Part shown: positions 1-64,000 of the stretch, one piece after another
How the letters are laid out: the number at the start of each line of letters is the position of its first letter
Position numbering within the stretch: the stretch's first letter is position 1
Virus record (IMG/VR): IMGVR_UViG_3300027971_000028
Location: 69,337-133,336 of that record
Length of the DNA stretch: 64,000 nucleotides
Origin: a virus
Strand: one strand, 5' to 3'
The notes under the pieces: model-generated
Told to the model about the DNA's origin: nothing
The model's input: only the letters and a program-made list of their open reading frames with translations
Database searches by the model: none
Translations under genes and position numbers: made by a program

Positions 1-151
1 CTCAACTACAGCAATTGGAACAGATGGAACAGCCCAGACTCTAAATGTTGGATCCCTTGGATCAGGTCGTGATTACACCGTTTCGGTTGTAGTTCGTGAT
101 CTTGCTACAGGACAAGAGACTGTGATTAGTGGTGAAGGCATATCTAAGTAA
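1..151 (+). CDS. 3' end of a gene (partial), beta-strand/FN3-like C-terminus
   Basis: Open frame from base 2: STTAIGTDGTAQTLNVGSLGSGRDYTVSVVVRDLATGQETVISGEGISK*, followed by a terminator. Confidence 0.6.
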   Translation, partial: STTAIGTDGTAQTLNVGSLGSGRDYTVSVVVRDLATGQETVISGEGISK

Positions 152-161
152 TACAACATAT

Positions 162-198
162 AAAATAGGGATCACTTATAGAGAGTGATCCCTATTTT
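162..198 (+). terminator. Intrinsic terminator
   Basis: Perfect 15-bp inverted repeat AAAATAGGGATCACT-N7-AGTGATCCCTATTTT followed by Ts. Confidence 0.85.
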
Positions 199-225
199 TT
201 ATATATTCCATGTTAAAATTAAGTT

Positions 226-906
226 ATGACTCGCTCAATTATCTTAGTTCCATCTAGAACTAGACCTAAAAGATTTGTTAAAGCAGTGGACTCTCTAAGA
301 TATCACTCAACTGTTTCGGACATAGTTGCTTGCTTAGATGAGGATGATCACGCTTTATATCCAAGGATGCAGGGTATTAAGTATGAGATAGGACCTAAAC
401 CAGAGCAGTTAGGTGTAAATGAAAAACTAAATCGCATGGCAAATAAGTATATGGACGAGTATGACTACATTCTTTGGGCAGCGGATGACACGACTGTTAT
501 GACACCTAAGTGGGATGAAAACCTTATTAATGCAATAAAAGATGTGCCTATGGGCATCTCATACCCAGATGATTTGGCTCAAAGGGCTCTTTTACCTAGC
601 AACGGAACTTGTTTTGATTCAAATATTGTAAAAACACTTGGATACCTAGCCCCTCCTGAGTTATTACATTTATATATAGATAATTTTTGGAAACTACTAG
701 GAGATGCTATGCAGACTCTTAGATACTGCCCTGAAGTTATCTTAGAACATCACCACTACGCAGTTCGCAAGGCACCTTCTGATGATTTATATGCTGCGAT
801 AAACTCTCCTTGGATGTATGAGCGAGATAGGAATGCTTTGGCTAAATATAAGATGACAAATTTTCAGAGTGATATTACAAAACTAAAAGAGGCAATTAAC
901 AAATGA
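226..906 (+). CDS. GT-A fold (GT2-like) glycosyltransferase
   Basis: N-terminal VPSRTRP, DEDD, WAADD DxD-like motif, YIDN, EHHHY. Confidence 0.75.
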   Translation: MTRSIILVPSRTRPKRFVKAVDSLRYHSTVSDIVACLDEDDHALYPRMQGIKYEIGPKPEQLGVNEKLNRMANKYMDEYDYILWAADDTTVMTPKWDENLINAIKDVPMGISYPDDLAQRALLPSNGTCFDSNIVKTLGYLAPPELLHLYIDNFWKLLGDAMQTLRYCPEVILEHHHYAVRKAPSDDLYAAINSPWMYERDRNALAKYKMTNFQSDITKLKEAINK

Positions 907-1907
907 AAGTATTAGTAACTGGTGTAGCAGGGTTTATGGGCAGTCATTTAGCAGATGCTTTTCTTGCTAAAGGCTACGATGTTGTGGGAATAGATAATTT
1001 ACTAGGTGGATATGAAGAAAATGTACCTTCAGGTGTTGATTTTCATAATATAGATTTAGATAATTTAGAACTAATCCAACCTCTTTTCAAAGATGTAGAT
1101 TTAGTAGTTCATACTGCTTGTACTGCCTATGAAGGGCTATCCGTATTCTCTCCGTCTCTAGTTGTTAGAAATACCATGCAAATAACAACAAACATAATGA
1201 GTGCTTGCGTAAAGGCTAATGTTAAAAAAATTGTTCATCTATCTTCTATGGCAAGGTATGGCACTCAGGATGTAGTTCCCTTTGTTGAGTCAATGACCCC
1301 TAAGCCTCAGGATCCGTATGGAATTGCAAAGTATGGGGCTGAACTTATGATTAAAAATATTGCAGACACTCACGGACTTAATTATGTAATACTTGTTCCA
1401 CACAACATTATTGGCCCTAGACAAAAATTTGATGACCCTTATAGAAACGTAGCCTCTATTATGATAAATAGAATGCTTCAAGGTAAGCAACCTATTATCT
1501 ATGGAAATGGCGAGCAAAAAAGATGTTTCTCATTTATGCAAGATGTCACTGATCCACTTATGATTGCATGTGAGACTGATGTTGCTGATGGTCGAATTGT
1601 TAATATTGGTCCAGATGAAGAGTTTGTTACCATAAATGAACTAGCTCAGAAACTATCAATAATTCTTGATTTTAAGTTAGATCCAATTTATATGCCAGGA
1701 AGACCTCAAGAAGTATTTCACGCTAACTGCTCAGCCAATCTAGCAAGAGAACTTTTAAACTACAAAACCACTACCTCATTAGAGTCTGGATTAGTAGAAC
1801 TAGTAAACTGGATTAAATCTAAGGGCGCTAGGCAGTTTAATTACCACCTGCCTCTAGAGTTTGTTACTGATAAAACTCCAAAAACTTGGACAGACAGGCT
1901 TATGTAA
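903..1907 (+). CDS. NAD-dependent nucleotide-sugar epimerase/dehydratase (extended SDR)
   Basis: TGVAGFMG Rossmann motif, SSMARYG, YGIAK (YxxxK), HNIIGPRQ, YGNGEQKRCF. Confidence 0.92.
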   Translation: MKVLVTGVAGFMGSHLADAFLAKGYDVVGIDNLLGGYEENVPSGVDFHNIDLDNLELIQPLFKDVDLVVHTACTAYEGLSVFSPSLVVRNTMQITTNIMSACVKANVKKIVHLSSMARYGTQDVVPFVESMTPKPQDPYGIAKYGAELMIKNIADTHGLNYVILVPHNIIGPRQKFDDPYRNVASIMINRMLQGKQPIIYGNGEQKRCFSFMQDVTDPLMIACETDVADGRIVNIGPDEEFVTINELAQKLSIILDFKLDPIYMPGRPQEVFHANCSANLARELLNYKTTTSLESGLVELVNWIKSKGARQFNYHLPLEFVTDKTPKTWTDRLM

Positions 1908-2769
1908 AACTAGTAATAGATTTATATTTTTCTGTTCTATTTTCTTTATTTTTTAAGTAATTAAACCACCACCTAGAGGCCCCAAGATTCTCACTCAAGG
2001 TAAGGACTCCATATATAGTTCTGTTGTCTATGTATTGAGTAATCCCTTTATCTCTAGCCGAGTTAGAAAAAACCATATACTCCCAGCGGTCTGACTGCTC
2101 TAGATAATTAAGTTCAGATAGGTACTCTCTTTTAATCAGATAAGTGCAGTGAACACACATGCATTCAATTAACCCTCTTACCTCTTGATTTAAAATTTTG
2201 TAGTAAATATCTTCTGCAATAATTGACCCAAAGTCATCTACTTTGTCGTGGTAGTTTGAGTAGTACCTGCTCATATGACCTTCTCGCTTAGCAGCCTCTA
2301 TAGGAGTATCAGCGTTTTCTCCAAGCGCAACCGCATACCTTAAGAAGGGAGCAACTATAGGTAAGTCTAGTTTTACTAACTCTTTAAGAGTTTCTGGGAA
2401 CAAGAAGTTGTCGGTATCTACTACAAAATAATACTCGCAATCTGTGAGTAAGGCTTGATTCATACTTTCTTGACGAATTTTTCCTAGAACCCTAAATCTT
2501 TCCCCATTCCAGAAATGAACATCATACTGCTCTACCTTCTCTGGAACATCTTCGCTGTTATAGATTAATCCTTTATATTTATCACCGTACTCTTCTACCC
2601 ACTCTTCTAAAAGTTGTTTTGTGTTATCTGTGTTGTTATTAGTTCTTATGTAGATAAATATGTTTTCTTTAGGATAGTCCCAATCATTTAAACTTTCTAA
2701 AAAAAGTGGAAGAACTGCTTCTTTTTGTTTTACAAGAAGGGCTAAGAATACGTTTGGCTGTGTCATCAA
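1900..2769 (-). CDS. Glycosyltransferase resembling the procollagen galactosyltransferase (COLGALT/PLOD) GT-A domain
   Basis: DYPKENIFIYIRTNNNTDNT, EEWVE, IRQESM, YYFVVDTDNFL, IVAPFL, YSNY, VHCTYLI match, in order, my recollection of COLGALT1 N-domain motifs. Confidence 0.75.
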   Translation of the reverse strand: MMTQPNVFLALLVKQKEAVLPLFLESLNDWDYPKENIFIYIRTNNNTDNTKQLLEEWVEEYGDKYKGLIYNSEDVPEKVEQYDVHFWNGERFRVLGKIRQESMNQALLTDCEYYFVVDTDNFLFPETLKELVKLDLPIVAPFLRYAVALGENADTPIEAAKREGHMSRYYSNYHDKVDDFGSIIAEDIYYKILNQEVRGLIECMCVHCTYLIKREYLSELNYLEQSDRWEYMVFSNSARDKGITQYIDNRTIYGVLTLSENLGASRWWFNYLKNKENRTEKYKSITSFT

Positions 2770-3803
2770 ATGCCTTGACGGTAGAAAACTAGGTTGTTTT
2801 TTAATCTAGTCTCACTTGGATTTCCCTTAAGGGCGCTTTCTCCATACTCTACTGCTTTTTCTTTATCTCCTAAATTATGAGCAGATAAGGCTCTCATATC
2901 ATCTAGCATCCAGTTCCATAGCGCTTCAGATGATAAATAATGTTTAGTTGGTTCACACTTAGCAACTAACTTACAGGTCTCCCAGACGCCACCCCAGTCG
3001 GATTGTTCATAGTAACAACGTACTTTTTCATAATAAGCCTCACCGCATGGGTCAATTGATATTGCTTTATCTGCCCAAGTATGTGCCTCTTCAAGTCTTC
3101 CTAAATTTCTACATGCTTCAGATGCAAATCTGCAAACTGCTGCACGCTCTATGTACCAGTCTTTACTAAATTCAGTAACCTTTTCAGCACTACTTATTAC
3201 TAACTCCCACATTCTGTAGTAGTAATACTCACGGCAAAGGTAGACCCAGATTCTGTGATCTTCTCCAAACTCTTTACTTGCTGCCACAAGCATTGTCATA
3301 TATTGACCACGAGACTTTGTATTATCTGGCTTGTGATACATCTTGGTAGGAATAGTGCAACTCATTAGAGGTGTATCAAGGGATGGAACAAATACTTCAT
3401 GAATAGGGTACTTCCAATAAATACCGTCTCTAGCGTGCAAACGAGCACCGAGCCAAGTGTGACCAGTATCAAAATCACACCAGCCTTTGTTAGCACCAGG
3501 TGCCCAATGTTCTTTTACTTTTTTAAAAAAATCTTCATCTACTGTCTCATCTAAATCTAAACTTAAACAGACATCTATATCGGTTGGTAATAGGCTTTGA
3601 GCAGTATTTCTTGCAACATCAAATCTCCAAGGTTTTACACTTATTTCATAGACAATAATGCCATTACTTCTTAGTATCTCTACCGTTTTATCTGTAGATC
3701 CTGTGTCACAAACCAATCTAAAATCTGCATTTTTAGTAGTATCTGCCCACCGCTGGGCGTGCTTCTCTTCATTTAAGGCAATAGCGTAGGCAGCAACTTT
3801 CAT
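2766..3803 (-). CDS. GT2 glycosyltransferase with C-terminal TPR-like helical repeats
   Basis: IALNEEKH, DTGSTDKT, FDVARN, LDLDE, IHE; helical A/Y-rich C-half (EEAHTWADKAISIDP, EAYYEK). Confidence 0.85.
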   Translation of the reverse strand: MKVAAYAIALNEEKHAQRWADTTKNADFRLVCDTGSTDKTVEILRSNGIIVYEISVKPWRFDVARNTAQSLLPTDIDVCLSLDLDETVDEDFFKKVKEHWAPGANKGWCDFDTGHTWLGARLHARDGIYWKYPIHEVFVPSLDTPLMSCTIPTKMYHKPDNTKSRGQYMTMLVAASKEFGEDHRIWVYLCREYYYYRMWELVISSAEKVTEFSKDWYIERAAVCRFASEACRNLGRLEEAHTWADKAISIDPCGEAYYEKVRCYYEQSDWGGVWETCKLVAKCEPTKHYLSSEALWNWMLDDMRALSAHNLGDKEKAVEYGESALKGNPSETRLKNNLVFYRQGI

Positions 3804-3997
3804 AATCCAACTATACCATTTCTGGCATATCTATCCTTTAATGGTAAAAGTGTGTCTTATTCTTATTAAATCTTTGATCTGACCAGTAAAAGTATGGTCT
3901 AACTTTATGTTTATACACAGGTTTTCTTGACTTTAAATGCCGTAAAACACGAGGTAGTATTTTTCTGCCTACTCTCTTATATGAAGAGCAGGAAGAT

Positions 3998-4048
3998 TTA
4001 GTCTGACGCACTCAAAACAAAGGAGGCTGCAGTTACCAGTATTGGCAC
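3998..4048 (-). other. 16-codon mini-ORF MPILVTAASFVLSASD (adhesin-leader remnant or regulatory peptide)
   Basis: AAGGAGG SD then GTG; starts like the MPILGTAAS leaders of the Gly-rich genes. Confidence 0.4.
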
Positions 4049-4060
4049 TACAACCTCCTT
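4020..4060 (-). terminator. Hairpin/terminator after the minus-strand fibre operon
   Basis: Minus strand AAGGAGGTTGTAGT...ACTGCAGCCTCCTT, 14-bp stem with two G-U pairs, followed by TGTTTTG. Confidence 0.6.
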
Positions 4061-4071
4061 ATAATTTTTAA

Positions 4072-4308
4072 TTAAATTACTAGTACAGCCGCTTCTTCTT
4101 CAGTAAGGGGAGTTCCAGCAATTAACTTTGCTCTTGCAGAAGCCTTAAGTGCTGCTGTTGCAGCCGCAGCTTCTTCGCGCTCAGCCTGTGCTGTTGCAAA
4201 TGCTGCAGCGTCTTGATCACGTTGTGCAATCTCTTGTGCTGTTAACGGAATAGTTTGTGCTATTCCAGTTGAGCAATCTACTACTATTTTTGTAGGTGTC
4301 TCGGCCAT
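4072..4308 (-). CDS. Hypothetical fibre-associated protein
   Basis: 78 aa, VVDCSTG..IPLT..EIAQR, Ala-rich helix; last gene of the operon. Confidence 0.7.
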   Translation of the reverse strand: MAETPTKIVVDCSTGIAQTIPLTAQEIAQRDQDAAAFATAQAEREEAAAATAALKASARAKLIAGTPLTEEEAAVLVI

Positions 4309-4310
4309 GT

Positions 4311-4679
4311 TTATGCTACCTCTATCCAGCTAGTTGTTTCTTCATCCCAACGATACATTTTCTCATCTGTTGGCATTGGAGTTGGGGCTTGCCAATTACA
4401 TGTTGCCTCATCTAATACCCATGAAGCGTAAGGTTTTGGCGCAATAAACGCGTCTTTTACGGCGTCAAATGTGTAGCCAACTCCTGCATAATTCTTGCGA
4501 TATGGTGTTCCGCCGTTAGCGTGAACTCCACCTTGTGTGTTGTAGGAAGTCTTCTTCCAAGTTCCACCTAGACCTAGGTCATCGGCTAAATACTCTTGAC
4601 CCCGATTTTCTTGAGCATCTGGAACAACAAGTACACGTACTACTGTATTGCTCTCATCTATCTCGGCAAAATGTGCCAT
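4311..4679 (-). CDS. Small Trp-rich partner of Gly-rich adhesins (putative fibre chaperone), paralogue 1
   Basis: MAHFAEID, TSYN, KNYAGVGYTFD, FIAPKPYASW, WQAPTPMP, WDE..SW; own TATAAT and RBS upstream. Confidence 0.75.
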   Translation of the reverse strand: MAHFAEIDESNTVVRVLVVPDAQENRGQEYLADDLGLGGTWKKTSYNTQGGVHANGGTPYRKNYAGVGYTFDAVKDAFIAPKPYASWVLDEATCNWQAPTPMPTDEKMYRWDEETTSWIEVA

Positions 4680-4732
4680 ATATTTTTCTCCTTATTCCTT
4701 GTAGTTATTATATCACGATTTTTAGGTTAAAT

Positions 4733-6076
4733 TTATTTTGCGTATCTTATAATTACTAAACCGCTACCGCCAGCACCTGATGCATAAATACTTTGATTCG
4801 CACCACCACCGCCACCGCCAGTATTAGCAATACCAGCAGTACCTAATGTTGTTGTTGCATATAATGCTCCTCTACCACCACCGCCTAAACCGCCGAGTGC
4901 AAATGAACCACCTTCAACCGCTCCGCCTCCGCCTCCTGCATAATATCCAGAATCTCCTGTACTAGTTGCAGATGCCCAAGTTGAGTATGATGCTCCAATT
5001 CCACCTGTTCCAACAGTTGATGGGCCTGCGCTTGTTCCAGCAGCACCTTTACCACCACCTCCACCACCAACAAAGAAACCACTTCCACGATAACCGCCGC
5101 CGCCTGCATTACCTTGACCGCCTGCAAGTGCGGCTCCGCCAGATGTGTAATCTCCGTTATTGGTTCCCATTGAACCACCACCGCCACCAGATTGACCATT
5201 ACTGCCAGTGCTATTCCACCAACTACCACCACCACCACCAAGAATTGTGTTTCCATTGAATGTTGTGTTACTTCCTGTTGCCCCATTACCACCAGTAGTT
5301 GCAGCGCCACCAGCACCAATTACAACAGGGTATCCAGTTGCGGTTAAAGATTGAGATGTATATTCAACTAAACCACCCGCTCCACCACCACCTGCATATT
5401 GGCTTCCACCTGAACCTCCACCTGCAATAGCAAGTACATCAGCAGTTATTGATTGCGTAGGAGTAAATGTGCCTGAGAATGGAAACGTATGATACCAGTA
5501 GGTACCGTCAGAGGATACGATTCCGCCAGTTGCTTTACTACCGCTAGTCACATTTGAGATGCCGTATAGGTAGAAGGTAGAGCCTGATACAAAGTTACCT
5601 GAGCCATATACAGCGCTTATTTTTATATCTGTAATTGGGTTAGAAGTACTTATTAAGCCAGCATTTAATACAGCATAAGCAGTTGAGGCATTGTTTTCAG
5701 ATACGCCATCAGTACTTACAGATTTGCTATTAGCAGAAGTATAATTAGGAATATAAATCTCAGTATTACCAAATGTACTTGCAGTAGAGGTAGGACCATT
5801 AGACATACCTAAGTACAAATAAGTAGTAGCACTTGATTGACTTCCAGTAGTAGATCCACTTCCATAAAGTTGTTTAGCAGAATAAATTGAACCAGTATTT
5901 ATTGTTTCATTGTAGCCAACCTGTAGAGATAGATCAGTATTAGGTTGTCCATCTCTATCATCTCTAGCAGACACTAATATTTTTAAGTCAGTATAAGTTT
6001 GTGGAATAGCACTAAAGGTAATGCTTGCTGCTGTAGAAGACAAAGTCTTGACATCAATTAATTCCATATTTGCCAT
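4733..6076 (-). CDS. Triad subunit C fused to a Gly-rich adhesin-like domain
   Basis: ITFSAIPQTYTDL...FYLYGI domain, then IAGGGSGG...ANTGGGGGG...GSGLVIIRY. Confidence 0.75.
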   Translation of the reverse strand: MANMELIDVKTLSSTAASITFSAIPQTYTDLKILVSARDDRDGQPNTDLSLQVGYNETINTGSIYSAKQLYGSGSTTGSQSSATTYLYLGMSNGPTSTASTFGNTEIYIPNYTSANSKSVSTDGVSENNASTAYAVLNAGLISTSNPITDIKISAVYGSGNFVSGSTFYLYGISNVTSGSKATGGIVSSDGTYWYHTFPFSGTFTPTQSITADVLAIAGGGSGGSQYAGGGGAGGLVEYTSQSLTATGYPVVIGAGGAATTGGNGATGSNTTFNGNTILGGGGGSWWNSTGSNGQSGGGGGSMGTNNGDYTSGGAALAGGQGNAGGGGYRGSGFFVGGGGGGKGAAGTSAGPSTVGTGGIGASYSTWASATSTGDSGYYAGGGGGAVEGGSFALGGLGGGGRGALYATTTLGTAGIANTGGGGGGANQSIYASGAGGSGLVIIRYAK

Positions 6077-6092
6077 TATCTATTCTCCTTTA

Positions 6093-7397
6093 TCACAATG
6101 CGTAACGAATAATTACGATGCCACTACCACCAGTAGCACCGCCATTTCTAGCGCTACCACCTCCACCGCCAGTATTTGCAGTTCCAGCAGTTCCAGTAGT
6201 ACCAATTACACCATCATTCAACCCACCTGCACCGCCACCACCTAAACCACCTGCACCAGCAGAAATTCCACTATTAACGCCAGCGTGACCACCACCACCA
6301 CCTGCAAAATAATAATTTCCACCTGATAATTGACCAGCACCAGTTGTTGCTCCACCAGAAATTGCTGTAGTAGAACCTATACCACCATTACCACCAATAT
6401 TAGATGATGCGTTACTGCCAACAGCGCCTTTACCACCACCACCACCACCTGCACCTTGTGATGAAGTTCCATCACCAGTACCACCATTATTTCCTTGTCC
6501 TGATGTTCCTAACCCAACACTACCGAAAGAACCTCCTTGACCGCCACCTGAACCAAAAGTTCCAGTTGCCGCAGCAGTATTGTAAGTACCTCCGCCTCCA
6601 CCACCTTTTACTAATGTTAATGAACCAAATTTAGAGTCACCACCAGTAGCACCAATAGGTGAACCAGCAGCACCACCACCACCAACTGTTACTGTGTAGT
6701 TAGTTGCAGTAAGTGATTGTCCAGTAAATGTAAGTAAACCACCTGCACCTCCGCCACCTGCATAATAATCTGAACTACCACCAGCACCACCAGCAACAAC
6801 AAGTACATCTGCTGTTATTGCTTCGTTAGGGATAAAAGCACCTGATGAAGTAAAAGCGTGATACATATAAGTACCATCACTTACAACAATATTTCCGCCT
6901 TGTGCTTTCTGAGCCTTATCTCCTACTTGGATTCCGTAGATTGAGAAGGTTGAGCCTGAAGCAAAGTTACCACTTAAAGGAAATAAAGTTAGTGAAGTTA
7001 TTGCTGAGGTATTACGCCAAAGATTAACCCAAGCACCTGTTCTATTATTTGCATTATTTCCACGAACTATTGCAGTTTTGTAAGTTGTTGAATTAGAATA
7101 ATTATTTATTTGATGAATATTGGTATTCAAAGATGCATAAGCCTCTCCACCAACCGCATAATTTTCATTGATATTACGGCCACTAAATGCACTACTACCG
7201 TTACCTAATAAATAAGTTTTTGAATAATTTGTACCAGTATCACCATTATATTGACAACAAATTACTTGAGTATCTATTGTACAAGTTACATTATTAACAA
7301 TAACTAAATCGGTATAGCCTTGTGGAATACTGGAGAAGGTAACTGATGCTGCTGCGCTACCTAGTGTCTGAGTTGCGATGGGTGTATAGGTACTCAT
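6093..7397 (-). CDS. Triad subunit B fused to a Gly-rich adhesin-like domain
   Basis: YTPIATQTL..VTFSSIPQGYTDL...FSIYGI, then Gly-rich domain ending GGSGIVIIRY. Confidence 0.75.
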   Translation of the reverse strand: MSTYTPIATQTLGSAAASVTFSSIPQGYTDLVIVNNVTCTIDTQVICCQYNGDTGTNYSKTYLLGNGSSAFSGRNINENYAVGGEAYASLNTNIHQINNYSNSTTYKTAIVRGNNANNRTGAWVNLWRNTSAITSLTLFPLSGNFASGSTFSIYGIQVGDKAQKAQGGNIVVSDGTYMYHAFTSSGAFIPNEAITADVLVVAGGAGGSSDYYAGGGGAGGLLTFTGQSLTATNYTVTVGGGGAAGSPIGATGGDSKFGSLTLVKGGGGGGTYNTAAATGTFGSGGGQGGSFGSVGLGTSGQGNNGGTGDGTSSQGAGGGGGGKGAVGSNASSNIGGNGGIGSTTAISGGATTGAGQLSGGNYYFAGGGGGHAGVNSGISAGAGGLGGGGAGGLNDGVIGTTGTAGTANTGGGGGSARNGGATGGSGIVIIRYAL

Positions 7398-7987
7398 TAG
7401 GCTCCCTTAATTCCGTATAGGGCAATTGAAGTATATTGTGCAAAATTGTAATTATCTGGATAAAATCTTATAGATGTAATTGCTGCTGTGTTTTGCCAAA
7501 GAGATGAATATAATGCAACTTGGCCGCCACCATTTCTATCTTCACCAAATAATGTTCTAACAGTTTTATATTTATTAGTATTTTTGTAATCAAGAATATC
7601 CATAATATTAACAGATACTACATTTGTGGCAGTTGTTCCCATAGCATTACCAGCATAAGCACCATATCCAACATTTGTATTTGTATACGCTGCTGATGTA
7701 GCACTAGCGCCATCACCTGAAAGAAAATGAAAATTATAATTTGTAGGACTTGATGGAGCATAGTCTCCGTTAAAATAAGCCCAAACCGTACTGCCATAAC
7801 TATTAACTCTTTGAGATTTAGCAATCATGCGAACTTGTAAATGAGTATAAGTTGAAGGGATAGAAGTAAAATCAACATATGCCTGACCAGCAGAACCTAC
7901 CTGCACCATACCAAGTGGGAACATAACTCCAGTATCAGCTCGCGCCTGCTGGTTGGATGAGGCAATAGTGCCAAATAAAATTGGCAT
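7397..7987 (-). CDS. Triad subunit A (virion beta-rich protein)
   Basis: MPILFGTIASS leader, FTSIPSTYTHLQVR, DILDY, ALYGIKG. Confidence 0.7.
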   Translation of the reverse strand: MPILFGTIASSNQQARADTGVMFPLGMVQVGSAGQAYVDFTSIPSTYTHLQVRMIAKSQRVNSYGSTVWAYFNGDYAPSSPTNYNFHFLSGDGASATSAAYTNTNVGYGAYAGNAMGTTATNVVSVNIMDILDYKNTNKYKTVRTLFGEDRNGGGQVALYSSLWQNTAAITSIRFYPDNYNFAQYTSIALYGIKGA

Positions 7988-7991
7988 TAGC

Positions 7992-8525
7992 TTAGGAAAT
8001 GTCGCCTACTACTAAAAACGTATTACTTGCTGTGCAGATTACTGCGGCTGAAGAGTATTGAACTCTTAACTTAGGCGCAGTTGCTGTAGCACCAGATGAG
8101 TTAATAGTTACTCCAGCCCCTTGAGCAAAACTAACCTGACCTGCTCCAGTTTGAGAAACGTTAACAACATCATTAGCACTAAATACTGATGGAGGAATTG
8201 TAAGAGTAATTGCCGCAGCATTACTTAAAGTCACAAGATCATTAAGATCTCCTGCTTGTAAGGTATAGGTTGTTCCAGTTACGTTATTAATAGCCAAAAT
8301 AGCGCTAGCAGCACCTGTTGGTCCAGTTACTGTTGAGCCTGTAGTACCCGTAGCCCCTGTTGAGCCCGTAGGACCTGTTGGCCCTGTAGAACCAGTTGCC
8401 CCAGTAGAGTAAGGAACAGTCGAACGAACGACCTCCCAAACGGTACCGTTCCACTTCCAAACACGGTTGCCAACGGTATGGGTATCGTTGACGGACGGGG
8501 AGTTTGGAAAATCTATTGCTGGCAT
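7992..8525 (-). CDS. Short collagen-like fibre protein
   Basis: [17 protein letters not shown]-module, short GXT run, TYTL..LRVQYSSA..GD C-module. Confidence 0.75.
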   Translation of the reverse strand: MPAIDFPNSPSVNDTHTVGNRVWKWNGTVWEVVRSTVPYSTGATGSTGPTGPTGSTGATGTTGSTVTGPTGAASAILAINNVTGTTYTLQAGDLNDLVTLSNAAAITLTIPPSVFSANDVVNVSQTGAGQVSFAQGAGVTINSSGATATAPKLRVQYSSAAVICTASNTFLVVGDIS

Positions 8526-8645
8526 TTTTTCCTCCTGGTTACCTAGGTATTATAGCAGGTGCTTATCTGCGTTGATAGTTTAAAAACGGTTTTTTAAGGC
8601 GCAATTTTAAAGGATTTATAGCCCTAGAAGGGGGTCTATCCATTA

Positions 8646-8687
8646 TTACCACGGTGCTGCACTCGCTAGGTCTCTTGCTTTAGTCAT
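8646..8687 (-). pseudogene. 13-codon mini-ORF MTKARDLASAAPW (probable truncated fibre gene)
   Basis: TAATG-coupled to the upstream stop; 24 nt identical to 10923-10946. Confidence 0.45.
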
Positions 8688-9043
8688 TAGATTGCCACCT
8701 TAATCCATTCTTTGTTTATTTCAGACCAAGTCCATCTAAAACCTTCAACATCTGCTGGTCTAGCAACTGGTGCTTCCCAATCAAAAGTTGTATAATTTAA
8801 TTTCCAAGATGCATATGGTTGAGGTGTAATAAATACATCAAAGGTACCATCGTATGTATAATCAACTCCAGCCATACGTTTTCTTATATTACCATTGTAA
8901 GATGTTCTTCTAACCATATGTGGAGTTCCTTGTTCATAATATGCTTCAGGAGTTAAACCATCAATTAGTTCAGTTTCATCTTTACCAACTATAACCATTT
9001 CTACTTTATTATTTTCTCTATTTATATATGCGTAATGTGCCAT
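8687..9043 (-). CDS. Small Trp-rich adhesin partner, paralogue 2
   Basis: MAHYAYI, RTSYN, FITPQPYASW, WEAP; ATG at 9043 overlaps the upstream stop (ORF track start 9052). Confidence 0.75.
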   Translation of the reverse strand: MAHYAYINRENNKVEMVIVGKDETELIDGLTPEAYYEQGTPHMVRRTSYNGNIRKRMAGVDYTYDGTFDVFITPQPYASWKLNYTTFDWEAPVARPADVEGFRWTWSEINKEWIKVAI

Positions 9044-10518
9044 TATGCCCAACTTACTGTGTCTGAGACACCTGCTGCTGTAACTGTTGATATTTTATAA
9101 CCACCACTTGTGGCAGTTGTTTGTGTAACTCCACCGCTAAAAGTTGCGGTAAGAGATGATATGTATTTTAAAATAACCACACCAGAACCACCTGTACCAA
9201 AAAGAGTAGAACTTGTAGTTCCAGCACCATTTCCAGTATTTGCTGCGCCATTACCATAAGTTGGTGCTGCTCCTGCTGCATATGTTACTGAAGAGCCAGT
9301 AATAGAATTAGCAGTTCCAGGTCCTGGAATACATTCATTAGCACCAGCCAGTGAAGCTGCACCACCAGAACCTCCGCCTGCTCCACCATCATATGCGCCA
9401 TTACCACCAGTTGGGGTTTGAATTGAAGATGACCCAGCGTAACCTTCTACTGGTGAATAACCTCCAGCATTTCCTGAACCAGCGCCACCACCATAAGAAT
9501 AATCACCAGCACCACCACCAGAGCCACCTGATGCACCAGCAGCGCCTCTAGTATTACCGCCTCGTCCACCACCAGATGAAGAAGTAGTATTAAAAGTAGA
9601 GTTACCACCATTAGAACCAGGAGCACCACCTGCTCCAACTGTAACCGTGTAATTTGTTGAAGAAGAAACACTCTGACTAGTAAAGTATCTATAACCACCT
9701 GCGCCACCTGCGCCAATAAATTCTTTACCACCGCCTTCGGCATTGTACCCGCTACCACCACCACCAGCAACAATTAAATAATCAATTGAAATTGGTATTG
9801 TTACCGAACTAGTGGCAGAACTTTCAGGAGAATCTCCATTAGCGTTTGTTGTTTTTACTTTAAAAGTATAAGAAGAATTTTGTGAAAGTCCAGTAACTGT
9901 ATGACTTGTTGAACCTATTGTTGCTGCGTTTACTGGTGTTTGAGCAGTCGCACCAATATATGGGGTAATAGTAATAGCAGTAAGAGCACTACCACCATTT
10001 GAATTAAGTGTCCAAGTTACTACAACATCTGTACCTGATAAAGTAGCAGTACCAATAGTTGGAGCCTGTGGTCTAGTTGATGGAGTAACAGGACTAGCAT
10101 TGCCAGTATTTGTTGTTGTACCAAAATTGTTTTGTGCATTACCATATACAGTATAAGCAGTTCCTGGAGTTAATCCAGTTAAAGTAACTGTTGTGCTAGA
10201 ACTTGAAGCACTAAATCCACCAGCAGTTGTATAAGCATTATATTGAGTAGCCGTACTGCCACCAGTGCCAGGAGTAAATACAACCGATAGTTTACCAGCA
10301 GTAGATGTATAAGCATCACCAGAAGAAGTATCGGTTGGAGTTGCAATAGTTGGAACTGATGGAGGGGCAGAAGATGCTACCCAAGTAGTGCCATTATAAA
10401 TTTCAAGAAGTTCTAATGTACCATTGTAATAGGTATCACCAATTACAGGGCTACCAGGGCGGGCAGCGGTGTTACCAGAAGGTATGCCACCTTTAGAAGG
10501 AAATACTGCTGATGCCAT
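9043..10518 (-). CDS. Fibre protein: tail-fibre N-motif + two FN3-like domains + Gly-rich domain
   Basis: GNTAARP..GDTYYN..LEIYNGTTW; LTGLTPGTAYTV, LSQNSSYTFKV; IDYLIVAGGGG; GGSGVVILKY. Confidence 0.8.
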   Translation of the reverse strand: MASAVFPSKGGIPSGNTAARPGSPVIGDTYYNGTLELLEIYNGTTWVASSAPPSVPTIATPTDTSSGDAYTSTAGKLSVVFTPGTGGSTATQYNAYTTAGGFSASSSSTTVTLTGLTPGTAYTVYGNAQNNFGTTTNTGNASPVTPSTRPQAPTIGTATLSGTDVVVTWTLNSNGGSALTAITITPYIGATAQTPVNAATIGSTSHTVTGLSQNSSYTFKVKTTNANGDSPESSATSSVTIPISIDYLIVAGGGGSGYNAEGGGKEFIGAGGAGGYRYFTSQSVSSSTNYTVTVGAGGAPGSNGGNSTFNTTSSSGGGRGGNTRGAAGASGGSGGGAGDYSYGGGAGSGNAGGYSPVEGYAGSSSIQTPTGGNGAYDGGAGGGSGGAASLAGANECIPGPGTANSITGSSVTYAAGAAPTYGNGAANTGNGAGTTSSTLFGTGGSGVVILKYISSLTATFSGGVTQTTATSGGYKISTVTAAGVSDTVSWA

Positions 10519-10820
10519 TAGGAAATCTCCACTCCGCTAATTTGGAACTTAACTGTAACTGCTGATGCAAGACCGGCAATAATTTTAGTTGTAGCAAGGA
10601 CCTGCTTAAGGTCAAACAATGCTGTTGTGTTAGCAGCAATGGCTGCATCTTTAAATAGGTCAACACCATCTAGTGTGATGGTGAATGTAGCAGAAGTTGC
10701 TGCCGAGTTAGTTACTGCTATATTTGTAACTACCGTAGTTGTGCTTGCTGGAACTGTGTATAGGGTCGTGCTTGATGTTGCTGCTGCTCCTCGGAACAGA
10801 GCCTTTGATACTGTAGCCAT
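10518..10820 (-). CDS. Small virion structural protein (beta-rich)
   Basis: TTLYTVPASTTTVVTNIAVTN..ISGVEI; distant paralogue of 12118..12465. Confidence 0.7.
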   Translation of the reverse strand: MATVSKALFRGAAATSSTTLYTVPASTTTVVTNIAVTNSAATSATFTITLDGVDLFKDAAIAANTTALFDLKQVLATTKIIAGLASAVTVKFQISGVEIS

Positions 10821-10846
10821 TAGTTACTACTTTCTCTTAGTTGTTG

Positions 10847-10945
10847 TTATTTAGAATCCATGATGTCTTCAACCTGAAGGTTGTCAACATCTGTTGTTGT
10901 TGCGGCTGTACTAGCCAAGTTTGCTAGGTCTCTTGCTTTAGTCAT
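10847..10945 (-). CDS. 32-aa mini-ORF MTKARDLANLASTAATTTDVDNLQVEDIMDSK
   Basis: Overlaps the upstream stop; same 5' sequence as 8646..8687. Confidence 0.5.
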   Translation of the reverse strand: MTKARDLANLASTAATTTDVDNLQVEDIMDSK

Positions 10946-11285
10946 TTGTTATCTCCTTCCAAGATAGGTCATCTTCTGACCAGTAATATTCTTTATCCTC
11001 TACTGTAGGCATAGGAGTAGGTGCTTGCCATTGGCAAGTAGCCTCATCTAATGTCCAAGAGTTAAAAGGTTTAGGTGCTATAAAAGCATCTCGTGTAGCA
11101 TCATAGGTATAACCTTTATTTGCATAATTTTTTTTAATTGAACCATCTTGACTTGTTTCAATCCAAGTGCCACCAAGATTATTTAATAACCATTGATAAC
11201 CTTTATCACCGTTGGCATCATTATCATCTCCAACTAATACTCTTAAAACTTTATTGTTTTTATCAATTTCTGCCCAATAACTCAT
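10938..11285 (-). CDS. Small Trp-rich adhesin partner, paralogue 3
   Basis: MSYWAEID, KNYANKGYTYD, FIAPKPFNSW, WQAPTPMP. Confidence 0.75.
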   Translation of the reverse strand: MSYWAEIDKNNKVLRVLVGDDNDANGDKGYQWLLNNLGGTWIETSQDGSIKKNYANKGYTYDATRDAFIAPKPFNSWTLDEATCQWQAPTPMPTVEDKEYYWSEDDLSWKEITND

Positions 11286-12118
11286 ACTATGTACCTCACA
11301 ATTACAATTCCACTTCCGCCATTACCTGCGCCATCATTTCCACCCGCACCGCCACCGCCAGTATTAACTAAAGCGTTTTTATTAGATGGACGGTAACCAC
11401 CGCCACCTGCGACTTTTGTATTAGTCAGAGTGCCACCTTGACCAGTTCCACCTGAAGCATAATAAACAGTTCCAGAAACATTATCACCAGTTGTTGTTGC
11501 CAAACCCCAAGCAGAATAAGCAGAAGTACCCGCACCTGCCGCGCTGGTTTGCCAATTCCCACCTGCACCTGTGGCTCCCCCGCCACCTCCGCCTTCTGAA
11601 CCTCCACCAACTCCTGTTCCGCCAGCAAATCCATTTCCTGATTGACCACCACTACCAGTATTAAATTGACCGCCTTGTCCACCAGTTGTTGTTATTGTTG
11701 TAAATCCACTACCAGTCATACTTGATGAAGAACCATCTCCACCATTTCCATCTAATGAGCCGCCGCCGCCGTTTGCGCCAACTGTTATTGTGTATGTAAC
11801 GGCTGTAATTGTTCTTGAATCGGTAAGTTTAACTTCACCTGCGCCACCACCCGCACCTGCATATGTAGCAGTTTTTCCATACATACCGCCACCGCCACCA
11901 GCAATAGTTAAGATTTCACAAACGCCACCAGTTGTAACTACTAAACTGCCATTACTAGTAAAGGTGTGATATTTATATCCACCACTTGTAACTTCAGCGC
12001 CACCACTTGCAACAATTCCACTAGGAATATTACCGCCAAATCCTCCACCAAACCAATAGTTAATAGTGTTGGCTCCAACACCCCCAGTTAATCTACTTCT
12101 TTGTCCGTATCTTGACAT
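11282..12118 (-). CDS. Gly-rich adhesin-like protein
   Basis: YKYHTFTSNG, IAGGGGG, VNTGGGGAGG, GGSGIVIVRY. Confidence 0.75.
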   Translation of the reverse strand: MSRYGQRSRLTGGVGANTINYWFGGGFGGNIPSGIVASGGAEVTSGGYKYHTFTSNGSLVVTTGGVCEILTIAGGGGGMYGKTATYAGAGGGAGEVKLTDSRTITAVTYTITVGANGGGGSLDGNGGDGSSSSMTGSGFTTITTTGGQGGQFNTGSGGQSGNGFAGGTGVGGGSEGGGGGGATGAGGNWQTSAAGAGTSAYSAWGLATTTGDNVSGTVYYASGGTGQGGTLTNTKVAGGGGYRPSNKNALVNTGGGGAGGNDGAGNGGSGIVIVRYIV

Positions 12119-12465
12119 TAAGCAATCCTGTTCACATAACCTGTAAGAGTAACTACGTTAGCAGTTCCAGCAAATGCTTTAACTACTAGTGAGTTTGTTA
12201 GTAAGAGTCCAGGAGATACAAGAACTAATCCTGTACCTTCGGCACCAATATTAATTTCAATGTTGCCATCTGGAGCAGTAGCCTCTCCCCATTCAAGGGT
12301 AAGTTTTACCGTGGCTGCTGATGAGTTATGTGCATATAGCCAAATCTCATCAAGGGCTGTTGCGTGTGCTGTATGAATAGTTGTTCCTGCTGTAGCAGTT
12401 TGAACAACCTTGATGGCTTTACCATCTGTAGAACCACTAAGTTTTACTTTTGAAAAAGTTGCCAT
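12118..12465 (-). CDS. Small virion structural protein
   Basis: MATFSKVKLSGSTDG, DEIWLYAHN, GYVNRI. Confidence 0.7.
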   Translation of the reverse strand: MATFSKVKLSGSTDGKAIKVVQTATAGTTIHTAHATALDEIWLYAHNSSAATVKLTLEWGEATAPDGNIEINIGAEGTGLVLVSPGLLLTNSLVVKAFAGTANVVTLTGYVNRIA

Positions 12466-12475
12466 TTTGTTTTCC

Positions 12476-13837
12476 TTATCCGAATATTTGTGCGGCTAGT
12501 ATTGGTTGGTCATTGTCTGCTGATGGTACTGTCACTGCTGCCCACTCAAGGCCACCTGTGGCCGCTGAGTTAGCTTTTAGATAGTAATCATTAGTTCCTA
12601 CTGCAAGTCTACCAATTGTGTCAGCGGCAGTACCTACAAGTAAGTCACCTTTTGCATCAATTGTAGTTGAAAGAACTGCGTTTGCTACGTTATAGGCACC
12701 AATTGCAAGTATCTCAACAATGTCATTAACAGCAAGAGCGGAAAGGCTAGCAATTGAGGTGCCATTACTTGCGGTGTAATCTGTTCCTCTTACAAGTAAA
12801 ACACCGTTAAGAAATACTTGCTCATAGCCTGCCGTGTATGCAAGTGTTACTGAGTTTGCATCTGCTCCAGAAACTCCAGTTTCACCACCTGCGGCTACAA
12901 AACGATATCTAGTTAAAGTTGCAGTACCAGTAGGTCCTGTAGGTCCAGTACCTCCAGTGCTTCCTGTAACACCAGTTGGCCCTGTAGGACCTGTATTTCC
13001 AGTAGGTCCATCATTAGCACTCGCTGCCTCTACCCAATAACCATCATAATAAATATAAACATTTCCTGAAGATGCGTCATACCATGCGTCCCCCGCCTCA
13101 GGTGCGGCAGGTGGAGTTGTTGCAACTGTTGAGAATTGACCATCATCTCCAGTTATACCTGTTGCACCCGTATTTCCAGTTGCACCAGTTAAACCAGTTG
13201 CTCCCGTTAATCCTGTTGCACCAGTATTACCTTGCGCTCCTGTATTACCAGTTACACCAGTATTTCCAACTGCTCCAGTTGCACCCGTATTACCAGTCGG
13301 ACCATCATTTGCTGAGGCTGCCTCTACCCAATAGCCATCATAATAAACATATAAATTTCCACTTGCAGAGTCATACCATGCATCCCCAACTTCGGGGGAT
13401 GCTGGTGGAGTTGTTGCGGCTACGCTAAATTGACCGTCATCTCCAGTTACACCAGTCTGTCCAGTTACACCTGTTGGACCTGTAGGTCCTGTACTACCTT
13501 TACCTGAAAGTAAATCCCACCTTGCAGAGGAACCAGGAATGTGTGAAGCAATATCACCACTTGCAATAAATGTGTTACAAAAATATGTACTGCCGTTGTA
13601 TTGAACTACATCACGGACATTATATTCAACAAAATCAAAGGCTGCTCGCCAATTTATACCTGTTATACCAGTAGGCCCAGTACTTCCAGTTACACCCGTA
13701 GGTCCAGTCTGACCAGTAGCACCCGTTGGGGCTAAATCACGGACTACTTTCCATGCGGTACCGTTCCAACGCCAAGTAGTATTACCAGAGGTAAATGTAC
13801 TATTTACGCTAGGACTATTAGGAAAATCTATAGGCAT
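12476..13837 (-). CDS. Collagen-like fibre with interspersed globular modules
   Basis: IDFPNSPS N-module, GXT repeats, [14 protein letters not shown] (CBM-like), two [15 protein letters not shown] modules, [18 protein letters not shown]. Confidence 0.8.
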
Positions 13838-13902
13838 ATGACTCTCTTACTTCAGCAAAAGGATAGGACTACTATACTATAAATTTGAACTTTCTATATA
13901 AA

Positions 13903-13941
13903 AGAAACTGCCCACCTTTTATAAAAAGATGGGCAATTTCT
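13903..13941 (-). terminator. Imperfect inverted repeat, likely terminator
   Basis: AGAAACTGCCCACCTTTT-ATA-AAAAGATGGGCAATTTCT just after the 13956 stop. Confidence 0.55.
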
Positions 13942-13955
13942 ACCTAATATTTAGG

Positions 13956-16103
<2,148 letters not shown>

Positions 16104-16189
16104 TCATTTCACTCGAGTGGGATGATTCCCAAGACCAATTTTACCCTAGATAAAAAAAGGTGATTAAAATATTTTTTTAAAAATTATTC

Positions 16190-17116
16190 TCATACTGCAG
16201 ACTTTAGATATCTAACTACAACTATCCCCGAGCCACCATTTCCACCTGTTGAGTCATAACTTTGACCATCAGAACTACGAACACCGCCTCCTCCTCCGCC
16301 ACCACCTGAACCTGTATTTGTAGTTGCACTACATTGATAAAAATTTAACGCATCTCCAGCAGATGTAAAATAGTTTCCGTTTCCTCCTCCTCCTGAACCT
16401 CTTGATGCAGAGTTTGAGCTATTTACGCTTCCTCCTCCTCCGCCACCAGCAATATATCCAGAAGATGTTGCTTGTTGCCAAGTTAAATTAAAAAATCCTC
16501 CTATTCCACTCATTACCGAACTAATAGCAGATAACCATGTTGAATATGCAGAAGTTCCACTTCCACCTGCGCCACCATTATTGCCACTTGCTGCACTACC
16601 AACTGCACCTGCTCCGCCGCCGCCACCATTACCCTGTGATGCGTAAGCTCCACCTGCATAACCTTCTACTGGAGAGTATGAACCAGAGTTACCAGAACCT
16701 GCTGCTTGGTTTGCTCCATACCAACCTCTACCACCACCACCAGAGCCACCGTTACCACCAGCGCTAGCATACTCTGCGCCACGGCCGCCACCTGATGTAT
16801 TTAAAGAATTAAATGAAGATGGGCTTCCAGAACTGTAGCCACCTCCTGCGCCAATAGTTGCATTATATGATCCTGCTGAAAGAGTTGCAGTACTAGAACG
16901 AACTCCACCAGCACCGCCGCCGCCACCACCACTTCCACCACCTCCGCCGCCAGCAATAACTAAATATTCAACAGATATACTTGATCCAGTTATTGTTAAA
17001 TCACTTGTACTAGTAAATACTCGGTAATAATAAGTCGAATCAGATGAAAGTGTCCCCCCACTTACAAATGTTCTTTTTGATATTTCAGAGGAAAATACTC
17101 CTACAAGATGACGCAA
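16190..17116 (-). CDS. Gly-rich adhesin-like protein
   Basis: VEYLVIAGGGGGG, SPVEGYAGG, GGSGIVVVRY. Confidence 0.75.
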   Translation of the reverse strand: MRHLVGVFSSEISKRTFVSGGTLSSDSTYYYRVFTSTSDLTITGSSISVEYLVIAGGGGGGSGGGGGGAGGVRSSTATLSAGSYNATIGAGGGYSSGSPSSFNSLNTSGGGRGAEYASAGGNGGSGGGGRGWYGANQAAGSGNSGSYSPVEGYAGGAYASQGNGGGGGAGAVGSAASGNNGGAGGSGTSAYSTWLSAISSVMSGIGGFFNLTWQQATSSGYIAGGGGGGSVNSSNSASRGSGGGGNGNYFTSAGDALNFYQCSATTNTGSGGGGGGGGVRSSDGQSYDSTGGNGGSGIVVVRYLKSAV

Positions 17117-20581
<3,465 letters not shown>

Positions 20582-20592
20582 TTAGCCCCTCC

Positions 20593-22857
<2,265 letters not shown>

Positions 22858-22989
22858 CTATCACTCGAACACGTCTGAACGAGGTAGAACTAGATAGGTC
22901 TTTCTATATTCTACAAGATTTTTAACACTCTTACTTTTTTATTTTATTAAAAAGTGCTTATAAAGTTGTCTTTATTATAGAGCATTTTT

Positions 22990-24192
22990 CTACCTGCTAG
23001 CTGGGATAATGCTTATATCTCTACGAGGGTCATAGCCTTCTCCAATTACCATTGTTAAAACTCCAGCAGGAGACTCAAGCCCTGTTCTATCTCTAAACCA
23101 GGCAGAGCCAGGATCTAGAGTCGGACATTGCGCCCAAAATCTAGGACCTATATCCATGCTTTTAAAATGGTGATAATGACCAGATAACCAAACATCGCAA
23201 TTTCCAAGAGCGGTCTGTCCTGCTGCTTGACCTGAAAGATATTTAATTGGATCTCTAGATTGATGACCATGAAATAAACCAAGCATAGTTCCATTTATAT
23301 TTATTGCTAAAGTTTGATGATCACTTTCTGGATATCTAAACTCAACGTGGGCTAAGTTTTCATTCTCTGCGCAAGCGTCCTGCACAGCGCTAGCAATCTC
23401 GGTGTTCCAACCATCTGCTGGATTAGCAACTACTTGCCTAGTTACCTCATCATGGTTTCCATTAACTACTGGCACAACTACTCGATCTGATATCTCAGCA
23501 AATGCTTTTATTTGAGACATTAATAGTCTACGAGCAACTCTTGTCTGCTCCGTTAGTCCTAGATCTGAAGCAGCCTGACTTTGTAATTTTCCGTGCTGGG
23601 AAACATTTCCCTCTACATGATCTCCTAACAATGCAATAACTGTTGTTCCTAGGCTTCTACCTATCTTACGCAACTCTTTTAATCTATGAATCCCGCCCTC
23701 GGTGGTTTGATGAATTCTTGCTACAGACTCTAAAGTCCCGCCGCCACTACCTTTTTTACCAATTTGTTGATCACTGGGAGCAAATACAAAAGCAAACTCT
23801 CCTGTTGCTTTTATTTCTCTAGCAGCAGGTCTCCATTTTTTTATGTCTTCTATAAGTTTTTCTAAATCTAAATCATTTTCTTTTCTTATCATCTCTGCTG
23901 CAACTACATTTATTCTTGCCGACTCTAACCACTCGCCATCGTATCTTTGCCATCTAGATCTACGAACTGATCTAACAATCCAGTCTTTGGGATCTAAATT
24001 AAACTCTTTTAAAATCTCTATCGCATCTGGCAGGTTTCCTTCTGATCTAGGGATAGAAACTAAGTACCCGCCAGCCTCATCTATCTCCATGCGAGGGCGC
24101 CATGCTTCTGGCGTGTTATTTTTTCTTATATCCGAGCCTGATTCTCCAGGGGATATAAGTGCGGCTAGCTTTTCAGCTATCGACTCACTCAT
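22990..24192 (-). CDS. Calcineurin-like metallophosphoesterase
   Basis: SDQQIG, LGDHVEG, GNHDE, FHGH, GHYH motifs. Confidence 0.82.
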   Translation of the reverse strand: MSESIAEKLAALISPGESGSDIRKNNTPEAWRPRMEIDEAGGYLVSIPRSEGNLPDAIEILKEFNLDPKDWIVRSVRRSRWQRYDGEWLESARINVVAAEMIRKENDLDLEKLIEDIKKWRPAAREIKATGEFAFVFAPSDQQIGKKGSGGGTLESVARIHQTTEGGIHRLKELRKIGRSLGTTVIALLGDHVEGNVSQHGKLQSQAASDLGLTEQTRVARRLLMSQIKAFAEISDRVVVPVVNGNHDEVTRQVVANPADGWNTEIASAVQDACAENENLAHVEFRYPESDHQTLAININGTMLGLFHGHQSRDPIKYLSGQAAGQTALGNCDVWLSGHYHHFKSMDIGPRFWAQCPTLDPGSAWFRDRTGLESPAGVLTMVIGEGYDPRRDISIIPASR

Positions 24193-24490
24193 TAATTTTT
24201 TCTAACTTACTGTTTAAATGTTTTTTTAATTGATTAGTCTTTCCTATATAGCATCTACAGGCTCTTGCTCTGTGAAGTCTTACTGAAGCAAATGCAATAT
24301 TATGACCTTCACTAGATATAATTTCATGAATCTTTAGATTAGATACAGATCCGTTGCCAGCTTTAGTAGAAAAAATTATTTCTAAAGCCTCTCGATCTTC
24401 ATCACTTACCGTGGCTAGTAATCTAGAGACTCCGCAAGGAAGACCTGTTTCGGATTTAGTTGCTGTTTTTAACTTCTCAGATAGGCTCAC
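24185..24490 (-). CDS. Hypothetical protein
   Basis: 101-aa ORF overlapping the next gene; C.V...HRARACRC suggests metal binding. Confidence 0.65.
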   Translation of the reverse strand: MSLSEKLKTATKSETGLPCGVSRLLATVSDEDREALEIIFSTKAGNGSVSNLKIHEIISSEGHNIAFASVRLHRARACRCYIGKTNQLKKHLNSKLEKINE

Positions 24491-24651
24491 TATAAAGTAC
24501 CCTTCTCATTCGTATGTAAGTGTTTAGATAACTAAACACTGCTTTCATACGGGTACTTTAACGGTAAATATTACTTTTTAGTAGCACCTAAGCAAACTTT
24601 TTTCCAGCGTGTCCTTTTAGACTTTTTTTACCTTTTTGTCTAATTTTGCCT

Positions 24652-24990
24652 TTAGGCTAGGTTGTTCTTTTTTGCCTCTACAGATGCTTGCTGAGTTGTA
24701 TCTATCATTCCAAGAACAAGTTCTTTAATAATTTGAACCTCTGTCATCATTTGATTATTAGTTTTATCTATCGAGTTAACTCTGTCAGCCATAGACTGAC
24801 CCCCGTTTGGCCAAAGTTGATACTCGACCTTATCCATTCTATCTGATAGAGTTCTACCTTCCCCATCTACCCCAATTGCTGCGTCTATCCTTTTTGCTAT
24901 TTTATAAACTGAATATAGAAAAATACAAAGCGCTGAGATTGCTCCTGTTATACCTACTATTTCATACCAAACTTGAGTACCGTTGAACAT
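24652..24990 (-). CDS. Single-pass membrane protein (actinophage type)
   Basis: N-terminal TM helix, QLWPNGGQSMADRV motif, coiled coil. Confidence 0.65.
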   Translation of the reverse strand: MFNGTQVWYEIVGITGAISALCIFLYSVYKIAKRIDAAIGVDGEGRTLSDRMDKVEYQLWPNGGQSMADRVNSIDKTNNQMMTEVQIIKELVLGMIDTTQQASVEAKKNNLA

Positions 24991-25197
24991 ATGAAGGGAG
25001 CACCTATCTGACTAATGTCATAGTGACTTTTGACTAATGGTCTAATTTTGACATATATTTAAAGATCTTATTTTTTATATTGGCGAGTCTCTTCCCTTTT
25101 CGCCACAAAAACTCTATAGTTTCAATATTGCGTAAATGGTTCATATTTATCAAAACTTGCTCTATAGTTCGTCAACGATTTACATAAAGAAGGAGCG

Positions 25198-25428
25198 GTG
25201 GCTTTGATACAAGGACAAAAAAGACTAAGCATAAGAGCCGTTGCCCTGCGATACGGAATACCCTCTAGAGTTGTTGCCAGAGCTGTATGGCTTGGTGAAT
25301 TAAATGCAATTAAAACAACTACTGAAACTGGTAGAGAAAGAGTTTATATTCTTATTGAAGATGCGGATAAGTGGTTTTCTTTATTACCAGTTGTTTTAGA
25401 AACTGCTTATGTAAGTAGGTCAAAATGA
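25198..25428 (+). CDS. HTH (excisionase/MerR-like) DNA-binding protein
   Basis: LSIRAVALRYGIP..V..AV..GEL.A; ATGA-coupled to the primase. Confidence 0.6.
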   Translation: MALIQGQKRLSIRAVALRYGIPSRVVARAVWLGELNAIKTTTETGRERVYILIEDADKWFSLLPVVLETAYVSRSK

Positions 25429-28067
25429 GTACATGGGAGTACGCAAACGGCAGACTTGCACCAGGTGCAAAATGGTATGCAGAACAAGGTTGGAAAATTC
25501 TTCCATGTTATGGAATAGCCAATGGAAGATGTAGTTGTAACTCTTCACACGCAGAGCCAAAAGACACTGGTAAACACCCAGCAATAGCCCAGTGGAACGC
25601 ATCTGCTACATCTGATGTAGATAAAATTTCTGAGTGGTGGTCTTCTGAACCTGATTACAACATTGGAGTCTTCTGCCGTCCTAGTGGATTTTTAGTAATT
25701 GATATTGATCCTCGCTCTGGTGGCCCAGAATCATTTGAAAAATTTGAAGCCTTACTTGAAGGCGCACTTCCATCAACTGTTGAAGCAATAACTGGTGAGT
25801 ACACAATCGGTAATGGAAAAGCCATGCGTGGTCGTCACTTATTTTATAAGTGCAGTGAGTCAGAAGAGTTAGTTGGAAATCTAAATAAACAAGGCTTAAA
25901 AGGCGTGGATATCAAACATAATGGTTATGTTCTTATTGCACCTTCTAGACACTTCTCAGGTCACTGCTATGAATGGGTAAAAGGTAAAGGTCCTCATGAA
26001 ATGGAGATGGCTGAGGCTCCAGAAGAGTTACTTAATGTTTTAAGAAAAAGATCAAGGAAATCTAGTGGAACCAGTGTTGGTCTTGGAGACTGGTCTGCAA
26101 TGGTTGGAGATATAGGAAACTATGATCCAACAATTGATGTTAATAAAATTCTTAAAGAAGGTATTGATGAAGGTAGTCGTGCTATTGATCTTTATGCACT
26201 TGCTTGCTCTCTTGCAAATAAATTTCCAGTAGATACTGAAGCAGGTCGTCTTGCTGTTGAATCTTTAATGATTCGTTTTAATGCCGAACAAGTTAGACCC
26301 CCTCTACCACTTGAAGGAACTAATAGCGTAATGATGCACACTAGACGTGCAATTGATTTTGTTTTAAAAAATCCTAAACTAGATAGGCTTTTACCTCCTG
26401 GTCACAAAGAATGGGCAGAAGGTTCTCAAAAAGAAACTAGAGCATCTTTAGGAGGAACTTCTTTAGAAAAAATAAAACCAATTTTAGGAGTTGTTCATCC
26501 GCCTGCTAATAGTGATAGAAATAATGCAATAATTTCTTCTATTGAAGATGGTTATGGAAATGATCAAGTTTTATCTGCTAAAAATTTAGATATACCTCTT
26601 GATGTAGATGCTATTTCTATTGAAGATGGTGGGCAAGAAGATAAGCGAAGTTTTACAGATATTGGAAACGGTCGTAGATTAATAGATACTTTTAAAGATG
26701 TAATTAGGTATACACCTGGCTTAGGTTGGTTTCATTGGAATAACGGGTACTGGAAGCCAGATGCTGAAGGTTTAGAAGTAAAAGAGTTATCTAAAATGCT
26801 TCCCACTCTTATTATGAGTGAAACTCCTAAAAAACATCCTAGTAAATTTACAGAAGAAGAGGCTTCTCGACAAGTAGAACTTCAAAAGTGGTCTACACAG
26901 AGTAGATCGATTAGTCGTCTGCGTTCTGCAATTGAAGCAGGTAACTCTGATCCTAGAATTAATAGACATGTAGAGGAGTGGGATAAGGATGAAAACCTAC
27001 TAGGTGTAATGAATGGTGTTGTTGATCTTAAAACAGGAGAGTTGTTAAAGAATCGTCCTGACCTATTTATAACTAGAAGAGCGCCAGTTGGATATATTGT
27101 TGGTCAAAGAAATGTTCGTTGGGAACAATTCTTAGACTTTGCTACTGGTGGAGATAAAGAGTTTCAAGAGTGGCTACAACGTGCGGCTGGATACTCTTTG
27201 ACTGGTTCTAGAAAATATGATGTTATGTTTTTAGTTTATGGTCCTGCTGGCTCTGGTAAAAATACATTTGTTGAAGCATTAGTTAAATGTTTAGGTACTC
27301 AACAATATGCTTGGCCTTTAGACTCAAGTATTCTTGCACAAAATGATGGCAGAGCAAATAGCCAAGATCTCTACCACTGGGCTGAGTTGCGTGGACGTCG
27401 AATGGTTTGGGTAGATGAATTACCTGAGTCTGAAAGATTAAAAGAAAACTCAGTTAAGAAGTTAACTGGTTCTTCTGAAATCTCTGCTCGCTCTCCTGGT
27501 GAGAAACCTTTTACTTTTAGCTCTCGTGCAAAACTTTGGGTAAGTACTAACCACAGACCAGTAATTAGTGATGATGCTATGTGGAGACGTATTAGACCAG
27601 TACCGTTTTTACATGTTCCAGAAAGTCCAGATCCAGAGTTAAAAGAGTACATATTTGATCCAGACGGTGCACTAAGTGCTGTTCTTGCATGGGCAGTAGA
27701 AGGAGCAATTAAAATTTTAGGCTCTGGATCTAAAGATGGTCTTGGTTGGTGTCGGGTTGTTAGCGATGCGGCTGAGATCTATAGAAAAAATGAAGACAGA
27801 ATTGGTTTGTTCTTAAACGAAGAAACTAATGAAAATGCAGGATCTACTTTATCTGTTAAAACACTTTACACTGTTTACAGAGCATGGAGTGAAGATCGTG
27901 GAGAGAGACCTCTTACTCAGATTGCATTCCATAGAAAACTTATGGATAGAAACCTAAGCATCGTAGGCTCGGGTTCCCAGGCTACAGTTGGCGGACGTTC
28001 TTTAATTCCTAGAGCCGTTCCTTCTGGAGAAGTAGATTGGTCTGTTGCCGCTAGATTTTCTAGGTAA
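25425..28067 (+). CDS. Bifunctional primase-polymerase / SF3 (D5, P4-like) helicase
   Basis: GKHP, YNIGV, VIDIDPR, GRHLFY, GYVLIAPSRH; Walker A GPAGSGKN, WVDE, STNHRP, AMWRR. Confidence 0.92.
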   Translation: MSTWEYANGRLAPGAKWYAEQGWKILPCYGIANGRCSCNSSHAEPKDTGKHPAIAQWNASATSDVDKISEWWSSEPDYNIGVFCRPSGFLVIDIDPRSGGPESFEKFEALLEGALPSTVEAITGEYTIGNGKAMRGRHLFYKCSESEELVGNLNKQGLKGVDIKHNGYVLIAPSRHFSGHCYEWVKGKGPHEMEMAEAPEELLNVLRKRSRKSSGTSVGLGDWSAMVGDIGNYDPTIDVNKILKEGIDEGSRAIDLYALACSLANKFPVDTEAGRLAVESLMIRFNAEQVRPPLPLEGTNSVMMHTRRAIDFVLKNPKLDRLLPPGHKEWAEGSQKETRASLGGTSLEKIKPILGVVHPPANSDRNNAIISSIEDGYGNDQVLSAKNLDIPLDVDAISIEDGGQEDKRSFTDIGNGRRLIDTFKDVIRYTPGLGWFHWNNGYWKPDAEGLEVKELSKMLPTLIMSETPKKHPSKFTEEEASRQVELQKWSTQSRSISRLRSAIEAGNSDPRINRHVEEWDKDENLLGVMNGVVDLKTGELLKNRPDLFITRRAPVGYIVGQRNVRWEQFLDFATGGDKEFQEWLQRAAGYSLTGSRKYDVMFLVYGPAGSGKNTFVEALVKCLGTQQYAWPLDSSILAQNDGRANSQDLYHWAELRGRRMVWVDELPESERLKENSVKKLTGSSEISARSPGEKPFTFSSRAKLWVSTNHRPVISDDAMWRRIRPVPFLHVPESPDPELKEYIFDPDGALSAVLAWAVEGAIKILGSGSKDGLGWCRVVSDAAEIYRKNEDRIGLFLNEETNENAGSTLSVKTLYTVYRAWSEDRGERPLTQIAFHRKLMDRNLSIVGSGSQATVGGRSLIPRAVPSGEVDWSVAARFSR

Positions 28068-28069
28068 AT

Positions 28070-28549
28070 ATGAAACTTAAATGGACTAAAGAAAAAGATG
28101 CTCGCTTCTGGGATAAAGTCTATGTCGATGAAGATGAAGATTGCTGGCTTTGGTTTGCTGCTATAACTAGCAGTGGGTACGGGGCTTTTTCATATAGCAA
28201 AGGTAAATTAATAAGTGCTCATAAAATATCTTGGGCTATACATAAAAATAATGACACTCTATCCCCACGTAATCTACAAATTATGCATCTCTGTGACAAT
28301 AAAGTTTGCGTTAATCCTCATCATTTAGCCATGGGAACTGCTAGACAAAACAATCTAGATGCCTTTAAAAGAGGTCTAAATACCCCTATAAATAAGATAG
28401 TTGGTAGACCTAGTCAAAATCCTTACTGTAAACACGGACATGAACGTAGTAAAGAAAACACTATTATTAAAGATGGCTACAAACTTTGCAAACTTTGTAG
28501 ACAAGAAACCTACCGTAAATCCAAACTCAAAAAACACCCCTCCCCCTAA
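28070..28549 (+). CDS. HNH homing endonuclease
   Basis: CWLW..SGYG..AHK..MHLCDNKVCVNPHHL..N; C-terminal CKHGH..CKLC. Confidence 0.88.
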   Translation: MKLKWTKEKDARFWDKVYVDEDEDCWLWFAAITSSGYGAFSYSKGKLISAHKISWAIHKNNDTLSPRNLQIMHLCDNKVCVNPHHLAMGTARQNNLDAFKRGLNTPINKIVGRPSQNPYCKHGHERSKENTIIKDGYKLCKLCRQETYRKSKLKKHPSP

Positions 28550-28622
28550 TCTCATCCTCCTCCTCTGCCTCTTACGGAATGAGAGCGCGAAGAAACGTAT
28601 TTTCAAAGCAAGGTATAATTAA
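28537..28622 (+). repeat. Cassette module copy A (C/T tract + 23-bp core + TATAAT)
   Basis: Core ACGGAATGAGAGCGCGAAGAAAC at 28574-28596; TATAAT 17 bp later. Confidence 0.85.
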
Positions 28623-28642
28623 GCATCTAACAAAGGATTCCC

Positions 28643-29629
28643 GTGCCAATTCTTGGTTCTCAATCTTCAGGTGCAAAAGCAGCCCCAGCCACTCCAACTA
28701 TAGGAACACCAACTTTAACCAACTCAACAACAGTTTCAATTCCTTTCACCGCTCCTGATAGCAAACTTCCAATTACCTCTTACACAACTACCTCCTCTCC
28801 TTCTATTGCCTTAACTACGTCAGGTACTTCTACTCCACTAACTGTTACTGGTTCATTTGTTGCAGGAACTACTTATACATTTACAATTACTGCAACAAAC
28901 GCAAATGGAACTTCGTCTTCTTCAAGTACGTCTACTTCAGTTACTCCAGAAAAACCAGCGCCTAGTACAGTTTCAACAATGGGAGTAGGCGGTGGCGGTT
29001 GTGGTCAGTATACAAGTGCAGGCGGAGGCGGCGGAGGTGGTGGTGAAGTTTTAGTTAATAATAGTTTCTCTATAACTACAAATACTAACTATTCAATTAG
29101 TATTGGTGCAGGTGGAACAAATGCTCCAGTTGGTAATGGTCCACCTTTTGCATATAGCGGCGGCGCTAGTACAAGACTTGGTAGCAATGCCCGCGGCGGT
29201 ATTTATGCAACTTGGGCGTATCCAAATTATGGTCAAGGTGGAGCATCTGGTAATGGTAATGACGGCAATGGCGGTGGTGGTGGCGGTGCTGGTGCTGCTT
29301 CAACTAGTGCAACAGGTGGTGCAGGAATTACTTATAACTCGGTAGAATATGGCAAGGGCGGTAGTACTGGCGGTGGTTCAGGTGCTGGTGCAAGGACTGG
29401 AGTTAACACTGGTGGTGGTGGTGGCGGAAGACAAGGTAACGACCAATTTGGAATTCCTTCACCATATACCCCATGTTGGGGAAGAGATGGAGTGGTTATT
29501 GTGAGATATAGTGACACTTATAAGGATCCAACAATTGGTGGCGGACTAGTTTATACAAAAACTACTGATGGTTCTACTTTAGTTTTTACATTTACAGCTG
29601 GCTCCGATAATATAAGTTGGGCAGCATAA
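28643..29629 (+). CDS. FN3 + Gly-rich adhesin-like protein
   Basis: MPILGSQSS leader (GTG start), GTTYTFTITATNANG FN3, Gly-rich C-half. Confidence 0.75.
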   Translation: MPILGSQSSGAKAAPATPTIGTPTLTNSTTVSIPFTAPDSKLPITSYTTTSSPSIALTTSGTSTPLTVTGSFVAGTTYTFTITATNANGTSSSSSTSTSVTPEKPAPSTVSTMGVGGGGCGQYTSAGGGGGGGGEVLVNNSFSITTNTNYSISIGAGGTNAPVGNGPPFAYSGGASTRLGSNARGGIYATWAYPNYGQGGASGNGNDGNGGGGGGAGAASTSATGGAGITYNSVEYGKGGSTGGGSGAGARTGVNTGGGGGGRQGNDQFGIPSPYTPCWGRDGVVIVRYSDTYKDPTIGGGLVYTKTTDGSTLVFTFTAGSDNISWAA

Positions 29630-29961
29630 TGGCACGCTACGCTATCCTAGATGAAAACAATTTTGTTATAAATATAATTGTAGGACGAGAGCCAGGAGAG
29701 TTGGTAAACGGAGTTTCAGACTGGGAAACTTATTACGGTGTTCATTTAAATAAAATGTGTAAAGTAACTTCTTACCCCAACTGGGCAGTTATTGGTGGGA
29801 TATACGATACAGTGAACAATGTTTTTATCTCTCCACAACCTTTTCCTTCTTGGATCCGATCAGGTTCTTTCTGGGAAGCTCCAACTCCAAGACCAGAAGA
29901 TGACAAATTTTACACTTGGGATGAAGACTCCCTTAGTTGGATAGAGCAAACTCAACCTTAA
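29629..29961 (+). CDS. Small Trp-rich adhesin partner, paralogue 4
   Basis: MARYAILDE, FISPQPFPSW, WEAPTPRP, WDE..SW; TAATG overlap at 29627-29631. Confidence 0.75.
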   Translation: MARYAILDENNFVINIIVGREPGELVNGVSDWETYYGVHLNKMCKVTSYPNWAVIGGIYDTVNNVFISPQPFPSWIRSGSFWEAPTPRPEDDKFYTWDEDSLSWIEQTQP

Positions 29962-30049
29962 CCAGTTTTAAATTTACTACCTATATCTCCGATTCCTTTT
30001 AGGGAACGAGAGCGCGAAAAAACAGATTTCAAATTCACGATATAATTAG
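29962..30049 (+). repeat. Cassette module copy B
   Basis: Core AGGGAACGAGAGCGCGAAAAAAC at 30001-30023; TATAAT 17 bp later; AGGAG RBS. Confidence 0.8.
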
Positions 30050-30069
30050 TAAATACTTTTAGGAGCCTC

Positions 30070-31773
30070 ATGCCCATTCTAGGAACGCAAGCCTCACAAA
30101 ACACTAAATCATTCTTAGGTCTTGCTGTTGATTATTTAGTTGTTGCTGGTGGTGGTAGCGGAGGCTATTCTGGTGGCAATCCAAATGGTGGCGGTGGTGG
30201 TGGAGCAGGTGGTATGCGCTCTACAGTTACTGCTACTGGCGGTAGTGGTTCTTTAGAATCTGCTTTAACTTTATCTTTGAATACTAATCACACAGTTACG
30301 GTTGGTGCAGGTGGTGCTGGTGGTGTTGTTGTTGCCAATGGTAATAATTCAGTTTTTGCAACAATTACTTCAACTGGCGGTGGTAGCGGTGCAGATTGGA
30401 TTGCCCCAAACATAACACAAAATGGCAATGCTGGCGGTTCAGGTGGTGGCGGTACAGGCGGTTCAGGCTATACACCTCACGGCACAGGCGGTGCTGCTTC
30501 TCCTGCTGGTCAAGGTTTTGCAGGTGGTAATGCTTCAGGTACAGGTGGAAGTACAGCATCTGGCGGTGGTGGCGGTGGCGCTAGCGCAGTTGGAACTAAT
30601 GGCGCAAGTGGCGCAGGTGGTTCAGGTGGTGATGGTAGAGCAACATCAATAAGTGGTTCATCAGTTACTTACGCTGGCGGTGGTGCATCTACTGGAACAA
30701 GTAGTGGTGGTACTGCAGGAACAGGTGGCGGCGGAACTGTAGGAAGTGCTGGAACCGCTAATACAGGTGGCGGTGGAGGCGGTAGTTCTACAGGTAATAG
30801 TGGCAACGGCGGCTCAGGAGTTGTAATTGCACGCTACGCGGGAACTGAGCAAAAAGCATATGGCGGAACTGTAACAACATCTGGTGGAAATACAATTCAC
30901 ACATTTAATTCATCAAGTTCTTTTTATACAGGTTCTCCTAAAGCAAGTGGTGGAACAATTAGTTTTGCTAGTGGATATTTTTATCACGCATTTACATCGA
31001 CTGGATCCTTTACTCTTACTCCGTCCGAGGCTTTAACTGTTGATGTTTTGGTAATCGCAGGTGGTGGTGGTGCTGCTGGTTATATATCCTCAGGATACGC
31101 AGGGTCATCAGGTGGTGGCGCTGGAGGTTTATTAAATTTTGCATCTGAAAGTCTTACAGCAAATGCAGGATATACCGTAACTGTTGGCGCTGGTGGCGCT
31201 GGCGGAACAGCCAATACAAATAATGGTACTTCGGGTACTAATTCTCGATTTGGTAGTTTAACTACAGTAGTCGGTGGTGGTTACGGCGTAAATAGATATG
31301 TAGCAGGTGGTGCACTTGCTGGTGGTAACGGTGGTTCAGGCGGAGGAGGTGCTGGAACTGCTGGTGGTTCTCCAACATCAGGGCAAGGAAATAGCGGTGG
31401 AAGTGCGATAGCAGTCAATGGTACTGGTGGAGGCGGAGGTGCTGGCGCCGCTGGTGGAAACTCAACAACCGATAATGGTGGTAACGGTGGTGCTGGCATA
31501 AATACATATTCAACTTACGCAAGTGCAACCTCTACTGGAGTAAGTGGTTATTACGCAGGTGGCGGAGGCGGAGGAGTATACGCAAACGGAACTCCAGGTA
31601 CAGGCGGCTCAGGTGGCGGTGGCAGTGCTGGCAGTAACTCTGCTGGTGTATCAGGAACCGCGAACACAGGCGGTGGTGGTGGTGCGGCTAGTTATGCAAG
31701 CGGTATGGGAACTGTAAATGCAACAGGAGGCGCTGGTGGTAGCGGTTTAGTTATTGTTAGGTACGCAGTCTAA
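30070..31773 (+). CDS. Tandem two-domain Gly-rich adhesin-like protein
   Basis: MPILGTQASQNTKSF leader; two VAGGGG...GGSG.VI.RY domains. Confidence 0.78.
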   Translation: MPILGTQASQNTKSFLGLAVDYLVVAGGGSGGYSGGNPNGGGGGGAGGMRSTVTATGGSGSLESALTLSLNTNHTVTVGAGGAGGVVVANGNNSVFATITSTGGGSGADWIAPNITQNGNAGGSGGGGTGGSGYTPHGTGGAASPAGQGFAGGNASGTGGSTASGGGGGGASAVGTNGASGAGGSGGDGRATSISGSSVTYAGGGASTGTSSGGTAGTGGGGTVGSAGTANTGGGGGGSSTGNSGNGGSGVVIARYAGTEQKAYGGTVTTSGGNTIHTFNSSSSFYTGSPKASGGTISFASGYFYHAFTSTGSFTLTPSEALTVDVLVIAGGGGAAGYISSGYAGSSGGGAGGLLNFASESLTANAGYTVTVGAGGAGGTANTNNGTSGTNSRFGSLTTVVGGGYGVNRYVAGGALAGGNGGSGGGGAGTAGGSPTSGQGNSGGSAIAVNGTGGGGGAGAAGGNSTTDNGGNGGAGINTYSTYASATSTGVSGYYAGGGGGGVYANGTPGTGGSGGGGSAGSNSAGVSGTANTGGGGGAASYASGMGTVNATGGAGGSGLVIVRYAV

Positions 31774-31964
31774 TTTTAAAAAATGAAATATATAACTAAA
31801 AAATTAAATATAGACACCTTTTTATCTATACTTATAGCATCCTTATTTCTTATTCTTTTTTCAAACCAATCTATGCGTCAAATACAGGTTGATTTTTGGG
31901 TAAATAATCCAAATCTAAATCCAGCAAATGGTCACATTAATACAACTAGTTTTAGATAGATTTA

Positions 31965-33383
31965 TTAGTTAGCCTTAAAAACCCTAGATCCACCACCTCT
32001 ACCACCCATACCTCCTCTAAAACTTGGAAGTCTTCTGGCGGCGGGAGATTTTGCGGTTAATTTTCCACCAATAAATCCTTTAGGTGGTTTAATAAGTAGA
32101 GCCGTTAAAGCATGAACTAGAGCATCTACTCTATCTGGAGATTTTCCTTCACCAGGAATCCATGCAGTCATTTGATCTTCTAACTCTGCAATGTATCCAA
32201 TATGGTGAACTCTTTCTTGTTCATATGCAAGAACTACTGGCTCTGCTCTAAGTTGTTTTCCATGTTTAGAGTGAACTTCAAATACTTTTACATTTGGGTC
32301 AATAGCATTAATAGCATTAGTAACTAAGGCTCCACCCTGATTTACCTCTGCTACAACTGGTGCTCCCCAACGCCTAGCCATCTCTACAACTTTATTTGCC
32401 CAAACTTCAGGAGAACCATGAATAGTTGCATCCTCTAAAACCCAAGCGTGACGTTTATATAAATCTCTATCTGCAGTTGATGCAACTACAACAATTCCAC
32501 AAGCATCTCGTGGGTTCTCCGCTACGGATGGGTCAACTCCAATAACTCTTAAAGGAGTGTGTGGTGGTAAAACATTTTGTCTAGCCTTACTTATCATCTC
32601 TATTGTCCATAGTGCACCTTCAATAGAATCAAGCATCTCTCCATAAAGTTCCTGCTTTGCTAATCTTGTTCCTTCATACACTCCCAAAATTGTGTCTAAA
32701 TATGCAGAGCTTAAGTTTCCAGAGTTGTCCATAGTAGATCCTCTAGTAACAACAACTTTACTACCTTTCTTTTCTTCTTCTAATAAAGAATAAAGAAGTG
32801 ATACACGCTTTGGAGTTGTTGTAATCATAATTTGTGGATTAGCACCTAAACGAGTTCCAACACGTAAGTTATCAAAAGCAGTCATACCAGCAGCATCTGG
32901 AGTCTGGCGCCATGCAGCTACTTCATCCCCCCAAGCGTGGGTGAATTGCGGACCACGAAGTGAGTCTGGCTCATCTGCTGTAAAACAGGTAGCCGTATTT
33001 CCATTAGGCCAAGTTAAACGACGTTTAGATGGTTCATATAATGGACGCTCACTTGGTGGAGTCACATTCATAATTCCTGATTCACCTTCAACAAGAACGT
33101 CACGTACATCTGCTGCAGTACGAGCAACAAGTGCAAAACGTCTTTGACCAGTGTTTGTATACTTTGCTGTTTCTCTTACCCACTCAGCCGCTGCTCTTGT
33201 TTTTCCAGCACCGCGACCAGCAAGATAAATCCAAATATTCCAATCACCCTCTGGTGCTTGTTGTTCTGGACGTGCCCATGAATGCCAATCCCAGAGAAGC
33301 ATCTCTGGATCTAAGTCCGCCAATACTGCAGCTTTTTCTTCTGGAGATAAAAGAGATATCTTCTCCATAAAACTTTGTCCCAT
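31965..33383 (-). CDS. terL: Terminase large subunit
   Basis: Walker A LAGRGAGKT, GPQFTHAWGDE, ITTTPK, QELYGE, nuclease IGVDP and SPDRVDALV. Confidence 0.93.
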   Translation of the reverse strand: MGQSFMEKISLLSPEEKAAVLADLDPEMLLWDWHSWARPEQQAPEGDWNIWIYLAGRGAGKTRAAAEWVRETAKYTNTGQRRFALVARTAADVRDVLVEGESGIMNVTPPSERPLYEPSKRRLTWPNGNTATCFTADEPDSLRGPQFTHAWGDEVAAWRQTPDAAGMTAFDNLRVGTRLGANPQIMITTTPKRVSLLYSLLEEEKKGSKVVVTRGSTMDNSGNLSSAYLDTILGVYEGTRLAKQELYGEMLDSIEGALWTIEMISKARQNVLPPHTPLRVIGVDPSVAENPRDACGIVVVASTADRDLYKRHAWVLEDATIHGSPEVWANKVVEMARRWGAPVVAEVNQGGALVTNAINAIDPNVKVFEVHSKHGKQLRAEPVVLAYEQERVHHIGYIAELEDQMTAWIPGEGKSPDRVDALVHALTALLIKPPKGFIGGKLTAKSPAARRLPSFRGGMGGRGGGSRVFKAN

Positions 33384-33385
33384 AC

Positions 33386-33853
33386 TTAAACTTTACTCGC
33401 TCTATTAAGACTTCTTTGTACTCCATAATATAAAGGAGCAGCCGAATTTAGTCCCAATCCTTTTGCTAAATCTTGTAATGAGAATCCATTTATATACTCT
33501 TTTGTAAGTTGATTGTGGTAGAAAACAGATCCACCATTTTCTTTTGCTGTTTTTATTCTTTCTATTGCATTAGGTAGCTCTGATTTATCTGCTGTTCTTT
33601 CTTGCACAATATCTGATATAAATACTTTTTCCATAATAATTCTACGTCTAACTCCTGGGTACGCAACTTTAAGTACTCTTGCTAATTCTGGAACATTTCC
33701 GCCTAAAGAAGAGAATTCAACTAAAAGTCTTGTGTACTCTCTACTTGCTCTATGAGCAGGAGTGTCTTGTTTTCTTGAGCCGTAAGCCTTTTTTGCCAGT
33801 GGAAAAAGTGCTTCAATTTTAACTTTATATTGGGCTACTAACTCTGAATTCAT
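33386..33853 (-). CDS. Hypothetical protein with tandem HTH-like halves
   Basis: LARVLKVAYPGVRRR and SLQDLAKGLGL segments; weakly like 45605..46228. Confidence 0.6.
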   Translation of the reverse strand: MNSELVAQYKVKIEALFPLAKKAYGSRKQDTPAHRASREYTRLLVEFSSLGGNVPELARVLKVAYPGVRRRIIMEKVFISDIVQERTADKSELPNAIERIKTAKENGGSVFYHNQLTKEYINGFSLQDLAKGLGLNSAAPLYYGVQRSLNRASKV

Positions 33854-33916
33854 TGATCTCCATTATGCTTGTACTTATTGTATCTATAGCATACTAGAGT
33901 TTTTATACTGTGGGTT

Positions 33917-34093
33917 TTACGACTCGTCTTCTCTATGTCGAATAGGATAAGTTACTGCCCAAGCAACAAGAGTTCCAATAATGCTCCAGCCAACAATTGT
34001 TTTTGCTGAACCATCTAGCACTACCCAAGCAATGAACATACCTAGTAAGGTCCAAAGCTGATCTATCATGTCAGTAATTACTCTTCTTATCAT
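33917..34093 (-). CDS. Small two-TM membrane protein (58 aa; not in ORF track)
   Basis: MIRRVITDMIDQLWTLLGMFIAWVVLDGSAKTIVGWSIIGTLVAWAVTYPIRHREDES; ATGA overlap with the upstream stop. Confidence 0.7.
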   Translation of the reverse strand: MIRRVITDMIDQLWTLLGMFIAWVVLDGSAKTIVGWSIIGTLVAWAVTYPIRHREDES

Positions 34094-36768
34094 GGCTTTC
34101 TTCTCCGTATTCTTGGGTCTCCCATTGCTCCACCAGCAGACCCACCACCACTTGGGGTGCTAGGTGCACTTCTAGTACTGCTTACTGCGTTGGCTGCGAC
34201 TCCTACTGCATTGATAGCAGCGTTACTAGCAATAATTGCTGATACAACCATTTTCTCTGACTCTTCTCTTTCTTCCTCGCTCATATCTGCTCCAATATTT
34301 AATACGGCCATAACTGCTTGACCTGGGTCATTAAATATTGCGCCAACAAATTCAGAAGGAGACTCCAACACCTGTAGCGCTGCAGCAACCTCTGCGATAA
34401 TTATAACATCGTTACCATTTTCATCTTTTCTAACTTCTACAGGGGTAGTTGCTGGAAGATCCTCGTATGTTAATCCAGCATCTTGTATGTTTTCTTTAGT
34501 AACTGCTTCTCCCTCTGCTGCTGTAATTAATGCTTCTGCCACTAAATCTCTCTCTGCTTCTGTAAATGTCCCATCTTCAGTCAATGCTTCTGATAAGTTA
34601 TTTACTTCAGAGTTTGTAATATCACCATCTGACATTAATGCATCTATGATCAACTCGGACTCGGCTGAAGATAGACCATTTTCAGATATAAGGCTATCTA
34701 CTAGTGCAGTCATTTCTTGATTAGTAACTACTCCATCTGAGGTAAGTGCATCTATAACCAGTGCTGCCTCTATTGCAGTTATCCCGCCATCTGTTAAATT
34801 AGAAGCCAAGTCAGATATTTCACTCACTGAAATGACCCCGTCGGATATCAATGCTTCTAATACTGCTTCAGCATCTGATGCACTAACTGTTCCGCTATTA
34901 ATCAAATCTTCAACAACATTTTGAACCTCTTCAGCAGTCATATCTGCTAGATCTGTAGGTACCTCATCTACTGGAATCTCTGTAGGAATCTCTGTAGGAA
35001 TCTCTGTAGGAATCTCTGTAGGAATCTCTGTAGGAATCTCTGTAGGAATCTCTGTAGGAATCTCTGTAGGAATCTCTGTAGGAATCTCTGTAAACGGATT
35101 GTAGACTGGCTCATAGGTTGATCCACCAATATTTAAACTTGCACTAGAAAAAGGTATTGAAACTATGATTTCTGAGTACTCACTTAATGGACCAGACCAG
35201 TTAGCAACTCTAACTGTGTAGGTAACACCTGGTGTTAAACCACTTAACTCGATGGATGCTGGAGCACCATCTGTATTTAATGTTTGACCAGCATATGGGT
35301 TTGCAGCGGTTAGATCTTGAGTAACAACTTGATAAAACCAAGTATTTGCCTCAAAACCAGTTGGCATTTCTGCCTCTATATACATAAATGTTCCAACTGC
35401 AGGTGCTGAAATTATTGGTGCTGGTGTAGGAATGTTGTTATTAATAGCAGATATTAGTTGACCTGATTTAGTGTTTAATGATGATTGAAGAGATGTTTTT
35501 GTTGACACCGCTGAATTCACGGTGTTAGTTAAAGATGTTGTATTGATTGCATTTATATTAGAAGTATTTGTAGTGTTTTGAGCAACTACTGGTGTAAGAC
35601 TTTGATTTAGTTGAGCAATTGTTGCGTTTGCTGCGTCTACTGCTGCTTGAACTGTTTCTGTATTTGGATCTACATAAGGTGTAAAGGCAGGACCTTGGCT
35701 TATTTGTCCAGCAAACCCAGTGCCAACATTGGTGTCTGTAATGCTATTAATAGTTCCATTTGTAGTTTCTCTATAATTAAATCTTGCTTGATTGGGTATT
35801 GGTCCAATAGCAGTAACATTTGCTTGCCAAGCGCCGTTGACTGGATTTACATCAGCATTAAATCTTACTTGAGCCATTTGCGTAGAGGCATCTTGTTGCG
35901 GAAATGGACGAAGATCCCAAGCAATATCTAAACTTGTTCCAGTAGTTGCATAAGTAATTCCTGTTCCTGTACTCCAGGTTGTCCAGTCCCATCCTGCTAT
36001 AGAGATAGAGGGTGCAGTGGGTGTGCTCCAGTAGTTGCTACCTTCATTTACTCCAAAGGTAATAGTTGCATTACTTCCAACATACACATTGTGGTAAAGC
36101 GTTCCGCCCATTAATAAATCAAATGGTAGGTTCATAATAACACCCACATCATCTACGTTAGATAAAACATTTGTACTCGTCCCAATAGTGGCTTGCAAAC
36201 TATTAACTGCTGTTTGAGCATTATCAATTGCAATATTGGCTTGAGTTAACTCAGTTTGGGCAGTTGCTTGTGCTGTAGATGCTGCTGTTTTTGCTGTAGT
36301 AACTTGAGATATTTCAGTTTGTGCTGTGGTAACAGTAACACTGTCTATTGCTGTTTGAGCAGTTGTAACAGTTGCCTTAGCATCTTGAACTATTTGTGAA
36401 CTTTGATCTATAGGAGTAGCAGTTAAATTTACAGCGTTTATTGTTGCTATTGCTGTATCTACCAAGGCTACACTTGTTTGCGCACTAGTTACTGATTGAG
36501 TAACTGTAGAAACTGCAGCCTGAGCCTGACTTAACTCAGTTTGGACATTTGTTACTACTGCTGTGGCTGTGTCTGTGGCTGCAACTGCTTGTTGAACTTC
36601 TGTAGTAGCAGTTGCAAGAGCCGTATTAACTGCCTGTTGAGCAGGGCTAACAACAACTTGTTCTTGGTTATCGGAAGCCTTGGCATGGTTTGGTGACATT
36701 ATTGAAAAAACTGTAATGCATAGGCTTATCCCAAGAAACAATAAAAATCTGCGTTTAAAATTAATCAA
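34090..36768 (-). CDS. Large exported/membrane-anchored protein (signal peptide, A/T/Q coiled coil, FN3, TEIP repeats, acidic repeats)
   Basis: Hydrophobic N-terminus, LSGLTPGVTYTVRVANW FN3, (TEIP)10, D/E-rich helical repeats, hydrophobic C-terminal segment. Confidence 0.75.
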   Translation of the reverse strand: MINFKRRFLLFLGISLCITVFSIMSPNHAKASDNQEQVVVSPAQQAVNTALATATTEVQQAVAATDTATAVVTNVQTELSQAQAAVSTVTQSVTSAQTSVALVDTAIATINAVNLTATPIDQSSQIVQDAKATVTTAQTAIDSVTVTTAQTEISQVTTAKTAASTAQATAQTELTQANIAIDNAQTAVNSLQATIGTSTNVLSNVDDVGVIMNLPFDLLMGGTLYHNVYVGSNATITFGVNEGSNYWSTPTAPSISIAGWDWTTWSTGTGITYATTGTSLDIAWDLRPFPQQDASTQMAQVRFNADVNPVNGAWQANVTAIGPIPNQARFNYRETTNGTINSITDTNVGTGFAGQISQGPAFTPYVDPNTETVQAAVDAANATIAQLNQSLTPVVAQNTTNTSNINAINTTSLTNTVNSAVSTKTSLQSSLNTKSGQLISAINNNIPTPAPIISAPAVGTFMYIEAEMPTGFEANTWFYQVVTQDLTAANPYAGQTLNTDGAPASIELSGLTPGVTYTVRVANWSGPLSEYSEIIVSIPFSSASLNIGGSTYEPVYNPFTEIPTEIPTEIPTEIPTEIPTEIPTEIPTEIPTEIPTEIPVDEVPTDLADMTAEEVQNVVEDLINSGTVSASDAEAVLEALISDGVISVSEISDLASNLTDGGITAIEAALVIDALTSDGVVTNQEMTALVDSLISENGLSSAESELIIDALMSDGDITNSEVNNLSEALTEDGTFTEAERDLVAEALITAAEGEAVTKENIQDAGLTYEDLPATTPVEVRKDENGNDVIIIAEVAAALQVLESPSEFVGAIFNDPGQAVMAVLNIGADMSEEEREESEKMVVSAIIASNAAINAVGVAANAVSSTRSAPSTPSGGGSAGGAMGDPRIRRRKP
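34973..35092. repeat. Perfect 12-bp tandem repeat x10
   Basis: GGAATCTCTGTA x10, encoding TEIP on the minus strand. Confidence 0.95.
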
Positions 36769-36850
36769 TCAGCGTCCCCCAGGGGTAGGGTTTTATATCT
36801 TATTAATTTAGTTTTTTACTAAATTATCCCTTAATTATACTTTATTTTGT

Positions 36851-37501
36851 TTATTTCCTTAAATAAATATGTCGTACAGTTGATGGATACCACTTAACTC
36901 CGCCTAAAACTGTATTTATTCCTTCGCTGTTAAGTTTTTCTGCTATTGCTTTATAAGAAAGACCTAAAGTTCTCTCAGATAATATTCTCTCTGATATTGA
37001 TTTTTCAACTAAAGGCAGTGGTCCTAAGTCAACTCCCCATACTTTTTTATTATCACGTCTATCTTGATGAACATCTTTTTGGCGAAGTGAAATCATTCCT
37101 CTTTCCATCTCTGCCATGGCACTCATTATGGTTACTACAAACCGTCCCTGGTAGGTAGCAGTATCTAAACCAAGATCAAGAAGTGCTAGACGCCATCCGT
37201 ATTTATGTGAACGATCAACAATGCTAAGAAAGTCTCTAGTAGAACGAGCAAGTCTGTCAAGACGTGTGACGAACAAAGCCTCTGCTTCACCTTTATCAAG
37301 ACTCTCTAATGCAGCAGTTAATACAGGTCGCCCAGTTATGTTCTTACCTGAACGACCCTCTTCACGAAGCATTTCTACTTCATACCCCTGAGACTCCGCT
37401 GCATACTTAAGTTGCTTTTCTTGGGCATCTAGACTCACCCCATCGTCAACCTGCATCTGAGTAGATACTCTTGCATAGCAATAGGCTATTTTTTTATCCA
37501 C
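36851..37501 (-). CDS. Serine recombinase (resolvase/invertase catalytic domain + short C-terminal DNA-binding domain)
   Basis: YARVST catalytic Ser, GRSG..RP.L, RLDRLARS, AEMER, SYKAIAEKLN..W..STV. Confidence 0.9.
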   Translation of the reverse strand: MDKKIAYCYARVSTQMQVDDGVSLDAQEKQLKYAAESQGYEVEMLREEGRSGKNITGRPVLTAALESLDKGEAEALFVTRLDRLARSTRDFLSIVDRSHKYGWRLALLDLGLDTATYQGRFVVTIMSAMAEMERGMISLRQKDVHQDRRDNKKVWGVDLGPLPLVEKSISERILSERTLGLSYKAIAEKLNSEGINTVLGGVKWYPSTVRHIYLRK

Positions 37502-37734
37502 TAGGAGATTTCCTGATATCTATATATTTGTTTAAATAACAGCCCAACTGCTAACAGATCATCTAATTGACCTATAACTGGAATAAAATCTGGTATTAGA
37601 TCAATTGGAGACACTATATACAAAAGTAAAACTATTATGGATAGTTTTCCTTTTAGTGGAGTTTTTGAGGATTTAACCACTTTTATAATATCTTTAATAT
37701 TTAAAGGTAGTTTTTTAAACAAACTATTCTTCAT
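37501..37734 (-). CDS. DUF1232/YkvA-like membrane protein
   Basis: LLYIVSPIDLIPDFIPVIGQLDDL. Confidence 0.85.
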   Translation of the reverse strand: MKNSLFKKLPLNIKDIIKVVKSSKTPLKGKLSIIVLLLYIVSPIDLIPDFIPVIGQLDDLLAVGLLFKQIYRYQEIS

Positions 37735-37996
37735 CCTTTACTACTCTAAGATTCTTAGTTTTATTAAGATCTTTCATTAGTTTTTGATAAGTATCATCAA
37801 GTTTGCCTTTTTTAGGTTTTTTAATAAAAAAGCCAAGAAATGCTTTAATTAGAGAATATACAATTGCTAAGCCAAAAAGTACTACTAAAACAACTAACCC
37901 CCAGCCAACAATTGCTACCAGCATTTGAAATGCTATTTCGAAGGGTTGTTTCCAGTCTACGCTCATTACTGCCTCTTTTCTGGGGATTTTCCCCAC
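37724..37996 (-). CDS. Small membrane protein
   Basis: One long TM helix, Lys-rich tail; ATG at 37966 may be the real start. Confidence 0.65.
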   Translation of the reverse strand: MGKIPRKEAVMSVDWKQPFEIAFQMLVAIVGWGLVVLVVLFGLAIVYSLIKAFLGFFIKKPKKGKLDDTYQKLMKDLNKTKNLRVVKDEE

Positions 37997-38108
37997 AAAA
38001 AGACTATATCACATACAGACTTAGACTTAAAACTGTACGTCTTATGCCTTCCCTTAGAGGGATTTCATAAGTGTCACATTGGACGATTTTGAAGCGTTTT
38101 ACGCTTGT

Positions 38109-39863
38109 TTAGACTGCGTACCTTATTATAACGATACCTGAACCGCCTGCTGCACCTGCACAGCCATTACCTGAGCCAGCACCACCGCCACCACCAGTAT
38201 TTGGTAATCCTGGCTCCGCATAACTTTCAGCATTAGCATTAAATACAGCATCACCACCGCCGCCATTACCACCAGCACCTTGATTAGTTTTGTTTGGACC
38301 TCCAGTAGATGTTCCTGAGGCTCCACCGCCACCACCAGCGTACCAATAGGTTCCACTTACATTTTCGCCAGTTCCAGTCGCAACGCCCCAACTTGAGTAT
38401 GCAGATGAACCAGCACCGCCATTACCACCTGCAGTACCTGTTGAAGCTTGTCCAACTCCTCCAGCTCCACCGCCGCCACCTGCTCTATCTACTTGATTAC
38501 CACCAGCGCCACCAGCATAACCTTCTACCGGTGAATAACCGCCCGCGTTGCCACTTCCTCCAGTTCCAGAAATTCCATTTGCTCCACCACCTGAGCCACC
38601 TGAGCGACCTGAACCAGCACCATAAGAAGCAGCACCACCTCCACCAGTTGTACTTATTGTAGAAAATCCTGAGCCAGCAATAGAAGATGTAGTACCATCT
38701 CCTGCTTGTTGTCCATCAGTGTTGTTTCCAGCACCACCAGCGCCAACAGTAATTGTATAAGCAGTAGCGTTGTTGAATGACTGAGAAGTTAGTCCTCTAA
38801 GACCACCTGCTCCACCTCCACCACCAGTTCTTCCACCACCTCCGCCTCCTGCAATTACAAGAACTTCTGCTCCTGTTATGTTTTGACTTGGAGTAAATGT
38901 TTCTGACTTAGAAAAATAATGATACCAATAAGTACCATCTACACTAATTGAGCCACCCGTGGCTTTTGGAGAATTAGTTGCTGAAGCTGCAGACAAAATT
39001 CCTGTCGATGTGAATGTGTGAATTGTCTTGCCGTCTTGTGAAGTTACAGTTCCACCAGTTCTTACTTGTGGGCCTGCATAACTAATAATTACTAAACCTG
39101 AGCCACCACTTCCTCCGGTATAACTAGCACCATACTCACCGCCACCTCCGCCTCCACCGCGATTTTCAGTGCCTGATGTAGGAACATTACCAGTACTACC
39201 ACCACTTCCACCGCCACCAGTACCACCAGCACCTCCACTTTGTCCATTGCTACTTCCACCACCTCCGCCACCTGCGTAGGTAATTGATGAACCACTAATT
39301 GAAACTGCTACACCTGCGCCACCAGGAGCGCCTGCACCACTAATTTGTGTGCCAGCTGCCCCTGCTCCTCCGCCAGAGCCGCCGCCGTAAGCAATATTGT
39401 AACTTCCTGCGTAAGAGCTACCTCCGTTATATCCTTGATTAGCTACTCCAAAACCATACCTGCCATAACGAGCATGAGTAGCACCACCACCACTACCTCC
39501 GTGCATTGTGCCATTAACATCTACATCATTACCAACAGCGCCACCGCCGCCGCCACCGCCATAAGCAACAATGTTAGCGAATGATGAGTTTTCCCCTACA
39601 AAACCATTTCTGCTACCAGTACTAGCACCGGCGCCACCTGCACCTACTACTACAAGATAATTAACATTGTTCAAAATATCTATTTTTGACTCTAAAGAAC
39701 CGCCACCACCGCTTGCAGTTACAGTTGAACGTAAACCACCAGCACCTCCGCCACCTGCGGCGTTATGCCCACCGCCACCTCCGCCTGCAACAACAAGGTA
39801 GTCAACAGAGACAGATAAAAATGATTTAGTATTTTGAGATGCTGCTGTTCCTAGAATTGGCAT
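38109..39863 (-). CDS. Tandem two-domain Gly-rich adhesin-like protein
   Basis: MPILGTAASQNTKSF leader; two Gly-rich domains; ends IIRYAV. Confidence 0.78.
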   Translation of the reverse strand: MPILGTAASQNTKSFLSVSVDYLVVAGGGGGGHNAAGGGGAGGLRSTVTASGGGGSLESKIDILNNVNYLVVVGAGGAGASTGSRNGFVGENSSFANIVAYGGGGGGGAVGNDVDVNGTMHGGSGGGATHARYGRYGFGVANQGYNGGSSYAGSYNIAYGGGSGGGAGAAGTQISGAGAPGGAGVAVSISGSSITYAGGGGGGSSNGQSGGAGGTGGGGSGGSTGNVPTSGTENRGGGGGGGEYGASYTGGSGGSGLVIISYAGPQVRTGGTVTSQDGKTIHTFTSTGILSAASATNSPKATGGSISVDGTYWYHYFSKSETFTPSQNITGAEVLVIAGGGGGGRTGGGGGAGGLRGLTSQSFNNATAYTITVGAGGAGNNTDGQQAGDGTTSSIAGSGFSTISTTGGGGAASYGAGSGRSGGSGGGANGISGTGGSGNAGGYSPVEGYAGGAGGNQVDRAGGGGGAGGVGQASTGTAGGNGGAGSSAYSSWGVATGTGENVSGTYWYAGGGGGASGTSTGGPNKTNQGAGGNGGGGDAVFNANAESYAEPGLPNTGGGGGAGSGNGCAGAAGGSGIVIIRYAV

Positions 39864-39882
39864 ATTACTCCTTAAAGATAGT

Positions 39883-40002
39883 TAATTATACCTTGATTTT
39901 AAAAACTCGTTTTTTCGCGCTCTCGTTCCGTTAAAAGAAAAAGAGGAGGCAGCAGGGTTTAGGAGGGAAGGATTAGGAAGGAGTAGGGATTGAGGGGGGA
40001 GG
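39883..40002 (-). repeat. Cassette module copy C
   Basis: Core ACGGAACGAGAGCGCGAAAAAAC at 39909-39931; long C/T tract overlapping the upstream ORF end. Confidence 0.85.
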
Positions 40003-40318
40003 TTTTTTGTTTGGTTTTTTTAAGGAGTGTGTTGTAGTAATCAACCAGCGTTGTGATTTTCTCATTTGCTCTATCTACATCTCGCTTGTGAGCATCTTGC
40101 TCACGGATTAGTTGAAGAGAGTTACTAGCAATAATATCGCTGGTGTATTTAATGCAGTAGTTAGATTGACCGATGGTCATCTTTCTTTGGTCAGCAAGAT
40201 TTGAAGATTGAACTAGCAAGGCTGTTATTAGAAGAACTATAAATATAGATAAAGCCTGAATTGTTATTTTTGGGTTTATACTAATTCTTTTAGACTTTTG
40301 TTTATCTACTGATGGCAT
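39959..40318 (-). CDS. Hypothetical membrane protein
   Basis: N-terminal TM helix then coiled coil; C-terminus encoded by the module C/T tract. Confidence 0.6.
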   Translation of the reverse strand: MPSVDKQKSKRISINPKITIQALSIFIVLLITALLVQSSNLADQRKMTIGQSNYCIKYTSDIIASNSLQLIREQDAHKRDVDRANEKITTLVDYYNTLLKKTKQKTSPLNPYSFLILPS

Positions 40319-41949
40319 TAGACTGCGTACCTTACGATCACGATTCCTGAGCCACCAGCACCACCTGCACCGCCGTCGCCACCACCTCCACCACCGCCAC
40401 CGCCACGATTTGCTGTGCCGTTGCTTCCAGTTTGTCCACCGTTGCCGCTATTACCACTGCCAGCGCTACCTGGCGTTACGCCGTAACTACCACCACCTCC
40501 GCCGCCGCCTCCAGCATATGTAATTGACGAACCACTAATGCTATTTGATAAACCATTACCACCATTGCCTGAATAGGAACCAGAACCTCCACCACCTGCT
40601 GCACCTGCACCACCACCACCGCCAGCAGATGTACCAATACCTTGACCACCATTATTTCCTTGACCACTTGGCGAGGCTAAACCTAAATTAGAATTGCCAC
40701 CACCCCAGCCTCCTCCACCACCAGAGCCACCGTTATTTGCACCGCCGCCAGGTCCAGACCCACCACCACCACCTGTAGATGTAACTGTTGAAAATATAGA
40801 ATTACTGCCACTTGATCCATTACCATAACTACCGACGCCGCCACCCGATCCACCAGCACCAACTGTTACTGTGTAGGCCTGTGCAGTTAAAGATAATTGA
40901 GAACCACCAATAGAAGTTCTATATCCACCTGCTCCTCCTCCGCCACCATTACTTCCACCTCCTCCACCTCCAGCAACTACTAAGTAGTCAGCATATAATG
41001 CTTCAGTTGGGGTAAATGAGAATGTTCCTGTTGATAAAAATGTATGAACAAAATAATTAGTTCCACCAGATGAGTAAAAACTAATATCTCCACCTGTTGC
41101 TTTAGCAAGAGCAGTAATAAAATTACCTGAGGATGTAAATGTATGAATTGTATTTCCACCAGATGTTGTGACTGTTCCGCCAGTTGCTTTTTGCTCAGTG
41201 CCTGCGTAGCGAGCAATTACAATTCCTGAGCCGCCTGCGCCCCCGGCGGGAGAACCACTTTGTGAACTATTACCACCGCCACCTCCGCCAGTATTTGCAG
41301 TTCCAGAACTACTTGGAGCATTGCCACCTCCACCTAAGCCACCAACTCCGTTAAGTCCATTTTGTCCTCCACCGCCACCACCCGCGTAGTAAGAAGATGA
41401 ACCTGTTATTGAGTTTGCTTTACCAATTCCTCCGTTAGGTGCATTACTTCCAGTAGAAGTTACTCCTGCAGCACCTGCTCCGCCGCCGCCACCACCTGCA
41501 CCACCACCAGTTCTACCATTACCACCTACATTACCAAAACCTAAACCTGAATATGTATTTTGAGTTGTTGCACCGCCGCCGCCAACACCACCATACTCAC
41601 CGCCGCCTCCGCCTGAACCACCAGAAATACCGTTTACTCCACCGCCACTCCAAGTACCTCCACCGCCACCACCAGTTGCAGTATAAATTGAACCAAATGT
41701 TGAATCAATTCCACTATTCCCCCTATCTCCATTACCTACACCACCAGCGCCACCAGCGCCTACGCTTATTGAATAACTTGTTAAGAAATCTAATCCATAT
41801 TCAGTAGAGTAAACATATCCACCTGCTCCTCCTCCGCCGCCGTTATACCATGCACCTCCACCGCCACCACCTGCAACTACAAGTAAATCAACTTTTAGAT
41901 TAAGAAAAGATTTACTGTTTTGTGAGGCTTGCGTTCCTAGAATTGGCAT
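40318..41949 (-). CDS. Tandem two-domain Gly-rich adhesin-like protein
   Basis: MPILGTQASQNSKSF leader; ARYAGTEQKA linker shared with 30070..31773. Confidence 0.78.
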   Translation of the reverse strand: MPILGTQASQNSKSFLNLKVDLLVVAGGGGGGAWYNGGGGGAGGYVYSTEYGLDFLTSYSISVGAGGAGGVGNGDRGNSGIDSTFGSIYTATGGGGGGTWSGGGVNGISGGSGGGGGEYGGVGGGGATTQNTYSGLGFGNVGGNGRTGGGAGGGGGGAGAAGVTSTGSNAPNGGIGKANSITGSSSYYAGGGGGGQNGLNGVGGLGGGGNAPSSSGTANTGGGGGGNSSQSGSPAGGAGGSGIVIARYAGTEQKATGGTVTTSGGNTIHTFTSSGNFITALAKATGGDISFYSSGGTNYFVHTFLSTGTFSFTPTEALYADYLVVAGGGGGGSNGGGGGAGGYRTSIGGSQLSLTAQAYTVTVGAGGSGGGVGSYGNGSSGSNSIFSTVTSTGGGGGSGPGGGANNGGSGGGGGWGGGNSNLGLASPSGQGNNGGQGIGTSAGGGGGAGAAGGGGSGSYSGNGGNGLSNSISGSSITYAGGGGGGGGSYGVTPGSAGSGNSGNGGQTGSNGTANRGGGGGGGGGDGGAGGAGGSGIVIVRYAV

Positions 41950-41968
41950 GAAACTCCTTTAATTATGC

Positions 41969-42053
41969 TTAATTATATCGCAGTTTGAAAACTCGTTTTT
42001 TCGCGCTCTCGTTCCGTTATAGGAGGAAGAGGCAAAGATAAAAAGGGGGAGGG
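41969..42053 (-). repeat. Cassette module copy D
   Basis: Core at 41995-42017; 41988-42019 is identical (32 bp) to 39902-39933. Confidence 0.85.
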
Positions 42054-42938
42054 TTAAAAGGTTATGGTTCCTGTAGCGTTAAATTGGTAGTAAACATAAT
42101 TACCATAACTACCAGATACTGGATCACCAGATGTAGACACTGCTGCTCTTGAAGTACGAATAATTACTACACCACTACCTCCGCCACCACTTGCTGGACC
42201 GCAGTAATGCAAACCATTTCCACCGCCGCCAGTATTCGCTGTGCCACCGCCGCCATCATAAGTATCACCAGTAGGAGAGTTTTGAGCGCTTCCTCCGCCG
42301 CCGCCTGCTCTACCAACAGATGTTCCAGTTATAGATGATGAAACACCTACTCCACCATCGCCACCTTTATTGGTTCCAGAACTACCTCCAGTAGCGTTAC
42401 CTCCCACTCCACCTGCTCCACCTCCGCCACCTTGATTATAATTACCAAAAGGATTGACTGGGTTTCCACCATTTGTATTTGTACCACCACCATAACCTTG
42501 TCCTGAAGTACCAGCGCCACCTGAATAAGTTCCAGATGTACCACCTGCGGCACCGCTACCTGAACCACCAGTAAAACCAGCACCAACAGCAACTGAACTA
42601 CTTCTACCTCTAGCGCCACCAAGTGATGTTATGGTTGTTATACCAGAGCCAGAAAAAGATGAATTATTACCTTGAGTACCATTACTAGTCATTGTGCTAG
42701 TCCCACCAGCGCCAACTGTTGCTGTATAAGTAACTCCTGCAATTAAAGTTATCATTGATTCAGCACCTGCGCCACCACCACTTGATTCACCAACTACTGA
42801 AGATCTATAGCCACCTGCTCCAGCGCCAGCGCCACCGCAAAAACCACCGCCTCCTCCGCCTGCAATAACAATGTATTCAACTTGGACATCTAGAAATGAT
42901 TTGCTGTTTTGTGAAGCGGAAGTTCCAAGAAGAGGCAT
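42054..42938 (-). CDS. Gly-rich adhesin-like protein
   Basis: MPLLGTSASQNSKSF leader, VEYIVIAGGGGGG, GGSGVVIIR. Confidence 0.75.
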   Translation of the reverse strand: MPLLGTSASQNSKSFLDVQVEYIVIAGGGGGGFCGGAGAGAGGYRSSVVGESSGGGAGAESMITLIAGVTYTATVGAGGTSTMTSNGTQGNNSSFSGSGITTITSLGGARGRSSSVAVGAGFTGGSGSGAAGGTSGTYSGGAGTSGQGYGGGTNTNGGNPVNPFGNYNQGGGGGAGGVGGNATGGSSGTNKGGDGGVGVSSSITGTSVGRAGGGGGSAQNSPTGDTYDGGGGTANTGGGGNGLHYCGPASGGGGSGVVIIRTSRAAVSTSGDPVSGSYGNYVYYQFNATGTITF

Positions 42939-42957
42939 TTAAATCCTTTGTTTAGAT

Positions 42958-43022
42958 AGTTAATTATACCTTGCTTTAAAAACGTGTTTCTTCGCGCTCT
43001 CATTCCGTACTAAGAAAGAGAA
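42958..43022 (-). repeat. Cassette module copy E
   Basis: Core at 42986-43008 identical to copy A; AAAGCAAGGTATAATTAA also shared with A. Confidence 0.85.
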
Positions 43023-43249
43023 TCGGGATAATTTTCAGGGTTATCGATAATTAAAAGGTTAGGAAGGTTGGGAGGGATGGAGTGTCCAATTTTTTTGTGG
43101 GCGCTAAGGTGGTCAATCATTTCTTGCGTTGACTCTGCACAGAAGGAAGCCTCTAACTCGTCACCAAAATAACACATTGCGCACACTACGCCGCGACCAG
43201 GAATTGAATACACGTAAACATCCGACTCGCTGAACTTAGAATAAATCAT
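43010..43249 (-). CDS. Hypothetical protein (Cys/His, possibly Zn-binding)
   Basis: SDVYVY..VCAMC..MIDHL.AH..GH. Confidence 0.6.
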   Translation of the reverse strand: MIYSKFSESDVYVYSIPGRGVVCAMCYFGDELEASFCAESTQEMIDHLSAHKKIGHSIPPNLPNLLIIDNPENYPDSLS

Positions 43250-43591
43250 ATGCTTATTATATCAGTTAAGATTTCTAGCATGGATGAGATGGAAGACTTT
43301 GAGTATTGGTCGGATGATGAAAACGATGCATTTATAGAGCACTTGATTGAGGCTGGGGTTTTGATAGAAGATGGATTTGATGAAGATGGGGAAGTAACTT
43401 ACACATATAACTTCGAATTAATGAAAGTTTTAATGCCAGCTATGTATGATGAAATTATGATTGGTTTAAATGATAATTTAGTTGCGCTATATGAAATGGG
43501 TTTTATAAAGATTGAATACAACGAAGATCTTAAAGCAGTCTTCTCTGCTACTGAAAAGGGAATGATGTACTTTAAAAGTGAAGGTTATTAA
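43250..43591 (+). CDS. Acidic hypothetical protein
   Basis: D/E-rich 113-aa ORF; real start probably a later Met. Confidence 0.65.
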   Translation: MLIISVKISSMDEMEDFEYWSDDENDAFIEHLIEAGVLIEDGFDEDGEVTYTYNFELMKVLMPAMYDEIMIGLNDNLVALYEMGFIKIEYNEDLKAVFSATEKGMMYFKSEGY

Positions 43592-43756
43592 ATGAAAGAA
43601 CTCGGTTACAAAGAAATTAAACCTAAATGTAATATTATTCTTAGGCTTTATGGAAAAGTATTAATGGAAATAGGCTCTTGGTGTATTGAAAAGGGAATTA
43701 AATACGCAACTGTGTGGGAAAAAATCCCTGAAAAAAAGAAAAAAACAAAAAAGTAG
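43592..43756 (+). CDS. Small hypothetical protein (54 aa)
   Basis: ATG directly after the upstream TAA; MKELGYKEIKPK...KKKKTKK. Confidence 0.5.
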   Translation: MKELGYKEIKPKCNIILRLYGKVLMEIGSWCIEKGIKYATVWEKIPEKKKKTKK

Positions 43757-43759
43757 TTC

Positions 43760-43921
43760 GGATATACGTAGGTAGGTTTCTTGTAGCGTAGGTTTTAATT
43801 ACGCGACCAGCTTGTCCAATCATGGGCTATAACTCGCATCCCACGTATATCCTTGCCCATTGTTATAGGTTTCCAACGTCTTCAGTCTTTTGCTGAAGTA
43901 CGGGGCTCATCGCAACCCCTA
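43760..43921 (-). ncRNA. Candidate structured non-coding RNA
   Basis: Five complementary pairings in a convergent intergenic gap; G-U wobbles favour the minus strand; no family recognised. Confidence 0.35.
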
Positions 43922-43935
43922 TCGGTAAAAGAATA

Positions 43936-44091
43936 CTACAGTTCTTTTACAAGTTTGGCAATATATGCAATAACCTCGGAAGGACGCCAAGAACTATCAA
44001 CTTCAAGTTCTGCTATTTGAACAGCCAGTGCTTTCTTATCTACATGATTATCAAAACAGCCCCAGCCGTATTTAGGCTCTAATTCATTCAT
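43936..44091 (-). CDS. Small hypothetical protein (51 aa)
   Basis: MNELEPKYGWGCFDNHVDKK...; ATGA overlap with the upstream stop. Confidence 0.55.
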   Translation of the reverse strand: MNELEPKYGWGCFDNHVDKKALAVQIAELEVDSSWRPSEVIAYIAKLVKEL

Positions 44092-44636
44092 AATCTTTTT
44101 CCTATCCACTCAACTACATTTGCTGTAACCGCGTTTCCCATTTGTTTATACCTAGCCGAATCTGATTGATCCCCAGTCCAATCATCTGGAAATCCTTGTA
44201 ATCTCTCGCACTCCTTAGGAGTAAGTCTTCTGACTGTTGTTGAGAAACTAACTGCTTGATGTGAAATTGTGTCAACGGTATATGCAGGAGCACCAGCCTG
44301 TGCTACTCCTAGCCCGTTTTGTTTTTTATCAAGTTCTCTAGCATCTTGAATTGGTGTAACTGATACAGCGTGAGCAGAGGATGTGTCTACAGTAAACATT
44401 GGATCTTCCACTTCACCATATCCTTTCCCTTGAGGACCAGCAGTATCTGCTCTACCAATTACAGTGTTTTGAATAGAGTGAACAATTGTTACTACTGCTC
44501 TAGAGTCTCCGCTGTTATCAAAAGCATTCAAGGTAGGACAAATAACTTTCTCACGCCAAACTTCTGGTGGCAATGTTCCATCTTCATACCTTGCACCACT
44601 TCTAATTACTTTGACGAACCACGATGTCTGTAACAT
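44088..44636 (-). CDS. C5 DNA methyltransferase C-terminal subunit 1 (TRD-like region + terminal motifs)
   Basis: VRRLTPKECERLQGFPDDWT..RYKQMGNAV; repeated P(M/A)(F/Y)TVDT TRD-like blocks. Confidence 0.8.
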   Translation of the reverse strand: MLQTSWFVKVIRSGARYEDGTLPPEVWREKVICPTLNAFDNSGDSRAVVTIVHSIQNTVIGRADTAGPQGKGYGEVEDPMFTVDTSSAHAVSVTPIQDARELDKKQNGLGVAQAGAPAYTVDTISHQAVSFSTTVRRLTPKECERLQGFPDDWTGDQSDSARYKQMGNAVTANVVEWIGKRL

Positions 44637-45330
44637 CTTTATAGTCCCTCGCTTTCAAAGTAGATGAAACAGTATCTACTTCGTAATCTCCGAAGCCTCG
44701 CATCCTTGCAACAGTGCTTTTTCCAGCGCTGGTGGAAGAGTTTTTCCGCGACGAGTTGCTCGACGCATTATTCCTTCGCATGCTTTCGGACTCAATAAGT
44801 ATCGGGGACTTACTTCTGTCTCTAGTACTTCCAACAATGAAGACTCGACGGCGTCGTTGGGGGACTCCGAAGAATTGCGAATCCAAAACTCGCCATTCGA
44901 TGTGGCTATACCCTGAGTTGGCCATTTCAGAGATGACGACTCCAAAATCGCGTCCTTCGTTGCTTGATAAAAGTCCTGGCACATTTTCCAAGACGATAGT
45001 GTGTGCTTTGACTTCTTGCGCAAATCGTATTGCGTCCCAGAAGAGTCCACTTCTTGCCCCAGCGATACCAGCACGCTTTCCAGCGACGCTAACATCTTGG
45101 CACGGGAATCCTCCGCAGACAATGTCAACTTTTCCAATTAAGTTAATCTCCTTTGCCCACTCGATGGCGGTCTTAACATCATCATGTAATGGGATGTCAG
45201 GCCAATGTTTTTTTAATATCTTCTGAGCATTCTTATCTATTTCTACTTGACCAACGCATGTATGTCCTGCTTTTTCAAAGCCAAGATCAAAACCACCAAC
45301 GCCAGCAAATAAAGAAACAAATGTGCTCAC
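44602..45330 (-). CDS. C5 DNA methyltransferase catalytic subunit (motifs I-VIII only)
   Basis: FAGVGG, GGFPCQD, LENV, QRRRRVF; lacks GNAV. Confidence 0.9.
   Translation of the reverse strand: MSTFVSLFAGVGGFDLGFEKAGHTCVGQVEIDKNAQKILKKHWPDIPLHDDVKTAIEWAKEINLIGKVDIVCGGFPCQDVSVAGKRAGIAGARSGLFWDAIRFAQEVKAHTIVLENVPGLLSSNEGRDFGVVISEMANSGYSHIEWRVLDSQFFGVPQRRRRVFIVGSTRDRSKSPILIESESMRRNNASSNSSRKNSSTSAGKSTVARMRGFGDYEVDTVSSTLKARDYKDVTDIVVRQSN
44676..45137 (-). CDS. Alternative-frame MTase beta polypeptide (M.EcoHK31I-beta-like), nested in the catalytic gene
   Basis: SSLLEVLE..RYLLSPKACEGIMRRATRRGKTLPPALEKAL; same strand, different frame. Confidence 0.7.
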   Translation of the reverse strand: MEKLTLSAEDSRAKMLASLESVLVSLGQEVDSSGTQYDLRKKSKHTLSSWKMCQDFYQATKDAILESSSLKWPTQGIATSNGEFWIRNSSESPNDAVESSLLEVLETEVSPRYLLSPKACEGIMRRATRRGKTLPPALEKALLQGCEASEITK

Positions 45331-45608
45331 AAGCGACTACCTAACCATGTTGCAACATTTACAGTTACAGCATTACCTAGTTGTTTATACCTATGCGTAT
45401 CCGCTTCGGTACTAGTCCATCCTAAAGGAAACCCCTGCAGAGTCTCGCACTCTTCAGGGGTGATTCTTCTAATATTTTCTCTAGCAACCATGGACATATT
45501 TAACCCACCAGTTCCCATAAAACTGGTGAGCGTATTTATCGTATCTCCTTGAATCCTAAAGCCATCTGACCTGTGAGGATGAAAAACAATTACCTCTTCT
45601 TGGCTCAA
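45327..45608 (-). CDS. C5 DNA methyltransferase C-terminal subunit 2
   Basis: IRRITPEECETLQGFP.GWT..RYKQLGNAV; GTGA-coupled to the catalytic gene. Confidence 0.8.
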   Translation of the reverse strand: MSQEEVIVFHPHRSDGFRIQGDTINTLTSFMGTGGLNMSMVARENIRRITPEECETLQGFPLGWTSTEADTHRYKQLGNAVTVNVATWLGSRL

Positions 45609-46228
45609 GACTGCAAGACGTATCTGTTTTTATCTAAGATTGGTTGGTAGCAAACGCTCTTTCCATCATGATTAGTTATGTAGCCATATCTAGCCATACG
45701 AAAACGTAGAGCACTTGGAGAGACACCTAAGCGCTTACCTAAGTGACGAACACTTACACCTTCAACGGTAATAGCATGGTTAATCAACTTAGTGTATTGC
45801 TCTGCCTCTTTACGGAAATTAGGAGAGTGTGAGCGTACCTTTTGAGCAATAGGCTTAAGTTCTAACAACTTAGATAGAGTTTTTTCTGAAGGCTCGGTTA
45901 GAACTTTAGGTTGCTTAACCGCTTTCATAGGAAGTTCTGGAACATAGAAGTCAACAGAGATCTTAGAAGAACTTAAATGTTTGTAATGTCCTTCAACAAT
46001 TTGTCGAACTCTTTCTCTAGTAGTGATGCCTGATGCGTCCGCAATACTTTGAAGACTCCAGAAGGCTGATCTTAACTTTTTAATATAGGCGTTGCGAAGT
46101 TCTAAGTCATCACCTATCTTTTTAAAATTCTTATATACCTCTTGTGGCAATTTTGCATTGGTCTTTGTATATCCTTTAGGGGTCTTCATCTTTACTACCT
46201 TTTCTCTCTCGTTTGTCATTAGATGCAA
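45605..46228 (-). CDS. HTH DNA-binding protein
   Basis: WSLQSIADASGITTRERVRQI and SVRHLGKRLGVSPSAL. Confidence 0.7.
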   Translation of the reverse strand: MHLMTNEREKVVKMKTPKGYTKTNAKLPQEVYKNFKKIGDDLELRNAYIKKLRSAFWSLQSIADASGITTRERVRQIVEGHYKHLSSSKISVDFYVPELPMKAVKQPKVLTEPSEKTLSKLLELKPIAQKVRSHSPNFRKEAEQYTKLINHAITVEGVSVRHLGKRLGVSPSALRFRMARYGYITNHDGKSVCYQPILDKNRYVLQS

Positions 46229-46322
46229 ATAGTATCAGGGCCTTTACAAAAAGTGCAAACTGGGTATCTTCCTGACTTTTTAAGCGTTTGACAAAGGGTA
46301 TCTAGGCTTATACCCTATCTAC

Positions 46323-46442
46323 ATGGCTAAAAAAGATAAGTTTTATGACGAGGCAGCAGGTCCTACCTTATTTAGAATCTTTTTAAGAGCCTTGGTAATT
46401 GCAGTAATTATGTGGTTAATTCAAAGAATTGGTAACTCTTAA
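46323..46442 (+). CDS. Small membrane protein (39 aa)
   Basis: MAKKDKFYDEAAGPTLFRIFLRALVIAVIMWLIQRIGNS; TTGACA and an AGGGTAT-N8-ATACCCT palindrome upstream. Confidence 0.5.
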   Translation: MAKKDKFYDEAAGPTLFRIFLRALVIAVIMWLIQRIGNS

Positions 46443-46447
46443 GAGTA

Positions 46448-46648
46448 TTACTCTTTAGATTCTCCGTTATATAAAGAAACAGCATCAACAAGATTAGTAA
46501 CTCTACTTGTTACGTATCCGCCTTCTTTATCTAACTTATCTTTAGCAGCCTGCTCATTCTCTGCAAGAACTTGAACAACCATAGTTACTGCATAGGTATA
46601 GCACTTAGTTGAATCTTTTTCCTTTGTCTTTGTATCTTGCTTTGCCAT
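46448..46648 (-). CDS. Hypothetical protein
   Basis: 66-aa ORF, GAGGGA RBS, behind module F. Confidence 0.65.
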   Translation of the reverse strand: MAKQDTKTKEKDSTKCYTYAVTMVVQVLAENEQAAKDKLDKEGGYVTSRVTNLVDAVSLYNGESKE

Positions 46649-46683
46649 TTGAGTCCCTCTTTCATAGGAGTTATTACTTGAAG

Positions 46684-46760
46684 GATAGCAGATAAAGTGC
46701 GATTTTTCAGGCGCCCTGTCCGTGATAGGAGGCAGAGGAAGAGATTAGGAGGGGGAGGGG
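46684..46760 (-). repeat. Cassette module copy F (degenerate core)
   Basis: ACGGACAGGGCGCCTGAAAAATC at 46701-46723; C/T tract closely matches copy A. Confidence 0.7.
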
Positions 46761-46806
46761 TGCATGCTTTTTGAGGCGTCTTTACGAGACATAAAAACGT
46801 TGGTTA

Positions 46807-47709
46807 TTAAATAGTAGTATATCCGTAATAAATGATCTGCGATGCGCCACTGGTATTAGCAATTGTAAAGTCAAACCTATTACTACTTGTACCCGAGTAT
46901 GTAGCGTCTGTGCTAATAGTACCTGCTACTCCTCTAATCTGATTAGGTATGGCAGTTAATGAAATAGGACTTCCGCCGCCAGTGTAGTTCCAAGCATATT
47001 GATATCCTATTGCTGCTACATTAGCATTTGACACACTGGCTGTAGCGTTCCAAACTATAATACCGTTAGGTATATTTCCCTTGACCCACATGGTGTATGT
47101 GCCACCACTTGGAACTTCAAAATTGTAGGTGTTAGTGCCTGTGGCAATAGTCCATGAGCCTGTAGTAGCAGCTGAACCTGTAGCACCAGTAGGTCCAGTA
47201 TTTCCAGTAACACTTGCACCTGTTACACCTGTATTACCAGTTGCTCCCGTTGCACCAGTCTGACCAGTTGCACCAGTGTTACCAGTGCCAGTTGGACCAG
47301 TTGCACCTGTACTTCCTATATTACCAGTTGCTCCTGTTGCACCTGTCTGCCCTGTTTCACCTAACGCACTGCTCGACGACTCCAGCCAAAATCCGTCGTA
47401 GTACACAAACATAGTTGCAGAGTTAGGATCAAACCAAACGTCACCTGTTTCAGCACCTGTTGGAGCTGTAGTTTCAGCGGTAGAGAATACTCCGTTGTCT
47501 CCTGTTGTGCCCGTTGCTCCTGTGTTGCCAGTTGGACCGTTTGTTCCAGTTACGCCTGTTGCACCGTTTGTTCCAGTTGCACCAGTTGCGCCTGTGCTAC
47601 CGACCGCACCTGTTGGTCCAAGCCATACCGTGCCATTCCAACGCCAAGTAATTGATCCGGATGAGAACGTTTGATTTAACGATGGGGAATCCGGGAAGTT
47701 AATTGGCAT
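46807..47709 (-). CDS. Short collagen-like fibre (chimeric)
   Basis: [16 protein letters not shown]-module, GXT runs, GDVWFDP..YYDGFW module, distinct C-terminal head. Confidence 0.8.
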
Positions 47710-47728
47710 AAGGCTCCTTAAAAGATAG

Positions 47729-47802
47729 TCAATTATATCTTGAATTTAAAATGCGTTTTTTCGCGCTCTCTTTCCGTAAGAGGAAGCGGAAGAGAGGGGG
47801 GG
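47729..47802 (-). repeat. Cassette module copy G
   Basis: Core ACGGAAAGAGAGCGCGAAAAAAC at 47755-47777; TATAAT 17 bp later. Confidence 0.85.
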
Positions 47803-48300
47803 TTAGGAGTTTTTGATTCCGTATAGGTGAAAGGTTGAACTGGTTTCAAAATTTCCACTAAGTTTTACAGAAGTTATTGCTGAAGTATTAGACCATAAAC
47901 CAGCGGCTAACATAGTATACGCTTCATTATTTGCGTTATTTTCTGAAACAGAATCAATTGAAATTGATTTATGTTGTGAACCAGTATAGTTTGTAATATA
48001 AATTTGAACATTTCCAAATGTGTTTGCAGTAGCAGATGATTTTGGCAAACCTACTAAAACTACATTGCCACTGTAAGACCCATTAGTTACTGAACCATTT
48101 TCTCCCCAAACCCATCTGCCCTGTAAATTAGCGCTGCTTCCATTTATTTCTGAAATTTCTGAGTCAGGTGAACCAGTTGTGCTACGGGCAGACATTAAAA
48201 TACATAAATGAGTATAGGTTGCAGGTATTGAAGTAAATGTAACACTCGCGGCTGAACTACCTAAAGTATTAGCCTGTATCAAAGTAAATGTATTTGCCAT
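47803..48300 (-). CDS. Triad 2 subunit C
   Basis: VTFTSIPATYTHL, FGNVQIYI.NY, SVSENNA, FHLYGIKNS. Confidence 0.72.
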   Translation of the reverse strand: MANTFTLIQANTLGSSAASVTFTSIPATYTHLCILMSARSTTGSPDSEISEINGSSANLQGRWVWGENGSVTNGSYSGNVVLVGLPKSSATANTFGNVQIYITNYTGSQHKSISIDSVSENNANNEAYTMLAAGLWSNTSAITSVKLSGNFETSSTFHLYGIKNS

Positions 48301-48800
48301 TATGCAGTCAAAATTCCGTAGAGTGAAAAGGTTGAGCCTGAATCAAAATTTGAAGCACTTGTAGGAGTTAATACTATAGAAGTAATTGCCGCTGTATTTC
48401 TCCAAACACCTGCATAAGCAATTGTTATTGTTGAGGCAGCACTACCTCTTGATAAAACATTTTTGTAAGTTGTAGTGTTTGAATAATTTTGAAAGTGAGT
48501 TATGCCAGCAGCATACTCTGTTGCGTGATGTCGTGCAATAAGAACTCCACTTGAATTATTGGTACTACCTGAAGACGCACTTGACCCAGTGCCATAAACA
48601 TATACTGTTGAATAATTACTACCTGTGTCAGAATTAAATTGACACGTTATATCATTGGTGTCTGCAGAGATATCACTTGATGCTGATGTTATTAAAATTA
48701 AATCAGTATAACTTCCGCTAATACTAGAGAAGGTAATGCTTGAGGCAGGACTACTCAAAGTATTTGTCGCTATTGGTTCGTATGTTCCGCCTGCAGCCAT
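48300..48800 (-). CDS. Triad 2 subunit B
   Basis: YEPIATNTL, ITFSSI, NYSNTTTYK, WRNTAAITS, FSLYGI. Confidence 0.72.
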   Translation of the reverse strand: MAAGGTYEPIATNTLSSPASSITFSSISGSYTDLILITSASSDISADTNDITCQFNSDTGSNYSTVYVYGTGSSASSGSTNNSSGVLIARHHATEYAAGITHFQNYSNTTTYKNVLSRGSAASTITIAYAGVWRNTAAITSIVLTPTSASNFDSGSTFSLYGILTA

Positions 48801-48802
48801 TG

Positions 48803-49405
48803 TTATACCCCCTTAATTCCGTAGAGAGCAAGTTGTGAGTACTGTTTGAAAGGTGATGAAGTACCAAGTGCTTCTATAGTTATAGAGGTTATAGCACTGG
48901 TGCTTGTCCATAGGCCAGACTTAAATGACACGCTTGAAGCGTTGTAACCATTAATTGTATTTGCATTTGTACTTATTCCTTCTATAGTTCTAAGAACTTT
49001 ATTTTTATTTGTAGAGCTATAATTCAAAATTTCTGTAATGAATGTACCAAAAAATGGTGCAGCAGCAACGCCTGGTATGGCGCTTAAATAAAGGAAATCT
49101 CCTAACCCCTCTGTAGCAGCATATGCACGAGGGGGAGAATCGTTAATACTGGATCCTAAAATATGGTCTCTATAGTTTGAGCCTGTATCACTGTTAAATC
49201 TAAGAGTTCCATATCCACTTGGTTGTGGACCTGGTCTACTACCTTGCAATATCCCTCTTATCTGCAGATGCATAAAAGTTTGTGGTATTGAACTAAAGGT
49301 AATAGTTGATTGACCACCCGCGCCTACTGTTGTTGTTGCAATAGACTCGAAGGAGCCAAAGGATTTGCCTGAAAACTGCGAAGCAATCGTACCTAGAATA
49401 TTCAC
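48803..49405 (-). CDS. Triad 2 subunit A
   Basis: MNILGTIASQ leader, FSSIPQTFMHLQIRG, ALYGIKG. Confidence 0.72.
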   Translation of the reverse strand: MNILGTIASQFSGKSFGSFESIATTTVGAGGQSTITFSSIPQTFMHLQIRGILQGSRPGPQPSGYGTLRFNSDTGSNYRDHILGSSINDSPPRAYAATEGLGDFLYLSAIPGVAAAPFFGTFITEILNYSSTNKNKVLRTIEGISTNANTINGYNASSVSFKSGLWTSTSAITSITIEALGTSSPFKQYSQLALYGIKGV

Positions 49406-49427
49406 GCGGCTCCTAATGAAAGATAGT

Positions 49428-49519
49428 TAATTGTATCGCAGAAAGTAAAAGTTTATTTTTTCGCGCTCCCGTTCCGTAAGAGGAAGAAGAGACGGAAAAA
49501 AGGGGAGGGAGGGGGGGGA
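49428..49519 (-). repeat. Cassette module copy H
   Basis: Core ACGGAACGGGAGCGCGAAAAAAT at 49455-49477; TACAAT; G4/G3/G8 runs on the + strand. Confidence 0.8.
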
Positions 49520-49855
49520 TTAAGGTCCGAATGTCCAAGCGTTAACTGACCCTTTTTTTGCTTTTGCATAAAGAAAATCTTTTTCTGCTTGTATGCCTAC
49601 AATTCTAAATGTCATTTGATTTATGTTTGAAAGATTAATAATTCCTTTACCGTTGCGAACTAAAGAAAATTTAATGTTTTCATATGCATTATCTTCTGAT
49701 GTAGCAAATGTTCCAAACGTTATGTCTCCTGGAGCAAGTGGGTGAGACCCTAACATTAAGTATTGTCTTAATTCTTTTTCATCTTCTTTTTTCATCTCTA
49801 AACCCCTATCACTTCCTACGCTAATCATTTCGGTCATGGGCAGAAGTATACACAT
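49520..49855 (-). CDS. Hypothetical protein flanked by modules H and I
   Basis: 111-aa ORF; true start uncertain. Confidence 0.55.
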   Translation of the reverse strand: MCILLPMTEMISVGSDRGLEMKKEDEKELRQYLMLGSHPLAPGDITFGTFATSEDNAYENIKFSLVRNGKGIINLSNINQMTFRIVGIQAEKDFLYAKAKKGSVNAWTFGP

Positions 49856-49939
49856 ATCTTGTAAAAATGCGTTTTTTCGCGCTCTGTGTCCGTGATAAGA
49901 ATCGGCGGAAAGGATTAGAGGGGGGAGGTAGGGATAAGG
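49845..49939 (-). repeat. Cassette module copy I
   Basis: Core ACGGACACAGAGCGCGAAAAAAC at 49871-49893. Confidence 0.8.
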
Positions 49940-50467
49940 TTAGGAGTTTTTAATTCCGTAAAGTTCAAAGGTTGAATTTGCTACAAAATTGGTAGCTCCT
50001 GATGAAGCACAAAAAATGCTAACTGAAGTGATTGCTTCACTTCCACCATTAAATAAAACTCCACTCCAACTTAGAAAAGCATCAAATCCATTATTTTCTA
50101 CTACTGATTCCCCAAGAAAAGTGTGTGGTGTAGCGCTAGTATAAGATGGAATATAAATTTCGGAATTGCTAAAAGTGTTTGAAGTTGCAGGGTTTGAAGG
50201 TAGATCTCCAATAATTCTATAAGCAGCAGGGTTTTTGTTTGAGCCTGTGCCTGTAAGATAAGAGTACATACCTATCCAAGAATAACCAGTATTACTTACT
50301 TGTGAATTAAAACCAATAATAAGATTTTCTCTAAAAGCATCCACAGAACTACTTCTAGCACTTATCAAGATTTTCAGGTCAGTATAGGTTTGTGGAATGC
50401 TTGAAAAAGTAACAACATTTGCTGGGGTCGATATTGTCTGAGAGGCTATTTTAGTAAATGTTGCCAT
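49940..50467 (-). CDS. Triad 3 subunit C
   Basis: VTFSSIPQTYTDLKILISAR, FSNSEIYIPSY, FELYGIKNS. Confidence 0.72.
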   Translation of the reverse strand: MATFTKIASQTISTPANVVTFSSIPQTYTDLKILISARSSSVDAFRENLIIGFNSQVSNTGYSWIGMYSYLTGTGSNKNPAAYRIIGDLPSNPATSNTFSNSEIYIPSYTSATPHTFLGESVVENNGFDAFLSWSGVLFNGGSEAITSVSIFCASSGATNFVANSTFELYGIKNS

Positions 50468-50967
50468 TATGCCGCCTTAATTCCGTATAGTGTAAAACTT
50501 GAACCAGCCAAATAACTAGATGAATATGAAAAAAGTTCAATAGAGTTTATGACAGCCGTACTTCTCCAAGTGCTACAAAAACTAGTTATCTCTGCTAATC
50601 CTGTATTTGCGTATTTTGATAGAGATGTTTTCTTTGCTACTGTACTTGAGTAACTAAATATTTGAATTATGCCTGATGCAGTAATAGTATTTGGTAATTG
50701 TCCCGCTGCGTTTAATCCATAACCATGAGTCATATTAGTGTAGTTTCCACTAGCAGGAGCAGCAGTTCCTACTGCGTAAAAAACTGTTGAACTATAGTTT
50801 GATTCGCTATCGCCGTTATATCTTAAACCAACATTTGCTGGCCCTGTTTGACCAAGATTACAAACAATTACTAGATCAGTGTAAGTAGATGGGATAGAAG
50901 AAAAAGTAAGAGTTGTTGCTGGACTTGCCAAAGTATTAGTTGCTATTGGATCATATGTTACTGCCAT
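50467..50967 (-). CDS. Triad 3 subunit B
   Basis: YDPIATNTL, FSSIPSTYTDL, WRSTAVINS, FTLYGIKAA. Confidence 0.72.
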   Translation of the reverse strand: MAVTYDPIATNTLASPATTLTFSSIPSTYTDLVIVCNLGQTGPANVGLRYNGDSESNYSSTVFYAVGTAAPASGNYTNMTHGYGLNAAGQLPNTITASGIIQIFSYSSTVAKKTSLSKYANTGLAEITSFCSTWRSTAVINSIELFSYSSSYLAGSSFTLYGIKAA

Positions 50968-50972
50968 TTTAT

Positions 50973-51536
50973 TTACCCCTTAATTCCATAGAGAGCTACA
51001 GTTGTTCCAGCATCCCATTGGGCTGCCCCACCGAATTTTATGTTTAATGATGAAATTGCAGATTGATCTACCCATAAGCCTGACGTAAGCAAGATAGCAG
51101 AGTCGTTACTATTTCCATCTTTTCCTGAATAATTTCTAATTACTTTATTTTTAGTTGTACTTGTATAGTCTAAAATATCGCATACTTGAACTCCAAAAAG
51201 ATTTGCTGCTGATAGTGCAGCGGTGTCTGCTCCCCAATACATACCAAAAGATAGAGCACCAGAATCATAAGTTCCAATAGTAGTTGCGTTTCCATAAATA
51301 ACATGGGCTCTATAAGTACTTGATGATTGACCATTGAAATCTATATAACCACCAGCGCCAGTTGCAGAGTAAGTACTTCTGAACAAACCTCTTAATTGTA
51401 AATGCTTATATGTTTGTGGAATACTAGAAAACGATAGTATTGATTGTGAAGAAGTGAGAGTAATTGTGGCAATAGATTCGAAGGAGCCAAAAGGCTTACT
51501 CGAGAATTGCGAAGCAATCGTACCTAGAATATTCAC
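50973..51536 (-). CDS. Triad 3 subunit A
   Basis: MNILGTIASQ leader, FSSIPQTYKHLQLRG, DILDY, ALYGIKG. Confidence 0.72.
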   Translation of the reverse strand: MNILGTIASQFSSKPFGSFESIATITLTSSQSILSFSSIPQTYKHLQLRGLFRSTYSATGAGGYIDFNGQSSSTYRAHVIYGNATTIGTYDSGALSFGMYWGADTAALSAANLFGVQVCDILDYTSTTKNKVIRNYSGKDGNSNDSAILLTSGLWVDQSAISSLNIKFGGAAQWDAGTTVALYGIKG

Positions 51537-51606
51537 GGGGCTCCTAAAAGTATCTGCTAATTATAGCGTGTATTTTAAGTAGGGTAGATACATCTCCGGT
51601 ACTCTT

Positions 51607-52239
51607 TTGTGTATGGGGCTGAGGGAAAGTTATGAAGTAAAATCAATTACATATCAGCAGGCAATGGCTGTTGTAGTAGAGAAACATTACTTACATCGCA
51701 AGTGTCCTGTGAGCCATGCCTTTGGTTTATTTGAAAGGGCAGGGGATGAATTAGTTGGAGTTGTTACATATGGTGTTAGTCCATCATCTACTTTACTAAA
51801 AGGGATCTGTGGTCCTGAAGAGGCTAAGAATGTGTATGAGTTAAATAGGTTGTGGGTTGATGACAAAGTGCCTAAGAATGGGGAGAGTTTTTTGGTAGCC
51901 AATACCATGTGCTTATTAGATAGGGAAATAGTTGTCTCCTTTGCTGATACATCCCAAGGGCACGTAGGTGTGATTTATCAGGCCGCAAACTTTATTTATA
52001 CGGGGCTTTCGGCAAAATTTAAGGATCCTAAAGTTGTGGGCAAAGAGAATATGCACCACGCTACATATGCCAACGGATTAACTAACGCTCAAGTTATTGA
52101 GAAGTTTGGCGCTGAGAACGTTACTTTTGTAGATAGACCACGTAAACATAGATACATATACTTTAATTGTGATAAAAGACGTAAGAAGGAATTAGTTAAA
52201 AAGTTAAGATATAAAACTATTCCTTACCCGAAGAGGTAA
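51607..52239 (+). CDS. Mom-like (GNAT fold) adenine-modification protein
   Basis: KHYLHR, GVVTYG, YELNRLW, KNGESFLV, VSFAD..GHVGVIYQAANFIYTG. Confidence 0.75.
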   Translation: MCMGLRESYEVKSITYQQAMAVVVEKHYLHRKCPVSHAFGLFERAGDELVGVVTYGVSPSSTLLKGICGPEEAKNVYELNRLWVDDKVPKNGESFLVANTMCLLDREIVVSFADTSQGHVGVIYQAANFIYTGLSAKFKDPKVVGKENMHHATYANGLTNAQVIEKFGAENVTFVDRPRKHRYIYFNCDKRRKKELVKKLRYKTIPYPKR

Positions 52240-52441
52240 GATTTTTAGACGCTGTATCTGAGTGAGCATAGATGTTTGATGCTAAGCCAACTAATGTGTT
52301 TTCATATTTAGAAAAGTGATGTCCGCAGAAATATAAATCTCCAGTGGTTAGTGAAACTAAAAAATAAGCTTTAGCAACACAACGGTCGCAATAATCTTGA
52401 GGTGTTATTACCTTTTGGACAACGCCAGTTTCTGTAATCAT
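52217..52441 (-). CDS. Small Zn-finger-like protein (CxxC...CxxH)
   Basis: DYCDRC..LYFCGHH. Confidence 0.7.
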   Translation of the reverse strand: MITETGVVQKVITPQDYCDRCVAKAYFLVSLTTGDLYFCGHHFSKYENTLVGLASNIYAHSDTASKNLTSSGKE

Positions 52442-52668
52442 TAACTACCCATCTGCTCAAATATATCTTTACATTCTGGACAAACGGGGTATTTGTCTGG
52501 ATCTCTGGAAGGAATCCAAACCTTACCACAAAGAGCAATACAAGGCCACCCGTTAACTAAAGCTTCGGTAATACTTTCTTTATCAACATAGTGAGCGAAA
52601 CGATCATGATCACCGTTCCTAGTATACGTTTTAGAATCTGTGGACGTATCAACTATCGAGTCGCTCAT
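52441..52668 (-). CDS. DUF3039-family protein (Actinobacteria)
   Basis: GDHDRFAHYV..ALCGKVWIPSRDP.KYPVCPEC. Confidence 0.85.
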   Translation of the reverse strand: MSDSIVDTSTDSKTYTRNGDHDRFAHYVDKESITEALVNGWPCIALCGKVWIPSRDPDKYPVCPECKDIFEQMGS

Positions 52669-52692
52669 ATGTAAAGTTTATCTCTTATTTAA

Positions 52693-52766
52693 TGGAGCGA
52701 ATGGAGAGAATCGAACTCTCACTATCTGCTTGGAAGGCAGAAGTTCTACCATTGAACTACATTCGC
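52693..52766 (-). tRNA. trnG: tRNA-Gly (anticodon TCC) with encoded CCA
   Basis: GCGAATG acceptor, D-arm TAGTTCAATGGTAGAAC, TCTGC-CTTCCAA-GCAGA anticodon arm, GTTCGATTC T-loop, CCA. Confidence 0.93.
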
Positions 52767-52778
52767 AAGGACAGTATT

Positions 52779-52961
52779 CTAGCGTCCGCCAGTAGAGTAA
52801 AAGCCACTTCCTTTAAATAAAACTCCTGGTGTTGAATAAACTCTTTTTAACTGCTCTTGACATTCAGGAGCAGAGCATAAAAAATCTGTTTGCTCTTCAT
52901 TCATAGATCTTTCTTGAATAACTCTATGTCCCATGTCGCAGACGTATTCGTATGTAGCCAT
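52779..52961 (-). CDS. FmdB-family Zn-ribbon protein
   Basis: YEYVC..GH..C...C..KRVYS.PGVLFKGSGFYST. Confidence 0.85.
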   Translation of the reverse strand: MATYEYVCDMGHRVIQERSMNEEQTDFLCSAPECQEQLKRVYSTPGVLFKGSGFYSTGGR

Positions 52962-52983
52962 ATTATTAAATCTTTAGTACTTG

Positions 52984-53124
52984 TTATTGTGCTACTTTTT
53001 TAGTTTTTGGAGTGTATGGCTCTAGTCTTGTCTTAATACTTCCATCTTTTCGCATGGTAACAATCCAGCCATCTTTAATTTGTGTTTTATTAAATCCAAA
53101 AGAACGAAAGTATTTAGCGCTCAT
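52984..53124 (-). CDS. Small basic hypothetical protein (46 aa)
   Basis: MSAKYFRSFGFNKTQIKDGWIVTMRKDGSIK... Confidence 0.55.
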   Translation of the reverse strand: MSAKYFRSFGFNKTQIKDGWIVTMRKDGSIKTRLEPYTPKTKKVAQ

Positions 53125-53217
53125 TTGGGTTTCCGTACTTCATCCATATATACATAAGCGTCATTCCAACAATTAAACCTGAACTACTTAATAACATTGC
53201 TGAAGCAACATTGTTCA

Positions 53218-53640
53218 TTATTTACCTGACTGCTTACGCTTGGCTTCTAGTAATGCAAAGTCTTTGATCTTAGTTTCTCCCATATAACCCCAAGCATAAC
53301 CGTCAGCAATTAGTGCTTCATTGATAGATTTTTCTGCGCCATCAATAAATATCCAACCTAAGATGCGACCATATTTTTCAGTTGAGTCTGGTTTTTCGGT
53401 TCTGATAACAACACTAGATGATTTAGAGAGAATGTCTTTCAGACGTTGCTTAACCTCAAGTCCTAGAGCCTTTTCCTTCTTATCAGTAGTTCTAGACTCT
53501 GGAGTATCAATACCTGCAAGGCGGACTCTTTGCGTGAAAGAGATATCAAAACCTAGATCAATATCAACATCAATAGTATCGCCATCAACTATTTTTAAAA
53601 CTTGCTTCACTCTGTATTCGTACATTAGATTGACACCCAT
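53218..53640 (-). CDS. Thermonuclease (SNase-like)
   Basis: IVDGDTIDV, VRLAGIDTPES, KYGRILG. Confidence 0.88.
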   Translation of the reverse strand: MGVNLMYEYRVKQVLKIVDGDTIDVDIDLGFDISFTQRVRLAGIDTPESRTTDKKEKALGLEVKQRLKDILSKSSSVVIRTEKPDSTEKYGRILGWIFIDGAEKSINEALIADGYAWGYMGETKIKDFALLEAKRKQSGK

Positions 53641-53738
53641 CCTTGATACTCAGCGTTTGGATTATTGGCTAACCATTCCTCGCGCAACTTGTTTTGCAAA
53701 GCCCAATCAACATTATTATCAGACATTATCTATACCTA

Positions 53739-54272
53739 TTATTTTCTTTTTGTTGTTGATGCTTTGCTTTGGCTACCAAACTTTGGTCTACCAAATCCAA
53801 CAATAGTTACCATAACGTTCTTTTTGTTTTTCTTAAAAGCACGAAGTTTTTTACAAACTTCTCCACCATTTCTTTGACTACCTTTAGAATTATTAGAAGT
53901 ATTTCCTTCTACACACCAAACGGTTCCATCTCCATTATCTTGAACAACAATACCTACATGAGAGATTCGATCTACTCCATCAGATGGGAAATCAAAATAT
54001 GCAATGTCACCTGGATCTGGATCTGATAAATCTCCATCAATCCATGAACCAGCCTTTTTAAATGCTTGTGCTCCAGCAGGTGTGTACACAGTGTTTGGAA
54101 CTTTTACTCCTGCTTCATTAGCGCACCACATAACAAATGAACCGCACCATGGTTGGAAATTAGATTTAGTATATGCACCATAGATAGTTTCATTATCTTT
54201 AGGGCCTTCTATAGTTCCTACTTCTGCTGTAGCAACTTCAACTAATTTTTCTGCTGTACCTAACTCTGCCAT
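53739..54272 (-). CDS. CHAP-domain endolysin
   Basis: PWCGSFVMWC, PGDIAYFDF, HVGIV, VEGNT; ATG at 54272 (TAATG) preferred over ORF-track 54287. Confidence 0.85.
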   Translation of the reverse strand: MAELGTAEKLVEVATAEVGTIEGPKDNETIYGAYTKSNFQPWCGSFVMWCANEAGVKVPNTVYTPAGAQAFKKAGSWIDGDLSDPDPGDIAYFDFPSDGVDRISHVGIVVQDNGDGTVWCVEGNTSNNSKGSQRNGGEVCKKLRAFKKNKKNVMVTIVGFGRPKFGSQSKASTTKRK

Positions 54273-54712
54273 TATTTTTTGTTCCAACTCTCATCGATTG
54301 CATGTTCTGCTGGCATTTCTCCAGTTGGTTTTGCCAATCTTCGTGCTTCAGCCTCATCAATTTCTGCCTCAAGTTTCTTATCTGCCTGAGTATTTTTAGC
54401 ATCCATCTCTTTGTTTGCAAGTTGCGCTGACATAACATCTTTAGCACCGCTTTGACCAATTAGAAGACCTGCAAGTGTTCCAGTAATAAAAGTAGCAACG
54501 CTACCTAAAACGTTGAAAAACATCTTGTCATTCTCGGATTGACCTGTGATTGGTTGCGTAACAAAAATTAGAGCGTACAAAATTCCTAATGTTGTACATA
54601 GCAAAATTGTTCCAAGAATTAGACCTAAGATAAACTTTAATCTTGCATCTAAATCTTGTGGAGTTAGTTTTGCTCTAGCCATTTGTCGTCCCTTCAAAAG
54701 TGTCTTTACCAA
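54272..54712 (-). CDS. Two-TM membrane protein (holin-like)
   Basis: Two hydrophobic helices, charged C-tail, directly upstream of the lysin; real start probably 54682. Confidence 0.6.
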   Translation of the reverse strand: MVKTLLKGRQMARAKLTPQDLDARLKFILGLILGTILLCTTLGILYALIFVTQPITGQSENDKMFFNVLGSVATFITGTLAGLLIGQSGAKDVMSAQLANKEMDAKNTQADKKLEAEIDEAEARRLAKPTGEMPAEHAIDESWNKK

Positions 54713-54884
54713 CCAAGTCTATCGGACATGCGCCAGCAGCAGTGCAGACAGGCGGTTTACATTCTGCTTTTTCCCAATTGGCAGGATCTTGACATGGGTA
54801 GCGGTAATGTCCATCACCACATGCTGAAAGAAGTAGGGTCATTAAAGCAGCCCCTACTAGAAATTTAATCTTGGACATCAACAT
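54675..54884 (-). CDS. Small lipoprotein
   Basis: Lipobox LLLSA-C, then YRYPCQDP..C..P.C....C.P. Confidence 0.7.
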   Translation of the reverse strand: MLMSKIKFLVGAALMTLLLSACGDGHYRYPCQDPANWEKAECKPPVCTAAGACPIDLVGKDTFEGTTNG

Positions 54885-54941
54885 TACCTTCCGCTTAAAA
54901 GTCTATTGTACAAGCGGAAGATAATTATGATTTTATGAAGT

Positions 54942-55325
54942 TTAGAGAGTTCCCTCTTCTAAAAGGACGAAGCCGTGCTCTCTGTCGTATATTCTGTAGT
55001 CAGCACTAACTACCTCAAAACGCTCTTTAACTGCCTCTATTACAACCTCTTTGTCCAGAGAACCGCATGTGTAGAGATCAAACTGGAGCCTTGCTGGAGC
55101 AACCTCATCCCAAACATGGAAAGCAATGTGGCTAGTTTCTATGCCAACAATTGCTGTAACTCCTCTGTTACCAGGTGCATCTACGTAAGTTGCATGTGGT
55201 CCCATAAGAATTTTCATTCCTACTCTTTCAACTAAATCTTTAAGAAAAGATACCGCGTCCTCTGTACTCTCTAAAGAATTATTTACTCGAGCATTTATGA
55301 GTATGTGTTTGTGTTCTAAAGACAT
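54942..55325 (-). CDS. speD: Pyruvoyl-dependent S-adenosylmethionine decarboxylase family proenzyme
   Basis: GVTAIVGIETSHIAFHVWDE..FDLYTCG. Confidence 0.8.
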   Translation of the reverse strand: MSLEHKHILINARVNNSLESTEDAVSFLKDLVERVGMKILMGPHATYVDAPGNRGVTAIVGIETSHIAFHVWDEVAPARLQFDLYTCGSLDKEVVIEAVKERFEVVSADYRIYDREHGFVLLEEGTL

Positions 55326-55435
55326 TACTTAGTCTTAGTACTTTTCTTCTTTATTTTTACTGCACGCTTCTCTTTAAGAGTTGATTTTGCTGGTTTTTTC
55401 TTATTAGTAGTTCCCTTTTGTTCTTTGTTAGCCAT
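55325..55435 (-). CDS. Small Lys-rich protein (36 aa)
   Basis: MANKEQKGTTNKKKPAKSTLKEKRAVK...; overlaps both neighbours. Confidence 0.55.
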   Translation of the reverse strand: MANKEQKGTTNKKKPAKSTLKEKRAVKIKKKSTKTK

Positions 55436-57476
55436 TTGCATTCTCCTTAATTAGTCGTACTTCACATGCGTCTGTTGTGCAATAGGCTTCTCCAATTGCG
55501 TCCGCAGCCAGACCAGCATACACCCCTGAGAAATCAATAGGGAAGAGACGCAGCGTTCCTTCATCCTCATATTCTTGCTCGGTGATTTGTGTGTAAGGCA
55601 TCTGTGGATATGTAAAATTACCTGAAGGTAGAAATGAAACTGTCTTTAGTTGACCATCATAAAGATGCAAAACTGTCCCTACTGCTTCGGACTCTGTTTC
55701 AGGATTAAAAGAGATAGTTACAGAGACAGAGTTGTCAGACCAGTAACGTTGAGCATAGGCTGCTAACGCCATCTTTTCGTAGATTGAGACGTCTTTCTCA
55801 GCCCGCTTTGATTCAGACTTGATAGGAAAATAAACAACGGAGGTTGTTTCTGGATTCTCCGACGCCGGTTCAACTTTATAATTCGCCATCTTAAATAGAG
55901 GCAACATAGGATCAGAATTACCGAAACGGATAGTACGCATAAAATACTTACCGCCAGGAGTCCAATGAACACCAGGTGATTCACCTGCGAGTATAGAAAC
56001 TGTTCCAGATGGTTTAACAGTAGTTGTCTTGATTGACTCGCGGATACCAAGCCATTCGGAGTAGTTTGTGTCATAGTACTTAATTGTCTTATACCCCTCG
56101 TCCATCCATTCTTTTAATGTTGGAAGACCTCGGTTATCTGCGAAGTTAGCGACACCAGACATTGAGGTTCCTATGCGTCTATTTCTCTGCATAATGCCAT
56201 TTGTCTCTGACCAGTGAGTTGGTAGAAGTGTTACTGTTTTTGCATATAGATAGGCAAACTTAAGTGTTCTCTTATAGTCATCTAAATTATCATGACGGTT
56301 TAGGTAGGTCTCAACAAGTGTACACATTTCATAAGACTCTAGTGATTGTTCGGCGCAAGGGTTATAACCTTCAACGCGATAATCTTTATTATTAGGTGGA
56401 TCAATCAGACGTCCATATTGTCTAGAAACATCTAACCAAACAACTCCTGGCTCTCCGTTACGAGCAATACCTTCAACAATAGGATCTAGATCAGCCCCAA
56501 CGTATGCCTCAACTGAGTTGTTAGACATCCATGCCCAACCAGGGGAAGCAGGGTCATATGAGTTTCTCTCTGGATAAATCTCTGCATTCTTTAGGTTTAA
56601 GAAGTCTTTATCGTCAATGCGACCAATTAAAAGTTCAGCAGAACGTCTAACGTTTCCGCTAACAACGCAAACGCCAATCATATTTCCAATATCAGCAAGA
56701 TCTCTGCGAGTTACTTTTTCTCCAGAACGTCCTGCAAATAATTTAGTTATGTGTTTGTGTAAACGCTCTAACGGTTCATGTCCTGCTGCGGTTCCGCCAA
56801 AGGTTTTAATTGGGGTACCTGCTGGGCGGACTTCTTTGTAATCAAATACTGGATTCTTCTGATCTGGTCTGAGGTAGGCATTGATGACGATCTCAAGTGA
56901 CTTGACCCATCCTTCTCTGGTATCTGGAACGACATATGTTTCTTCTCCTTGTGGTTCATAGATTTGAAAATCTTTGTCAGCGCCTTTGTCATCAAAGCCT
57001 ACGCCAACTCCTAACATTGATGCTTCCATTAAAAATGTAAACGGTCTTGATGGATCTGCCTTTGTCATTTCTTTAGTAGAAACAAAAGCACAGTTTTGTA
57101 ATGCAGCAGAGTTTCTTTGAGACATAACAATAGGAGTTCCCATTACCCAAAGTCCGCGTCCTGGTGGTGACCACTTCAATTCAAATAAACGTTCGAACGC
57201 TTCTTTTGCAGAGGCTGCTGCTTTAGTGTCAGACCAAGGAAGACGATTAGTTTTTGCGTGATCTTTTTGTAATGAATACATTCCATTAATAACTCGCTCG
57301 CAAACATCTACCCAAGTCTCTTTAGTGCCATCTTCTTTTAAGCGTGAGTATGTACGTAAAAAGGTAATCTCTCCGACTGAGTTTCCCGCTGCATCTCGAT
57401 AACCAAACGGTGCTTTTCTACTTTTATATCCGCTTATGAAATCTTCTGAAAGACGAAATGAAAAAACAACAGACAT
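55428..57476 (-). CDS. nrdJ: Class II (adenosylcobalamin) ribonucleotide reductase, monomeric type
   Basis: RTYSR, PPGRGLW, NCAF, GVGVGF, NPCAEQSLESYEMCTLVE, RRIG, KPSGTVS, C-terminal CTTDAC. Confidence 0.93.
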   Translation of the reverse strand: MSVVFSFRLSEDFISGYKSRKAPFGYRDAAGNSVGEITFLRTYSRLKEDGTKETWVDVCERVINGMYSLQKDHAKTNRLPWSDTKAAASAKEAFERLFELKWSPPGRGLWVMGTPIVMSQRNSAALQNCAFVSTKEMTKADPSRPFTFLMEASMLGVGVGFDDKGADKDFQIYEPQGEETYVVPDTREGWVKSLEIVINAYLRPDQKNPVFDYKEVRPAGTPIKTFGGTAAGHEPLERLHKHITKLFAGRSGEKVTRRDLADIGNMIGVCVVSGNVRRSAELLIGRIDDKDFLNLKNAEIYPERNSYDPASPGWAWMSNNSVEAYVGADLDPIVEGIARNGEPGVVWLDVSRQYGRLIDPPNNKDYRVEGYNPCAEQSLESYEMCTLVETYLNRHDNLDDYKRTLKFAYLYAKTVTLLPTHWSETNGIMQRNRRIGTSMSGVANFADNRGLPTLKEWMDEGYKTIKYYDTNYSEWLGIRESIKTTTVKPSGTVSILAGESPGVHWTPGGKYFMRTIRFGNSDPMLPLFKMANYKVEPASENPETTSVVYFPIKSESKRAEKDVSIYEKMALAAYAQRYWSDNSVSVTISFNPETESEAVGTVLHLYDGQLKTVSFLPSGNFTYPQMPYTQITEQEYEDEGTLRLFPIDFSGVYAGLAADAIGEAYCTTDACEVRLIKENANG

Positions 57477-57554
57477 AAAAACTCCTCTATTTGAATGTAC
57501 GAATTATTAATTCTATCTAAAGTATGAAACCCTAGAGGTAAATCTTACAGCAAA

Positions 57555-57782
57555 TTAGAGAAGGGTAGGTTGAACAACCGCATCTACTGTTTTGTTTTGC
57601 ATATCTAATACTAGTGTTTTTACATACTTCATACCATTCACATAAGCTGGTGGGAATCCAGATAAAACTGCTCCCCTAATTTCTTCTTCAATTAAAGAAA
57701 ATATTTTCATTCTAAGTTCGTATTGTATATTTTCTTTTACTGATTCGTGATTACCCCAGTAGGGAGATCCTTCATATGACAC
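57555..57782 (-). CDS. Hypothetical protein
   Basis: 75-aa ORF in a co-directional run. Confidence 0.6.
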   Translation of the reverse strand: MSYEGSPYWGNHESVKENIQYELRMKIFSLIEEEIRGAVLSGFPPAYVNGMKYVKTLVLDMQNKTVDAVVQPTLL

Positions 57783-57832
57783 CTAGACACTCCTAATCTT
57801 TCTCTAGCATAAACCTTAAGTTGAGAGTAAAG

Positions 57833-58084
57833 TTATTCTATAGCCTCGGTCTTTAACTCTACTGCATCTATTCTGCAATTATGTGTAGGTATTAAAAGAT
57901 CATCTTCGTCGCAGTTTCCGCAAAGAATTAGTTCTATCTCTAATAGTGAGAAGACTTCTTGTAATTCTTTTTTTGTTTTCTTATATTGGCTAGCGTCATC
58001 TTCATCATAGCCACGCATATCTAAGAGTTCTTTTACTAAAGAGTCTATATACTCATTTGATTTTCTTATAGTTTTCTTATCCAT
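57833..58084 (-). CDS. Hypothetical protein
   Basis: 83-aa ORF with CGNC..HNC. Confidence 0.6.
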   Translation of the reverse strand: MDKKTIRKSNEYIDSLVKELLDMRGYDEDDASQYKKTKKELQEVFSLLEIELILCGNCDEDDLLIPTHNCRIDAVELKTEAIE

Positions 58085-58250
58085 TTGCTACCTCTAGAGT
58101 ATTTCTCTTGCTGTCATATTTTTGATGCCAACAAGATTTACATATCCAAGCGCTCAAACTTTCTTCATAAAGATAGGTGACTCTTTTGGGTATATTGTAA
58201 TTACATATGGGACAAACTGCTTTAGCAATATTTATAGTTCTACTGCTCAT
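58077..58250 (-). CDS. Small CxxC..CxxC Zn-ribbon protein (57 aa)
   Basis: MSSRTINIAKAVCPICN...WICKSCW; TAATG coupled. Confidence 0.55.
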   Translation of the reverse strand: MSSRTINIAKAVCPICNYNIPKRVTYLYEESLSAWICKSCWHQKYDSKRNTLEVANG

Positions 58251-58417
58251 TATCTACACTCCAAACAAAGATTCTCTACACGCAAATTTTCTCTGGTAGT
58301 TTTATAGTCTTTTGAACAGTGAGAGCATTTTCTAGTAAGTAGTCTTTCTTTATACTTCTCTAGAATAAATACTGGATAGGTGAAAGAACAAGTCTTTAAT
58401 TTCTTAACTAAGGGCAC
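58250..58417 (-). CDS. Small CxxC..CxxC Zn-ribbon protein (55 aa)
   Basis: GTG start; RKCSHCSK...NLCLECR. Confidence 0.5.
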   Translation of the reverse strand: MPLVKKLKTCSFTYPVFILEKYKERLLTRKCSHCSKDYKTTRENLRVENLCLECR

Positions 58418-58619
58418 CTGAGCCTCCGATCTCTGAACCTGTGGAGACGTATCCTATCGGAAAACTGGCTGCCCACAAAGCAAGGCAATCTGTGGAGTGG
58501 AAGTACCTAACCTTCTTAGCCCAGAGAAGAGTTATGAAATCCTTACCTCGAACGTTAGCCCGCATGTGGGAGGGGCAGTTATCCCAGTCGCAACGTATTT
58601 TCTGAGGTGAGTTAGGCAT
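58404..58619 (-). CDS. Hypothetical Cys/His protein
   Basis: RCDWDNC..YFHSTDC. Confidence 0.55.
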   Translation of the reverse strand: MPNSPQKIRCDWDNCPSHMRANVRGKDFITLLWAKKVRYFHSTDCLALWAASFPIGYVSTGSEIGGSGALS

Positions 58620-58647
58620 AGGATAACTTTAACAGTGGTGATATTGT

Positions 58648-59313
58648 TTGTATGTGAAAACACACTATGACGTTTTAATCGCTACTCCAGGCTCTATGTT
58701 CAAACAAGAGTATGTAAGAAGTCTAGTAGAGACAACTAGAGTGTTGAATGAAAAGGGTATTTCATACTACTTTTTGAGCAAGTACTCCTCATTTGTTCCA
58801 AGTGCCAGAGAGTTAACGGCTACTGATTCTTACTCGCATGACTGGGAAAATAGAGACATTTGTGGGGGGAAGATAAGTTATAAGAAGATAATCTGGATAG
58901 ATTCAGATATTGAGTGGACTCCTGAAGATTTTATGAAAATTTATGATTCTGAGTTAGATGTGATTTCTGGGGTATATCAAACGCACCCTAATGGAACGGT
59001 TGCGGTAAATCTGACGGACCCTAAGGGCAGACCAACAAAAGTCAATAAAGTCCACTTCCTACTTCACTGGGATCCTGTCGAGGTGGGTGGGGTTGGCTTT
59101 GGGTTTGTTGGGATGAAGTATGGGGTGTTTGAGAAGATGAAGAGACCTTGGTTTAAGATTCGAGAGGTTGAGTGGGATGATGTTGACTTTTCGGTAAATA
59201 TGGGGGAAGACTACTCTTGGTGTGAAGGTGCCAAAGATGCTGGGTTTAAGATTTGGGTAGACCCTACAGTCAAGGTGAAGCATCATAAAGAAACGATTTA
59301 CGTAGTCGAATAG
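58648..59313 (+). CDS. GT-A fold glycosyltransferase
   Basis: VLIATP, WIDSDIEW (DxD), GFGFV, GEDYSWC, WVDPTV..HHK. Confidence 0.8.
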   Translation: MYVKTHYDVLIATPGSMFKQEYVRSLVETTRVLNEKGISYYFLSKYSSFVPSARELTATDSYSHDWENRDICGGKISYKKIIWIDSDIEWTPEDFMKIYDSELDVISGVYQTHPNGTVAVNLTDPKGRPTKVNKVHFLLHWDPVEVGGVGFGFVGMKYGVFEKMKRPWFKIREVEWDDVDFSVNMGEDYSWCEGAKDAGFKIWVDPTVKVKHHKETIYVVE

Positions 59314-59321
59314 AGGTAAAG

Positions 59322-59771
59322 ATGCCAAGAGATATGGAAGCAAGAAAAAAGTATTTAGAGGGATACCTTAAAAGACCTGAGGTTATTGCTCGTAGAAAAG
59401 AAACACTGAAAAAATACAATAAAAGTCAAAAAAGATTAGAGAGTGTAGAAAGATACAAAAAAAGTCATAAAGGACTACAAAATAGAAGAAGAGGTGCTTT
59501 ATCTTCTAAATACAAAATTACCGAACAAAGATACTTTGAAATTTTAAAAAAGCAGATAGGCTTATGCGGTATCTGTGGAAGTGACTCTCCAGGGCGAAGG
59601 GGGAGTAAGAACTTTACTGTAGACCATGACCATACAACTATGGAAGTTAGAGGACTACTTTGTCACCCTTGTAATGTAATGCTTGGTTTGGCTAAAGATA
59701 ATATTGAAGTCTTAGAAACGGCTATTAAATATTTAAAACATCATAAAGAAAAGATCTACGTCGTCGAATAG
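59322..59771 (+). CDS. Endonuclease VII-type HNH (free-standing homing endonuclease)
   Basis: Q.GLCGICG..VDHDH...VRGLLCHPCN.MLG..KD. Confidence 0.88.
   Translation: MPRDMEARKKYLEGYLKRPEVIARRKETLKKYNKSQKRLESVERYKKSHKGLQNRRRGALSSKYKITEQRYFEILKKQIGLCGICGSDSPGRRGSKNFTVDHDHTTMEVRGLLCHPCNVMLGLAKDNIEVLETAIKYLKHHKEKIYVVE
59739..59771 (+). repeat. Duplicate of the upstream GT gene 3' end (59281-59313)
   Basis: 30/33 nt identical; HHKETIYVVE* vs HHKEKIYVVE*. Confidence 0.85.
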
Positions 59772-60053
59772 TAGATTTTGTTAGGTAAAAAGTCTAAAGC
59801 ATTGGTGTAGACTTTAGGTCAAGATTCTATAATGAAAAGCCCTAAAAATGGGCAAAAAATGATGCTTTTTAGTGACACTACTATGTGTCCGATTTCCTGT
59901 CAAATGAGTGAATTATGGACAACTTTTTCCATTTTATAAATGGATTTTTTAGTCCAGACCACTATTACACTATATATCATAATGTATATACTGAAGTATT
60001 AATACGGAACCCTACAGACAATTTGCATAGCGCGTTAGGGAAAAATAGTTGAG

Positions 60054-60117
60054 TATAGTCAATATGTTGTTTTCATATTTTATAGTTAATAGTGTATAGT
60101 TAAAACTCTATAGTTAA
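60054..60117 (+). promoter_or_regulatory. Phased TATAGTTAA repeats in an AT-rich intergenic region
   Basis: Copies at 60081, 60095, 60109 (14-bp period) and a variant TATAGTCAA at 60054. Confidence 0.5.
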
Positions 60118-60214
60118 TAGAAGTTTGTGATAGATTAGACTATAGAAGAAAGAGGGAGTACTCTATAATGAAAATAGTGATAGAGGTTTTAACCGACTTC
60201 AAAAAAAGGAAAAA

Positions 60215-60469
60215 ATGACAAAAGACAAAGAGACAGGTCATCTAAAGTTAGTTGAGGGTGAGGGTGAAAAAGAAGTTGTTTCACCAGAGACTTTTGACTT
60301 TTTAGTTGAAGAAGCATCACTTGCTTTACTTGCTAGATGGTTTCCAAATAAACCACCTACGGATAAGGCTGACTATGAGAAGTGGGTTGAGATTGCAGTT
60401 GATGATGCTACGGCTGTGATAACTCACCTAATAGATAAAAAATTTATAGGAGAGGATAGAACCATATGA
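60215..60469 (+). CDS. Hypothetical protein
   Basis: 84 aa, AAGGA RBS. Confidence 0.65.
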   Translation: MTKDKETGHLKLVEGEGEKEVVSPETFDFLVEEASLALLARWFPNKPPTDKADYEKWVEIAVDDATAVITHLIDKKFIGEDRTI

Positions 60470-60675
60470 ATCTCTCCTTGACATACTTAGATTTAATAGT
60501 TGTATTTTCCCTAGTAGTTGTGGGAGTTACCTTTGTGGTTACGACCAATGCTCTGCTAACTGGATTAAGGAAAAGAAGGGCAATAGAAGAGTTCCTTGAT
60601 TATGTAAGTACCAAAGTAAAAACCGAAGAAGAGTTTAATGAAATTGTCGATAGATTGAGAAAGGATTTTGAATGA
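60466..60675 (+). CDS. Small membrane protein
   Basis: N-terminal TM helix, ATGA coupled. Confidence 0.65.
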   Translation: MNLSLTYLDLIVVFSLVVVGVTFVVTTNALLTGLRKRRAIEEFLDYVSTKVKTEEEFNEIVDRLRKDFE

Positions 60676-61151
60676 AGCAATCATCCCTAGATGCTCTAGC
60701 CATGACTGGTATTGAGTTAGAAGAGTTACAAGATGTCGGTGCCGCCTTAATGAGAGAAGCCCCAAAGGATAGTCGAGTTTGTATATGCGGTCATGGTTTG
60801 AATAATCATACTGTTATTAATGGCTATGTTTTATGTAAGCCTTCTAGAATGACTTGTCCATGTAAAGCGCTAAGACTCGTTCTCTCTTCTTCAAATGTAA
60901 GACCTTTTAAAAGAAAGAGTGCGGGATCAGGTGCTTCTCATGCTTTAATGCAAGGACTTAGAAAAGCAATCGAACTAGATGCTGAAGTTAATTGGATAGA
61001 GCCACCCTCTTGCGACTACCAAAAAGACGGCACCAAATGTGGATCAACGGATCAAGTAGTTCCATGTCTAATAACTCAGAATGGTTTCCACACAGATGAG
61101 CCAACTGGCTACGATGTTTTCTTATGTCCTTCATGTAGAGAGAACCTCTAA
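60672..61151 (+). CDS. Cys-rich hypothetical protein
   Basis: CICGH..H..C..CPC and C..C..C..CPSC. Confidence 0.65.
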   Translation: MKQSSLDALAMTGIELEELQDVGAALMREAPKDSRVCICGHGLNNHTVINGYVLCKPSRMTCPCKALRLVLSSSNVRPFKRKSAGSGASHALMQGLRKAIELDAEVNWIEPPSCDYQKDGTKCGSTDQVVPCLITQNGFHTDEPTGYDVFLCPSCRENL

Positions 61152-61453
61152 TGAATAGAAATAAAGATATTAAAAAAGTTGTAGCAGACCACTTGCAATC
61201 TATGGTCTACTGGAAAAATATTGATGCCTCTGCTGTACCAGAACTTATTGGTTTCTTAGATGAAGTCTTTGATACTTGGGAAAAATCTATAATAAAAGAA
61301 CTAGGTCAGAAGGTCTTGGCTTGGGAGACCGCTATGGGCGATGAAGATAAAAGCCTATATACTTTAGGAATCAGGCATTCTATAGATGCCATAAAAGGAG
61401 TTCCTGAAAATGAGTATCAACCTATTGGAGAAGATTTTAGAAAAGCAACATAA
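61151..61453 (+). CDS. Hypothetical protein
   Basis: 100 aa, TAATG coupled. Confidence 0.65.
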   Translation: MNRNKDIKKVVADHLQSMVYWKNIDASAVPELIGFLDEVFDTWEKSIIKELGQKVLAWETAMGDEDKSLYTLGIRHSIDAIKGVPENEYQPIGEDFRKAT

Positions 61454-61578
61454 TGAGTTGCAAAGACTGTAAGTATGTTTTAGATACGGATGGGCAGATC
61501 AGTTGCGAAGTTTGTGGAGCAAGAGATGATGAAATGCGTCCTGACTTTTGGTCTACCCAATCCTCCTTCGAGGAATGA
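61453..61578 (+). CDS. Small Zn-ribbon protein (41 aa)
   Basis: MSCKDCK..ISCEVCG; TAATG coupled. Confidence 0.55.
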   Translation: MSCKDCKYVLDTDGQISCEVCGARDDEMRPDFWSTQSSFEE

Positions 61579-61719
61579 ATTTAATGACTGATACTGGCAG
61601 AAAAAGCGTAAGTGAAGAAGAAATAAAAGCGTGGTTCGACAGCGGTCCAATCACTGAAGAAATACTTTCTTCTTGGCTAGAAATAATTAATAGAAGTAAA
61701 GAACTAGAAAGGGGCTAAG

Positions 61720-62628
61720 ATGTTTCCAACTTTTATGTATGTAGATAGAGTGGGGTATCAGTGTTATCAGCATTGCAAAGAAAGAGAAGAACACACTAAA
61801 GACAGTTGGATAATCTATAGGTGCATTTATTGTCATGATAAAGAGTTAAAAGAAGTTTCATGCTTAGGAACTACTCAATATGGCATGAGATGTAGAAGTC
61901 AAAATGTAGACTTTGATGGATACTGTAATTGGCATACATTAACTCCTAGAGTTCGTCTTGCAGAGGATCTCTCAAAAGTCGACATTTCTTTGCAATATGA
62001 ATGGAATGATCATTACAAAAGGCTTGCAGCTTCTCAAGTAAAACGCTCGATCCTTAGAACTTTACAGTTTGTACAAAGAATTCGTAAGTTTCAACTTATG
62101 GATATCCTTCAACAGTTAGAAGGGACTAGAAGTAATGTCTACTTTATTCAATGTAAAAATTATGTAAAAATAGGCAGATCTAATAATCCAGAGTATCGTT
62201 TAAAAACTTTGCAGGGTAAAGGAAATAAAACACTTAGACCATCTTCTATTACAGACGAAGATATGAAAACAGCAAAAATTATTGCGACATTAAAGGGAGA
62301 TGCCCTATTAGAAGGATTTTTTCACTCCCAACTGGGAGATAGACGAGTAGAAGGCGAATGGTTCATTTTAGACTCTTATACTGCAAAAGCCATAGAACTA
62401 GTTAAAAATGAAGAGTTTAGTTTAGAAGTTTTGATTAAAATGACCGAGGAAGATCCATCTATCTTGAATCAAGATTTCGAATTTAGTCACAGAATGGACA
62501 ATTCTATAGACGAAGTTTTAGAGGAAGAAGAGAATATGGTTCAAACACTCAAGGAGCGTATTAAAGAAAAAGAGTCTGCTGGCAAGCACGAGCAAGTAAG
62601 AAAAGTAATCTCCCTAACCACTTTTTAA
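61720..62628 (+). CDS. T5orf172/GIY-YIG-like domain protein with N-terminal Zn fingers
   Basis: VYFIQ..YVKIGRSNNP..RL..LQ..E..FH...RVEGEWF; C..T..G.RC...GYC.WH. Confidence 0.75.
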   Translation: MFPTFMYVDRVGYQCYQHCKEREEHTKDSWIIYRCIYCHDKELKEVSCLGTTQYGMRCRSQNVDFDGYCNWHTLTPRVRLAEDLSKVDISLQYEWNDHYKRLAASQVKRSILRTLQFVQRIRKFQLMDILQQLEGTRSNVYFIQCKNYVKIGRSNNPEYRLKTLQGKGNKTLRPSSITDEDMKTAKIIATLKGDALLEGFFHSQLGDRRVEGEWFILDSYTAKAIELVKNEEFSLEVLIKMTEEDPSILNQDFEFSHRMDNSIDEVLEEEENMVQTLKERIKEKESAGKHEQVRKVISLTTF

Positions 62629-62846
62629 TAAAATGCAAGAGCAGTTTTATAGGTTTTATTAAAATTAATTTCTCTATAATAGATTTATTAAAACACGCAA
62701 GTAAATCAGGCTCAAATGGCATTTGTTTATGTAAGAGGCTGCTTTCTCACACAACTTTTCCCAAAATCTTTTCCCATCACCCATGCTAACTTAGTGTCTG
62801 ATGCGAGTCATTTCAACTATAGATTCGCGAAACGGAGTAAAGACAC

Positions 62847-63125
62847 ATGAACAAAGCAATGCTTGAATCCTACCTACGCAACCTACTTGGTCAGATCGTT
62901 GGCGGAATCGTAGTTGTATCCTCAACTACTGGCATCGGCAGTCCCCTAGATTTTGGTCAGAGCGAATGGCTTCTAGTAGCCAACTCACTTTGGGCCTCCC
63001 TAATCCCAGTTGTACTTCGCTACGTCAACAAGAAGGATCCAGCATTTGGCCCCTTCGTTGAGACAGCAACCGCATCTGTAACTAAGAAGATCTCAGCAGC
63101 GGCTTCTAAAAAGAAGAAGAAGTAA
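62847..63125 (+). CDS. Holin-like membrane protein
   Basis: ESYLRNLLG, two hydrophobic segments, LRY.N.KDPAFG, Lys-rich tail. Confidence 0.6.
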   Translation: MNKAMLESYLRNLLGQIVGGIVVVSSTTGIGSPLDFGQSEWLLVANSLWASLIPVVLRYVNKKDPAFGPFVETATASVTKKISAAASKKKKK

Positions 63126-63141
63126 ACAACTTCCCTAGTTC

Positions 63142-63198
63142 GGCAAGCTCGTCCCCAGGTAAAAAATAACCAAAATATTCCTCTGGGGGCGACTTGCC
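63142..63198 (+). terminator. GC-rich hairpin after the holin-like gene
   Basis: GGCAAG.TCGTCCCCAG ... CTGGGGGCGACTTGCC followed by TCTTAATTTTTT. Confidence 0.5.
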
Positions 63199-63228
63199 TC
63201 TTAATTTTTTGAAAGGCAAAAAGTAAAA

Positions 63229-64000
63229 ATGTCAGACGAGATCTCCTTAACTTCTCCTGAGGAGAAAGAAGACACCTCCCTTTCCCTCCCTGATATTTCT
63301 ACCCCTTACGACCTGCGGCCTGATTTAACAGAGATCGGCATCATCGAGGACGAACGCGGCGTCTGCATGGACAGTTATGAAAACCGTTCCGCCTTGCGAC
63401 AAGCAGGCCTGAACTGGGATCCTGTATATGATCAACTTGGAATGCCAACGGGTCTCATCGTTGCCAGATCCAAAGAGTCCTTAAAAGAACGGCGTCTACT
63501 TTCACTATCCGAGAAACGGGTTCTTCTTCAGGAACCAGATAACAACAACTCAGATTTCTTAACGGGTCTGGATCTCATCGTTGACGATAAGGCCAGCCGA
63601 ATCACACCACCTTGGGTTATCGGCGCGACTCGTGCCTACCTAGCAGAACAAGAGAACGGCGGGCCTAAGTCCGCAAAACGGGCCCCTGCCTCTCAACCAC
63701 ATAGATGTCGGATCCTTAAACAAGACGGCTTGAGATGTCTACTCTGGAGTAGCGGGCGTCCGAAAGATGACGGCTTGTGTCGGATCCACCTTCGTACCAA
63801 TAGACGGCCTGGAGCAGATGTCGAACGGGCCCGTCAGAAGTTGTTGCAATCTGCACCCTACGCAGTTGATGTCCTTGAGGAACTAATGGAGTCTGCTCAA
63901 TCGGAACCCGTCAGGTTAAAAGCATCAACGGAGATCCTTGACCGAGCTGGAGTCAGAGGCGGCGTGGAGTTAGATGTCGGCGTGGATGTAACGGTCCGTA
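63229..64000 (+). CDS. Probable terminase small subunit (partial, runs off the window)
   Basis: Open frame from ATG 63229 to the end; C..K.DG.RC...GLC.IH Zn finger; AVDVLEELMESAQSEPVRLKASTEILDRAG. Confidence 0.6.
   Translation, partial: MSDEISLTSPEEKEDTSLSLPDISTPYDLRPDLTEIGIIEDERGVCMDSYENRSALRQAGLNWDPVYDQLGMPTGLIVARSKESLKERRLLSLSEKRVLLQEPDNNNSDFLTGLDLIVDDKASRITPPWVIGATRAYLAEQENGGPKSAKRAPASQPHRCRILKQDGLRCLLWSSGRPKDDGLCRIHLRTNRRPGADVERARQKLLQSAPYAVDVLEELMESAQSEPVRLKASTEILDRAGVRGGVELDVGVDVTVR

Follow-up and report, generated by a model that had tools for sequence, protein, structure and literature searches.

A conserved triad of paralogous genes probably encodes a 1:1:1 pseudo-threefold fibre knob in an uncultured freshwater siphovirus

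Introduction

With few exceptions, a phage fibre or fibre head is a homotrimer encoded by one gene, and heads of the TNF/C1q-like and phage fibre types are likewise usually homotrimers. A locus in an uncultured freshwater siphovirus raises the question of what is assembled when three different paralogous genes, always in the same order, stand among the fibre genes. The locus lies in a window of 64,000 nucleotides (positions 69,337 to 133,336 of IMG/VR record IMGVR_UViG_3300027971_000028), the whole stretch of DNA that was analyzed. The initial annotation described three copies of an A-B-C triad and proposed that each forms an obligate 1:1:1 heterotrimer serving as an exchangeable platform for adhesin domains. 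We here compare the nine proteins with each other, with relatives in other genomes, and with known fibre heads, and we put at roughly 60% the probability that the triad forms a 1:1:1, pseudo-threefold, head-to-tail knob that is likely a host-adhesion module on accessory fibres.

Results

Open reading frame calls in the window yielded nine paralogous domains of 165 to 200 amino acids, all on the minus strand and arranged in three ordered A-B-C triads (Table 1), thereby reproducing every coordinate and the gene order given initially. The nine domains can be aligned over some 170 columns; F, I, L, N, Y, I, and Y-G-I are invariant and correspond to the FSSIP.TY and L/IYGI motifs that had been called common to all nine. 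Even the most distant pair, A1 and C3, is matched by BLASTP with an E value of 9e-08, and hhalign relates the A-class and C-class profiles with a probability of 100% (E = 2.4e-39). A hidden Markov model built from the nine domains retrieved exactly the same nine from the six-frame open reading frames of the window, the next best match having an E value of 0.19. An alignment search of the whole 133,336-bp genome likewise gave these nine and no further A, B, or C domain copies, with the remaining matches falling only in the Gly-rich part described below. In a maximum-likelihood tree, the A, B, and C domains each occupy one side of a branch (support of 98/97, 86/84, and 96/93, respectively), and every clade contains one member from each triad.

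Table 1. Triad genes and neighboring features, in coordinates of the window
Feature	Position	Strand	Length (aa)	Description
A1	7397..7987	-	196	A class, triad 1; N-terminal leader of ~20 aa (MPILFGTIAS...)
B1	6093..7397	-	434	B-class domain ~6921-7397, then Gly_rich_2 ~6102-6848; phrog_2295
C1	4733..6076	-	447	C-class domain ~5549-6076, then Gly_rich_2 ~4742-5473
A2	48803..49405	-	200	A class, triad 2
B2	48300..48800	-	166	B class, triad 2
C2	47803..48300	-	165	C class, triad 2; start overlaps B2 stop by 1 nt
A3	50973..51536	-	187	A class, triad 3
B3	50467..50967	-	166	B class, triad 3
C3	49940..50467	-	175	C class, triad 3; start overlaps B3 stop by 1 nt
Short collagen-like fibre	7992..8525	-		Directly upstream of A1; N-terminal adaptor motif and ~100-aa C-terminal domain; candidate carrier of the knob
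Collagen-like fibre	46807..47709	-	300	Directly downstream of C2; same N-terminal adaptor motif
78-aa protein	4072..4308	-	78	Homologues stand immediately downstream of C more often than any other gene in other phages (25 of 78 loci)
122-aa protein	4311..4679	-	122	Directly downstream of C1; candidate helper of the Gly-rich domain

The sequence motifs that had been listed as specific to each class proved nearly invariant in 48 additional triads, with HLQ.R and LYGIKG marking A, TY.PIAT.T and WR.T marking B, and S.R, YIPNY, and E.N marking C. Proteins of the A class also begin with a conserved leader (I.G..AS), some 20 residues long. All three classes begin at, or at most 20 residues before, the first strand, and none contains a G-X-Y run, the collagen-like proteins being encoded by separate genes. 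We found no Pfam or PHROG model for the domain family; at E ≤ 1, the only Pfam match to the A, B, and C domains was a weak one of C2 to PF06469 (E = 0.26), which is far below the cut-off.

The continuation past YGI into a Gly-rich region, described initially for B and C of triad 1 only, was recovered as a match to Pfam PF21722 (Gly_rich_2; cut-off of 24.3 bits) in residues 184 to 432 of B1 (48.9 bits) and 202 to 445 of C1 (67.7 bits). Both proteins also match phrog_2295, and the other seven stop 2 to 4 residues past YGI. The extension is optional elsewhere as well, being present in 14 of 193 triads, where it extends B, C, or both but in no case A. The family of the 122-aa protein follows Gly-rich genes here and extended C genes in other phages, which makes this protein a candidate helper of the Gly-rich domain. 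The idea of exchangeable parts agrees with a mosaic relative (L107) in which A is 89% identical to its counterpart here and B and C are only 46 to 48% identical.

Order and completeness are conserved well beyond this genome. Among 253 related viral and metagenome-assembled genome (MAG) loci, which hold 193 unique triads, A>B>C on one strand was found in every case that the extent of the contig made testable. The domain string was ABC in 214 loci, ABCABC in 9, and ABCABCABC in 1, with nearly all incomplete or odd strings at the end of a contig or locus. Neighboring triad genes have median gaps between -1 and 2 nt. Clustered at 50% identity, the family in its wider sense comprises 37,346 representatives, with at least 540 viral contigs for each class, and our searches found neither a solved relative nor a cultured phage carrying the module. 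Bacterial genomes are nearly devoid of the family, with 14 loci, all of them MAG contigs, among 185,579 species.

Natural fusions join adjacent members only. The 150 top-scoring family representatives include 6 A-B, 7 B-C, and 71 C-linker-A fusions, the linker in the last group being an Fn3 domain, and no confident A-C or B-A fusion. More distant relatives include about 40 single chains of three domains with linkers of about 4 residues. One of these, P0136, has a predicted fold with a pLDDT of 93 and a pTM of 0.91, indicating that its three domains pack together and are not beads on a string.

The AF2 model of C2 is a 12-strand beta-sandwich (pLDDT of 89). The A/B/C domain is predicted to be a jelly-roll sandwich with a weak likeness to the heads of TNF and C1q and to the fibre head of an archaeal virus. 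Fold matches reached Z scores of 5 to 7.7, all below 8 and in a range that unrelated sandwiches also attain. The best viral match, the head of the tail fibre gp42 of Haloferax tailed virus 1 (HFTV1; PDB 9h5b), covered the whole model (Z of 7.1, rmsd of 3.1, 120 residues), and the PGP3 C-terminal domain gave a Z of 7.5. Matches to C1q, Cbln1, collagen VIII NC1, TWEAK, and APRIL lie at 5.0 to 6.3, and GH32 sandwiches and galectins score as high as all of these; the gC1q-type scores are 6.3 for Caprin-2 C1q, 6.2 for collagen VIII NC1, 6.0 for C1QL1, 5.8 for 5hzf, and 5.3 for 6z6v. Legume lectins and carbohydrate-binding modules are also similar in fold.

A model of A2, B2, and C2 together gave an ipSAE of 0.93, compared with 0.02 for the best of three controls; the score of 0.93 cannot separate a heterotrimer from homotrimers because structure predictors often accept a close paralogue instead of the true partner. 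Of 80 solved complexes, 58 attain the ipSAE mark, as do 2 of 110 mismatched pairs; with our own alignments used, these counts are a rough guide here. Three runs shared at least 94% of contacts, with a partner pLDDT of at least 92. In the model, C contacts A and B through opposite faces, and the B-to-C and C-to-A contact pairs, scored on the partner chain, fall on identical canonical columns, a pattern that points to a cyclic, head-to-tail interface used repeatedly. The predicted arrangement is thus a ring of three subunits head to tail around one axis, as in TNF/C1q-like heads, with the scored contacts being B-C and C-A. The interface columns carry class-specific invariant motifs. When the top 150 covariation pairs between chains are taken for each block, 41 run in the predicted donor-acceptor direction and 24 in the reverse, with about 20 expected by chance, which weakly supports the predicted interface.

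The triads are flanked by collagen-like and Gly-rich fibre genes, as in a fibre or tail gene cluster, and the whole fibre region is more than 17 kb away from the Dit/Tal tail operon. One N-terminal adaptor motif is common to four fibres here. The short fibre preceding A1 has a C-terminal domain that recurs at the end of the gene before A in some 30 out of 68 other loci; no fibre gene with this shared domain precedes triad 2 or 3. Gene neighborhood, the weak fold likeness, and the fusions together suggest that the knob would be part of the virion, at a fibre tip.

Discussion

In the assembly that we favor, three jelly-roll paralogues of about 165 to 200 amino acids would be synthesized in equimolar quantity, their genes being tightly coupled, and would associate 1:1:1, head to tail, into a single pseudo-threefold knob. 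The face of C formed by the S.R strand and the TANTF loop, and its equivalents in A and B, may pack on the following subunit's YI.NY...K.S sheet, B on C and C on A, with A on B by symmetry. Such a knob would be asymmetric, since its three positions differ. A is the likely anchor, given its conserved leader of about 20 residues and its consistent lack of a C-terminal extension, and docking may occur through that leader. B and C are the positions at which a Gly_rich_2 domain, monomeric and about 270 amino acids long, can be added, and in other phages the Fn3 linker joins C to A of the triad that follows. The genes of the knob come right after fibre genes that share one C-terminal domain, and the knob most likely sits at or on such fibres, where it may act in host adhesion with exchangeable B and C parts and Gly-rich add-ons. 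Of the initially proposed obligate heterotrimer, co-assembly is favored by the fusions, the single chains, the tight gene coupling, and the score of the ABC model, whereas that model does not distinguish an obligate heterotrimer from homotrimers.

The same genes could instead encode three separate homotrimers, acting as successive fibre segments or knobs or as alternative tips, comparable to T4 gp34-gp37. This would explain why A, B, and C stay together in order, and it would equally predict conserved class-specific interface faces. The nearest folds (the HFTV1 gp42 head, C1q/TNF-like heads, and PGP3) are mostly homotrimeric, complex modelling could not tell the paralogues apart, and covariation is weak in both the 13 best predicted contact pairs and the top 150 pairs. 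Stacked homotrimeric knobs, however, would not give rise to compact chains of exactly three domains with such short linkers, and the near-zero gene gaps fit equimolar synthesis. A Gly-rich domain on each chain would be tripled in a homotrimer, and the extensions are confined to B and C. Moreover, it takes the mixed ring for the invariant Arg of A (column 35) to face the invariant Asp of B (column 31); in an AAA ring, the residue opposite would be His. We therefore consider separate homotrimers unlikely, if still deserving of attention.

A mixed ABC knob could also be placed elsewhere in the virion, as a capsid or neck decoration or as a docking platform for the fibres with the adaptor motif, four of which need docking sites. 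In keeping with this, P0126, a fused relative, has an N-terminal part that matches a PHROG with the annotation head decoration, the single-chain relative in L266 is encoded between the head-tail genes and the major tail gene, and the fibre cassettes lie apart from the tail operon in this genome. Single-chain relatives occur inside siphovirus tail modules. The one in L268 comes after the genes for the tape measure and minor tail proteins, where receptor-binding functions are usually encoded, and relatives in BFVD carry lambda Stf repeats, Fn3, and collagen as fusion partners. These observations, with the fibre domain that so often ends the gene before A, make a site away from the fibre tip improbable. 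Least plausible is a non-structural role, for example a secreted or intracellular lectin-like complex in host takeover or superinfection exclusion. The fold does resemble galectins, legume lectins, and carbohydrate-binding modules, yet the triad is always found among same-strand fibre genes, its relatives are fused to Fn3, collagen, and Stf repeats and lie in tail operons, and the family is nearly absent from bacteria; we regard such a role as very improbable.

If the triad does form a fixed knob of three different subunits, it would solve the problem of hanging single-copy adhesins on a threefold fibre, and its parts could be swapped without rebuilding the anchor. Naming the family and its three classes would allow at least three genes to be annotated in very many freshwater phage genomes and would flag likely host-range determinants in phages of abundant lake bacteria.

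Several known systems resemble parts of this arrangement. In T2/S16-type phages, gp38 is a monomeric glycine-rich adhesin at the end of the trimeric gp37 fibre, with small helpers encoded adjacently. It is bound non-covalently, whereas the Gly-rich part here is PF21722 and is fused to knob subunits, and the triad proteins have no Pfam GP38 match. The HFTV1 gp42 head forms the C-terminal end of a siphovirus fibre that is trimeric, but it is a homotrimer from one gene on its own stalk, and its Z score does not exceed what unrelated sandwiches give.

The closest precedents of the triad knob are C1q and the tripartite tail of virophage DSLV2. Heterotrimeric fibres were rightly called uncommon at the outset, but the DSLV2 proteins QIG59353-59355 provide a biochemical precedent, a 1:1:1 heterotrimeric receptor-binding fibre established by co-purification, native PAGE, and EM (PMC12724248). 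They are encoded by three consecutive same-strand paralogous genes for proteins of about 200 amino acids, an arrangement conserved across a viral lineage (PMC12724248), and the triads share this layout. All three DSLV2 proteins carry PF07484, the phage tail collar domain (PMC12724248), which is absent from the Pfam matches of the nine triad proteins at E ≤ 1; unlike the DSLV2 tail proteins, A, B, and C are predicted to form a globular sandwich without a Pfam match above the cut-off. The DSLV2 type occurs in 45 virophages, compared with tens of thousands of sequence clusters in the triad family.

The C1q head (C1qA, C1qB, and C1qC; single-chain PDB 5hzf) likewise consists of three paralogous jelly-roll chains from adjacent genes in a 1:1:1 pseudo-threefold arrangement with collagen-like stalks, the triad version being predicted. 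Each C1q chain bears its own stalk, whereas the collagen-like fibres here are separate genes, and the domain sizes differ (12 strands and about 165 amino acids in the triad, compared with about 135 amino acids in gC1q). There is no sequence relation and the Z scores of only 5 to 6 are within the range of chance, such that the likeness is one of analogy and not of membership. A bolder reading, possible but rather doubtful in our estimation, would make the triads a huge family of obligate C1q-like knobs, in which a homotrimeric fibre head was triplicated and its threefold symmetry broken. A would anchor to the C-terminal domain of a collagen-like fibre, and B and C would carry from zero to two monomeric Gly-rich adhesins or Fn3-chained knobs. 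Such a design would be convergent with the collagen stalk plus ABC head of C1q and would serve freshwater phages generally as a modular host-range system.

Three ordered triads of paralogous genes

The window encodes nine paralogues that fall into three classes, designated A, B and C, in a fixed and closely coupled order, with distinct patterns of fusion and extension among their relatives. The initial annotation had described three ordered A-B-C triads, and the ORF list, a domain HMM and a phylogenetic tree bore this out in every detail (see table; genes are named by class and triad number). Aligned, the nine proteins cover about 170 columns, nine of them invariant; an F..I motif and the Y-G-I at the end are among the latter. 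A1 and C3, the pair furthest apart, matched by BLASTP with an E value of 9e-08, and the class A and class C profiles aligned by hhalign with an E value of 2.4e-39. An HMM of the nine, run on the window, found only these nine, with the next match at E = 0.19. Searching the whole source record (an IMG/VR virus of 133,336 bp, rated complete, of which the window is bases 69337-133336) returned the same nine domain copies and, beyond those, only matches to the Gly-rich parts. In a maximum-likelihood tree, each of A, B and C was split off from the rest by a single branch (98/97, 86/84 and 96/93, respectively), and each class clade held one member per triad. A Gly-rich continuation had been described for B and C of triad 1 alone, and this was confirmed: only B1 (48.9 bits) and C1 (67.7 bits) continue into the Gly_rich_2 domain PF21722 (cutoff, 24.3), and their Gly-rich parts further match phrog_2295. 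One-base overlaps occur at B2/C2, B3/C3 and A1/B1.

Genes of the three triads and genes flanking triad 1
Gene	Positions	Strand	Remark
A1	7397-7987	minus	ORF list; initial coordinates reproduced
B1	6093-7397	minus	ORF list; initial coordinates reproduced
C1	4733-6076	minus	ORF list; initial coordinates reproduced
A2	48803-49405	minus	ORF list; initial coordinates reproduced
B2	48300-48800	minus	ORF list; initial coordinates reproduced
C2	47803-48300	minus	ORF list; initial coordinates reproduced
A3	50973-51536	minus	ORF list; initial coordinates reproduced
B3	50467-50967	minus	ORF list; initial coordinates reproduced
C3	49940-50467	minus	ORF list; initial coordinates reproduced
Collagen-like fiber gene, 177 aa	7992-8525	minus	Flanks triad 1
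Small gene, 122 aa	4311-4679	minus	Flanks triad 1
Small gene, 78 aa	4072-4308	minus	Flanks triad 1

Conservation of order, and fusions between classes

Class HMMs were used to assign the domains of 253 related loci, comprising MAG loci and 240 viral contigs from separate scans started with C, A and B; as the best 80 per scan, these represent relatives at 40 to 55% identity. The domain string was ABC in 214 loci, ABCABC in 9 and ABCABCABC in 1. The strings BC, AB, A and C all stood at a contig or locus end, and in the few odd strings the third domain was truncated or weak, or there was a weak fourth. Because ABC strings dominate and incomplete ones lie at contig or locus ends, the expectation that order and completeness would be kept in other genomes holds among these relatives. 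The loci yielded 193 unique triads. Measured from each gene's stop codon to where the following domain begins, the median gap was -1 to 2 nt, and such short gaps and one-base overlaps would fit coupled, equimolar translation.

Among the 150 best representatives of metagenomic clusters, two-domain proteins joined A to B (6 proteins), B to C (7 proteins) or C through a linker to A (71 proteins), with no confident case of an A-C or B-A fusion. The linker is an Fn3 domain, and the C-Fn3-A proteins (P0127-P0260) are about 430 aa long. In one related locus (L049:5989-7299), a C-Fn3-A fusion connects one triad to the next (A B [C-Fn3-A] B C), a layout that suggests chains of A-B-C knobs. Four independent B-C fusions (P0001, P0002, P0005 and P0012) have the common junction ...YGI(K/L)AAQTM..., in which a single base change could separate the Gln codon from a stop codon; these proteins may be recent stop-loss fusions or products of read-through.

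Some 40 proteins that are more distantly related, each about 500 aa long, have precisely three domains joined by linkers of about 4 residues, and longer relatives have 3, 6 or 11 domains per chain. Giant proteins, including P0121 (2087 aa), P0122 (2147 aa), P0125 and P0164, each contain 6 to 11 domain-matching stretches, and many proteins of 1100 to 1700 aa have exactly three domains in mid-chain.

Extensions and possible exchange of parts

Of the 193 triads, 179 were plain, 10 had an extended C, 3 had both B and C extended, 1 had only B extended, and none had an extended A. Gly-rich sequence made up 16 of the 17 extensions, and lengths were 264 to 287 aa except for one of 206 aa. Class A alone has a conserved leader at its N terminus (I.G..AS, then SYESIAT), and in the C-Fn3-A fusions the Fn3 linker replaces this leader. 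One related locus (L107, 1625-2873, compared with window 47804-49399) encodes an A protein 89% identical to A2, whereas its B and C are 46 to 48% identical to B2 and C2. The DNA is 87% identical across A2 and the first ~100 nt of B2, and the break comes about 100 nt into B, which puts a recombination break inside the triad and suggests B and C to be swappable on a constant A. The extension pattern, the leader, its replacement by Fn3 and this locus all fit A as a constant anchor and B and C as variable, load-bearing positions.

Gene neighborhood

The window is rich in genes for collagen-like fibers and Gly_rich_2 (phrog_2295) proteins. Triads 3 and 2 form a tandem pair, with a 300-aa collagen-like fiber gene (46807-47709) after it. 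A C-terminal domain of about 100 aa is common to the fibers at 7992-8525, 13956-16094 and 17117-20578, and in about 30 of 68 other loci the gene preceding A terminates in the same domain; the commonest alternative in that position, in about 7 of the 68, is a homologue of 10518-10820. The proteins of 7992-8525, 12476-13837, 13956-16094 and 46807-47709 share a motif at their N termini, about 35 aa long (MP.I.FP.SP...W.WNG..W). From these shared ends, the fibers look to be assembled from interchangeable end modules.

In other phages, the gene directly downstream of C is most often (25 of 78 loci) a homologue of the 78-aa protein, which has no Pfam match; for many of these homologues the alignment covers just the first ~26 residues. 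The 122-aa protein is one of four paralogues of 114 to 122 aa with 34 to 52% identity (4311-4679, 8687-9052 and 10938-11285 on the minus strand; 29617-29961 on the plus strand). Three of the four lie directly downstream of a Gly_rich_2 gene, and where C has a Gly-rich extension in other phages, the next gene belongs to this family (L047, L063 and L089-L091). Proteins of this family may be helpers or partners dedicated to the Gly-rich domain. Beside triad 3, in divergent orientation, is a Mom-like DNA modification gene (51607-52239, plus strand; phrog_1384, E = 7e-51).

Spread of the family in databases

The 170-aa domain of the nine proteins had no match in Pfam or PHROG, and a PDB sequence search found no relative of the domain profile or of the Gly-rich part. 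Megablast returned no match in 50,697 deposited phage records, and tblastn with A2 and C2 gave two matches only, both to unannotated uncultured phages; therefore, no cultured phage among these records has the module. In metagenomes the domain is very common, with at least 7,983 matching proteins in a word-indexed search and 37,346 representatives of 50%-identity clusters (E <= 0.001) in an exhaustive one. The genomes of 185,579 prokaryotic species gave only 14 loci, all on lake MAG contigs and most of them short, which rules out a prophage origin and makes this a family of free uncultured phages. Some of the module-bearing MAG contigs were binned to Aquiluna and other actinobacteria, although such bins are unreliable. 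The ESM Atlas returned viral "hypothetical protein" clusters only, and BFVD contained 153 viral models (E < 0.001), including fusions to lambda Stf repeats, Fn3, collagen repeats and a Gly-rich domain. In the open-access papers searched, PF21722 was mentioned nowhere, articles on C1q-like proteins, collagen and phage fibers held nothing concerning this family, and those on "heterotrimeric" phage parts mostly dealt with baseplate wedges, which are unrelated; we found no paper there on the present family.

Predicted fold and complex

AF2 predicted C2 to be a 12-strand all-beta sandwich (pLDDT 89, pTM 0.86). Its matches among PDB structures were C-terminal sandwiches of GH32 (Z = 7.0 to 7.7), the head of the HFTV1 tail fiber (9h5b; Z = 7.1), galectins (Z of about 6) and C1q, collagen VIII NC1 and Cbln1 (Z = 5.0 to 5.3); Foldseek against the PDB gave only low-TM lectin and toxin-binding sandwiches (TM <= 0.44). 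The single chain of P0136, modeled from a 25-row alignment, reached a pLDDT of 93 and a pTM of 0.91, values that point to a fixed, compact three-domain arrangement rather than beads on a string. The three-domain model was closest to the TNF-like C-terminal domain of PGP3 (Z = 7.5). Heads of the C1q/TNF family matched at Z = 5.2 to 6.3, including the single-chain C1q 5hzf, where residues of just one domain aligned and the match thus speaks neither for nor against a C1q-like arrangement. With every match below Z = 8, the predicted fold is that of a jelly-roll sandwich, possibly TNF/C1q-like, with membership unproven.

The A2+B2+C2 complex, modeled with a 51-row alignment per chain in the same locus order, gave an ipSAE of 0.93, compared with 0.02 for the best of three controls. 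Of 80 solved complexes, 58 attained the ipSAE mark, as did 2 of 110 mismatched pairs; since the alignments were author-made, these counts are rough. At least 94% of the contacts agreed between runs, with a partner pLDDT of at least 92. In the model, C contacts A and B through opposite faces. When both are placed on one set of HMM columns, the contacts of B to C and of C to A have the pairs (101,107), (101,117) and (35,31) in common, and one interface geometry would thus be repeated cyclically, as in a threefold ring. Class-specific invariant motifs lie on the modeled contact faces, with "S.R" and "TANTF" of C against "D.LDY...K" of A.

Proposed structure and alternatives

We propose, with a probability of about 0.6, that the triads encode a 1:1:1 A-B-C knob of phage fibers with host-binding Gly-rich additions, a reading that joins the observed classes, order and fusions to a predicted ring and an inferred place in the virion. 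Fusions between classes, the three-domain single chains and the complex model speak for A, B and C acting as one unit, and the three are predicted to close head to tail into the ring. The knob would be seated, through the A leader, on the C-terminal domain of the collagen-like fibers, and together with the Gly-rich additions it would bind the host surface. Three different subunits would break the threefold symmetry, such that single-copy domains or a further knob could be placed at defined positions.

The initial annotation had proposed an obligate heterotrimer. Ring packing of A, B and C is feasible by the model, which, given that predictors accept close paralogues, leaves room for rings of other composition. 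Three cooperating homotrimers (AAA, BBB and CCC) are unlikely in our judgment. Covariation among 196 paired triads at 13 far-apart predicted contact pairs did not separate the mixed ring, the reverse ring and the homotrimers. Among the top 150 interchain covarying pairs per block, 41 were in the predicted donor-acceptor direction between the two contact faces and 24 in the reverse, with about 20 expected; the pairs are not independent, and the enrichment lends weak support to the predicted direction. In the mixed ring, the invariant Arg at column 35 of A would face the invariant Asp at column 31 of B, and in AAA it would face a His; this charge complementarity, at one pair, is suggestive but not decisive.

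A second alternative keeps the knob and puts it elsewhere in the virion, or gives it the role of a docking platform; we hold this to be distinctly improbable. A nonstructural role for the triad would be very surprising.

Single-chain relatives, whose context was taken from viral contigs, sit within siphovirus tail modules, one after the tape measure and minor tail genes (L268) and another immediately before the major tail gene (L266). In the present genome, Dit-like and minor tail genes lie ~12.5 to 20 kb ahead of the window (G000:C1:49500-56750, equal to L346:101-7356, plus strand). The tail operon ends ~12.5 kb before the window and is followed by genes for DNA polymerase, helicase and exonuclease. 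The fiber cassettes, and even the large terminase gene (compare window 31965-33383), stand apart from that operon among replication genes, and this phage is probably a siphovirus with fiber cassettes detached from the tail operon. Structural genes are unusually scattered in this genome.

Comparison with known systems

The nearest viral precedent for the fiber knob proposed here is the tripartite tail of the virophage DSLV2, in which three consecutive paralogues form a biochemically demonstrated 1:1:1 heterotrimer (PMC12724248). The DSLV2 proteins have a PF07484 collar and a gp37-tip-like fold (PMC12724248); PF07484 is absent from the nine proteins, which therefore do not belong to the DSLV2 tail family. 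In function, the C1q head offers the nearest analogy: it is likewise encoded by three adjacent paralogous jelly-roll genes, assembled 1:1:1 and linked to a collagen stalk. Unlike those of C1q, the A, B and C chains are devoid of a collagen region, and their fold matches that of C1q weakly. HFTV1 gp42, in turn, is a homotrimeric fiber of base, beta-helix, stalk and head. A fiber head is of a known kind, and what would be new is a phage fiber head built as a fixed heterotrimer, in a very large unnamed family.

Follow-up and report, generated by a model that had tools for sequence, protein, structure and literature searches.

A repeated intergenic module at sites of accessory-gene exchange in a lake phage genome

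Why does the same intergenic sequence recur ahead of one accessory gene after another in a phage genome, and what might it do there? An earlier note on the window (the whole stretch of 64,000 nucleotides analysed here, to which coordinates refer unless stated otherwise) had described nine copies of such a module and had seen in them an integron-like array for capturing, expressing and swapping receptor-binding genes. The nine-copy observation is borne out. A 23-mer search allowing up to three mismatches recovered eight copies where they had been noted, with none in 100 shuffled sequences, and the ninth, a degenerate copy at 46701-46723 on the minus strand (ACGGACAGGGCGCCTGAAAAATC, copy F below), was recovered with an nhmmer profile. 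In the full phage genome (133,336 bp) the profile search gave exactly nine copies, all at 28.5-49.9 kb of the window, and a broader profile built on 124 copies returned the identical nine. All of them precede accessory genes and sit in three variable regions, so that the proposed restriction to accessory regions stands; nor is the module a genome-wide late promoter, since core late genes lack the motif and cassette order varies among relatives.

Composition and layout of the module

The features of the accessory region are as follows.

28068..31952, no strand: hypervariable region a, with a His-Me/HNH homing endonuclease and cassettes A and B
28534..28645, plus strand: module A; CT tract 28534-28573, core 28574-28596, -10 TATAAT 28614-28619, GTG 28643
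29961..30072, plus strand: module B; core 30001-30023 (AGGGAAC variant), -10 30041-30046, ATG 30070
36851..37501, minus strand: small serine recombinase of 216 aa, adjoining region b; conserved backbone
37498..42912, no strand: hypervariable region b, with cassettes C, D and E
39861..40003, minus strand: module C; CT tract 39932-40003, core 39909-39931, -10 39885-39890, ATG 39863
41947..42064, minus strand: module D; CT tract 42018-42064, core 41995-42017, -10 41972-41977, ATG 41949
42936..43050, minus strand: module E; core 42986-43008, -10 42963-42968, ATG 42938; upstream flank is the conserved 79-aa gene
46646..46766, minus strand: module F, degenerate GGCGCC variant; CT tract 46724-46766, core 46701-46723, 13-nt spacer, TATCCT, ATG 46648
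46761..51594, no strand: hypervariable region c, with cassettes G, H and I and the second three-gene set
47707..47802, minus strand: module G; core 47755-47777, -10 47732-47737, ATG 47709; collagen-like fibre gene
49403..49533, minus strand: module H; CT tract 49478-49533, core 49455-49477, -10 TACAAT 49430-49435, GTG 49405; first gene of a three-gene set
49835..49946, minus strand: module I, leaderless-type; CT tract 49894-49946, core 49871-49893, TATACT 49845-49850, 7 nt, ATG 49837
51534..51594, minus strand: tenth promoter of the same type, without CT tract or core; TATAATTA 51558-51565, Shine-Dalgarno, GTG 51536, N-terminus VNILGT

The conserved part, derived from 124 distinct copies, spans about 35 bp and reads C.T.T.ACGGAAnGrGAGCGCGAAAAAAC, followed by three variable bases and TTTT. 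Copies in other contigs were found by exact matches, which biases this sample; in the 45 copies picked independently of the search pattern, the sequence from ACGGA through GAGCGCGAAAAAAC to TTTT carries 1.2-2 bits per position, and the spacers and coding sequences are randomised. The aligned copies indicate that the core is under selection, and its conservation is strongly asymmetric. C and D share 32 identical bases, as had been noted. A and E are indeed inverted copies 14.4 kb apart (14,412 bp) with identical 23-bp cores, but calling them near-identical was an overstatement, because identity is only 84.7% over 85 bp.

The upstream stop codon is followed or overlapped by a C/T-rich tract, then come the core, a spacer, a -10 and the start codon. 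The more precise layout first described, with a 17-18-bp spacer and AGGA(G), applies to A, B, C, D, E, G and H, which have the core, a spacer of 17-18 nt (19 in H), TATAATTA (TACAAT in H), AGGA(G) and a start codon. It does not extend to F, with its 13-nt spacer and TATCCT, or to I, in which TATACT is followed by ATG 7 nt on and which looks leaderless. A TAnnnT -10 is present downstream of every well-preserved copy, 13-22 nt from the core: 66 copies have 17 nt, 14 have 13 nt and 6 have 18 nt, and several leaderless copies have 15 or 20-22 nt. Seventy-three modules have a Shine-Dalgarno and a start codon 42-49 nt past the core; in 26, TAnnnT lies 5-8 nt ahead of ATG, which is the actinobacterial leaderless layout. 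C makes up 38% and G 6.8% of the tract upstream of the core (a C:G ratio of 5.6), the genome-wide values being 20% and 20.5%, and six of the eight extreme pyrimidine tracts of the genome (at least 34 pyrimidines in 40, with at least 14 C) adjoin cores. Coreless -10 sequences of the form gaTAYAATWA occur at genome positions 40657, 56997 and 74048 and at window position 51565, within the tenth promoter, which stands at the head of the array and whose upstream neighbour is divergently transcribed.

Module and downstream gene are co-oriented in all 124 copies. As the earlier note had it, seven of the nine feed adhesin, collagen or three-gene-set genes: five encode Gly_rich_2 proteins (PF21722), one a collagen-like tail fibre, and one is the first gene of a three-gene set. 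The supposed specificity for receptor-binding genes does not survive the comparison with relatives, in which the downstream ORFs belong to 28 families: about 65% share a common MPILGT N-terminus, and about 35% of 113 come from some 22 other small-gene families, including homing endonucleases. No function was found through Pfam or PHROG for the flanking 79-aa CxxC protein or for those of 66, 105, 113 and 119 aa.

Gene exchange among relatives

Comparison of the present genome (G000) with G001, G003 and G004 leaves the modules as the only conserved islands within the three variable regions, set in a backbone that is 85-96% identical. The entire block of region a is missing in G001, and in G003 replacement is limited to the bodies of genes A and B. 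Conservation of region b with G001 and G004 is limited to the modules and one 88-bp island; region c has no homology to G001 except in the modules, and the G001 homology stops at 46760, the upstream edge of module F. Downstream proteins at the "same" position are only 30-50% identical. Close relatives differ in gene content exactly at the modules, which bears out this part of the earlier interpretation. An inversion between A and E was considered, as in G003 and G004 the "other" gene type occupies these positions (34-42% protein identity), and was rejected: the neighbours are the same and only the gene bodies differ. In relatives, modules form clusters of 2-6 copies within 1-9 kb.

The same picture emerges from lake metagenomes, where 17 contigs show the flank at position E (the 79-aa gene) next to 15 different downstream sequence clusters, with 6 clusters adjoining the C flank and 5 the A flank, and where sample Ga0214921 contains two different alleles. 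Pairwise identity declines from about 0.9 at the core end (+23) to random by about +60, shortly ahead of the start codon, and allele L128 has an unrelated leaderless gene attached directly after the core. Measured from the first base of the core, breakpoints fall at -37, +23, +23 to +66, +77 and +155; such differing places fit homologous exchange and not a fixed crossover. Since the core hardly differs between copies, and each flank is part of either the backbone or the downstream gene, the comparison identifies the modules as the junctions used by homologous recombination.

Proposed working of the module and its rivals

We propose that the module is a portable promoter and insulator cassette which doubles as a homologous-recombination linker, similar in working to the PeSL elements of T4-type phages while standing outside that family; we regard this reading as probable, with considerable room for doubt. 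Each module would be a portable 5' regulatory cassette lying after the stop codon of a co-directional upstream gene. Its C-rich, G-poor tract may serve as a Rho-loading or insulator zone ending upstream transcription, and the core of about 35 bp as the binding site of a phage factor that replaces the absent -35; a sigma-A type -10 (TAnnnT) and a short Shine-Dalgarno leader or leaderless start would follow. With this layout, each accessory gene would be an independent transcription unit, promoter and terminator activity being predicted here from sequence. By the comparison above, homologous recombination at the modules attaches unrelated genes to conserved flanks and so gives arrays in which genes can be exchanged, most of them Gly_rich_2 or collagen fibre-like with the MPILGT N-terminus.

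The PeSL analogy drawn earlier holds for the way the element works. PeSLs are promoter-early stem-loop cassettes of T4-type phages, in which consensus sigma-70 boxes at -35 and -10 are combined with an AT-rich upstream region and a stem-loop of demonstrated terminator activity, and whose neighbouring copies can recombine to give mini-circles (PMC2839356, PMC4122927). Both elements are short composite intergenic cassettes that run from an upstream stop codon to a downstream start codon, are concentrated in hyperplastic regions, usually before accessory genes or genes of unknown function, and border the stretches that are inserted, deleted or replaced between close relatives, thereby acting as homologous-recombination linkers. 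Unlike PeSLs, the module has neither a -35 nor a conserved stem-loop; it has instead the C-rich tract and the invariant core, and its phage is actinobacterial and siphovirus-like. In Cluster K mycobacteriophages, the start-associated sequence (SAS) is 13 bp long and takes in the ribosome-binding region, a few bases from the start codon, while the ESAS is an inverted repeat of 17 bp (PMC3203893). Like these, the module is a repeated motif, in one orientation, close upstream of many actinobacteriophage genes and conserved across a cluster; its core differs in standing ahead of the -10, in its asymmetry and in falling where gene order breaks.

No -35 box was found in the modules: the slot reads AAAAAC, AGAAAC or GCGAAA, the first two being the readings already reported and correct given a 17-nt spacer. 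A consensus sigma-70 scan reports none of the module promoters, which a phage-specific box replacing the -35 would explain. T4 middle promoters, where sigma is appropriated, likewise combine a good -10 with such a box (the MotA box) in the -35 place, but this box is 9 bp long at a fixed distance from the -10, whereas the module core extends over about 35 bp at 13-22 nt. This variable distance (13, 15, 17, 18 or 20-22 nt) weakens the idea of a strict -35 substitute. The core could also be the site of a dedicated phage protein that both activates the genes in place of a -35, for instance through a WhiB-like partner of sigma-A, and targets recombination or excision; we hold this to be rather unlikely. 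No phage sigma factor was detected in the genome, nor a single-subunit phage RNA polymerase, the latter result being weak as the positive control was silent in every genome. The three WhiB-like genes are also present in the module-free relative DSL-LC01, which makes their co-occurrence with the modules uninformative, and so these searches yield no candidate binding protein. A link to methylation or restriction through the invariant GCGC was dropped, as GCGC is not depleted in the genome (243 observed, 225 expected).

The pattern could come from descent alone, the module being only the inherited promoter of a duplicated MPILGT-type family with no special role in exchange. The shared N-terminus fits this, as does homology among B, C, D and E that runs 80-260 nt past the core, into coding sequence. 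The core, however, also stands ahead of about 22 unrelated families that differ in -10 spacing and leader type, and remains nearly invariant where the adjoining spacer and coding sequence are randomised; one unrelated gene is attached exactly at the core, and the tenth promoter, ahead of the same gene type, lacks the core. We therefore judge common descent unlikely as an explanation. A similarly low probability is given to an action at the RNA level in read-through transcripts, in which Rho would be loaded at the tract, the core would signal pausing, processing or antitermination, and the promoter that follows would be a separate unit. It would account for the variable core-to--10 distance, for the position of the C-skewed tract after stop codons, and for the absence of tract and core at the only same-type promoter without a co-directional upstream gene. 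Against it, the junction between the recombinase and the 892-aa gene has a -10 and no tract, an invariant linear sequence of 35 bp is unusual for a pause or termination signal, and neither conserved secondary structure nor an Rfam match was found. Indeed, RNAalifold predicted no pairs in 40 diverse copies. CT/GA pairing reaches 74% in register against 55-72% in shifted registers, and single-sequence folds give CT/GA stems of -9 to -18 kcal/mol with weak z-scores. A conserved hairpin or defined structure was rejected, given the lack of a consensus fold and shifted-register controls nearly as high, and on the same two grounds a stem-loop terminator of PeSL type is missing. A consensus scan found no intrinsic terminator at any module, a mini-hairpin of GCGCG-A6-CGC with a T-run was discarded because its pairing varies across copies, and a known RNA family was rejected because Rfam gave no match at E up to 1.

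The neighbouring recombinase suggests another origin, in which the core would be the crossover site of a programmed shufflon, integron-like or Min-like fibre system. The enzyme (36851-37501) adjoins region b and matches Resolvase (E 1e-34) and the phrog_125 DNA-invertase family (E 5e-38), modules occur in both orientations in G000, and the core contains AAAAAAC, two bases and (G/A)TTTTT, which we take to resemble the centre of hix/gix sites. Mu Gin, P1 Cin and p15B Min likewise combine a serine recombinase gene beside variable fibre-like genes with an A-tract/T-tract centre in the repeat. Their sites, however, are 26-bp dyads within coding sequence that share an identical central dinucleotide, and inversion swaps C-termini, whereas the modules are intergenic and so asymmetric that a second half-site is absent. 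The two central bases vary among the nine copies (GT, AG, GA, GA, AC, GC, GC, AA, GC) and no inverted pair in G000 shares them, the breakpoints (-37, +23, +77, +155) have no fixed point, the modules of G001 lie in a single orientation, and module spacing is identical in G001 and G002. DSL-LC01 keeps the recombinase at the same backbone position with no modules. The enzyme is probably not linked to the modules, and we consider a crossover role for the core very unlikely. As in integron arrays, a repeated element separates single-gene units and relatives differ in gene content; integrons, however, use a tyrosine integrase, attC folds at the 3' ends of the cassettes and a single promoter for all, whereas each cassette here has its own promoter. 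No tyrosine integrase (PF00589) was matched in the complete genome, with positive controls, there is no attC-like conserved fold and breakpoints vary, and the integron-like capture suggested earlier is not upheld. Finally, promoters of the SigH/SigE ECF kind have the geometry GGAAy, 18 bases, GTT, and the core might be such a promoter for a host stress sigma, in tandem with the sigma-A -10. GGAA (core positions 2-5) and (G/A)TT (25-27) are conserved exactly 18 nt apart, but the 18 nt that would form the "spacer" vary less than the proposed -35 and -10 themselves, position 25, where G is expected, is A in 78 of the 124 copies, and bacterial genomes, including those of actinobacteria, are without the motif, which leaves this reading highly improbable.

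Distribution and meaning for lake phages

A 20-base core query gave only two chance-level matches in 596 Gb of bacterial genomes (185,000 genomes), and a host element was rejected for this reason. Neither deposited phage records (blastn) nor DSL-LC01, the nearest named relative, contained the module; a tblastn search of such records with one of the Gly-rich proteins also gave no match, for which low-complexity filtering is the probable cause. By these searches, only one family of siphovirus-like phages of freshwater actinobacteria carries the element.

Few lake bacteria are as abundant as freshwater actinobacteria, and hardly any phages of the latter have been cultured. The element provides a searchable marker of the sites where fibre-like genes are exchanged in lake phages, with a single locus showing 15 alleles across lake metagenomes, and these fibre-like genes probably determine host range. 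With this element, the view of regulatory cassettes as recombination linkers, known from the PeSLs of T4-type myoviruses, reaches an unrelated phage lineage in which the sequence logic differs (a long invariant core, with neither -35 nor hairpin). The element also points to a putative sequence-specific factor in actinophage transcription. If a dedicated core-binding protein both activates these genes and targets recombination or excision, the arrays would be a programmed plug-in system for receptor-binding-type genes in abundant lake phages and not a passive by-product of homology.

Nine modules and the genes behind them

The earlier note had claimed nine cores, and all nine were recovered where it had placed them: eight as matches to the 23-base core with at most two mismatches (none in the shuffled-sequence control) and the ninth, a degenerate copy at 46701, through a profile made from the copies. 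A profile search of the whole genome gave exactly nine copies, only within window positions 28.5-49.9 kb, and a broader profile made from 124 copies gave the same nine; the window covers the right-hand 64 kb of an IMG/VR record of 133,336 bp that was judged complete. The layout described previously holds for seven copies, in which a pyrimidine tract at, or overlapping, the stop codon of the preceding gene leads into the core; 17-18 nt further on (19 in copy H) comes TATAATTA, replaced by TACAAT in H, and then AGGA(G) and a start codon. It does not hold for copy F, with its 13-nt spacer and TATCCT, nor for copy I, where TATACT lies 7 nt before the ATG.

Gly_rich_2, a viral domain (PF21722, phrog_2295), is present in the genes downstream of modules A-E, together with an fn3 domain in gene A; gene G encodes a collagen-like tail-fibre protein and gene H is the first of three small related genes. 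Since Gly_rich_2 is viral in the ESM Atlas and frequently fused with fn3, Ig-like or cadherin domains, it seems fair to call its bearers here putatively adhesin-like. An N-terminal peptide, M(P/N)ILGT.AS, is common to proteins with very different bodies (starts 28643, 30070, 39863, 41949, 42938, 49405 and 51536), namely Gly_rich_2 proteins, fn3 fusions and the first gene in each three-gene set, and looks like a shared docking or sorting peptide. Three further features of the window are as follows.

Window features
29617-29961: small ORF of the phrog_7759 family, also found in relative G001 (L061)
36851-37501: serine recombinase, 216 aa, with a Resolvase domain and positions 1-48 of the 'Recombinase' domain
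43010-43249: conserved protein (79 aa) carrying the motifs CxxC and STQEMxDHLxxH

The phrog_7759 ORFs (99-114 aa, starting MA.YA.IDE) recur directly 3' of Gly-rich genes in this phage and in G001, and their product may be a chaperone or partner protein. The 79-aa protein, without a match in Pfam or PHROG, could be a regulator; in relatives its gene is always located among modules, where it forms the conserved flank at position E; in relative G006 it follows a module. Finally, an 892-aa gene, whose product has a signal-peptide-like N-terminus, contains ten perfect tandem repeats of the 12-bp unit GGAATCTCTGTA (34973-35092).

Conserved core and candidate promoter

We gathered 124 distinct copies, of which the 45 lacking the search pattern were used against ascertainment bias. 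In these 45, positions carry 1.2-2 bits from C(-6).T.T.ACGGA via GAGCGCGAAAAAAC to TTTT at +26 to +29 (counted from the core start), and the flanks hold little information. The 50 nt 5' of the core contain 38% C and 6.8% G, and extreme pyrimidine tracts in this genome occur almost exclusively beside cores. A TAnnnT hexamer follows the core at 17 nt in 66 copies, 13 nt in 14 and 18 nt in 6. A Shine-Dalgarno sequence is present in 73 copies, with the start codon 42-49 nt 3' of the core, and in 26 copies the hexamer lies 5-8 nt 5' of the ATG, a leaderless layout, which is frequent in Actinobacteria. This spacing and placement of starts are good indirect evidence that TAnnnT is a genuine -10. Elsewhere in the genome this type of -10 is also seen with no core before it, for example at 51565, 5' of the second three-gene set, which has no co-directional gene upstream.

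The core might alternatively be read as an ECF-type promoter, GGAAy-N18-GTT, whose geometry it matches; the conservation pattern does not match, since the spacer varies less than the putative -35 and -10 themselves. Rho-dependent insulation signalled at the RNA level is a possible role and is kept within the main model, in which promoter, insulator and binding-site roles are inferred for the module. A hairpin was considered and dropped: in single-sequence folds the end of the pyrimidine tract pairs with GGAAnGAGAG, but the consensus fold of 40 diverse copies contained no pairs, and in-register pairing was just modestly above shifted-register controls. The modules differ from a classic terminator-promoter composite at genome positions 40610-40665 (5' of the window, structural region), where a GC-rich hairpin (GGGGAGCC, 8-nt loop, GGCTCCCC) stops 3 nt short of a TACAATAA -10.

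An unrelated repeat family, GCAAAAAGTAAAAA, has 13 copies (genome 1.8-20 kb, 5' of the window, and window 63216), restricted to the early, small-gene region; about six of them have AAGTTGTTT about 30 nt 5'. The family probably marks another promoter class. Genome-wide, CCGG (25 observed, 225 expected) is strongly avoided, as are AGCT (123 against 484), GGCC (73) and CGCG (93) but not GCGC, which suggests restriction avoidance.

Distribution and gene exchange at the modules

The closest match to the large terminase, at 76% identity, comes from Actinomycetia phage DSL-LC01, a lake phage assembled from a metagenome (PMC10611076), with Microbacterium phages next; three WhiB-like genes are consistent with an actinobacterial host. 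Profile search found no module in DSL-LC01. The element had no match in Rfam or deposited phage records, and only two chance-level matches among 185,579 bacterial and archaeal genomes. It is present in many lake contigs from IMG/VR and metagenomes; all longer module-bearing contigs examined share this phage's backbone genes (primase, terminase, recombinase, ribonucleotide reductase), and the copies inside any one contig are clustered in the same orientation.

The gene swapping inferred in the earlier note is supported by comparison with relatives. With a backbone identity of 85-91%, G001 lacks 28068-31952, and is non-homologous across 37498-42912 and 46761-51594 save for module-sized islands; one homology boundary falls 25 nt inside gene E and another coincides with the upstream edge of module F. 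In relative G003 (95.6% identity over primase, HNH gene and module A) only the gene bodies of A and B are replaced, homology ending 9 nt into A and 85 nt into B and returning at the B stop codon. Genes at corresponding positions share just 30-50% protein identity. In lake metagenomes, the conserved flank 5' of module E leads into 15 distinct downstream sequence clusters (17 contigs), against six for the C flank and five for the A flank, and one sample yields two E-position alleles. Pairwise identity is about 0.9 through the core and random by +60. When aligned, the alleles combine different spacer, leader and N-terminal types in mosaic fashion, and one of them has an unrelated leaderless gene beginning directly after the core. 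These comparisons make a strong case for gene swapping at the modules.

Breakpoints at -37, +23, +77 and +155 point to homologous exchange across the shared element, not to a fixed crossover. Together with the absence of any detected tyrosine integrase gene in the genome, they speak against the integron-like array proposed previously. The serine recombinase beside the hypervariable region 37498-42912 matches invertase families, and an unlikely reading would make the core its crossover site; but this enzyme is a backbone gene present in DSL-LC01 without any module, the element is asymmetric, the would-be crossover bases vary among copies and all G001 copies have one orientation. Its length is kept at 216-229 aa in relatives including DSL-LC01. 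A His-Me finger/HNH homing endonuclease gene (28070-28549) sits at the left end of the 3.9-kb block missing in G001. In relatives, HNH and GIY-YIG-like genes also lie downstream of modules, and cleavage by endonucleases may promote exchange close to the modules.

Relation to known promoter cassettes

PeSLs of T4-type phages are composite promoter and stem-loop cassettes spanning stop codon to start codon, concentrated in hyperplastic regions and placed at indel boundaries. The analogy drawn in the earlier note stands for this genome-level behaviour, which the module shares, but not for membership: two of the features that define PeSLs, the -35 box and the stem-loop, are absent and the phage lineage is another one. 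The SAS/ESAS of Cluster K mycobacteriophages are likewise repeated actinophage motifs near start codons, with no function assigned. We consider the module PeSL-like in its working and not a PeSL; as a regulatory and recombination module it is real and extends across the phage family.

What the first reader, a model, noticed from the sequence alone, without database searches (positions are those of the whole stretch)
44088..45608. Four-part split C5 methyltransferase: one catalytic subunit, a nested alternative-frame beta chain, and two alternative C-terminal subunits
Seen: the catalytic ORF (motifs I-VIII) lacks the terminal GNAV motif. Two separate ORFs, one upstream (93 aa) and one downstream (182 aa), each supply RR.TP.ECE.LQGFP..WT..RYKQ.GNAV with different TRD-like N-parts. 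A 153-aa same-strand overlapping ORF carries the LSPKACEGI.RRA.RRGK.LP motif. Known: M.AquI is split into two chains and M.EcoHK31I has a beta chain in an alternative frame. Inference: swappable specificity subunits give one core several target sequences, as anti-restriction. The 35-nt overlap at 44602-44636 could instead be a frameshift junction (its own GAGGGA RBS is present).
Basis: partly seen in the sequence, partly recalled or inferred. Interest (0 to 1): 0.75.

Follow-up and report, generated by a model that had tools for sequence, protein, structure and literature searches.

The report
Four-part split phage cytosine methyltransferase
A freshwater phage encodes its DNA cytosine methyltransferase as four selected genes (a catalytic piece, a hidden gene nested in it one base out of step, and two different DNA-recognition end pieces), so one catalytic core may be able to mark two sets of DNA sites.

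Summary
ORF2 carries motifs I-VIII. ORF1 (93 aa) and ORF3 (182 aa) each carry motifs IX-X. A 153-codon +1 ORF lies wholly inside ORF2.

None of this is decay or an assembly error.
- The same split recurs in relatives with the C-half in the +1, 0 or +2 frame.
- An independent DNA assembly spans it without indels.
- Against an 88.5%-identical relative, dN/dS is 0.14 for ORF1 and 0.08 for ORF3.
- The nested frame is open in all 41 relatives examined (29-96% identity).
- Main-frame dS falls five-fold inside the overlap.

The nested protein's C-terminal ~55 residues resemble the segment that follows motif VIII in one-piece enzymes such as Dcm. That segment is absent from this clade's main frame. 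A complex model places the nested protein between ORF2 and ORF3 (ipSAE 0.83, best control 0.13).

ORF1 and ORF3 carry different short recognition cassettes. Relatives string the same cassettes in one chain.

Best reading: an alpha/beta/gamma enzyme with two alternative gamma subunits. Activity and target sequences are untested.

This scan has already reported the nested gene on other DNA (232 notes). What is new here is its combination with an AquI-like split and two gamma genes.

The parts
44602..45330 (-). alpha: catalytic subunit. Motifs I-VIII plus the first part of the variable region (..MRGFGDYE..TLKARDYKD..). GTG start.
   Evidence: PF00145 positions 2-181, E 6e-56. TIGR00675 positions 1-163. 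hhalign of the family profile to E. coli Dcm gives E 4.5e-30. dN/dS 0.12 against L009.
44676..45137 (-). beta: nested +1-frame gene, 153 codons, TTG start. Its conserved C-terminal ~55 residues (..SLLEVLE..RYLLSPKACEGIMRRATRRGKTLP..) overlap the unconserved linker of alpha.
   Evidence: The frame is open in 41 of 41 relatives. Shuffle test. dS is 0.098 in the overlap against 0.49 outside it. Nested residues 101-153 have dN/dS 0.13, while the main frame over the same stretch has 0.71. 76 sequence hits and at least 2397 profile hits of ~150 aa. phrog_16143 E 4e-8.
45148..45153 (-). AAGGAG Shine-Dalgarno-like site, 10 nt upstream of the nested TTG start.
   Evidence: Read from the sequence. A start codon with an SD-like site lies 26-53 nt upstream of motif IV in most of the 25 relatives checked.
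44088..44636 (-). gamma-1: C-terminal subunit. N-segment (..CPTLNAFDNSGD..), recognition cassettes B and C, motifs IX-X.
   Evidence: PF00145 positions 252-321, E 4.5e-15. dN/dS 0.08 against L009. Cassette alignment.
45327..45608 (-). gamma-2: short C-terminal subunit. Cassette A (..VFHPHRSDGFRIQGDTINTLTSFMGTGGLN..) joined directly to motifs IX-X, with no N-segment. TTG start.
   Evidence: PF00145 positions 269-320, E 1e-12. dN/dS 0.14 with dS 0.39 against L009. Conserved upstream of alpha in L009, L010, L011 and L030. In L068-L073 the same cassette A plus IX-X forms the core of the only gamma gene.
44602..44636 (-). 35-nt overlap between the end of alpha and the start of gamma-1. GAGGGA lies at 44650-44645.
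   Evidence: The overlap is unchanged in L009. Contigs from X3 (DNA) and X15/X16 (RNA libraries) cross it with no indel.
45327..45330 (-). GTGA: the gamma-2 stop overlaps the alpha start, a signature of translational coupling.
   Evidence: Read from the sequence. The upstream 207-aa HTH gene ends in TTGA, which overlaps the gamma-2 start in the same way.

Best explanation
The locus encodes one DNA cytosine-5 methyltransferase assembled from separate polypeptides.

- Alpha (ORF2) provides AdoMet binding and catalysis (motifs I-VIII) and the first stretch of the variable region.
- Beta (the nested +1 gene) is translated from its own start inside alpha. Its C-terminal helices supply in trans the segment that follows motif VIII in one-piece enzymes. 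It is predicted to bridge alpha and gamma.
- Gamma supplies the remaining recognition cassettes plus motifs IX-X, which complete the fold.

Two gamma genes compete for the single alpha/beta core. ORF3 carries cassettes B and C. ORF1 carries cassette A. Because the motif X helix can be provided only once per core, the phage most likely makes two enzyme forms with different target sequences. This would protect its DNA against more host restriction systems, and the locus has no partner nuclease.

Shown: the gene structure, the selection on all four ORFs, the conservation of the split, and the cassette modularity.

Inferred: subunit assembly (a model only), the alternative use of the two gammas, the difference in specificity, and the anti-restriction role.
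For: Split is real:
- The break after ..ARDYKD.TD.V.. recurs across the SLFAGVGGFDL clade, with the C-half in the +1, 0 (after a stop) or +2 frame.
- An independent DNA contig (X3) covers 44293-45645 with no indel.

All parts are selected, window against L009 at 88.5% nt identity:
- ORF1 dN/dS 0.14, ORF3 0.08, ORF2 0.12.

Beta is a gene:
- The +1 frame is open for 148-235 codons in 41 of 41 loci, while the +2 frame reaches only 9-101 codons.
- Synonymous shuffles give a mean of 2-7.6 stops.
- Codon identity at identical residues is 0.53 in the overlap against 0.38-0.39 outside it, with column-permutation p < 1/5000.
- dS is 0.098 inside the overlap against 0.49 outside it.
- In L007 the conserved motif of beta lies beyond alpha's stop codon.
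- SD-like sites plus start codons are conserved.

Role of beta:
- Among 10 outgroup genes classifiable this way, the 7 one-piece enzymes have ..L.DILE..KY.LS.. in the main frame and a +1 ORF of only 18-58 codons.
- The 3 outgroup genes with a 141-149-codon +1 ORF have that motif only in the +1 frame.
- hhalign of the beta profile places beta residues 101-131 on exactly that segment of one-piece enzymes (single comparison, E 7e-4, probability 26%), and on Dcm 292-338 (E 0.08).
- The main-frame profile aligns to Dcm on both sides of that segment but not over it.

Complex model of ORF2 + ORF3 + nested:
- ipSAE 0.83, best of 3 controls 0.13. This mark was reached by 58 of 80 solved complexes and 2 of 110 mismatched pairs.
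- Runs agree in at least 74% of contacts, and the partner's pLDDT is at least 73.
- Beta 74-78 pairs with alpha 143-148. Beta 105-113 touches gamma motif IX (136-142).

Two gammas:
- Cassette A plus IX-X is the core of the sole gamma in L068-L073.
- L074, L076, L078 and L026 string A, B and further cassettes in one chain.
- L007 independently carries both a gamma with the N-segment and one starting at cassette A.
- Start and stop codons overlap (GTGA, TTGA).
- There is only one catalytic domain in the 133-kb genome.
Against: - No activity, methylome or protein data exist.
- ORF1 lacks the ~45-residue N-segment that every sole gamma has. In the model that segment touches beta, so ORF1 may bind poorly or act differently.
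- The homology of beta to the post-VIII segment rests on weak profile scores (probability 26%) plus a complementary distribution in only 10 classifiable outgroup genes.
- Part of beta's sequence (around SESPNDAVESS) is dictated by motif VIII in the main frame.
- The complex score is a model's own confidence, obtained with my own alignments and three chains, which differs from the calibration.
- The RNA-library contigs cannot prove transcription.
- The cassettes are much shorter than classic TRDs and have no detectable similarity to those of phi3T.
Confidence: 0.55

Rival explanations
1. Only alpha + beta + ORF3 forms the enzyme. ORF1 is a truncated duplicate of a gamma gene. It is retained either as a regulator, for example a competitor that titrates the core, or for a use unrelated to target choice.
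For: ORF1 has no N-segment and only one cassette. In the complex model the N-segment of ORF3 contacts beta. The two-gamma layout is confined to the window's close relatives and L007.
Against: dN/dS is 0.14 with dS 0.39. Its stop is coupled to the alpha start. Motifs IX-X are intact. Cassette A plus IX-X is the working core of the only gamma in L068-L073. L007 also keeps a second gamma that starts at cassette A.
Confidence: 0.25
2. The nested product is real but is not an enzyme subunit. It could be a regulator of methyltransferase expression or timing, or have some other phage function, and is merely housed in this gene.
For: On its own it is mostly disordered: mean pLDDT 60, with only residues 101-150 confident. 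It has no Pfam or NCBIfam family and no fold match. Many single-chain relatives that have their own motifs IX-X still keep it.
Against: It is strictly linked to this methyltransferase clade over 29-96% identity. It has a complementary distribution with the main-frame post-VIII segment. It is fused in frame to the ..MRGFGDYE..ARDYKD.. part of the enzyme in L032, P0077 and P0078. The complex model scores 0.83 against a best control of 0.13.
Confidence: 0.1
3. The pieces are artefacts or decay. On this view the ORF2/ORF3 break is an assembly indel or a programmed +1 frameshift site, and the +1 ORF is a by-product of the conserved main-frame motifs.
For: ORF3 lies +1 to ORF2 with a 35-nt overlap. 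Metagenomes contain frameshift-fused forms such as P0030, P0057, P0058 and P0062. Part of beta's sequence is forced by motifs IV and VIII.
Against: The same break is present in L009 despite a dS of ~0.4, and in distant relatives in all three frame relations. DNA and RNA-library contigs from other studies show no indel. There is no slippery site at the junction. Beta's best-conserved part overlaps the least-conserved part of alpha, and in L007 it overlaps nothing.
Confidence: 0.03

Closest known systems
M.AquI (Agmenellum quadruplicatum), a two-subunit C5 methyltransferase
   Same: [quoted passage not shown] ORF2 with ORF3 (or with ORF1) is divided in the same way.
   Different: This locus has two alternative small subunits and a third, nested chain. 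Sequence relatedness to M.AquI could not be tested because no sequence was on hand.
M.EcoHK31I (E. coli HK31, YGGCCR), alpha with a beta chain nested in another frame
   Same: A second polypeptide is encoded wholly inside the catalytic gene in another reading frame. In M.EcoHK31I that chain is needed for activity, and its N-terminal part is partly dispensable (PMC2836561). Here too the N-terminal ~70 residues of beta are unconstrained and disordered.
   Different: M.EcoHK31I beta is reported to carry motif IX, while its alpha keeps the TRD and motif X. Here motifs IX and X are on the gamma chains and beta carries the post-VIII segment. A different +1 arrangement seen in Paenibacillus phage Hobie fits the EcoHK31I description better: the main frame has I-VIII and X, and the +1 ORF has motif IX.
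Multispecific Bacillus phage C5 methyltransferases (SPR, phi3T, rho11s, H2)
   Same: These are orphan phage enzymes with several short recognition modules in tandem between motifs VIII and IX. Relatives of this locus string cassettes A, B and others in one gamma chain.
   Different: In the window the cassettes are divided between two separate exchangeable subunits rather than held in one chain. The cassettes show no sequence similarity to phi3T. Target sequences are unknown.
Naturally circularly permuted C5 methyltransferases (M.BssHII type; PMC5944983)
   Same: The gene order ORF1 (IX-X) before ORF2 (I-VIII) mimics the permuted motif order.
   Different: ORF1 and ORF2 are separate ORFs in different frames with an overlapping stop and start, not one polypeptide.

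Membership tests
C5 cytosine DNA methyltransferase (PF00145 / TIGR00675) | Motifs I (F.G.GG), IV (PCQ with the catalytic Cys), VI (ENV) and VIII (Q.R.R) | tested here: met
   ORF2 has FAGVGG, GFPCQ, ENVPG and QRRRR. PF00145 E 6e-56; TIGR00675 E 1e-54.
C5 cytosine DNA methyltransferase (PF00145 / TIGR00675) | Motifs IX (R.LTP.E..RLQGFP) and X (GNAV) | tested here: met
   Both motifs are present on ORF1 and on ORF3 and absent from ORF2.
M.AquI-type split C5 methyltransferase | [quoted passage not shown] | tested here: met
   The break lies after ..TLKARDYKD.. and is conserved in relatives in three frame relations.
M.AquI-type split C5 methyltransferase | Both subunits are required and sufficient for methylation | not testable with these tools
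   This needs expression and a methylation assay.
M.EcoHK31I-type alpha/beta enzyme | Beta is encoded entirely within the alpha gene in another reading frame | tested here: met
   Beta at 45137-44676 lies inside ORF2 at 45330-44602, offset +1.
M.EcoHK31I-type alpha/beta enzyme | Beta carries motif IX; alpha carries the TRD and motif X but lacks IX (PMC2836561, PMC3404938) | tested here: not met
   Motifs IX and X are on ORF1 and ORF3. Beta aligns to the post-VIII segment of one-piece enzymes.
M.EcoHK31I-type alpha/beta enzyme | Sequence homology to M.EcoHK31I beta | not testable with these tools
   No M.EcoHK31I sequence could be obtained, and the 1995 paper is not held.
Nested +1 gene of phage C5 methyltransferases (phrog_16143) | A ~150-aa +1 ORF from upstream of motif IV to ~180 nt past motif VIII, ending in ..LS.KA..GILRRA..RGK.LP.. 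| tested here: met
   phrog_16143 E 4e-8. 76 sequence hits and at least 2397 profile hits. Present in 41 of 41 loci.
Multispecific phage C5 methyltransferases | Several independent recognition modules in tandem between motifs VIII and IX | tested here: inconclusive
   Cassettes are gained and lost between near-identical gammas (L068, L074, L076, L078), but no link between a module and a target is known.
Circularly permuted C5 methyltransferases (type H) | Motifs IX-X precede I-VIII in one polypeptide | tested here: not met
   ORF1 and ORF2 are in different frames and are joined only by an overlapping GTGA stop/start.

The most novel reading that the evidence does not exclude
This is a subunit-swapping C5 methyltransferase. 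One catalytic alpha chain, held together by an overprinted beta 'hinge' chain, pairs with either of two exchangeable gamma specificity subunits built from shuffled mini-cassettes. That would give a phage multispecific methylation by mixing subunits, much as Type I systems swap HsdS, rather than by tandem TRDs in one chain.
Probability: 0.4. Interest if true: 0.75.

Novelty: new variant of a known kind. Interest (0 to 1): 0.6.

Why it matters
C5 methyltransferases are textbook single-chain enzymes, and only two natural heteromers are regularly cited. This locus combines both known exceptions (an AquI-like split and a nested second chain) and adds a second specificity subunit.

If the two gamma chains give different targets, phages would have a cheap way to widen or change methylation specificity, either by swapping a ~100-200-codon gene or by shuffling ~35-residue cassettes. 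That would also offer a natural scaffold for engineered split methyltransferases.

The locus also provides a clean case for the nested gene: its conserved domain lies over the unconstrained linker of the host gene. The nested gene is rarely annotated in deposited phage records: of the records examined here, only phage pST lists it beside the main gene.

Tried and rejected
- Foldseek of the beta model against the PDB gave no match with E <= 0.001.
- A profile search of beta against PDB sequences gave only a chance hit at E 1.6.
- The ESM Atlas returned only unnamed viral clusters.
- Pfam and NCBIfam have no family for beta.
- A search for longer proteins found only two fused forms, P0077 and P0078.
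- The Lee et al. 1995 paper and the supplements of PMC2836561 are not held, so M.EcoHK31I beta could not be compared.
- Literature searches for an overlapping gene in phage C5 methyltransferases found nothing beyond M.EcoHK31I.
- L008 looked like a one-piece close relative, but it is a scaffold with a run of N.
- The 207-aa HTH gene upstream is linked only in the window's close relatives, so it is not part of the module.
- The phi3T enzyme shares only the catalytic domain.
- RNA-library contigs (X15, X16) cover parts of the locus, but contigs cannot show transcription, strand or ends. Stretches without cover mean nothing.
- A low-depth X15 contig joining 45394 to 44175 (depth 2.8, ~30-nt sides) is probably a chimera between the two similar IX-X regions.
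- P0058 differs from ORF2 by a longer C run at the motif VIII codons. It is either a null variant or a sequencing error and was not pursued.
Full report
**Source.** The window is the last 64 kb of a 133,336-bp IMG/VR virus record judged complete. Near-identical DNA occurs in freshwater and lake metagenomes from many studies.

**Anatomy.** Five translationally coupled genes lie on the minus strand:
- a 207-aa HTH protein (46228-45605);
- ORF1 (45608-45327, 93 aa);
- ORF2 (45330-44602, 242 aa);
- ORF3 (44636-44088, 182 aa);
- a 57-aa ORF.

ORF2 matches PF00145 positions 2-181 (E 6e-56) and has motifs I, IV, VI and VIII. ORF1 and ORF3 match only the last ~55-70 positions, which are motifs IX-X. 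A 153-codon ORF (45137-44676) lies inside ORF2 in the +1 frame. These are the only PF00145 matches in the genome. I recognised no restriction endonuclease beside them, but the flanking genes were not systematically screened.

**The split is real.**
- L009 and L010 are 88.5% identical in DNA and keep the same four ORFs with the same lengths.
- Across the SLFAGVGGFDL clade the catalytic ORF ends shortly after a conserved ..ARDYKD.TD.V.. motif. The C-half follows in the +1 frame, in the +2 frame, or in the same frame after a stop codon. That excludes both a programmed frameshift and an assembly indel.
- A contig from an independent 2013 metagenome (X3) covers 44293-45645 with 20 substitutions and no indel. 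RNA-library contigs from two further studies cross the ORF2/ORF3 junction without an indel.
- The division is the one described for M.AquI: motifs I-VIII plus part of the variable region on one chain, the rest plus IX-X on the other (PMC3404938).

**All four ORFs are under selection.** Window against L009:

| Region | dN/dS | dS |
|---|---|---|
| ORF1 | 0.14 | 0.39 |
| ORF3 | 0.08 | 0.39 |
| ORF2 codons 1-64 (before the nested ORF) | 0.04 | 0.49 |
| ORF2 codons 65-218 (the overlap) | 0.23 | 0.098 |
| ORF2 codons 166-218 (main frame, linker) | 0.71 | 0.084 |
| Nested codons 101-153 (same stretch) | 0.13 | 0.20 |

Inside the overlap the main-frame dS is five-fold lower. After motif VIII the constraint changes frames: the main frame is nearly neutral while the nested frame is under purifying selection.

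**The nested gene is a family feature.**
- In all 41 loci that carry a catalytic homologue (29-96% identity), the +1 frame is open for 148-235 codons. These include mycobacteriophage Lucky2013 (an Omegavirus) and virus Rctr41k. The ORF runs from 26-197 nt upstream of motif IV to about 140-210 nt past motif VIII; in L032 it runs 400 nt past. The +2 frame reaches only 11-85 codons.
- Synonymous-codon shuffles of the main frame put a mean of 2-7.6 stops in that interval.
- Codon identity at identical residues is 0.53 in the overlap and 0.38-0.39 on either side, with column-permutation p below 1/5000.
- Most relatives have a start codon with an SD-like site 26-53 nt upstream of motif IV. In the window this is AAGGAG, 10 nt before the TTG.
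- In L007 the catalytic ORF stops before the nested ORF's ..LSVKAAEGIIRRAERRGKTLP.. motif, so there the motif is conserved without any overlap.
- A profile search finds at least 2397 clusters of ~150-aa unnamed proteins.
- tblastn places the family inside annotated methyltransferase genes of 112 phage records and 514 plasmid records, including P1-type dmt. In the three phage records checked against the annotated CDS, the match lies at +1.
- This scan has noted the same nested gene many times on other DNA (232 notes). That part is not new to the scan.

**What the nested protein is.**
- On its own it folds poorly, with mean pLDDT 60. Residues 1-70 are disordered and residues 101-150 form confident helices.
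In E. coli Dcm, Cronobacter phage leB, phi3T, BCP8-2 and Javan117, motif VIII is followed in the main frame by ..FP..L.DILE..KY.LS... Those genes have +1 ORFs of only 18-58 codons.
- Streptococcus phages pST and IPP29 and Caulobacter phage C1 lack that segment in the main frame. They carry it (..SLSDILEE..KYFLS..) in a 141-149-codon +1 ORF.
- hhalign of the nested profile gives a single hit on exactly that segment: beta 101-131 against leB 181-210 (E 7e-4, probability 26%), and beta 82-129 against Dcm 292-338 (E 0.08).
- The main-frame profile aligns to Dcm from motif I to motif X. It includes ..MRGFGDYE..TLKARDYKD.. against ..RGNGFGYG..TLSARYYKDG.., but has only a gapped, dissimilar linker over Dcm ~296-340.
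- In L032, P0077 and P0078 the nested frame runs on in frame into the ..MRGFGDYE..ARDYKD.. segment, which restores the one-piece order.
- I therefore read beta as the post-VIII segment supplied in trans. Its N-terminal half is an overprinted, weakly constrained leader.
- This differs from the published description of M.EcoHK31I, where beta carries motif IX (PMC2836561). Here motif IX is on the gamma chains, so the window works like M.EcoHK31I but does not meet that defining feature.

**Predicted assembly.** A three-chain model of ORF2, ORF3 and the nested protein scored ipSAE 0.83, against 0.13 for the best of three controls. That mark was reached by 58 of 80 solved complexes and 2 of 110 mismatched pairs. 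The runs agree in at least 74% of contacts, and the partner's pLDDT is at least 73. Beta 74-78 pairs as a strand with alpha 143-148, the motif VII strand. Beta 56-72 lies on the helix after motif VI. Beta 96-145 touches gamma's N-segment and motif IX (136-142). No such complex has been solved, to my knowledge. This is a model's own confidence, obtained with my own alignments, and not a demonstration of binding.

**The two gamma chains.** Alignment of C-halves shows a common plan: an N-segment (..W.VK.RRA..E.W..PTLN.FDN.GD..), a variable string of ~35-residue cassettes that each contain a T-[LVI] pair, and then motifs IX-X.

| Locus | Gamma content |
|---|---|
| L068, L070, L071, L073 | N-segment + cassette A (sole gamma) |
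| L074 | N-segment + A + B |
| L076, L078, L026 | N-segment + A + B + further cassettes |
| Window ORF3 | N-segment + B + C |
| Window ORF1 | A only, no N-segment |
| L007 | one gamma with the N-segment, plus a second starting at cassette A |

Because ORF1's cassette plus IX-X is the working core of the only gamma in several phages, ORF1 is unlikely to be junk. Its missing N-segment, which touches beta in the model, is the main reason for caution. Each catalytic core can accept only one motif X helix, so the two gammas must alternate. Different cassettes imply different targets, as in the multispecific Bacillus phage enzymes, but this step is inference.

**Verdict.** The EcoHK31I analogy holds for gene layout but not for motif content. 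The locus is a new variant that combines known kinds: an AquI-type split, a nested second chain, and modular recognition cassettes now divided between two subunit genes.

Noticed in passing
window 44181-44184 (inside ORF3, between ..LQGFPDD and WT..): One contig in the independent metagenome X3 matches both sides of this point but has 653 other letters in place of 2. That is a net in-frame gain of 651 nt, or 217 codons. It could be an extra gamma cassette or gene gained by recombination at the repeated IX-X sequence, or an intein-like insert.
   Followed up: no
L055, L057, L060, L062, L054 (mycobacteriophages KittenMittens and Bipolar, Paenibacillus phage Hobie, Nodularia phage, Arthrobacter phage Linus): A second kind of +1 arrangement. 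A long +1 ORF starts inside the catalytic ORF and carries WPTP-type repeats plus a motif IX-like ..GFP.GW.. segment. In Hobie the main frame keeps motif X while the +1 ORF has motif IX, which is the layout reported for M.EcoHK31I. In Bipolar only the +1 ORF is annotated as the methyltransferase.
   Followed up: partly
L052 (Streptococcus phage pST, MH375600.1) 1646-2065: In this record the nested +1 ORF is annotated as a separate CDS named 'methyltransferase' inside the 'DNA cytosine methyltransferase' CDS. It is the only deposited record seen here that lists both.
   Followed up: no
L032 1384-2088; P0077, P0078: The nested frame continues without a stop into the ..ARMRGFGDYE..ARDYKD.. segment, which belongs to the catalytic chain in the window. 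The boundary between beta and the variable region therefore moves between relatives.
   Followed up: partly
window 44865-44869 (run of five C in the GVPQ codons of motif VIII); P0058: A near-identical metagenome protein (P0058) switches from the ORF2 frame to the nested frame exactly at this C run, reading ..FFGVPPNDAVESS... This is either a homopolymer length variant or a sequencing error. Three other metagenome proteins switch frames at other places.
   Followed up: no
window 45605-46228 (-): A 207-aa protein with weak HTH matches (HTH_50, E 2e-4). Its stop overlaps the ORF1 start (TTGA). It is conserved only in the window's close relatives, not with the methyltransferase module in general.
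   Followed up: partly
alpha tails of L068, L070, L071, L073: The variable tail of the catalytic chain also differs in cassette content between relatives, for example ..TLTATSYKRPEDNVVV.. and ..GTLRANGGDLGGGSETL.. in place of ..TLKARDYKD... Recognition modules may therefore be shuffled on alpha as well as on gamma.
   Followed up: no
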